From NCBI GenBank assembly GCA_963777155.1, contig CAVZPM010000017.1:1-30184 (forward strand): a stretch of 30,184 nt of DNA. The letters run 5' to 3'. The DNA is from Candidatus Bathyarchaeota archaeon (lineage in GTDB: Archaea; Thermoproteota; Bathyarchaeia; Bathyarchaeales; Bathycorpusculaceae). Shown piece by piece: positions 1 through 30,184 of this stretch; position 1 is the first letter of the stretch, and every line of letters starts with the position of its first letter. The notes under the pieces are model-generated. The model saw only the letters and a program-made list of their open reading frames with translations, had not been told where the DNA came from and made no database searches. The position numbers and the translations under genes were made by a program.

Positions 1-1175
1 GGTTTTTTGGCTTTTTCCAACTCTTTTTTAAGCAGGTCAGCCTTGTCAGTCTTTTCCCAAGGAAACTCTACGTCTTCGCGGCCAAAGTGGCCAAAGACGG
101 CTGTTTTCTTGTAGATGGGTCTTAGCAGGTCTAGTTGGTCAATTATTGCTTTAGGTCGCATGTCAAAGTATTTCGTGACCAAGGCTAAGATTTGTTCGTC
201 TGGGAGTTTGCCTGTCTCATTGGTGCTTACCAACACCGATATTGGTTGAGCAACACCGATAGCGTAGGAAATCTGGACTTCGCATTGTTCAGCTAACCCT
301 GAAGCGACAACGTTTTTGGCGATGTATCTTGCCATGTAACAGCCAGAACGATCCACTTTTGATGGGTCTTTGCCGCTGAAACATCCGCCTCCGTGGCTTC
401 CAACTCCACCGTAAGTATCAACGATGATTTTTCTTCCTGTTAAACCTGAGTCGGCAAGGGTTCCGCCAATGACGAATCTGCCTGTACCGTTAATAACGTA
501 TTTTATGTCTTCAGCCAACATGTTTGGTGGGATTACGTATTTAATGACCTTTTCGATTACATCTTTCTTTAGTGTCGCGTCGTCGACTTTGCCGTTATTC
601 TGTGCAGCGATTACTACGGTTTTTACGCACTTTGGTTTGCAGCAATCATATTCAACAGTAACCTGAGATTTGCAGTCCGGTCGAAGATAAGGCATGATTT
701 TTGTTTTTCTACATTCCGCTAGACGTTTAACAAGTTTATGCGCTAGTACTATGGGCAACGGCATAAGTTCTTTTGTCTCATTAGATGCATACCCAAAAAC
801 CATCCCTTGGTCTCCAGCACCTTGCTCGTGACCTTTAGACTCAGTTACTCCCATGGAAATGTCCGGAGACTGCTCAGTTAATGAAACTAAAACGCCGCAT
901 GTTTCCCAATCTAAACCATCTTTTGCGTTGTCAAACCCAATTTCCTGCAGAGTTTGACGGACAATTTTTGGGATATTAACATAGGCGCAAGTTGTTATTT
1001 GACCCGTAATCATTACTGTTCCCTGCATGACAAGGGTTTCACAGTCTACACGCGCTTTGGGGTCATGGGTGAATATTGCGTCTAAAACGCTGTCGGATAT
1101 TTGGTCTGCAACTTTATCGGGGTGACCTTCTCCAACTGATTCGGATGTGAACAAGTATCTTCCATTTTTTTTCAT
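1..1175 (-). CDS. metK: S-adenosylmethionine synthetase, bacterial/eukaryotic type (3' end runs off the window)
   Basis: Not in the ORF track. Manual minus-strand translation from ATG at 1175 gives [28 protein letters not shown]...[14 protein letters not shown]...[14 protein letters not shown]...[18 protein letters not shown]...FGHFGR...PWEKTD, i.e. the classic MetK signatures. No stop before position 1. Confidence 0.97.
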
Positions 1176-1329
1176 TAGATTCTCTCTTCCGTTCAATCGT
1201 GTGATAGGCATAGTAACTTGCCATTTTTCTTAAAAGGCTTTCGACAATGCAGACAACTATTCGATAAACAAATTCAAGGCAGATGCTTTACAAAAACCAT
1301 TTTTAGTCCTAAACTAACAAACACACAGG

Positions 1330-1737
1330 ATGTCGATGAAAAGAACTGTGATTAGCCAAAATGCGCCCAAACCCCTTGGTCCTTACAGTCAAGCTGTGGA
1401 AGCTGGAAATTTCCTATTTGTTTCCGGACAACTGGCTGTTGATCCAAAGGAAGGTCAACTAATCGTTGAAAGCATAAACCTTCAAACACACCAAGTTATG
1501 GAAAACATCAAATCCATTTTAGAAGCTGCAGGTTATAACCTAAAAGATGTGGTTCAATCTACCGTATACCTTTCCTTAATGTCGTTGTTTGAAGAGTTTA
1601 ACCTCGAATACGCCAAATACTTTGAGACTAATTTTCCCGCCAGATTAGCGGTTGGAATAGAGCTCAAGTCAGGTGCACTTGTTGAGGTTTCTGTTGTTGC
1701 CTTCAAAAACCGACCTCTTCAATTTGACAAGTTATAA
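1330..1737 (+). CDS. ridA: RidA/YjgF/UK114 family imine deaminase
   Basis: APKPLGPYSQAV, FVSGQL, FPAR (catalytic Arg) and LVEV motifs. Confidence 0.92.
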   Translation: MSMKRTVISQNAPKPLGPYSQAVEAGNFLFVSGQLAVDPKEGQLIVESINLQTHQVMENIKSILEAAGYNLKDVVQSTVYLSLMSLFEEFNLEYAKYFETNFPARLAVGIELKSGALVEVSVVAFKNRPLQFDKL

Positions 1738-1764
1738 AAACCCTGTCACCTCTTAACTATTAAG

Positions 1765-2400
1765 GTGCATAACATGGCCTCATCCCTCAAGAAATTCATG
1801 CAGGAAATTGCAGGAAAAAAAGCCCCCGGGCCATCAACCACCTTCACAATATTCCATGTTTTCTATGCTTTGGAATTACTGTCGGAGAGATCGTTGGGCA
1901 GAAACAAATTAGCTGAAAAACTCAACGTTGGGGATGGTGCGGTACGCACCATAATAAGCAGACTAAGAGAAGCTGATTTGATTGAAACCTCTAAAGAAGG
2001 CTGCAACTTAACCCAAAAAGGTTTGGATATTTGGCGACAATTTCAAGAAATTTTCCCTAAACGAGTCGAAATTCCAAGATCCGAATTGGCTCAATCTGAG
2101 TTTAATTTCGCTTTTTTGGTTAAAAAAAGTGCGCAGAAGGTAGAGTCTGGGATTGATCAGCGCGATGCAGCCATTATTGCGGGTGCTCGCAAAGCCTTAG
2201 TCATCGTTCTTAAGAATGGGCATCTATGCATCGAATCCGTGAGCGATTGTATAGAAAAGCAATATCCTAAAGCTGCAAACCTACTTCTTAAAGAATTGAT
2301 GCCCCAAGAAGACGACGTTATCATCATCTCAGGTGCTGAATCATACCTGAAGGCTAAACGCGGCGCGTTTGCAGCAAGTTGGTCTCTGATCAGCATTTAA
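1765..2400 (+). CDS. Archaeal winged-HTH protein (DUF4443/PH0730-like putative regulator)
   Basis: N-terminal GRNKLAEKLNVGDGAVRTIISRL helix-turn-helix; C-terminal GIDQRDAAIIAGA motif. Confidence 0.7.
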   Translation: MHNMASSLKKFMQEIAGKKAPGPSTTFTIFHVFYALELLSERSLGRNKLAEKLNVGDGAVRTIISRLREADLIETSKEGCNLTQKGLDIWRQFQEIFPKRVEIPRSELAQSEFNFAFLVKKSAQKVESGIDQRDAAIIAGARKALVIVLKNGHLCIESVSDCIEKQYPKAANLLLKELMPQEDDVIIISGAESYLKAKRGAFAASWSLISI

Positions 2401-3158
2401 GTTGTGTATTTTTCTCCTTCGTTCAAAATGCGTTCAAGCATCGTGTTAACGTTTACCATGCCTTCGTTCGATTTAGACGAAACAGGCATCAACAAGAACC
2501 TCAAGCCAAGTTTATTGATGGCTTGCATCATGTTACGACTGAACAAGCGTTTCGTTCCCTCGAGTCTTTCTTCAATGGCATCTTCTAAAGCATTGGTGTT
2601 TGCTGACCAACTTGCAATAGCCTGTACATCTTTTTTGGGTATCAAGTCGCTTTTTGAGAGAATATGTATTTGTGGCTGGAAAAACCTGTTGTAAACTGCT
2701 GCGGACAAGAACATGTTCGAAACATAGTTTAACGGGTTAATTGAGAAAACAGCGTCGAAGAGATAGATTAGTGCTTTAGGCTCTTTGGTTAATTCATTAA
2801 CGATGTATGGACCGCTTGCGCGGAAAGCAAACAACTCCATTTGACCAGGAGTGTCTACAAGTACGATGTCTGCGTGGGCTTCCTCGATGTCGCGGGTTAA
2901 GTTTTCAATCTCATCCGCTATTAAATCAGCAGCCATAACTAAAGCGCCGTTTGGACCTAAACCATATTTTTCCATTATGTTGCCAACCTCTACGTAGTTT
3001 CGGACATCAACATCTGGTTGGTAAGGCAGTTTTAATGCTCCAGGATCCAAATTGACCACTGCAACGTCCTGCTTTGACATTTTAAGCCATTCGGCAAATG
3101 CTGCCGTGAAGAGGGATTTGCCAGAGCCAGCAGTTCCAATAATAAAAGCTAGGGGCAC
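2397..3158 (-). CDS. GPN-loop GTPase (archaeal ATP/GTP-binding protein)
   Basis: P-loop GTAGSGKS, NLDPG, GLGPNG (GPN loop), DTPGQMELF, SKSD. Its stop overlaps the convergent gene at 2397-2400. Confidence 0.95.
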   Translation of the reverse strand: MPLAFIIGTAGSGKSLFTAAFAEWLKMSKQDVAVVNLDPGALKLPYQPDVDVRNYVEVGNIMEKYGLGPNGALVMAADLIADEIENLTRDIEEAHADIVLVDTPGQMELFAFRASGPYIVNELTKEPKALIYLFDAVFSINPLNYVSNMFLSAAVYNRFFQPQIHILSKSDLIPKKDVQAIASWSANTNALEDAIEERLEGTKRLFSRNMMQAINKLGLRFLLMPVSSKSNEGMVNVNTMLERILNEGEKYTT

Positions 3159-3342
3159 AGTATTATCTCCAATCTACCGACTATCATACGTAGAGTAAAG
3201 AACCTTTCTACTCTCTGTTATTTGGAAAAAACTAAGCGATGAAACAGGGTGGAGGGTACAAAAACAATTTGTTTTCATTTTAGACGATTGTTAGAGTATG
3301 CTCGCATTCAAACAAAACTAGAAAGGAAAGAATGGGTTTAGT

Positions 3343-4449
3343 TTACTGTGTTTTTCCCATGGGGCTTTTGCGGAGTTCCTCAATATATTTGGGGTCCTCC
3401 CGTAAAACTTTGGGTATGTAGTTGCATGCTGGGTCAGATTCGAAGAGGTCGCCAGTGTAGAATTCTGCTCGTGTTCTGCATCCGCCACAGATCTCTCTGT
3501 ATTCGCATACTCCACATCTGCCTTTGAGGTTGCTTTTATCGCGCAGTTTGAGGTGGAACTCGCTTTTTTGGAGTTGCTCCCAGGCGGTGCGTAGCTTTGT
3601 ATCTTTGACGTTGCCGATTCGGTAGCCTTCGTGGAAGCCGCAGCTTCGGTAGTCACCGTTTTCTGTGATGCCGATATAGTTGCCGCCGATGGTACATCTG
3701 CCCAAGTATCCTTCGTTGAACCAGTCCCAGAAGTCAACAGGGTTCTTCTGTTTGACTATGCGTGCGTAGAAGGGTGCGTAAACATTGACTTTGACTTTAC
3801 CATAGAGCTTGCGTTGTATGTCATAGATTTCGTTGAATGCGACTTCATATTGTTCGGAGGTCGGTGCGAGGTCTTCCATGTGTTCACCTGCCCGTCCTAC
3901 TGGCACGAGGTTGTGGTAGACAACTGAGCGGGCTTTGTATTCTTCCGCCAAAGCCGCTGTGTGTGCCATCTGGTGAATGTTATATTTAGTCATGGTTGTG
4001 ACTAAACAATCAAGTAAGCCAACGCTGGATAGTTTCTTCATGGCGTGTAGGGCTTTGTCGTAGCCACCTTGGCGTCTTATTTTGTCGTTTGTATCTTTCA
4101 TTCCATCGATGCTAATGGCTGTTTTAACATTATATTTGCGCAGTTTATCGAAGCGTTCTTCATCCCAAGCATAGCCGCTTGTGATTAGACTGACGTTGAG
4201 GTTATGCTTCTTTTCAGCGTACTCTATTATTTCCCAAATGTCCGGTCGGACTAGGGGCTCTCCCCCGCTGATTCCGAACCATTGTGAGCCGAACTCTGCC
4301 ATTTCGTCAACCATATGTTTGGCTTGTTCGGTGCTTAGTTCTTGGTCTTTAGCGTAATCTTTAATGTAACTGCAATATGTGCAAGTGCCGACACAGTTGC
4401 GAGTACACCGCCAAACAACCATAAACAAGGGAGTCGTGGTTGGATTCAT
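3343..4449 (-). CDS. Radical SAM/SPASM-domain protein (NirJ/AhbC/AhbD-like)
   Basis: CVGTCTYC motif, SGGEPL, ISIDG, PVGRA; SPASM cysteines C...C...CGVCEYREICGGCR...DPAC. Confidence 0.92.
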   Translation of the reverse strand: MNPTTTPLFMVVWRCTRNCVGTCTYCSYIKDYAKDQELSTEQAKHMVDEMAEFGSQWFGISGGEPLVRPDIWEIIEYAEKKHNLNVSLITSGYAWDEERFDKLRKYNVKTAISIDGMKDTNDKIRRQGGYDKALHAMKKLSSVGLLDCLVTTMTKYNIHQMAHTAALAEEYKARSVVYHNLVPVGRAGEHMEDLAPTSEQYEVAFNEIYDIQRKLYGKVKVNVYAPFYARIVKQKNPVDFWDWFNEGYLGRCTIGGNYIGITENGDYRSCGFHEGYRIGNVKDTKLRTAWEQLQKSEFHLKLRDKSNLKGRCGVCEYREICGGCRTRAEFYTGDLFESDPACNYIPKVLREDPKYIEELRKSPMGKTQ

Positions 4450-4756
4450 TTATTTCACAGTGGAAATAGTTTGCCCAGCTGATATAAAACTTACTCTAAA
4501 AAAATGATTATTTCCTTTTTTAAAAAAACTGCAAAAAGCAGCCCATTTTTGCTAATTAGAAGAAGAAAATGGTCTCACATAAATCGTTTCTTCTTCTCTT
4601 CAGACTTTTCTGTTGCCTGTATTTTGTTTTTTACAGCTACTACAAACTAGAGGAAGAAATTATTGTTTTTAGGGAAACCACTTTTTATTCTTTAAATTTA
4701 CTGAAAGAAAAATACGATAAAAACATGCCAACAATTTTCCCATACCTTCTACGTCT

Positions 4757-5233
4757 TTATTCGGTTAAAGCACTGGTTTTTCGTTTGCTCTGTAGCATCC
4801 CTTCTACAGCGAAAACCCCAAAAGCCAACCCCGTTATAAGAGTGAGAAGGAAGAAGAAAACTTTGAATTCACTTGTCTCAACCGCATAATGAAGGATTAA
4901 AATAATGATTTCAACGATTAAGATTGCAAGGAACAATGAGGCATAGAGCCACATCTTGGGTAACAATCGGTTGCCAACCCAAACCTGTCCCCTGATATGC
5001 GCTTTTCGTTTAACGGTATATTCACCATACTCGTTTTTCTGTAAATCTCCAAGATCTTCTAGCTTCTGCAGGTGCCTGTAGGCGACGCTGGGGCTGCTAA
5101 GTCCGACGCCTTTCATGACGTCTCGGGGACCAACAGGCTTCCCCTTATTGACAGTATACATGTATACTGCTAAGGTTATTCCTTCAAGTGCATTGTTCTC
5201 TGCAGTCGTCAAAGTTTTCTGCTCCTTAGCCAA
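4757..5233 (-). CDS. Winged-HTH protein with two C-terminal transmembrane helices (putative membrane-tethered regulator)
   Basis: GPRDVMKGVGLSSPSVAYRHLQKLEDLG HTH plus wing, followed by two hydrophobic stretches. Divergent from rnfD. Confidence 0.75.
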   Translation of the reverse strand: MAKEQKTLTTAENNALEGITLAVYMYTVNKGKPVGPRDVMKGVGLSSPSVAYRHLQKLEDLGDLQKNEYGEYTVKRKAHIRGQVWVGNRLLPKMWLYASLFLAILIVEIIILILHYAVETSEFKVFFFLLTLITGLAFGVFAVEGMLQSKRKTSALTE

Positions 5234-5370
5234 AGATAGTTTGTTGCCTACATGTATTAGGCTTTACCCAAAGCACGGTTTGCTGGCTTGGATTTGCATA
5301 TCCGCTATCTCCGAAAGAGTTTAATAGATAAGACTTTAAATAAAATTCTTCATTTGAGAAGGTTAATCAA

Positions 5371-6495
5371 ATGAGTAATCAATCACCAAACGATCTAGTT
5401 GTAAACCCAGCACCCCACATTACCGGTTCAATGTCAAAGAATCGCATGATGCAGTACACCTTTTTCGCTATACTTGCAGTAACCGTTGTTACAATCGCAC
5501 TCTGGTCAGAAGTCACCACTCCTTCAGGATGGAACCTAGGCTTAACCGTCGCCATCGGCGCACTCATCGCAGTCGGCATAGCAGTCGCAGTTGACCTATT
5601 GATCGGCAAATTAGCAGCTGATAGCGAAGTAAACACTTGGTCCGCCGGAGTATTTGGTTTAATCGTCATTAATTGTTTTACTCTCGGATTCCCATCAATG
5701 GCAATGGGACAGGAAACTGGAATACCTGTCGAAGCACCCCTCGCATTCTTCTACATCGCCTTAATATCACTCATAGGTATTGTTGTTTTCAAGAAAATTG
5801 CAGGTTTAGCAGGAAGAAAACCAGTAAACCCCGCGGCAGCAGCCAAATTCCTCGTACTACTACCAGCCACAATGACAACTCTCATTACAAGCTGGCACCT
5901 AACAAGTGGGCTCCTCAAAGTTCCATCACTGGCAGGCGGCATAGGCGCAACCATTGTTGGCAGCAACGGAGGTTCTGCAGGATATCCATCATTTGCTGGC
6001 TACCTACAAACCTGCTATAGCTTACCTACCGTAACGTCTCCGGCTAGCCTTGAATCAGTTATGCTATTGGCAAAGTATCACGGATGGGTCGGCGGAGCAA
6101 GCAGTATCGCGGTCATCGTAGCAGGTATCGCACTCTTTGTAATCGGACGTAAATACATTAAATGGAAAATCACCGCAAGTTACCTCCTCGCTATTGCAGT
6201 ACTCTCATTGACATTCTCTTTCATGTTCGGCGACGCAGACTTAACCACAAGACTATTCTTCGAACTATTCATCGGTAGCTCAATATTCATGGCGTTCTTC
6301 ATGGCCACGGATCCCGCGACAACACCCTTTAGCGGAGTCGGACAAATTATCTTCGGCGTCGGCCTGGCGGTTCTGACTATTCTGATACAAACCTTTATGG
6401 GCTTCTTTGGCGGCTCACTGCTAGCATTGCTCATCATGAACTTAACAGTCCCGCTTATTGACCGTGTTCGCATCGGCAAACCCTTCGGGAGATGA
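5371..6495 (+). CDS. rnfD: RnfD/NqrB family membrane subunit (divergent)
   Basis: PAPHI start, GRKPVNPAAAA, IKWKI, FFMATDPATTP; many TM helices; ATGA overlap with rnfC. Confidence 0.85.
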   Translation: MSNQSPNDLVVNPAPHITGSMSKNRMMQYTFFAILAVTVVTIALWSEVTTPSGWNLGLTVAIGALIAVGIAVAVDLLIGKLAADSEVNTWSAGVFGLIVINCFTLGFPSMAMGQETGIPVEAPLAFFYIALISLIGIVVFKKIAGLAGRKPVNPAAAAKFLVLLPATMTTLITSWHLTSGLLKVPSLAGGIGATIVGSNGGSAGYPSFAGYLQTCYSLPTVTSPASLESVMLLAKYHGWVGGASSIAVIVAGIALFVIGRKYIKWKITASYLLAIAVLSLTFSFMFGDADLTTRLFFELFIGSSIFMAFFMATDPATTPFSGVGQIIFGVGLAVLTILIQTFMGFFGGSLLALLIMNLTVPLIDRVRIGKPFGR

Positions 6496-7790
6496 ACAAA
6501 ATGGCAAACTTAGTTGAAATAAAAGAACAAAAAGACATTGCAAGAAAAACCCCTATCGAAATCTTCCCTGACCCAAAAATCGCAGTCGTACTCACCAACC
6601 AACAATCCGGGGCAACTAACAGTCCCCTGGTTTCTGTTGGCGACATCGTGGTCATCGGACAAAAAATCGCAGACTCCAAGGAACGCATAAGCGCACCAGT
6701 CCACAGCCCAATCAGCGGCAAAGTTATAAAAATCGCAAACGTTTTCAACAGCTGCTTTGAATACGCAACTGAAGCAATCTACATCGAAGGCGATGGCAAA
6801 AAAGTCAAAGACAAAACCCTGACTCCAATTTCTGAAGCTGAACTCAAAGACACCTCAAACGAAGTACTGCTAAAACGTATCCGCGAAGCAGGAATCATCG
6901 GAATGGGCGGCGCAGGTTTCCCAACTAGCATCAAACTGTCCATCCCCGCAGACAAGAAAATAACAACCCTGATCGTAAACGGAGCAGAAGGCGAACCATA
7001 CGACACAGCAGACGAACGCTTAATGATTGAGAAAACCGCAAACCTTGTACGTGGTGTCCGCGTCATACGCAAACTTCTGGGCAATCCCAAAGTTATCGTT
7101 GTAACCAAAGAAAGCAAAGTTGAAGCTATACCTAAACTTCAGGAAGCATTCGGTAAAGAACCAGAAACCCAAGTTATCGCAAAACACCTGACCTACCAAC
7201 AGGGCGACGCAAGTGTCCTGCAAAAAGCAATCCTTGGCTACGAGGTACCGCCAGGCAAACGCAGTTACGAAATGGGTACCATCGTACAGAACGTCTCAAC
7301 CATAAACGCGATTGCAAATGCCGTATTCGACGGTGAACCACTCATATCCAGAGTCACAACCCTTAATGGTGATGTTGCAAAACCAAAAAATCTACTGGTG
7401 AAAATTGGCACCCCGATAGCTGATATACTGAGCCAAAGCAACTTAAACGCAAAAGACATCGGAAACATAGTCGTCGGCGGAGTAATGATGGGAACCGCTC
7501 TCCAAACAATTGACGCTCCAGTAACCAAACGAACGTCAAGCATAATCTACTTCACAAAAAGCACCGTTAAAAAACTCAAGAAAGCAACAGCTTGCATTCA
7601 CTGCGGAAGATGCCTCAACGCTTGTCCAGTACGTCTACAGCCCATAGCAATCTACAACGCAGTAACGAAGGGCGACTTCGCAAAAGCTGAAAAACTCTGG
7701 GCCAAAGACTGTCTAGTATGCGGAACATGCTCGTTTGTCTGTCCATCACGACTGCCCCTAGCTAGCACCATCAAGATGGCGCGTCAATAA
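6492..7790 (+). CDS. rnfC: RnfC/RsxC family flavin-Fe-S NAD(H) oxidoreductase subunit
   Basis: VHSPISGKV, GIIGMGGAGFP, NGAEGEPY, GGVMMG, and two 4Fe-4S motifs (CIHCGRCLNACP, CLVCGTCSFVCP). Confidence 0.9.
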   Translation: MNKMANLVEIKEQKDIARKTPIEIFPDPKIAVVLTNQQSGATNSPLVSVGDIVVIGQKIADSKERISAPVHSPISGKVIKIANVFNSCFEYATEAIYIEGDGKKVKDKTLTPISEAELKDTSNEVLLKRIREAGIIGMGGAGFPTSIKLSIPADKKITTLIVNGAEGEPYDTADERLMIEKTANLVRGVRVIRKLLGNPKVIVVTKESKVEAIPKLQEAFGKEPETQVIAKHLTYQQGDASVLQKAILGYEVPPGKRSYEMGTIVQNVSTINAIANAVFDGEPLISRVTTLNGDVAKPKNLLVKIGTPIADILSQSNLNAKDIGNIVVGGVMMGTALQTIDAPVTKRTSSIIYFTKSTVKKLKKATACIHCGRCLNACPVRLQPIAIYNAVTKGDFAKAEKLWAKDCLVCGTCSFVCPSRLPLASTIKMARQ

Positions 7791-7796
7791 AGAACT

Positions 7797-7828
7797 CCCC
7801 TTTTATCTTTTCTTTTATTTTTTTATTC
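7797..7828 (+). terminator. C-run plus oligo-T tract, likely archaeal terminator after rnfC
   Basis: ccccttttatcttttcttttattttttt directly after the stop. Similar tracts follow 8627 and 9619. Confidence 0.5.
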
Positions 7829-7912
7829 TAATTGCGAACTTCAATTGATTGTGTTATTCGTGCGATTGCTTGTGTGAGGTTATAGCGGGTTACCTTTTGG
7901 TGTCAAAGAATG

Positions 7913-7966
7913 CAAGCATTAAGCTTATAAACACGTCACCACGTAAAATAAGTCAAGGGATAAAAA
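7913..7966 (+). promoter_or_regulatory. BRE/TATA promoter and leader of membrane protein copy 1
   Basis: caagcattaagcttataaa...gtaaaata...aagggata; the block is conserved at 8912-8967. Confidence 0.65.
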
Positions 7967-8627
7967 TTGGAAGAAAACAAATTCAAGTTATCGGACATCT
8001 TCGGCGGCATTATTATTCCAATGATTCTAGTAATTCTAATTTATGTTCTTGCGGTTTACGTTAACGTTGGCGGACAACACCATGTTCTTCGGTGCAACAA
8101 ACACGATCGCGGTCATTCTCGTTAACGGCTTTGCAGAAATGATTATTCTCGGTATCCCATTGGTTTTAGGCTTGCTATGGAATAAATGGGCAGGTGGAGC
8201 TGCAGGCTTCATCATGGGCGGCCTCTATTACGTAGCGCAAGCAGGTCATTATAACGCAATTTATGCAGGTGCAGGAGTAACTACTTACAACTTCTTTGGT
8301 GACATCAGTATGCTCTACTGGATTGTCTACGGTGTTATCATTGGCTACATGGCTGGCGCACTCAACAATGGATCTACAACCTTCAAACGAATGCTCCTCT
8401 CAGGTTTGACTGCTTCGGTGATAGTCTCAGTACTCAAAGCTTACTTGAATTACACTATCTCGCTTGCACCCGCAAGACAGATGGCTCAAGACTCTTGGAC
8501 ACAAGATCCAGTGTTGGCTGTCGTAACTAATTTTGTGCCATTAATTGCATTAGGCGTAATCGTACCGATACTCGGCAAAGTAATGACCTGGTATGGCATT
8601 CAGCCTCAAAGGCATTCAGCCTATTAA
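7967..8627 (+). CDS. Integral membrane protein, ECF S-component-like, copy 1 (one +1 frameshift near 8089)
   Basis: TTG at 7967 gives MEENKFKLSDIFGGIIIP...GGQHHVL, matching copy 2, then an extra base shifts into ORF 8043-8627. Gly-rich TM motif LGLLWNKWAGGAAGF. Confidence 0.7.
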
Positions 8628-8911
8628 CCTCCCCCTACTTCTTTTCTTAATCAATCTATTTTGGAATCAGAAGCACCAGAGTTTTCCTCACAGTTTGTAA
8701 GTGTTCATACGTAACCTTGTATCAATCGATTTCACTCTGTTTCTACGCCTGTCTTGGCGAACATAGTCCGCAGCGAAATTCGAAGAAAAAATTCGTGTCT
8801 TCTTATGGTATAGAGATTGGTCATGTTGCGGCTTTAAGGCTACAGAAATAGTGGCGCTCCTTGGGAGTTATTTGCAATTTGCATGGATACAAATTCTTGG
8901 AAGAAAGCTTT

Positions 8912-8967
8912 CAAGCATTAAAGCTTATAAATATGCCATCATGTAAAATAGAGGTAAGGGATAGAAA
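8912..8967 (+). promoter_or_regulatory. BRE/TATA promoter and leader of membrane protein copy 2
   Basis: caagcattaaagcttataaa...gtaaaata...aagggata; homologous to 7913-7966. Confidence 0.65.
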
Positions 8968-9619
8968 TTGGCAGAAAACAAAATTAACCCATCAATAATC
9001 TTCGGCGGCATTATCATTCCATTAATTTTAGCATTACTTATCTATGTTCTTGCGGTTTACGTCAACGTTGGCGGACAACACCATGTTTTGGGTGCGACAA
9101 ACACGATCGCGGTCATTCTCGTTAACGGCTTTGCAGAAATGATTATTCTCGGTATCCCATTGGTTTTAGGCTTGCTGTGGAATAAATGGGCAGGTGGAGC
9201 TGCAGGCTTCGTCATGGGCGGCCTTTATTACGTAGCGCAAGCAGGTCATTATAACGCACTTTATGCAAGTGCAGGAGTAACTACTTACAACTTCTTTGGT
9301 GACATCAGTATGCTCTACTGGATTGTCTACGGTGTTATCATTGGCTACATGGCTGGCGCACTCAACAACGGCTCAACCAACTTTAAACGACTGATTGGCG
9401 CAGGTTTGACTGCTTCGGTGATAGTCTCAGTACTCAAAGCTTACTTGAATTATACTATCTCGCTTGAACCCGCAAGACAGATGGCTCAGGACTCTTGGGA
9501 CAGTAGATCCAGTGTTGGCTGTCGTAACTAATTTTGTGCCATTAATTGCATTAGGCGTAATCGTACCGATACTCGGCAAAGTAATGACCTGGTATGGCAT
9601 TCAGCCACAGAGGCACTAA
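8968..9619 (+). CDS. Integral membrane protein, ECF S-component-like, copy 2 (one +1 frameshift near 9499)
   Basis: Near-identical to copy 1. An extra G in tcttgggacag shifts the frame; the corrected end reads DPVLAVVTNFVPLIALG...WYGIQPQRH*, with TAA at 9617-9619. Confidence 0.7.
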
Positions 9620-9716
9620 AAACCCCACTCTCTTTTCTTTTTTTAAATTCTTTAAAGAACAATTTCGCTATTCTTATTGCCAAAATCTTTTAAAAAAATT
9701 AGAATAAAAAGAAAAT

Positions 9717-11022
9717 TTATTTTGTTTGGTTAGGCGCAAACTCCCAAGCTATGTTGCCCTTCCAGAGTTCACCTTTCTTAGTTAACCGAATTTCTTTGTC
9801 GTCAATCTCGATCAATTCCTGTTCCTTAAGTTTCTGCAGTTGCTTTGGAAACACCTTTTCTGGGGTGGTGCTAAATTTCTCCATGAATTCTTTTTTGCTA
9901 ACTGGCAATCGTAGGTATAATCGTGTCATGGTTCTGCGCATCATATCTTCAGTTGTTGACTCGGAGAGTCTGCATATTGGAAGTTTTCCAGACTTCACAG
10001 TCTCCATGTAATCGTTTATGTTTTCAATGTTGGAATAGGAGAATTTCTGAAGGTACCCCATGAAGCAGCCTGCGCCCGTAGTTAAGATGCCTCCCCATGG
10101 CCAACCGTTGAGACAGTTTTCACGCATGTGCCATTCAACACGACTGTAACGGTCGTGACCTACTGCTTTGTAGCCTGCATCGGTGAGCATTTTGTGAGCG
10201 GTTATGAACATTTGCTTCTCGTTCTCAGCATCGCCTTGCGGTGGTGAGGTACCATTTTTAATCATTTTCTCTAAAATTGTTCCAGGATCTACATGTAATG
10301 AGTAAGCGTCAACTTCTGCATCTAACTCGATTGTCTTCTTAAGTGTATCTACCCAACTTTCCATTGTCTGCCCTGGCAGATTATACATGAGATCAACGCA
10401 GACCACTAATCCAAGTTTTCTTGCATGCTTTATGGCTCTCTCGACATCGACAGCGTTGTCGGGCAAGCACAATGCTTTGCGAAGTTTGTCGTCGAAGGTT
10501 TGTGCACCCATGTCCATCTGGTAGACGCCGTACTCTGCCAACTTGTCGATTTTTGGAAGTGCCAATGTCTTTGAGGACCCGGTGACTTTGATGAAGTATT
10601 CTTTGCTTGTGTTAAAGTTAGCTTTGCAAAAATCAATTAAATCAATTATTTGTTCCGCGCAAAGCACGCTTGGGGTTCCGCCGCCCAAAACTATTTCGTC
10701 AAACACGCTTGTCTTAACGTACTTGGTTTTAGCGTACATGGCAAGTTCTTTTTTGAGCAAGTCAAGGTAGGATCCAATCTGCACCTTGCTTGATGCAGTG
10801 GTCGGGAAATAGCAAAATGCACACCTACTGTCGCAAACCGAAACCCACGGTTGCAAGCTCCATTAAGCGGCCTGAAGTATTCTCGGTATCTAAGAATTTC
10901 ATGAAGGCTTCGTATGTTTCAGGTTTTATGCCTGGGTAATCCCTGTATGTGTAAGGCGGCCAGTTTTCCCGTGAATCATAGGCTTCTGACTTGCCTTTTT
11001 CAGGCTCAGAGGCTTTTTTCAT
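9717..11022 (-). CDS. HemN/coproporphyrinogen III oxidase-like radical SAM enzyme (one +1 frameshift near 10854)
   Basis: ORF 10825-11022 (WPPYTYRDYP...GRLMEL) joins 9717-10856 (QPWVSVCDSRCAFCYF, GGGTPS, GAQTFD, DLMYNLPGQT, HemN C-terminal RLTKKG). Confidence 0.85.
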
Positions 11023-11250
11023 TCGAGTTCCCTTCGATTGTACGTTTAAACGGGCCGCTAAGAATAATAAAGTTTCTGTTAGAATTTATTTTTTGTGTAA
11101 GAATTTAAGATGCTAGCTTTTCTCGATAAAGAGTGTGGAAAGGTTATTCCGAATAGCTCAAAGGCACTTTTGTCCCAAAGCCGGGAAAGCCAGTGCGCTA
11201 TGCTTCAGTAACATAAGACTAAAGGTTTTAGCAGTACACTTAATTATCAT

Positions 11251-12663
11251 CTAATGGTGTTGAAGGCTGGCTTTGATTCGCCAGAGGTTATAATTTAGTG
11301 CTGTTCTTGCCATGATTTTGCTATACAGGTTGCCTTTCAAGTACCCTTTAGCTGCTTCACGCATTATGTACTTTGGAGAGTAGAACCTGTTGTAGAATCG
11401 TTTTCTTATTTGAGTTATTTCTGATACAGGCAGATTTGGGTCTTCAAAAGTGGGATTCATTGTATTATAAAGCTTCCAATTTTCCGTCATTTTCCAACCG
11501 TTTTTTTTCACCAATTCGCGCAGGGCAGTACCCGGGTAGGGTGTTGCATAGCAGAGCCAAACATCATCAGGTTCAGCTTTGCGGACAAAATCTAAAGTTT
11601 CTTGCAGTGTTTCTTTTGTTTCACCTGGATAACCCAGAATCACTGATACGGTAACGAACATACCTGCTTCTTTTGCCCATCTAATTGCATTATCACAATG
11701 TTCGTTCGTAACTCCTTTCTTTAGTACATTGCGCATTTTCTGGCATCCTGATTCAACTCCGAACATAATTTCATTACATTTTGCCTTAGCCATTTTTTGA
11801 AGGATTTCTCTTGTCACGATATCTGCTCGCGTTCCACATCCCCATGGCAGGTTAATTTTTCTCTCAATTATTCCATCGCATATTTCCATGGTTCTTTTCT
11901 TGTCAAAAGTTAATGTATCATCTTGGAATGCTATTCCTTCAGCACCATATTCATCTCTTAGCCACTCAAGCTCGTCGAGAACGTTTTTTGGGCTTCTGGC
12001 TCTGAACTTTGACCCAAACATTTCAGAGGCTACGCAAAAAGAACACTGAAAGGGGCATCCCCTGCTTGTTATTATGGAAAGAAGTTTTCTTCCAGCAATC
12101 CAGTACTTTTCGATAGGCACAAACCTGTAGGCTGGACGTGGTAGGGCATCAAGGTTTTGGATGAAGGGGCGTGTAGGTGTTTGGAATATCTCGTTTCCTT
12201 TCCTAAAAGTTATTCCCTTGATATCGCCGATTTTCTGCATGCTTGTCGACTGCTGGGCAAGTTCAAGGAGGGTTTCTTCTCCCTCACCCCTCACTATAAT
12301 ATCGACTGATTTCTCATCTTTTAATATCTGTGCGTCTGCAAATGTTGCGTGTGATCCCCCCATAACTACTTTAGAGGTCGGGCAAACTTCTTTGGCTGCA
12401 CGAGCAGATTCGAATGCTGAATCAACCGTAGACGTCATGGAGCCTATCCCAACTATTGTTGGTTGGAACGCATCTAATTCGGCCTTAAGTTTCTGAGGAC
12501 TAATTTTGCATACTGGACAATCAAAAATTTTTACCTCAAAATCGTTCTCATCTAGTACAGCAGCAATGTATGCCAATCCAAGCGGTGGAAAAATTGGGTG
12601 GTGACCCATTTCTTCCATGTAGGGTGGAGTAACAAGCGCTATTTTATTTTTATTTGCCGTCAT
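11251..12663 (-). CDS. Cobalamin-dependent radical SAM enzyme (subtype C)
   Basis: B12 domain PLGLAYIAA...GGSHAT...GEGE; TSRGCPFQCSFC; FGVESG; TPYPGT. Confidence 0.93.
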   Translation of the reverse strand: MTANKNKIALVTPPYMEEMGHHPIFPPLGLAYIAAVLDENDFEVKIFDCPVCKISPQKLKAELDAFQPTIVGIGSMTSTVDSAFESARAAKEVCPTSKVVMGGSHATFADAQILKDEKSVDIIVRGEGEETLLELAQQSTSMQKIGDIKGITFRKGNEIFQTPTRPFIQNLDALPRPAYRFVPIEKYWIAGRKLLSIITSRGCPFQCSFCVASEMFGSKFRARSPKNVLDELEWLRDEYGAEGIAFQDDTLTFDKKRTMEICDGIIERKINLPWGCGTRADIVTREILQKMAKAKCNEIMFGVESGCQKMRNVLKKGVTNEHCDNAIRWAKEAGMFVTVSVILGYPGETKETLQETLDFVRKAEPDDVWLCYATPYPGTALRELVKKNGWKMTENWKLYNTMNPTFEDPNLPVSEITQIRKRFYNRFYSPKYIMREAAKGYLKGNLYSKIMARTALNYNLWRIKASLQHH

Positions 12664-12848
12664 TTGAATGCACGTTGGACCTTAAATGCGTAGACCTTGT
12701 TATTTGAACATTTGAACCTTTTGCTAAACTGCGCTTTTTATGGGAACTATTCTGCAGTAGTTAGATTCCGCCTTCAGAATGCATGTCTGTAGTTTGGGCT
12801 TGGTTTGGTTCTAAAGAAAATCAGACCAAGATAAAGGGGGAGATAAAG

Positions 12849-13978
12849 CTATTTTTTACGCAAACTCTCCGGTATATATGCGCATGCTGGGTCTGACTCG
12901 AAAATGTCGCCCGTGTATGCGTAAGCTCGGTTTCTGCATCCGCCACAAAGTTCTCGGTACTCGCACACTCCGCATTTACCCTTAAGAGCACTCCTGTTAT
13001 GGAAACTGCTGTAATATTTTGATTCTTGGATTTCCTTCCAAGCCGTGGTTAGGTTCTTGTTTCTAATGTTTCCCAGTATCATGGGCTCGGATGGCTGCAG
13101 GTCAGTGTAAAAGCATGGAATCAAATCGCCATTTTCTGTTACGCTCAGATAGCCGCCGAACGCGAAGTAAGTGCATTTGCCATGGAACTTTTTCTCGAAC
13201 CACTCGTTGAACTTTTCATCTGGGATTTTCTGCTTGACTACGCGGGCGTAGTGTGGGCAGTGAACATGAATTTCAAATTTGCCTTCGTATTTTTCGGTCA
13301 GATCCCAAATGTGATTTAGCACCCACTCGTATTGTTCAGGGGTTGGAGTTAACGCCATTGTTGATTTCGCTCTTCCACTTGGCACCAGATGGTTGTACCA
13401 TACAAAGTTCGCATGGTACTTATCCGCTAACTCGGCAACATGGTCTAGATGCTGGTAGTTGATGGTTGTGATGGTTGCGGCTAAGCCGTTTAGGATTTTA
13501 GCCTGCTGATAGTTTTTCGATTGCTGCCAGCGCTTTTTTGTAGGAGCCTTTGTCCCCGAAGTTGATCGTTGATTTCTTCTGGTCCATCGATGCTGACAGA
13601 AGTCCAAACTTGGTTTTTCACCAAGTTATCATAAATTTCTCCGTCAACGAAGCAGCCGTTGGTTAACAGGCACACGTTTAAGCCTTTGCTTTTAGCGTAT
13701 GTTACAATTTCAAAGATGTCTTTTCGTATTAAGGGTTCGCCGCCTTTAATGCCAAACCATTTTACACCGAATTTGTGTACTTCATCAACCAAATGGAAGG
13801 CTTCTTGCGTTGTCATCTCTCTTGGAGCGTGTTTTCCTGTTGCGTCAACGTTACAGTATTTGCATCTGGCGTTGCAGGCGCCTGTGGATCGCCAAGAAGT
13901 CATAAGTAGTGGACCTTTTTGGGTCAAAGTAACTCCTCTATCAGGTTCCCTTTTTTGTAAGTTAAGGGTTCTTTTCAT
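12849..13978 (-). CDS. Radical SAM/SPASM-domain protein (two +1 frameshifts near 13552 and 13499; start may be the TTG near 13927)
   Basis: CNARCKYC, KGGEPL, VSIDG; the corrected junction reads LRGKGSYKKALAAIEKLSAGKILNGL; SPASM CGVCEYRELCGGCR...DPAC. Paralog of 3343-4449. Confidence 0.88.
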
Positions 13979-14080
13979 CCTAAAAAGGATTGTGCGTTGC
14001 CTGAATGTTTTTTTTCACAAGGTGACCATGCAACTTTTCTGGCTAAGCAAACTAAAAAATTGTCATTTCGAATTTTCCAT

Positions 14081-14092
14081 AAAGCTTATAGT
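14081..14092 (+). promoter_or_regulatory. BRE/TATA box for propeller gene copy 1
   Basis: aaagcttatagt; counterpart aaagtttatagt at 18998-19009. Confidence 0.55.
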
Positions 14093-14184
14093 ACAAGTTA
14101 GTTATGTATACGTTTAGGGCAAGGAATCACGTATCTCTTGATAGTAATCCGAAACTTCGCCCAAAACCTCTGGGGGTAATTGTA

Positions 14185-16746
14185 ATTAACAAAAAAATAC
14201 CAGTCATAACTGCTTTGGTTTTCTTGATTGTTTTCTGCAGTTTTCGCTTCCATATCTGTTCACTTGCTCAAGCCGCACCAACGTTAGAACCAGTATGAGT
14301 GGACGCAGCTTCAAGGCGACTCCTCCAACACTCGCTTCTCCGCTGGACCTGCCCCGGACACCTCCAACGTACTATGGAAAGCCAACATAACAGGCATACA
14401 ACCTTACGTCATCTGCGTTTAACGGCAAAATATACGTCGCCAGCACCACCACCGCCTACGCGCTGGACCAAGCACGGCAACATCGTTTGGCAAACCGACT
14501 TTCCCAGACGCCACCACTTGGCCAGTCGCATACAAAATCGACAATCACCCACATGGTTATAGAAAACTATTGCTTTAACCCCGAAACCGGTCGCACTACT
14601 CTGGACAAGCCCCGACTTTAACGCTTACACGGGCATCTTCAACTCCAACGTGTACAGCCCAGAAGAGCAAATGTTCTACGTCAAAGTCGACAGCTACATC
14701 GAAGCTTGGAGCTTCGCCAACCCCTCGCAGCCACCCGACAATGGTTTGGCAGCACCTACATCCGAGGCGGCGGCATAACCGGCATCGGAACCACCTATGG
14801 CGACGGCAAAATCTTCACAGGCTCATTCGAAAACATGCAGTATGGCACTTGGACGCCAAAACAGGCGAAAGTCATCTGGACAACCAACACCAAAGGCCCC
14901 ATGATTTTCACAGGCGCCTACGCAGACGGCATCTACTTCAAAGGCGGAAGCGACGACAACACCATGTACGCCTTTAACGCACACGACAGGCGACATCATC
15001 TGGAGTTACACGCCCCGACACCGACGGCTACTTCGTCACGGGCTGCGCAGTCGCATACGGCATGGTCTATGAAATGAACAAGGACGGCTACCTCTACGCC
15101 TTTGACATGTACACAGGCGACGTAGTCTGGAAATATAAAGGTCCCAACGACTCGTTGATGTGGCCTGGTATGCCTACGGTTGCAGACGGCAAAATCTACG
15201 TAACCACAGGCGAAGCAGCCCAATATAACGGTCCAGCCGGCATCTCAGAGTTCTCCTGCCTAAACGCTCTACACGGGTGAACAGCTCTGGAAGCTATAGA
15301 TATGGAAGCGTTGCCTCCCCGCGAATCAGCTATCATCGCCTATGGCACTCTATACATTATTCCCGGAGACGTAACAACCTCCGTTGACACCATCTCAGGC
15401 AACGAATACGCAACAGACCAACGAAGTCTGGGCAATAAAAGACGTCTCAACCTCAATGAAACCCCGACCAAAATGTCTACCTAACTGGCGGCAATGGCGA
15501 AGCTGACCCAGCGCATTCCTCAACCGCATCAGTTGGTCCCTCAAACCTCATCTCTGTCATGGAAGTACGAGACCGGCGGCTCAGTTATTTCTTCGCCAAG
15601 TGTCTCCGACGACATCGTCGTACGTCGGCTCAACGGATGGCTACATCTACGCGCTGGATGCATGGGGCGGTAACTTGAATTGGAAATTCAAAACCGAAGC
15701 CCCAGTCGAATCCTCACGCTGCGGTAGCTAATGGCTAGGGTGTATACGGGCGGCGACGACGGCTACGTTTACTGCCTCAACCCCTGCACAGGCGCCTGGT
15801 CATGGAAGACGTTTGTTAACGGCAACTTAGGAGTTTACGTTTGGCAACTTGGTTTTGAAGTCCTCCCCCGCAGTAGTCGATGACACAGTCTACATCGGCT
15901 CCTCAGACGGCTACCTATACGCCCTAGATGCTGATAACGGGCAACATAACTATGGAAAACCCAAGCACTGAGGCCCCATAGAATCCTCCCCAGCAGTAGC
16001 AGACGGCGCAGTCTACTTCACCGCAGAAGAACCCACCACAGGCATGGTTCTACAAACTCGACGCCAGCCACCGGCCAAGTCCAATGGAACTTAAGCATCG
16101 CCTACCGCTCATCGTTTACTGGCGGCAACCAAATGCTTGGCTCCCCATCCGTCGCTGAGGGTAAAGTGTTTGCGTCTTCAAACTGGGGCGACTACTTCTG
16201 CTCTTGACACTCAGACAGGAGTGGAAATCTGGCACTTCTACGAACACCAGCAGCAGTAGAATTCATAGTTTCCTCACCCATCTGGGTTACGACGGCAAAG
16301 TTCTACTTAATTGACAAATTCGATCTTAGCCTGCGTGGATGCGGCAAACGGCAGCGCAATCTGGAGCAAATACACCGGCGACGAACTCTACGTTTCACCT
16401 TCATACGCCGACGGCAAAGTCTACATGGTTACCAGCCAACGCCACATATTCGTGCTCGATGCAACCAACAACGGAACCATAATCGCCAATGCCACCATCG
16501 CCTTCAAGCAGCTTGGTCTTCACCCAACCATAGCCAACAACCGATTATACATTGGCTGCAACGACTGGAACGTCTACTGCTTCGCATGAAGCCATAATAA
16601 ACGAACCCACAGCGAATACTCCTTCGGCAAACGAGCAGCTTCACAAAATTGACGATGATTTTGGTAACAATATTAGCTGACCTCTGTCGTAATCGCCATG
16701 CAGTAGTGCTGCAGCTTACGTAGCTACAAGCAGAAAAAGCAAGTAA
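14185..16746 (+). CDS. Secreted, C-terminally anchored double beta-propeller (PQQ/BamB-like repeat) protein, copy 1; heavily frameshifted (sequencing error or pseudogene)
   Basis: Fragments in different frames are collinear with 19121-21700: GGGITGIGTTYGDG, TKGPMIF, YEMNKDGYLYA, EALPPRES, TGDELYVSPSYADGK, GCNDWN. Signal peptide NKKIPVITALVFLIVF; TM plus basic tail ending at TAA 16744-16746. Confidence 0.8.
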
Positions 16747-16747
16747 C

Positions 16748-17213
16748 TTAAGCTTGAGCTTCCTGCTCCTAGTTGAAGTACTGTATCCTCCGGCGCTCTT
16801 CTTTGTGCCCCTCACCTTACTTAGTCTTCTAAATAGCCCACATAGCCGCTTTATTATTCCAGACCAGGTGGTTGAGGGCAGCGCGTGCCATGATTTGGCT
16901 GTAAAAGTCGCCTTTGAGTTTCTTGCGCAGGAAGTAGCTGTTGGTGAAGTAGTGGTCAAAGAATTCCTTCTTGACTTCCTTCAAGTCTCTCGAGTGGGAG
17001 AAGTGTGTTTGTGAAGATTTGGGTTTCTTCGCGGTACTGGTTCCAAGTCGAGGGCAACCTTCTAAGCCGAGTTCTTTGACGAAGCTGGCGAGTTCGGTGC
17101 CGGGGTACGGTACGGCTTCGCACATGTAAACGTAGTCGGGTTTGGTTTTGTGGAGGAAATCGATGGTTTGCTGCAGCATCTCAGGTGTCTCAGTGGGGTA
17201 ACCGATGACCAGG
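16748..17213 (-). pseudogene. 3' remnant of a cobalamin-dependent radical SAM gene, paralog of 28631-30110
   Basis: LVIGYPTETPEMLQQTIDFLHKTKPDYVYMCEAVPYPGTELA...SQIMARAALNHLVW matches the C-terminus of 28631-30110. Homology stops abruptly near 17213; the B12 domain and CxxxCxxC are absent. Confidence 0.85.
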
Positions 17214-17335
17214 TCGCGATCTCTGCTAAAGGCAATTTACCTTTTTTCACGAAGCGGAATTTCAGCGAACTTAGACAACCTTAATAATATGTAGTTTCCA
17301 TTAAACTAACTATTTCACAAAAATAGGTAAAAAAA

Positions 17336-18772
17336 ATGAAGACTCATATAACCCTTGTCAACCCGCCTTACCCGGGCCAATCATTTCCACATCCTCCCTT
17401 TCCTCCATTGGGCTTGGGCTATGTCGCCGCGATTTTGGAACAAAACAAATTCAATATTGATGTTCTCGACTGCCTAACCTACAACCTAAGCCACGAAGCC
17501 TTCAAAGAAGAAATAGCAAAACGGAAACCAGACATCGTCGGCTGTACCTGCAACACCCTCACCTACAAATCAGCTCTACAATGCCTAAAAGCAGCCAAAG
17601 AAGTTTTGCCCAACTGCATAACAGTTATCGGCGGACACCACGTCACCTTCGAGGATGAACAGGCCTTCAAAGATTTGCCTACGCTGGAGATCGTCGTCCG
17701 AAACGAAGGCGAATACACGATGTTGGAGGTCGCCGAACGGGTGGAGGCAGGCAAGGATTACTACGACGTAATAGGCACGACCGTCAAGAAACCAGACGGC
17801 ACAGTCGTGAGAAATCCCAAACGAGCTTACATCGAGAACTTGGATGAGTTGCCCTTCCCAGCCCGTCATTTGTGGCCACTCGAAGCAACCTCACAATATG
17901 GCAAAATTATGTTCGACATAATCGCAGGCCGCGGTTGTTCGTTCGCGTGCGACTTCTGCATAGAAGTTCGAATGCACGGGCAACATTATCGGGCGCGCAG
18001 CGTAAAAAATGTCTGCGACGAACTGGAAGAATGCAAGAAAAAGTACGATGCAGATTGGTTCAGCTTCGTTGACGCAGCGTTTACGGTTGACATGAAGTTC
18101 ACGGAAGATTTATGCGACGAGATTATCAAGCGTAACCTCAACATCAACTGGGTAGCTGGAACTCGTGTTGATATGGTTACCAAAGAATTGTTGCAGAAAA
18201 TGGCTCGGGCAGGCTGCAAATCCATGTGGTACGGCGTCGAATCAGGCGCACAAAATGTCCTTAACGAAATGCGTAAAGGCATCACGTTGGAGCAGACGAA
18301 GAAGGCGTTCCAATGGACTGTTGAGGCGGGGATGAAACCAGACCCAAACGTTGTCTTGGGGTTCCCAGGTGAAACCAAAGAGTCCGCATGGGCGACTATA
18401 AAGCTATGCCAAGAAATTGCGCCTATGTACATGGCTTCCTACACCATAGCTACACCATACCCTGGCACACCCCTCTACTACCTGGTTAAAGAAAAGGGTT
18501 GGCTAAAAGACACAGACTTCGACCACTATGACACAGCCACGCCAACATTCGAAACCCCAACAATGTCTATCCAAGAACTAAGAAAGCTTCGTGCCAAAGC
18601 GTGGTCAAGTTTCTACGAACGGCCAAGCTTCATTCGAGCAATGTTCAAAAAGGGTTTCATATATGGTTTAGCAGCTATGAAAGCAGCCGTCACTTTTAGG
18701 ATCATCGACCTCAGAATAGCACTTCAACCCAACAAGGTACCACCAAAGCCACCGTCAAAAAGCCACTTCTAA
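17336..18772 (+). CDS. Cobalamin-dependent radical SAM enzyme (subtype A)
   Basis: PLGLGYVAA, GGHHVT, NEGE, GRGCSFACDFC, YGVESG, TPYPGTP. Paralog of 24261-25682. Confidence 0.93.
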   Translation: MKTHITLVNPPYPGQSFPHPPFPPLGLGYVAAILEQNKFNIDVLDCLTYNLSHEAFKEEIAKRKPDIVGCTCNTLTYKSALQCLKAAKEVLPNCITVIGGHHVTFEDEQAFKDLPTLEIVVRNEGEYTMLEVAERVEAGKDYYDVIGTTVKKPDGTVVRNPKRAYIENLDELPFPARHLWPLEATSQYGKIMFDIIAGRGCSFACDFCIEVRMHGQHYRARSVKNVCDELEECKKKYDADWFSFVDAAFTVDMKFTEDLCDEIIKRNLNINWVAGTRVDMVTKELLQKMARAGCKSMWYGVESGAQNVLNEMRKGITLEQTKKAFQWTVEAGMKPDPNVVLGFPGETKESAWATIKLCQEIAPMYMASYTIATPYPGTPLYYLVKEKGWLKDTDFDHYDTATPTFETPTMSIQELRKLRAKAWSSFYERPSFIRAMFKKGFIYGLAAMKAAVTFRIIDLRIALQPNKVPPKPPSKSHF

Positions 18773-18801
18773 GACATTTTCTTATAATTCTTCTAAAATC
18801 T

Positions 18802-18882
18802 TTATATTGTACAGCATCGGGCGTTACAGGTGCTGGTTGCCCGCCAAGACGTCATCAGTAAAGGACCTTTTTTATCTGTCAA
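18802..18882 (-). pseudogene. 5' remnant (26 codons) of a radical SAM/SPASM gene
   Basis: Translates as LTDKKGPLLMTSWRATSTCNARCCTI*, versus LTQKGPLLMTSWRSTGACNARCKYC in 12849-13978. The upstream aaaa(a/g)gattgtgcg motif is also shared. Confidence 0.85.
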
Positions 18883-18997
18883 ATAACATCCATCCTTTTG
18901 TTTCGTCTTAAAAAAGATTGTGCGGTTCGGAGAAATTTGTGGTTCTGGAAGAATTATGCATATTTCAAGCCAATTTCAGAAAAACACTGTTTTCCGC

Positions 18998-19009
18998 AAA
19001 GTTTATAGT
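18998..19009 (+). promoter_or_regulatory. BRE/TATA box for propeller gene copy 2
   Basis: aaagtttatagt about 100 nt upstream of the CDS; SD-like GGAGG at 19093-19097. Confidence 0.55.
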
Positions 19010-19120
19010 GAAATAGATGCTAGAAAGTCTTTCGTGGGGTAAAGATCCAACGTTAAATATCAACAAAAATTTACTTATTTACTCTAATCAAAGGAGGCAA
19101 ATGATATTCAAAGAAAACTG

Positions 19121-21700
19121 ATGGTTATTGTGGTCGTGGTACTGTTATTTGTTTTATCGTTTGCTTCACTTTCAGCCTTCCAATCAAATCTCACCAAAGC
19201 ACAAGTAACTGCCAATTCAGCCTCCAATAGCACTTTAAACCAGTACGAGTGGATACAGTCTCAAGGCGATTCCTCTTTCACACGATATTCAGCAGGACCA
19301 GCCCCCGATACCCCAAACGTACTTTGGAAAGCTAACATAACGGGAATTCAACCCTACCTCACAGCGTTTAATGGACTGATTTTTGTCGGCACCCAAGATT
19401 CTTTAGTTGCAGTTTACCAAACAGGCGAAGTTGCTTGGTCCACGAAAGTTTCGATGAATAAAACTTGGCCAATAGCTTACAAAATCGACGATTCCCACCT
19501 AGTAGTTGAAGGTAGCTGCCTTGACATAAACACGGGGAAACTACTTTGGACAAGCTCCTCCTTCTGCTCAGACACGGGGATATTCAACACCCCAGTTTAT
19601 AGCCCTGACCAAAAACTGTTCTACGTAAAGTCAAACTCGTACATTGAGGCTTGGGATTTCTCTAATCCCTCTAACCCGCCGACTTTAGCGTGGAAAACCT
19701 ACATTCCAGGCGGGGGCATAACTGGCATCGGGACAACTTATGGTGACGGGCTTGTGTTCACAGGGTCATTCGAAAACCAACAATTAGCACTAAACGCCTC
19801 AACGGGCAAAATCGTCTGGGATTCCCTTACAAAGGGACCAATGATTTTTAACGGCGCCTACTCTAACGGCCGATTCTTCAGAGGTGGAACAGATGACAAC
19901 ACTCTCTACTGTTTCGACTCAGCCAACGGACAAATACTTTGGGCATATACGCCACCTAACGGTAAAGGCGGATACTTCACAACAGGTCCAGCATTAGCCT
20001 ACGGAATTGTTTATGAAATGAACAAAGACGGTTACCTCTACGCTCTCGACCAAACAACAGGCAAGCTTGTCTGGAAATACAAGGGACCCAGTAGCGAACT
20101 TATTTGGCCAGGCATGCCAACGGTGGCAGACGGCAAAGTCTACGTAACCATCGGGGAGCTGGCCTACTATGGGTCAGTAACAAACACTCAATCGGAATAT
20201 GCATGCATTAACGCTTTCACTGGAGAGCTAATCTGGCAGTTACCCATCGAAGCTCTGCCGCCACGCGAATCAGCAATAGTTGCTTACGGCACACTATACA
20301 TAATTCCAGGTAGTGTCACAACTGCAGTTGATACTACCTCTGGAACTGAATACTCAACTGACAGTCAATTGTGGGCTATCTCTTCCGGCTCTACTCCAAC
20401 CACAGGTCCCTCCATTACTCCGAAGCCCGAGGCTCCATCAACGCCAACACCAACCTCAAAACCCACGCTAATCCCCGTTTCAAGCGTTAGCGATTGGACT
20501 ATGTTCCGTTCTGACCCAACCCACTCCTCAAAGGCTGCAGCAGGCCCAACAAACCTCACATTGGCTTGGAAATTCACCACCAAAGGATCCGTTATCTCTT
20601 CCCCAAGCATTGTCAACAACGTAGTTTATGCGGGTTCACAGGACAAAAATATGTATGCGATTGACGCGGAAAACGGAAACCTCATCTGGAACTACACCAC
20701 TGGAGGACCTATCATAACTTCCCCTGCAGTTGCAAACGGGAAAGTTTACTTTGGAAGTGAAGATGGCTATGTTTACTGTTTAGATGCAGCCTATGGCGGG
20801 CTTCTGTGGCATACCCCAATCAACAGTAACTTGGAGTTTACGTTTGGAAACTTGGTGCTGAAATCTTCACCCGTCGTCTCTGACGGCATGGTTTACATCG
20901 GCTCCTTAGACGGTAACCTTTATGCCCTCGACGCAGAGACAGGCTCAGTAGTTTGGACGACAAAAACAGGTGGACCCATAGAATCTTCCCCAGCATTTGC
21001 TGACAGCGCCGTATACTTCACTTCTCACGAGCCATCATCAGGCATGCTCTACAAGCTAGACGCATCCACTGGAGACGTTCTCTGGAACCTATCGCTTCCC
21101 TACCAGTACTCGTTTGTAGGCGGTACAGAGATGCTTGGTTCCCCCTCTGTTGCAGTTGGTATGGTGTTTGCATCCTCTAACTGGGGCGCTTACTACGCAG
21201 TAAACATTACAACCGGCAAAGAAGTCTGGCACTTCATAGATTCAGAGGCCATAGAATTCATCGTTTCCTCACCAATCTATTTCGACGGCGGAGTCGTCAT
21301 CATCGACAAATTCGACCTAACCTTCCTCAACGCAACCAACGGACAAAAAATCTGGAACGCCTACACGGGCGATGAACTCTATGTTTCGCCCTCGTACGCG
21401 GACGGCAAAATCTATGTAACAACCAGCCAACGCGACATCTTCGTTTTAGACACCACAAGAAATGGCGTAACAATAGCTAATACAACAACACCATCCAGCA
21501 GCTGGTCTTCCCCAAGCATTGCTAACGGAAGATTATACATCGGCTGCAACGACTGGAACATCTACTGTTTCTCGAGTTACATTACTGAGCAAGCTTCGGC
21601 TTCCACTCCAATCGTATATTTGATTGCGGTGGTTGTTGCTGCTTTGGTTGCAGTACTTGCCGCGGTTGGCTACATAGTCACGAAACGAGGTAAAAAATAA
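19121..21700 (+). CDS. Secreted, C-terminally anchored double beta-propeller (PQQ/BamB-like repeat) protein, copy 2, intact (start may be 19106)
   Basis: Hydrophobic signal peptide; repeated A(L/I)DAxxGxxxW and SSP-x-V-x-x-G-x-VY blades in two domains joined by a Pro/Thr linker; C-terminal TM helix followed by KRGKK. Confidence 0.92.
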   Translation: MVIVVVVLLFVLSFASLSAFQSNLTKAQVTANSASNSTLNQYEWIQSQGDSSFTRYSAGPAPDTPNVLWKANITGIQPYLTAFNGLIFVGTQDSLVAVYQTGEVAWSTKVSMNKTWPIAYKIDDSHLVVEGSCLDINTGKLLWTSSSFCSDTGIFNTPVYSPDQKLFYVKSNSYIEAWDFSNPSNPPTLAWKTYIPGGGITGIGTTYGDGLVFTGSFENQQLALNASTGKIVWDSLTKGPMIFNGAYSNGRFFRGGTDDNTLYCFDSANGQILWAYTPPNGKGGYFTTGPALAYGIVYEMNKDGYLYALDQTTGKLVWKYKGPSSELIWPGMPTVADGKVYVTIGELAYYGSVTNTQSEYACINAFTGELIWQLPIEALPPRESAIVAYGTLYIIPGSVTTAVDTTSGTEYSTDSQLWAISSGSTPTTGPSITPKPEAPSTPTPTSKPTLIPVSSVSDWTMFRSDPTHSSKAAAGPTNLTLAWKFTTKGSVISSPSIVNNVVYAGSQDKNMYAIDAENGNLIWNYTTGGPIITSPAVANGKVYFGSEDGYVYCLDAAYGGLLWHTPINSNLEFTFGNLVLKSSPVVSDGMVYIGSLDGNLYALDAETGSVVWTTKTGGPIESSPAFADSAVYFTSHEPSSGMLYKLDASTGDVLWNLSLPYQYSFVGGTEMLGSPSVAVGMVFASSNWGAYYAVNITTGKEVWHFIDSEAIEFIVSSPIYFDGGVVIIDKFDLTFLNATNGQKIWNAYTGDELYVSPSYADGKIYVTTSQRDIFVLDTTRNGVTIANTTTPSSSWSSPSIANGRLYIGCNDWNIYCFSSYITEQASASTPIVYLIAVVVAALVAVLAAVGYIVTKRGKK

Positions 21701-21714
21701 GTAAAAGCATGGGG

Positions 21715-23139
21715 CTAAGCTATTCCAACCCTTTTTGGAGCATTTGGATTCAACCTTCTCTTGGCAAAATTCACAACGCCCTCGCGTCTAATTCGCTTCA
21801 CGATTTGTTTGGGCGTCATGTTGAATTCTCGGAAGAACCGCCTTTGAACAGCCATAAGCGAGTTGAAATCGTACTCTTCGGTTTTGACGGCTAACAAGAA
21901 CTCGTCGAGTTTATCGTATTTTTTGGATTCTAAAACTTCTTGGTAGAGCTTGCTGTCTGGATTAGCGATGAAGACGTTGAATAGGCACCAGTCAGGGTTC
22001 AATTTTTTAGCAAACTTCAGTGAAGCTTCCATGTCCTCTAACGTTTCATCAGGAACCCCAAGCATGAATGAGCAGGCGGTTTGTATCCCGTTTTTGCGGC
22101 AGAGCTTAAACGCGTTCTCTATCTGTTCCAGTGTTGTGTCTCTTCCGATGCGCTTTAGAATTTTCTGCGAGCCAGATTCAACCCCGAACCAAATAGTTTT
22201 GCATCCAGCCTTCTTCATCGCTGCCAAAAGCTCCTGATCCACTAAATCCACTCGAGTGTCACAGACCCACTCTAAATCCAGCTTGTTTTCAACCATTAAG
22301 AGACATAATTCAAGGGTTTCTTTTTTTCTGAGTGTAAAGTTGTCATTAATGAAGTAAATTCCTTTTGTGCCGTATTTTTGTTGTAGGTCTTGGATTTCTT
22401 TGATAATTCTTTGTGGACTGAAGCCTCGGCAAATGTTACCCCAGAGCTTGCGTGTTTCGCAGAAACCACAATGGAATACGCATCCTCGTGCGATGCTCAT
22501 GACGTCGGCTGGTTTAACGTTAAGGTATTCAATAGTGCGATCGTAGAGTTCAAGCGGCAATAAGTGCCTGGCGGGATATGGGATTTCGTCCAGGTTCTCT
22601 ATGAAGACAGGTGGGTTTTTGATGTTTGCTCCTGCACGCCTACACGCAACCCCTGGTATTGTGATAGCAGCTGGTTCATTGTTGTTTACAATGCATCGGG
22701 CAAGGTCGGTTACTGCTCTTTCGCCTTCACCCATGACCACATAATCAATCTCTGGGTTCTCAAGCAAACTATCGGGTACATAGGAAGCATGCCATCCTCC
22801 CACGACTATTTTGCATGTTGGAAGGGCTTCTTTGATGGCACGAGCGGTTTCTATGCATCGCCGGTAAGTGGCTGAACCGCAAGTAATGCCGACGATTGCC
22901 GGGTTAACTTTAACAATTAATTCTTTGACTTCCTCAAGCGGTTTCTTCATAAGGTAGTTATCGAGCATCTGCACCGCAAAACCCTCTTTTTCAAGAGCAG
23001 AGGCGACATACATCAAACCGATTGGAGGCAACCGTTTCCCCAGGTACCATGCGCCGTTTTCAGGGGGCGCCGTAGTCATAAGAAGGACTGTGTTGTTTTT
23101 GACCAAGTCGGCATCATTGTTTTTGGGTTCGGCGGGCAC
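21715..23139 (-). CDS. Cobalamin-dependent radical SAM enzyme (subtype B)
   Basis: PIGLMYVAS, GGWHAS, GEGE, ARGCVFHCGFCETRKLWG, FGVESG. Paralog of 25712-27076. Confidence 0.93.
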   Translation of the reverse strand: MPAEPKNNDADLVKNNTVLLMTTAPPENGAWYLGKRLPPIGLMYVASALEKEGFAVQMLDNYLMKKPLEEVKELIVKVNPAIVGITCGSATYRRCIETARAIKEALPTCKIVVGGWHASYVPDSLLENPEIDYVVMGEGERAVTDLARCIVNNNEPAAITIPGVACRRAGANIKNPPVFIENLDEIPYPARHLLPLELYDRTIEYLNVKPADVMSIARGCVFHCGFCETRKLWGNICRGFSPQRIIKEIQDLQQKYGTKGIYFINDNFTLRKKETLELCLLMVENKLDLEWVCDTRVDLVDQELLAAMKKAGCKTIWFGVESGSQKILKRIGRDTTLEQIENAFKLCRKNGIQTACSFMLGVPDETLEDMEASLKFAKKLNPDWCLFNVFIANPDSKLYQEVLESKKYDKLDEFLLAVKTEEYDFNSLMAVQRRFFREFNMTPKQIVKRIRREGVVNFAKRRLNPNAPKRVGIA

Positions 23140-23185
23140 GTTTTTGCCTCTGTGAATGATTTGTTGTTTCTTTTGATGGTTCGCG

Positions 23186-23269
23186 AGTTTATAGCTTTAG
23201 CGGATTGCAGTTTGGATAAAGGTTTGCAAGTGTCTTTGCTGTTTTTGGATAAATGAAAAGGTTTATAGT
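23186..23269. promoter_or_regulatory. Back-to-back divergent TATA boxes
   Basis: Minus-strand aaagctataaact (23186-23198) and plus-strand aaaaggtttatagt (23256-23269). Confidence 0.5.
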
Positions 23270-23306
23270 CACTTTAGACGCATTTCCAAACCAAGAGGGA
23301 ATCGAG

Positions 23307-24014
23307 ATGAAAGTTGTCGTCCATTGGAGCGGGGGCAAAGAATGCTGTTTAGCTTACCACAAAGTTATCAAACAGGGTCATCAAGTTGCTTGCCTTCTTA
23401 GCTTCGAATATCAAAGACCCTACATTTTCCACAGTTTTCCTATAATGGAACTTCAATCTAAAACTCTTGGCACTCCCCTCAAGGTTGTTAGAGTAAAGAA
23501 AGCCTACGAAGACATCTTGGGCGCCCTGACAAAACTCAAATCAGAACAAGGCATTGAAGGCATAGTTACTGGCGACATAGCTGGAGCGGGATGCGCCCTA
23601 GTTCACTCAAGCTACTACGAGAGTATGGCTAAACAGCTGGGTCTTGCTTTCATGATGCCAAATGAAGGCGACACATACGACGTCCTCAAAGAAGTCGTTG
23701 GCACTGGCCTCCGCCCTGTCTTAAACTGTGTTAACACAAACTTTTTTGGTGAAGAATGGCTGGGGCGAAAACTCGACCCCGAGTCAGTCAAAGAATTGAA
23801 GGCATTGGCCGACGCAAAAGACATAGATGTCGCAAGCGAAGACGGACAGGGTTATCATAGCACGGTAGTTGAGGCGCCACTCTTCAAAGAATCCATCGTC
23901 ATCGGCAAGTACAAAACTAAAAAGAAGAAAGAAAAAGCGAAAAATTGGAAGCGCAACTGGCTTTATATGGACATCAAAGAGTGCTCTCTGCACCCTAAAC
24001 AAGAGTCCCAATGA
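23307..24014 (+). CDS. DUF71/COG2102 (diphthine-ammonia ligase-like) ATP pyrophosphatase, copy 1
   Basis: MKVVVHWSGGKEC PP-loop, GIVTGDI, EEWLGRKLD, EDGQGYHSTVVEAPLFK. Start placed at ATG 23307 because the ATG at 23253 lies upstream of the TATA box. Confidence 0.85.
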   Translation: MKVVVHWSGGKECCLAYHKVIKQGHQVACLLSFEYQRPYIFHSFPIMELQSKTLGTPLKVVRVKKAYEDILGALTKLKSEQGIEGIVTGDIAGAGCALVHSSYYESMAKQLGLAFMMPNEGDTYDVLKEVVGTGLRPVLNCVNTNFFGEEWLGRKLDPESVKELKALADAKDIDVASEDGQGYHSTVVEAPLFKESIVIGKYKTKKKKEKAKNWKRNWLYMDIKECSLHPKQESQ

Positions 24015-24041
24015 TCTATTTTATTGATTAATCGTCCTAAC

Positions 24042-24084
24042 TTAGAAGTAGTCGTCCTGCAATTCCCAAGATGACTATTTCTAA
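24042..24084 (+). repeat. Intergenic inverted repeat / RNA hairpin (15-bp stem)
   Basis: ttagaagtagtcgtc ... gatgactatttctaa; 13 Watson-Crick pairs plus 2 G-U pairs on the + strand. Confidence 0.7.
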
Positions 24085-24260
24085 TGCTTTGCCCAGAGCT
24101 GAAAAACACTCCAGAACCTTAATGATGTATTGGTTTTTGGTCAACCTGAGACTTTGTAGCTGTTTAGCATAATTCAAGGCAGCAGAAAAATTGTTCTTTG
24201 AAAAAACGGTGTTTTTGCAAAAAGTAAATGAACCCCAAGCCATAACCTCTACGTGTTTCA

Positions 24261-25682
24261 GTGAAGACCATGAAAACTCGCATAACCCTTGTAAATCCGC
24301 CGTACCCTGCTGGTTCTCATCAGCATCCGCCATTTATGCCTCTGGGCATTGGATACTTAGGTGCGGTACTGTACAAGAATCATTTTGAAGTAAACGTAAT
24401 TGATTGTCAAGCACAAAAGATCAGTTATCAACAGTTCAGAGAAGAAATCGCCAAGTATAAACCAGATATAGTCGGTGTCACTTCCACAACACTAACCTAC
24501 AAGTCAGCCCTGAAAATAATAAAAACAGCCAAAGACGTCTTTCCAGACTGCGTAACCGCCATCGGCGGTCCCCACGTCACGTTCTGGGATGACAAAGCTT
24601 TGCAGGAAGCACCATCATTGGACATCGTTATAAGGGGTGAGGGCGAGCAAACGATACTTGAACTTGCGCAAAGAGTGGAAAATCACCAATCCTTCCACGA
24701 CCTTATCGGCACGACTTGTCGGAAAGATGGCGAAATTGTAAAGAATCCTGACCGCCCCTTCCTGGAAAACCTCGATAGCCTACCGTTCCCAGCACTTCAT
24801 CTATGGGAAAAACTAGGTGAGATACGCAAATACGGAACTATACCCTACCCAGTCATGACTAGTAGAGGATGTGTGTACTGGTGCAACTTTTGCACTGCAG
24901 TTAGAATGTTTGGCAGAAAATACCGCATGCGCAGCCCAAAGAACGTCGTCGACGAAATAGAATATCTTCACAAAAACTACCATGCAAACCAATTCACTTT
25001 CTATGACGACGCTTTTACTGTGGATCAAGCAAGAACCGCCGAGATCTGCGACGAAATCCAACGCCGTGGACTTAAAATTAAATGGGACTGTGAAACCCGC
25101 GTGGACATGGTCAGCAAGGAACTCTTCGTCAAAATGCGTAAAACAGGGTGCATAGCGGTTTGGTTTGGTGTGGAATCTGGCTCAAAGAAGCAGTTAACCA
25201 GTATGGGCAAAGGCTTCAACCTAAACCAGACAAGGCGAGCTTTCAAATGGGCAAAAGAAGCTGGGCTAATGACTGTTGCAGGCGTAATCTTGGGCTTCCC
25301 GGGAGAGACAAAAGAGAGTGCTTGGGAAACCATACGTTTCGTGAAGGAGCTTAACCCAAACGACGTAGGCTTTTACATAGCCACGCCCTACCCGGGTACG
25401 CCCATGTATGAGGAAGTTAAAGCCAATGGATCATTGAAAATAACCGACTTCGACAGGTACGATACCGCCACCCCGACCTTTGAGATTCCAAACATGACCA
25501 TGCAGGAACTCGCTCAAATTCGCGAACAAGCCTTCCAAAGCTTCTACCTGAGCCCAAGATACTTCATTAGCGCAATAGGTATGTTCAAGAAAGGAAAAAT
25601 GTGGGGGCTGGGCGCAACACGACTCATAATGGCACATTTCCGAAGAGCACTAATGGCTAAAATAAGCAGCCCAGCTAAATAG
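24261..25682 (+). CDS. Cobalamin-dependent radical SAM enzyme (subtype A; start may be ATG 24270)
   Basis: PLGIGYLGA, GGPHVT, GEGE, TSRGCVYWCNFC, FGVESG, TPYPGTP. Confidence 0.93.
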   Translation: MKTMKTRITLVNPPYPAGSHQHPPFMPLGIGYLGAVLYKNHFEVNVIDCQAQKISYQQFREEIAKYKPDIVGVTSTTLTYKSALKIIKTAKDVFPDCVTAIGGPHVTFWDDKALQEAPSLDIVIRGEGEQTILELAQRVENHQSFHDLIGTTCRKDGEIVKNPDRPFLENLDSLPFPALHLWEKLGEIRKYGTIPYPVMTSRGCVYWCNFCTAVRMFGRKYRMRSPKNVVDEIEYLHKNYHANQFTFYDDAFTVDQARTAEICDEIQRRGLKIKWDCETRVDMVSKELFVKMRKTGCIAVWFGVESGSKKQLTSMGKGFNLNQTRRAFKWAKEAGLMTVAGVILGFPGETKESAWETIRFVKELNPNDVGFYIATPYPGTPMYEEVKANGSLKITDFDRYDTATPTFEIPNMTMQELAQIREQAFQSFYLSPRYFISAIGMFKKGKMWGLGATRLIMAHFRRALMAKISSPAK

Positions 25683-25711
25683 AAAACTGCACAACATGGA
25701 GAAAGCAAAAC

Positions 25712-27076
25712 TTGATTCTTCTGATGACCACTACCCTCCCTGAGAAGTCACCTTGGGGTATGGCAGGAAAACTTGCTCCATTGGGTTTAGCCTATGTTGC
25801 TTCGGTGCTGGAAAAAAACGGTTACCCAGTTGAGATTTACGATAATTATCTTTTGGGGAGACCCTTCGAAGAGGTTAAAGCTGAAATTAGAAAGCGGCAA
25901 CCCGAAATTGTGGGTATAACCTGTAGTAGCCTGACTTATTCGCGGTGTATAGAGTTAGCTAAAACCGTCAAAGAAGCATATCCGTCTTGTAAAGTTATTG
26001 TCGGTGGTCCCCATGCATCATACATGCCTGAAACCCTACTGCAGCACAGTGAAGTTGACTACGTAGTTGTCGGTGAAGGCGAAGCAGCGATAGTGAAGCT
26101 TGCAGCCAGTATTCTTAAAGGTGACTCAAAAGGTGTTTCGGTTGCCATTCCAGGGGTCGCATGCAAAATCGCTGGCGAAATTGTCAGAACTCCCCAACAA
26201 TTCATCCTCGACTTAGATACAGTTCCTTTTCCAGCGCGCCACTTATTACCCATGAAAATGTATGACCGCACCCTTCCTTACATCGACGTTGAACCTGTCG
26301 ACACCATGAGTATCCTCCGAGGTTGCCCGTACCAATGTACGTACTGTGAGACACGCGAGTTATGGGGGACCAGTTGCCGGGCATTTTCGCCCCAAAGAGT
26401 CATCGATGAAATCAAAAACATGATGCAGAACTATGGCACTAAAGGCATCTATTTTGTCGGCGACAACTTTACCATAAACAAGAACCGCACAATTGAACTC
26501 TGCCGTAAAATCAAGGAAAACAAGCTTGACCTTAAATGGACCTGCGAAACCCGCGCAGACCTCGTAAACAAAGAAGTACTCTCAGAAATGAAGTCAGCGG
26601 GATGCCAAACCATTTTCTTCGGCACCGAATCTGGGTCAGAGCGGATCCAGCAGAGACTTGGCAAAAACGTCGACCTCCAAGAAGTTAAACGTACCTTTGA
26701 GCTTACCCGCAAGGTCGGAATAAAAACAGCTACCTCTTTCATGCTTGGAATCCCAGGCGAAACTGTAGAAGACATGTATGCCACCTTCAAGTTCGCCAAG
26801 AGCCTAAACGCTGATATCTGCATGTTCAACATCTATATTGCGTGCCCTGGTAGTAAACTCTACGACGAGGTAGTAAGCCAGCGTCTCTACGACCAAATGG
26901 ACAACTACCTTGCCCGAGTCAAAACTTCAGACTTTGACTATGACATGCTTGTCAAAATTCAAAAAGAGTTTCAGGCAAGTTTTCGGAAGTCTATGGCATC
27001 AAACCTGATTCGTGTGATCCGTCAGGAAGGCATCGGAAGCGCTGTTAAAAAAGGCGCCAAACTAATATTCCATTAG
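25712..27076 (+). CDS. Cobalamin-dependent radical SAM enzyme (subtype B; true start possibly ATG 25696 with one extra base)
   Basis: PLGLAYVAS, GGPHAS, GEGE, LRGCPYQCTYCETRELWG, FGTESG. Confidence 0.93.
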   Translation: MILLMTTTLPEKSPWGMAGKLAPLGLAYVASVLEKNGYPVEIYDNYLLGRPFEEVKAEIRKRQPEIVGITCSSLTYSRCIELAKTVKEAYPSCKVIVGGPHASYMPETLLQHSEVDYVVVGEGEAAIVKLAASILKGDSKGVSVAIPGVACKIAGEIVRTPQQFILDLDTVPFPARHLLPMKMYDRTLPYIDVEPVDTMSILRGCPYQCTYCETRELWGTSCRAFSPQRVIDEIKNMMQNYGTKGIYFVGDNFTINKNRTIELCRKIKENKLDLKWTCETRADLVNKEVLSEMKSAGCQTIFFGTESGSERIQQRLGKNVDLQEVKRTFELTRKVGIKTATSFMLGIPGETVEDMYATFKFAKSLNADICMFNIYIACPGSKLYDEVVSQRLYDQMDNYLARVKTSDFDYDMLVKIQKEFQASFRKSMASNLIRVIRQEGIGSAVKKGAKLIFH

Positions 27077-27387
27077 ATAGGCACTTCGAGGACTCTAAGA
27101 ATATCCACGTACGCTTTAGGTGCCAACTTCTCATCGGTCACATTCTTTATCAGCATTCGTCCCCCATCAAAAAGGCTGACTTCCATCTTTAGATAGTCAA
27201 AAATCACCAACATCGGCGCTTTAACTCGGATTTTAATTTTCTGTTTCTTTATTTTTTCGCACGCCTGTTCCATACTGAACTTTACTTGGGGCGCTGGAGT
27301 TATGTCGGCGGTTGTTCCACCGCAGATCCAAGCAATATTCAAGGTCAAGTTGCCGACAACTTGTTTCTGCTGCGACGTATTCTTCAA
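27073..27387 (-). CDS. Small protein resembling the C-terminal domain of long ThiF/MoeB adenylyltransferases; 5' end uncertain
   Basis: WICGG...ITP...MLVIF...EVSLFDGGRMLIKNV.DEK.A..AY resembles the LCGR...LF.DGR.LI.G...A..Y tail of such enzymes (recalled pattern, not searched). Confidence 0.5.
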   Translation of the reverse strand: MKNTSQQKQVVGNLTLNIAWICGGTTADITPAPQVKFSMEQACEKIKKQKIKIRVKAPMLVIFDYLKMEVSLFDGGRMLIKNVTDEKLAPKAYVDILRVLEVPI

Positions 27388-27560
27388 CTCCAGCTATGCA
27401 ATGCTTTAGGCTCTGGTTGGTTTATCAACATTGCGATAGAAGAGGCGACGGGATTTTGTTTTTGTTTGTGTGCTATTATGGAGGCTTACAGTAACATCAA
27501 ATAGACGGTGTTTATCTTTGCTGAACACTTTTTCACTTCTTGGCTAGGTTGACCGAGATT

Positions 27561-27605
27561 TGGTAGAACAACAACAGATGAAAATGCAGTGTTGTTGTTC
27601 TTCCA
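27561..27605. repeat. Inverted repeat with perfect 12-bp arms
   Basis: agaacaacaaca (27565-27576) / tgttgttgttct (27590-27601), extended by tgg/cca after one mismatch. Confidence 0.75.
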
Positions 27606-27667
27606 GTTAAATTCAATCGTCTTTGAAAGGAAAAAACTCGTTTTTTTCAGAAAATTCCCATTTTTTC

Positions 27668-27727
27668 TTTTTCTCGACTTAACTAATAGGTTCTTGAAAG
27701 AAGAAGGATAGACCTTGTCGAGAAAAA
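27668..27727. repeat. Inverted repeat with perfect 11-bp arms and 38-nt spacer
   Basis: tttttctcgac (27668-27678) / gtcgagaaaaa (27717-27727). Confidence 0.6.
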
Positions 27728-27800
27728 ATGATGTTGTTTTCTTCTTCTCGTCAATGTCCTAAAAATGCGGCATTTGGATTTAAATTCTATATTGTGCTTT

Positions 27801-28548
27801 CTAGGTGACTGACTTTTCTTCTTTGGGTCTGAGAATTGCCTCTTCGATGTCTAGGTAGAGGAAATCACCTTCGCGGAAGGGTGAGCCGCCAAAATCGACC
27901 ACTTTGCTTTTCTTGGTGTACTTGGTTAATTCGACGCGTTGCTGGAAAAGTGGTGCATCGAGGGTTGTGGAGTGGTATTCTCCGGGTTCGCCTGAAACAT
28001 CAATGCCTTTACCTGCTGGACCCACGAGCGGTTGCATGTCTTCGATACATTTTCTGTCAATTTGGCGTCCCAGCCACTCTGGAGTGAAGTATCTTTGGTC
28101 TATGCAACTTAGAATCGCTTTCACTCCGGTTGTCTGTTCCATTTCCATGATTCGTTTGCGGCGTCGGTTGCCCGGAATCAGGTTCAGTGGGCGGTCCCAA
28201 AGCGGCATCATAAGCTTGTACTCCGAGTTTTTTGCAGGCGTCTTTCCAGACTCGTCGATGGTGGACGTTGTCGATGTCGCCTGTGACGATGGCCTGTGCG
28301 CCTTTTTCTTTGTGGAGCCTTTCAAGGGTTCCCATTATGTCGTCGTAGCGGTTATCGGTAATTTTAACGAATTGGTGTGGCATACCCAAGGCTTTGACTT
28401 GTTGTTCTATGACTTTGAGACTGTGGAAAACGTAGGGTTCCATGTAGATGTAAGTGACAAGGGAAGCGACTTCGTGTCCCTGCTCGACAACTTTGTGCAA
28501 CGCGGTGCAACAGTCTTTTCCTCCGCTCCAGTGAACAATAACTTTCAA
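27801..28548 (-). CDS. DUF71/COG2102 (diphthine-ammonia ligase-like) ATP pyrophosphatase, copy 2 (one +1 frameshift near 28218)
   Basis: MKVIVHWSGGKDC, AIVTGDID, then the second frame continues KLMMPLWD...PEWLGRQID...DVSGEPGEYHSTTLDAPLF. Confidence 0.85.
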
Positions 28549-28630
28549 ACTAAATCAACATCCAATGTCTCGTCTGAACCTGTTTGATGAGGGATAATCA
28601 TTCCCGCATATAAGCGTTTTAGGAATTGCG

Positions 28631-30110
28631 TTAGCTTTGTTGGTCTTTGCTGGGTGTGCTGTGTCCACCTGGGCTCTGCTTTACTCGTCTCACCTTGCCC
28701 AATTGCCTAAACGCCCATCGTGTGAAGCGGTATTTCCAGACGAGGTGGTTTAGTGCCATGCGCGCCATGATTTGGCTGTGGAAGTCTCCCCGGCGCCTCA
28801 TCCTGAGGTAGTAAGTTGGGGTAAAGACGCTATCGTAGACGGCTTTTTTGGTTGCCTCAAGTTTCGGAAGCGGCAGAAGTTTATTTTCGAAAACCTGCAT
28901 CTGCTCATGGTAGCGGTTCCAGTCTTCGCTCATGGGCAAGCCAAGTTTTCGAACGTAGTCAGCGAGCTCCGTGCCGGGGTAAGGTACAGCTTCGCACATG
29001 TAAACGTAGTCAGGTTTGGTTTTGCGGATAAAGTCCACGGTTTGCTGGAGCATCTCAGGGGTTTCGCCTGGGTATCCGATAACAAGTGATATGGCTACAA
29101 GGATACCTGCATCTTTCACCATCTTTATGGCTTTAGCGTTCTGCTCAACGGTTGTGCCCTTCCGCATAATGTTTAACAGTTGTTGGCTACCCGACTCCAC
29201 GCCGAAGTGGATAAGCTGGCAGTTGGTACTCTTGAGTTTCACCAGTAATTCTTTGGATATTCGATCTACTCGTGTTCTGCAATCCCAAGGAAGCAAAAAA
29301 CCTCTGGTCTGCATCTCATCGCAGATTGCTATTGCCCTGTTTATGTCATGGGTGAACGTGTCGTCGTAGAATGCAAACGCGCCTGCCCCAAAAGTGTCCC
29401 TTAGCCACTCGAGTTCATCGACAACTTTGCTCGGGCTTCTGGCCCTAAACCCGTTGCCACACATCTTTGACGCCAAGCAGAAAGCGCAGTTAAAGGGGCA
29501 TCCTCGGCTGGTGATTATGGGCATGTAGTTTTTGCCGTTGATTCTGTAGCGGGTCATATCGAAGAGATGGTGAGCTGGGCGAGGAAGAGAATCGATGTCT
29601 TCAATGAATGGTCTGTCGGCTGTAGCCACTACTTTGCCATTCTTCTTGAAAGTTATACCTAAAACACTGTTGAGGTTCTAGTTTACTCTCTGATAATAGG
29701 CTTGCGAGTTCCAGTATCGTCTGCTCTCCTTCACCGCGGACAACAATATCTACGTCTGAACTGTCGGTGAATGTGCGCTCATCCAAGACTGTGACATGTG
29801 GTCCACCAATCATTGTTACGCAGTTGGGAAGCGCAGCTTTGGCAGCTTTCAATATTTTAAGCGCCGGAAAATAAGTCACGGTTGCCGTAGTTACGCCAAT
29901 TATGTCGGGGTTGAGGCTTCTGAACTTGTCCTCCATCTCCTGTTGGCTTGGTCGATTAACCTGACAATCAATCACATCCACCTTGTACCCCTTTTCCTCA
30001 AGAACCGCCGCCAAGTAGCTAATGCCTAATGGGATGAAGACGGCTTGAGGGCACATCGTCTGGATAGGTGGATTTGCAAGGACTACGTGAGCTTTCACTT
30101 GTTTTCCCAT
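28631..30110 (-). CDS. Cobalamin-dependent radical SAM enzyme (subtype C; one +1 frameshift near 29678)
   Basis: ORF 29601-30110 (PLGISYLAA, GGPHVT, GEGE) joins 28631-29629 (TSRGCPFNCAFC, FGVESG) through the corrected NLNSVLGITFKKNGKVVAT. Confidence 0.9.
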
Positions 30111-30184
30111 CTTTAAGGTGAAAAACGGTTGTTGGGGCTATTATGTGTTTTGCAGATTACAACGACTAATCAAAATTTTGTTTT

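Follow-up and report, generated by a model that had tools for sequence, protein, structure and literature searches.

The 30,184-nt contig analysed here (the window), a complete contig of a metagenome-assembled Bathyarchaeota genome, represents a single strain variant of a gene neighbourhood that is modular and conserved within one family. Our preferred reading, which we hold tentatively and give a probability of about one in three (0.35), is that the region is a tailoring region linked to cobamide salvage. This reading builds on the gene families present, on how the modules are conserved, on de novo cobamide genes having escaped detection and on the ancestry of two DUF71 proteins.

Gene content and integrity of the contig

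Pfam and NCBIfam searches recovered the gene families named in a preliminary description of this DNA, although several of the genes are interrupted as assembled. The window holds six B12-binding, two SPASM and one HemN-like radical SAM (rSAM) genes, together with two DUF71 genes, RnfD and RnfC, two ECF-S-like membrane proteins and metK. All nine rSAM genes had been described as full-length; six are uninterrupted and three carry single frameshifts. Five of the B12-binding genes are intact: B12_1 (11251–12663, minus strand, 470 aa, PF02310 and PF04055), B12_2 (17336–18772, plus, 478 aa), B12_3 (21715–23139, minus, 474 aa, 53% identical to B12_5), B12_4 (24261–25682, plus, 473 aa) and B12_5 (25712–27076, plus, 454 aa). 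SPASM1 (3343–4449, minus, 368 aa, PF04055 and PF13186, CX3CX2C at residue 19) is intact as well. B12_6 (28631–30110, minus) is split into two ORFs by a 2-nt deletion at 29676, and SPASM2 (12849–13978, minus) by a 1-nt insertion near 13504. In the HemN-like (class C-type) gene (9717–11022, minus, PF04055 and HemN_C), a 1-nt insertion at 10854 displaces the 48 N-terminal residues, and the assembled ORF (9717–10856) lacks them relative to the C22 copy.

The sister contig C22 carries uninterrupted gene copies, including those of B12_6 (493 aa, also intact in C28), SPASM2 (359 aa) and the HemN-like gene (427 aa), and lacks B12_2. The motif CX3CX2C was found in ten of ten rSAM proteins checked, namely the five intact B12 genes, SPASM1 and the C22 copies of B12_6, B12_7, SPASM2 and the HemN-like gene. 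In public contigs from other datasets, the indel at 10854 is missing in four of four runs, and those at 13504 and 29676 are each missing in three of three covering runs, with a TC dinucleotide present at the latter site. Because these independent contigs lack the three breaks, the frameshifts either occur in this contig alone or reflect errors of assembly. C22 is collinear with the window starting at base 1, which speaks against a chimeric contig. C28 continues the window's own haplotype (98.6% identity across 5.6 kb) with the gene order Amidohydro_3, B12_7, CbiB. B12-binding domains were matched 24 times in the 2.29-Mb genome; 15 of these matches lie on C17, C22 and C28, and the enrichment in this region is real.

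Two rSAM remnants noted earlier were found again. One is a B12-rSAM C-terminus (16835–17212, minus; 52% to the C-terminus of B12_6 by tblastn). The other is a SPASM2-like 5' piece upstream of prop2 (18814–18924, minus; 51% by tblastn of SPASM2n residues 3–39), which corresponds to a small ORF conserved in nine loci and is the trace of a duplicated SPASM2/propeller junction.

Two surface propellers had been proposed, and one of them is intact. Prop2 (19121–21700, plus, 859 aa, PQQ_2 and Beta-prop_ACSF4) is a surface-anchored protein with PQQ-like beta-propeller repeats; it also has a signal peptide and a C-terminal TM helix, as well as a PT-rich linker. Prop1 (14228–16590, plus) is a wreck of a PQQ-like propeller gene without a long ORF. 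Against an intact 824-aa orthologue (L058) it shows 85% nucleotide identity and 44 frameshifting gaps of one or two bases, compared to 97% identity and 0 gaps for the neighbouring B12_2. Prop1 either is a pseudogene or lies where the assembly was left unpolished. In contigs of two other datasets, X2 and X6, position 14123 is followed directly by 17214, and 14124–17213, including prop1, is missing.

Intact SPASM2 genes in relatives are divergent neighbours of a propeller gene, a pair conserved in two genera, and the best solved relative of SPASM2 is PqqE (6c8v, E = 3.8e-16), the curated-model scan for SPASM2 covering the two window fragments only. These observations recall a quite different scheme, in which SPASM2 matures the exported propeller or makes its cofactor while the rSAMs transform plant-derived aromatics of lignin or humic origin. 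For Bathy-6, a group that may not include this genus, a published study reports numerous exported proteins with PQQ domains, a gene resembling PqqE and 7–20 B12-rSAMs per MAG, and suggests a lignin role (PMC11697101). We consider such surface or lignin chemistry quite unlikely here: prop2 reaches 128 where the PQQ alcohol-dehydrogenase family requires 480, SPASM1 scores 120.6 against 381 for PqqE, a PqqA-like conserved small ORF was not found, and just 12 of 46 loci have a propeller within ±10 kb of the DUF71 core.

Memberships in AhbC/D-, NirJ-, HemN- and ChuW-type families, all named in that description, failed curated cut-offs. SPASM1 is AhbD/NirJ-like but under every one of them (AhbD, 203 bits versus 500). 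The HemN-like protein scores 180 versus 400 for ChuW/HutW and 152 versus 205 for HemW, and B12_1 scores 247 versus 481 for BchE. For BzaD, the B12-rSAMs of the window all stay below the cut-off of 450 (102–144 bits), and BchE and HpnJ models score higher; orthology to this lower-ligand methylase is therefore not supported.

The better NCBIfam matches, all under cut-off, include models for HpnJ, HpnR and ladderane lipids. They would fit an alternative in which the B12-rSAMs methylate, cyclise or desaturate archaeal ether lipids or methylate their backbone, and salvage genes lie nearby only because the enzymes consume B12. There is precedent for this. Archaeal B12-rSAMs have been shown experimentally to modify tetraether lipids: GDGTs are the substrates of Grs, Gmm, Cgm/Pgm and Ted, the last of which is from a Bathyarchaeota MAG and has its gene clustered with grs, and cgm/pgm occur with MFS transporters in 56% of neighbourhoods (preprint 10.1101/2025.10.20.683597). 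An MFS gene is present in the C22 extension. However, the window, the C22 extension and the 50-kb region from a closed same-genus genome yielded no recognised lipid-pathway gene or AttH-like hydratase, and the lipid reading leaves unexplained both the two extra DUF71 genes co-operonic with rSAMs and the cbiB–B12_7 operon. We regard it as unlikely.

Conservation and modularity of the neighbourhood

To describe conservation, we counted neighbours within ±10 kb of DUF71_1 in 46 species-level loci that have an orthologue of this gene, 35 of them with full flanks. A tight core, DUF71_1–B12_4–B12_5–orf104–DUF71_2, recurs in 36–44 of the 46 loci (B12_4, 44; B12_5, 39; orf104, 37; DUF71_2, 36). B12_7 (27/46), CbiB (26/46), B12_3 (26/46) and Amidohydro_3 (18/46) are found less regularly. 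The core is often accompanied by an operon of cbiB and a B12-rSAM gene, and by a module made up of RnfD, S-component-like and HemN-like genes. The synteny search proposed at the outset thus revealed a conserved neighbourhood, with the order from metK to orf104 kept whole in one same-genus genome and sub-clusters recurring in three further genera.

The phyletic ranges of the modules are unequal. The DUF71 core has a patchy distribution (7 of 18 same-genus genomes; 4 of 14 in a second genome set), whereas the TM and B12_7 genes occur in 14 of 14 genomes. Hence the region is made up of several modules of unequal phyletic range, conserved in one Bathyarchaeia family. Module order is shuffled between genomes, a B12-rSAM–TM–Amidohydro_3 pairing is seen in 5 of 20 loci, and the genes flanking B12_7 in a second family are other B12-rSAMs, not cbiB. 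Together with the structural variants, remnants and duplicated junctions, these features would be expected if there were no single pathway, just a plastic hotspot in which independent modules (RnfD–TM–HemN-like, SPASM2–propeller, the DUF71/B12-rSAM core and cbiB–B12_7) and paralogues were gathered by duplication and rearrangement. Such an origin seems improbable to us, as the adjacency of the DUF71, propeller/SPASM2, B12_1, HemN-like and TM modules is kept across two genera at 51–80% protein identity, and B12_7 lies 4–13 kb from the TM gene in both families that have them.

The proposal of a self-contained pathway was not upheld, in view of these differing ranges and of the supply genes. MetK (3–1211, minus; Pfam S-AdoMet_synt N/M/C), RnfD and RnfC were all confirmed. 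MetK, a bacterial-type enzyme, runs off the contig end, and its copies are confined to the variant contigs C17, C22 and C27. No match to the archaeal-type SAM synthetase (PF01941) was found in the genome; metK is the only SAM synthetase detected there and therefore reads as housekeeping. RnfD (5371–6495, plus) is a divergent RnfD/NqrB-family membrane protein (PF03116, 136 bits; TIGR01946, 99 versus a cut-off of 207) conserved next to the TM and HemN-like genes. RnfC (6492–7790, plus) is an NADH/FMN/2x[4Fe-4S] subunit (TIGR01945, 405.6 versus 246); at its position, many relatives have a match limited to a piece of ∼70 aa. RnfA and RnfE were not found in the genome, leaving RnfDC an orphan pair without partner subunits. 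Between metK and RnfD, orf158 (4757–5233, minus) encodes a putative winged-helix regulator with a weak LexA_DNA_bind match, and its paralogues on C10, C16, C34 and C8 lie beside other propeller and rSAM loci.

Links to cobamide salvage

Of the three substrates suggested initially, an imported corrinoid or tetrapyrrole is the one with independent support, which comes from cbiB, CbiZ, the DUF71 ancestry, the fold of the S-component-like proteins and the missing de novo pathway. Genes of cobamide metabolism stand at either end of the region. CbiB passes its NCBIfam cut-offs (275 versus 273 and 243 versus 166) and directly adjoins B12_7 in 20 of 30 loci. CbiZ lies ∼6 kb past metK on the sibling contig C27, and in the closed same-genus genome the cluster adjoins genes for CobS, a MobA-like transferase and a class I/II aminotransferase. 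In the 90.6% complete genome we found a single TP_methylase match, no CbiC, nothing convincing for CobB/CobQ GATase_3 (best 25.6 bits), no ThiC/BzaF-type gene, and neither a tetrapyrrole pathway nor a siroheme route. From these searches, the organism is probably unable to make B12 or tetrapyrroles itself, despite its 24 B12-binding-domain matches.

Both DUF71 proteins are PP-loop ATP pyrophosphatases, as described, although one is frameshifted. DUF71_1 (23253–24014, plus, PF01902, motif EDGQGYH) is intact; DUF71_2 (27801–28548, minus) has a frameshift at ∼28216 relative to C28, is intact in C22 and C28 (248 aa), and its EPGEYH motif is invariant in 28 sequences. Identity of DUF71_1 with Dph6 was rejected (102 versus a cut-off of 197): it is an extra copy, with the true Dph6 on C25 (275 bits). 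De Crecy-Lagard et al. (2012; PMC3541065) defined a DUF71-B12 subgroup, whose genes cluster with btuCDF and cbiB, whose motif ENGE[F/Y]H replaces the EGGE/DxE of Dph6, and whose salvage role is given there as a prediction only. The island motifs retain the YH of this subgroup. In a 16-row tree, DUF71_1 and DUF71_2 are sister clades (support 93/92), and the sister group of the two together (88/90) is formed by ENGEYH proteins, including one encoded next to CobS, an ECF S component and a MobA-like transferase. The ancestry of the island DUF71s lies in the DUF71-B12 salvage subgroup, not in Dph6.

This ancestry also bears on a RiPP or diphthamide-like modification, in which B12-rSAM C-methyltransferases and DUF71 amidoligases would act on a peptide or protein residue, possibly in orf104 or the propeller. 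Dph6, the sole characterised DUF71 enzyme, does amidate a protein-bound residue (PMC3541065). Models for ApyD and RiPP C-methyltransferases are among the matches, though all under cut-off, and the second-best solved relative of B12_4 is 9ccb, a code listed in connection with published work about MgmA, the MCR glutamine methylase. Orf104 (27073–27387, minus) is small and conserved, with Cys22 invariant in alignment A2; it has a predicted TBP-like fold (model pLDDT 93; Foldseek similarity to TBP weak, E 0.06–0.2, TM-score ∼0.55). But the DUF71 copies belong to the salvage lineage, small ORFs are conserved only among close relatives (at most nine loci), and genes for a protease, leader recognition or export are lacking. 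Modification of this kind is, in our estimation, highly improbable.

The two ECF-S-like proteins proposed earlier are present, with one frameshift each in the window and intact copies in C22. TM1 (7967–8627, plus; 219 aa in C22) and its tandem paralogue TM2 (8968–9619, plus; 216 aa in C22) share 91% nucleotide identity. Structural comparison suggests an S-component/BtuM-like fold: the top 16 VIA-align matches to the TM1 model are all S components or BtuM, with Z scores of 10.2 to 7.7, and there is an atlas lead of 0.88 to Thia_YuaJ. The model has a pLDDT of 70, however, and a Z of ∼10 is under the tool's caution line for helical bundles.

A possible route for cobamide tailoring

For the salvage-linked reading, we infer the substrate, each chemical step and any role of RnfD/RnfC in reductant supply. 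Arrays of class-B (B12-binding) rSAM enzymes would be physically tied to cobamide salvage in an organism that imports corrinoids without tetrapyrrole synthesis, possibly through the S-component-like carriers. Salvage partners would be CbiZ, CbiB, CobS and a CobT-like gene, near the cluster or elsewhere. The island DUF71s, as duplicated B12-salvage descendants, would activate a carboxylate group on a substrate of corrinoid type, and the co-operonic B12-rSAMs would methylate or rework that substrate, its lower ligand or its nucleotide loop. One caveat here is that co-location with salvage genes could instead mean cofactor supply for enzymes with another substrate; moreover, the modules differ in phyletic range, and cobamide chemistry offers no obvious role for the propeller, SPASM2, HemN-like and RnfD/C genes. 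If cobamide tailoring does take place, its product would be the form of cobamide needed by the cell's many B12 enzymes.

Conservation and modularity of the locus

The gene families listed in the preliminary description were confirmed at their places by Pfam and NCBIfam, and the neighbourhood they form is real, conserved and modular. Its homologues do co-occur elsewhere: the core DUF71_1–B12_4–B12_5–orf104–DUF71_2, made up of two DUF71 genes, two B12-binding radical SAM (rSAM) genes and the gene of a small conserved protein, recurs in several genera of one family, its members being present at 36–44 of 46 species-level DUF71_1 loci. Among 18 same-genus genomes in one draw, seven carry a DUF71_1 orthologue (at least 79% identity). 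When 300 genomes were drawn from the class, orthologues of at least 63% identity appeared in ten, all of one family (4/14, 4/4, 1/6 and 1/1 by genus), and a scan of species representatives yielded the 46 DUF71_1 loci.

Neighbours were counted within ±10 kb of DUF71_1 at ≥50% identity over ≥40% of the query, with full flanks available for 35 of the 46 loci. B12_4 was found at 44 loci, B12_5 at 39, orf104 at 37 and DUF71_2 at 36, followed by B12_7 (a B12-rSAM gene beyond the right end of the window; 27), B12_3 (26), CbiB (26), Amidohydro_3 (18) and the tandem-Lrp protein dLrp3 (15). Counts were lower for B12_6 (12), the propeller (12), SPASM2 (11), B12_2 (8), B12_1 (7), the HemN-like rSAM (6) and TM, an S-component-like membrane protein (5). 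The full order from metK to orf104 is retained in one same-genus genome; another genus has the arrangement DUF71_1, propeller, SPASM2, B12_1, HemN-like, TM, a short RnfC-matching piece and RnfD. The different ranges of the modules would suit a set of independent modules in a hotspot, a reading that we regard as unlikely.

The TM family is present in 29/48 and 7/12 genomes of two families and in 0/240 of the others drawn. Fifteen of 20 TM loci combine RnfD and/or RnfC with TM and the HemN-like gene, and the other five pair TM with Amidohydro_3, four of them also having a B12-rSAM gene. Some same-genus genomes (L108–L112) join a B12-rSAM gene, the S-component-like TM and Amidohydro_3 in an alternative module. 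Orthologues of B12_7 occur in the same two families (28/48 and 6/12 genomes), with cbiB directly adjoining at 20 of 30 loci. In the second family (L134, L135, L139, L141, L145), B12_7 adjoins two other B12-rSAM genes instead of cbiB; hence, B12-rSAM arrays exist outside the family of the window.

The two TM proteins (TM1 and TM2) had been called ECF-S-like, a label that the modelling may support for the fold, not for the function. The predicted model is a helical bundle (pLDDT 70) whose top 16 VIA rows are all ECF S components or BtuM (Z 10.2–7.7); alignments to PanT, RibU, ThiT, BioY, FolT and BtuM cover 130–147 residues at an rmsd of about 3–4 Å, and the Atlas lead is an S component too (0.88). 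No S-component match was found in Pfam or NCBIfam. While the predicted fold resembles that of ECF S components and the solitary BtuM, TM has an extra N-terminal helix, and its gene does not lie beside EcfT/EcfA, the EcfT-type genes being on other contigs.

RnfC reaches its subfamily cut-off and is a genuine member of its family; RnfD has a Pfam family match and a divergent sequence. These two components are shared with the Rnf complex (RnfABCDGE), but no RnfA/E gene (PF02508) was found in the 90.6%-complete genome, with control matches in four known genomes, which argues against membership of an Rnf complex. The conserved partners here are instead the S-component-like protein and the HemN-like rSAM, and in many relatives only ∼70 aa matching RnfC are left between rnfD and the TM gene. 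metK (3–1211), of bacterial type, is the only SAM synthetase found in the genome, where the archaeal-type AdoMet synthase (PF01941) has no match. The orf104 model (pLDDT 93) contains a TBP-like domain with weak E-values, and no function was drawn from this fold. Winged-helix paralogues of orf158 (4757–5233) lie on four other contigs (C10, C16, C34 and C8) next to further propeller or B12-rSAM genes, a hint that these loci share a family of regulators.

Strain variants and interrupted genes

The metagenome-derived genome amounts to 2.29 Mb in 39 contigs (90.6% complete, 3.8% contamination), and the window is one entire contig, C17. Of the 46 related loci, 42 are filed under Candidatus Bathyarchaeota or Bathyarchaeia and four under different, probably mis-binned, names; the GPN-loop GTPase and DUF4443 genes of the left flank also fit an archaeon. 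A second contig, C22, is collinear with C17 starting at base 1 (66–95% nucleotide identity by block), lacks the 16.6–20.5 kb insert and has all genes intact. A further contig, C28, matches the final 5.6 kb of the window at 98.6% identity and then runs past its end, and the metK end occurs a third time on C27. The genome thus holds two to three collinear versions of the locus, with C17 and C22 sharing their start base. Most simply, the genome would combine closely related strains here; the C17/C22 redundancy could also come from a true segmental duplication. Co-binning of strains, as these overlaps suggest, inflates the paralogue counts in this genome. The preliminary description had named chimeric assembly as a possible flaw; the collinearity of C22 and the conserved order in a same-genus genome indicate that the gene order is no chimera.

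That description also counted nine full-length rSAM genes. Five B12-rSAM genes and SPASM1 (3343–4449, minus strand) are indeed uninterrupted, but SPASM2 (12849–13978, minus strand) and B12_6 are both broken into two ORFs in C17, and the HemN-like ORF is shortened, beginning at its cluster motif, with a sister copy 48 residues longer. DUF71_2 (at about 28216) and both small membrane-protein genes have one frameshift apiece. Contigs of four public runs were aligned to positions 10200–30184; no run screened contained half or more of the sequence words, so the source sample is not among them. An extra base at 10854 is absent in 4/4 runs, another at 13504 is absent in 3/3 covering runs, and a TC missing from the window at 29676 is present in 3/3 covering runs. 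Since the public runs lack these breaks, they are either private to C17 or consensus errors, and the genes that they interrupt are intact at the population level. In-frame stops or split genes were seen at these loci in many related genomes (L098 and several others), and indel errors of assembly may thus be widespread in this group of records.

The stretch at 14.1–17.3 kb has no long ORF, with propeller fragments in all three forward frames and a B12-rSAM C-terminal remnant on the opposite strand. We considered rRNA or tRNA genes for this ORF-free, G+C-richer region and rejected them (Rfam, 0 matches; ARAGORN, 0 genes); it is a broken propeller gene plus the remnant. Against an intact 824-aa orthologue of another species, prop1 (14228–16590) shows 85% identity with 44 gaps of one or two bases, compared to 97% identity and 0 gaps for the adjoining B12_2 against its orthologue from that species. 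Moreover, the 3,090 bases of 14124–17213 are polymorphic for presence or absence: in X2 and X6, two of the public datasets, contigs run from 14123 straight to 17214, separated by no more than 'AA'. These joints alone were used, and the near-zero depth over 14.2–16.9 kb in a third dataset, X1, was not counted. prop1 is a pseudogene in decay or, alternatively, sequence that the assembly left unpolished, and the idea of a second working propeller gene fails on the 44 small gaps, the lack of a long ORF and the segment's being skipped in X2 and X6. A 5' SPASM remnant at 18814–18924, shortly before prop2 (19121–21700), marks a duplicated SPASM2/propeller junction.

Class assignment of the rSAM and DUF71 proteins

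All ten rSAM proteins examined carry CX3CX2C. Six window genes and B12_7 combine this motif with PF02310 and PF04055 matches above cut-off and belong to class B (B12-binding). These seven paralogues are old: they share 30–55% identity, and each has orthologues in other genera. Contigs C17, C22 and C28 account for 15 of the 24 B12-binding-domain matches of the genome, and roughly half of its non-redundant B12-binding-domain genes are at this locus. No B12-rSAM here is a BchE, HpnJ, BzaD or TIGR04014 (MgmA) equivalog (best NCBIfam scores 247 vs 481, 235 vs 578, 144 vs 450 and 147 vs 360), and six further B12-rSAMs of the genome reach no NCBIfam cut-off.

Archaeal B12-rSAMs, one of them from a Bathyarchaeota genome, methylate, cyclise and desaturate tetraether lipids (10.1101/2025.10.20.683597), and this makes lipid tailoring with co-located cofactor supply a serious rival, improbable as we judge it. 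Likened by gene content alone, the lipid clusters (grs, gmm, cgm/pgm, ted-hgs) resemble the present one in having several B12-rSAM paralogues in a Bathyarchaeota genome and an MFS transporter nearby; here, however, we detected neither an AttH-like hydratase gene nor any other lipid gene, and cobamide salvage genes and DUF71 genes are present instead. No GDGT-modifying family (Grs, Gmm, Cgm/Pgm, Ted) is among the NCBIfam matches listed (best 25 per protein; E ≤ 1e-30 for the six extra proteins), a library that fails to discriminate lipid-type B12-rSAMs and likewise DUF71 subgroups. If the enzymes did act on lipids, the cluster would supply novel enzymes that form biomarkers.

Like AhbC, AhbD, NirJ and PqqE, SPASM1 and SPASM2 combine an rSAM with a SPASM domain, and their best matches are the AhbD/NirJ models and PqqE. 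Unlike true members of AhbC, AhbD, NirJ or PqqE, they score far under every cut-off (AhbD 203 vs 500, NirJ 150 vs 515, AhbC 148 vs 650). The HemN-like protein has the rSAM plus HemN_C architecture, and its truncated window copy falls short of HutW (180 vs 400), HemW (152 vs 205) and HemN (128 vs 325). For RiPP or other protein modification, we see only a very slight chance: none of 38 small intergenic ORFs recurs in more than nine fetched loci, those nine being close relatives, in a search that very short or unusual precursors could escape.

Bathy-6 genomes each encode 7–20 B12-rSAMs, besides a PqqE-like gene and numerous exported proteins with PQQ domains, and a role in lignin metabolism has been suggested for them (PMC11697101). 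The expanded B12-rSAM and PQQ-domain families are on record there without explanation, and the sections consulted describe no such cluster. The propeller of our locus scores 128 vs 480 against the PQQ-dependent dehydrogenase model TIGR03075, with PQQ_2/BamB-like repeats only, and we consider surface or lignin chemistry quite unlikely.

DUF71 has been divided into Dph6 and a "DUF71-B12" subgroup, the latter carrying a signature ENGE[F/Y]H in place of EGGE/DxE and clustering with btuCDF (75/102) or cbiB (18/102); its role in pseudo-B12 salvage is a prediction (de Crecy-Lagard et al. 2012, PMC3541065). Nowhere does the main text of that study use the words 'radical SAM', so the co-operonic pairing of DUF71 with B12-rSAM genes appears to be undescribed there. 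In the literature consulted, we found no assay of DUF71-B12 function after 2012.

Neither DUF71_1 nor DUF71_2 is a Dph6 (102 and 112 vs 197 bits); the true Dph6 of the genome is the copy on C25 (275 bits, motif EGGEIE). DUF71_1 has the motif EDGQGYH and DUF71_2 EPGEYH, the latter unchanged across 28 orthologues. Thus YH of the signature is retained and the remainder has drifted, while a sister clade has the exact ENGEYH. In a 16-row maximum-likelihood tree, DUF71_1 groups with DUF71_2 as its sister (93/92), and the pair is sister (88/90) to ENGEYH proteins of other families; two long branches of the outgroup in this tree are not reliable. The ENGEYH proteins are the nearest outgroup, and the gene of one of them has CobS, a MobA-like transferase and an ECF S component as neighbours. 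A predicted complex of DUF71_2 with orf104, run without controls, scored 0.00 and counts neither way.

Cobamide salvage and the possible substrate

The best-supported functional clue for the region is its link to cobamide salvage. Past the right end of the window, C28 and C22 encode Amidohydro_3, B12_7, a bona fide CbiB, tandem-Lrp proteins and an MFS transporter; past the left end, C27 carries CbiZ. In a closed same-genus genome, where a SAM methyltransferase gene adjoins B12_3, genes for CobS, a class I/II aminotransferase and a MobA-like nucleotidyltransferase come after the cluster; the latter two may be CobD- and CobY-like. On another contig, C38, CobS, a weak CobT-like match, an EcfT-type gene and a further DUF71 (motif EGGEYH, beside CobS) lie together.

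Two side observations concern these flanks. Next to cbiB on C22 (L050; 9676–10653, 10792–11805 and 14048–15106) are three proteins of 325–352 aa, each with two tandem Lrp/AsnC units. The tandem-Lrp proteins were considered as siroheme decarboxylase AhbA/B and rejected (23–36 bits vs 125–140), Lrp/AsnC regulator models scoring 72–93. On C27 (L052; 1–1461 and 7180–8534), a terminase large-subunit gene (possibly of a prophage) and fragments of corrinoid-protein and MtrH-like methyltransferase genes lie upstream of the metK end.

Profile searches whose controls match in known genomes gave a single TP_methylase match in the entire genome, presumably Dph5; with only this one match, no siroheme route is evident. 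Nor did we find CbiC, a convincing CobB/CobQ amidotransferase domain or a ThiC-family gene in this 90.6%-complete genome, with the same kind of controls. Given the salvage genes and the lack of detectable tetrapyrrole ring synthesis, the organism appears to salvage cobamides and to possess an exceptionally large complement of B12-dependent proteins, and the 24 B12-binding-domain matches in its gene content imply a strong dependence on external corrinoids. We had entertained DUF71 as a stand-in for CbiA/CbiP in de novo synthesis and dropped this idea in favour of salvage because ring-synthesis genes are lacking.

The locus resembles the DUF71-B12 and archaeal cobinamide salvage clusters in its extra DUF71 copies besides Dph6, its clustering with cbiB (CbiB within ±10 kb at 26/46 loci) and the YH that replaces the 'xE' of Dph6. 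It differs in that duplication of the DUF71 lineage has produced a pair of paralogues, divergent from each other yet strongly conserved, each co-operonic with B12-rSAM genes. The anaerobic benzimidazole lower-ligand operon (BzaC/BzaD/BzaE) also places B12-rSAM methyltransferases beside cobamide nucleotide-loop genes. Here, by contrast, the BzaD model scores only 102–144 bits vs 450, the genome has no ThiC/BzaF-type gene, and rSAM paralogues are far more numerous and joined by DUF71 genes.

From the salvage link, we tentatively infer a corrinoid-type substrate for the rSAMs. The fuller proposal, to which we assign a probability of roughly one in four, is that a tetrapyrrole-auxotrophic archaeon re-tailors salvaged corrinoids by means of B12-dependent rSAMs and duplicated DUF71 ATP-dependent ligases. 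Judged by titles and the opening of abstracts, we found no relevant literature on rSAMs in cobamide remodelling. If correct, the proposal would define a new kind of cobamide remodelling pathway, with B12 enzymes shaping the very class of cofactor to which their own belongs, and would give the orphan DUF71-B12 family its first function. The locus ties B12-binding-domain genes to cobamide salvage in a genome without a detectable corrin pathway, and it offers a concrete five-gene core, suited to heterologous expression whether the substrate is a corrinoid or a lipid, together with a candidate function for the DUF71-B12 family.
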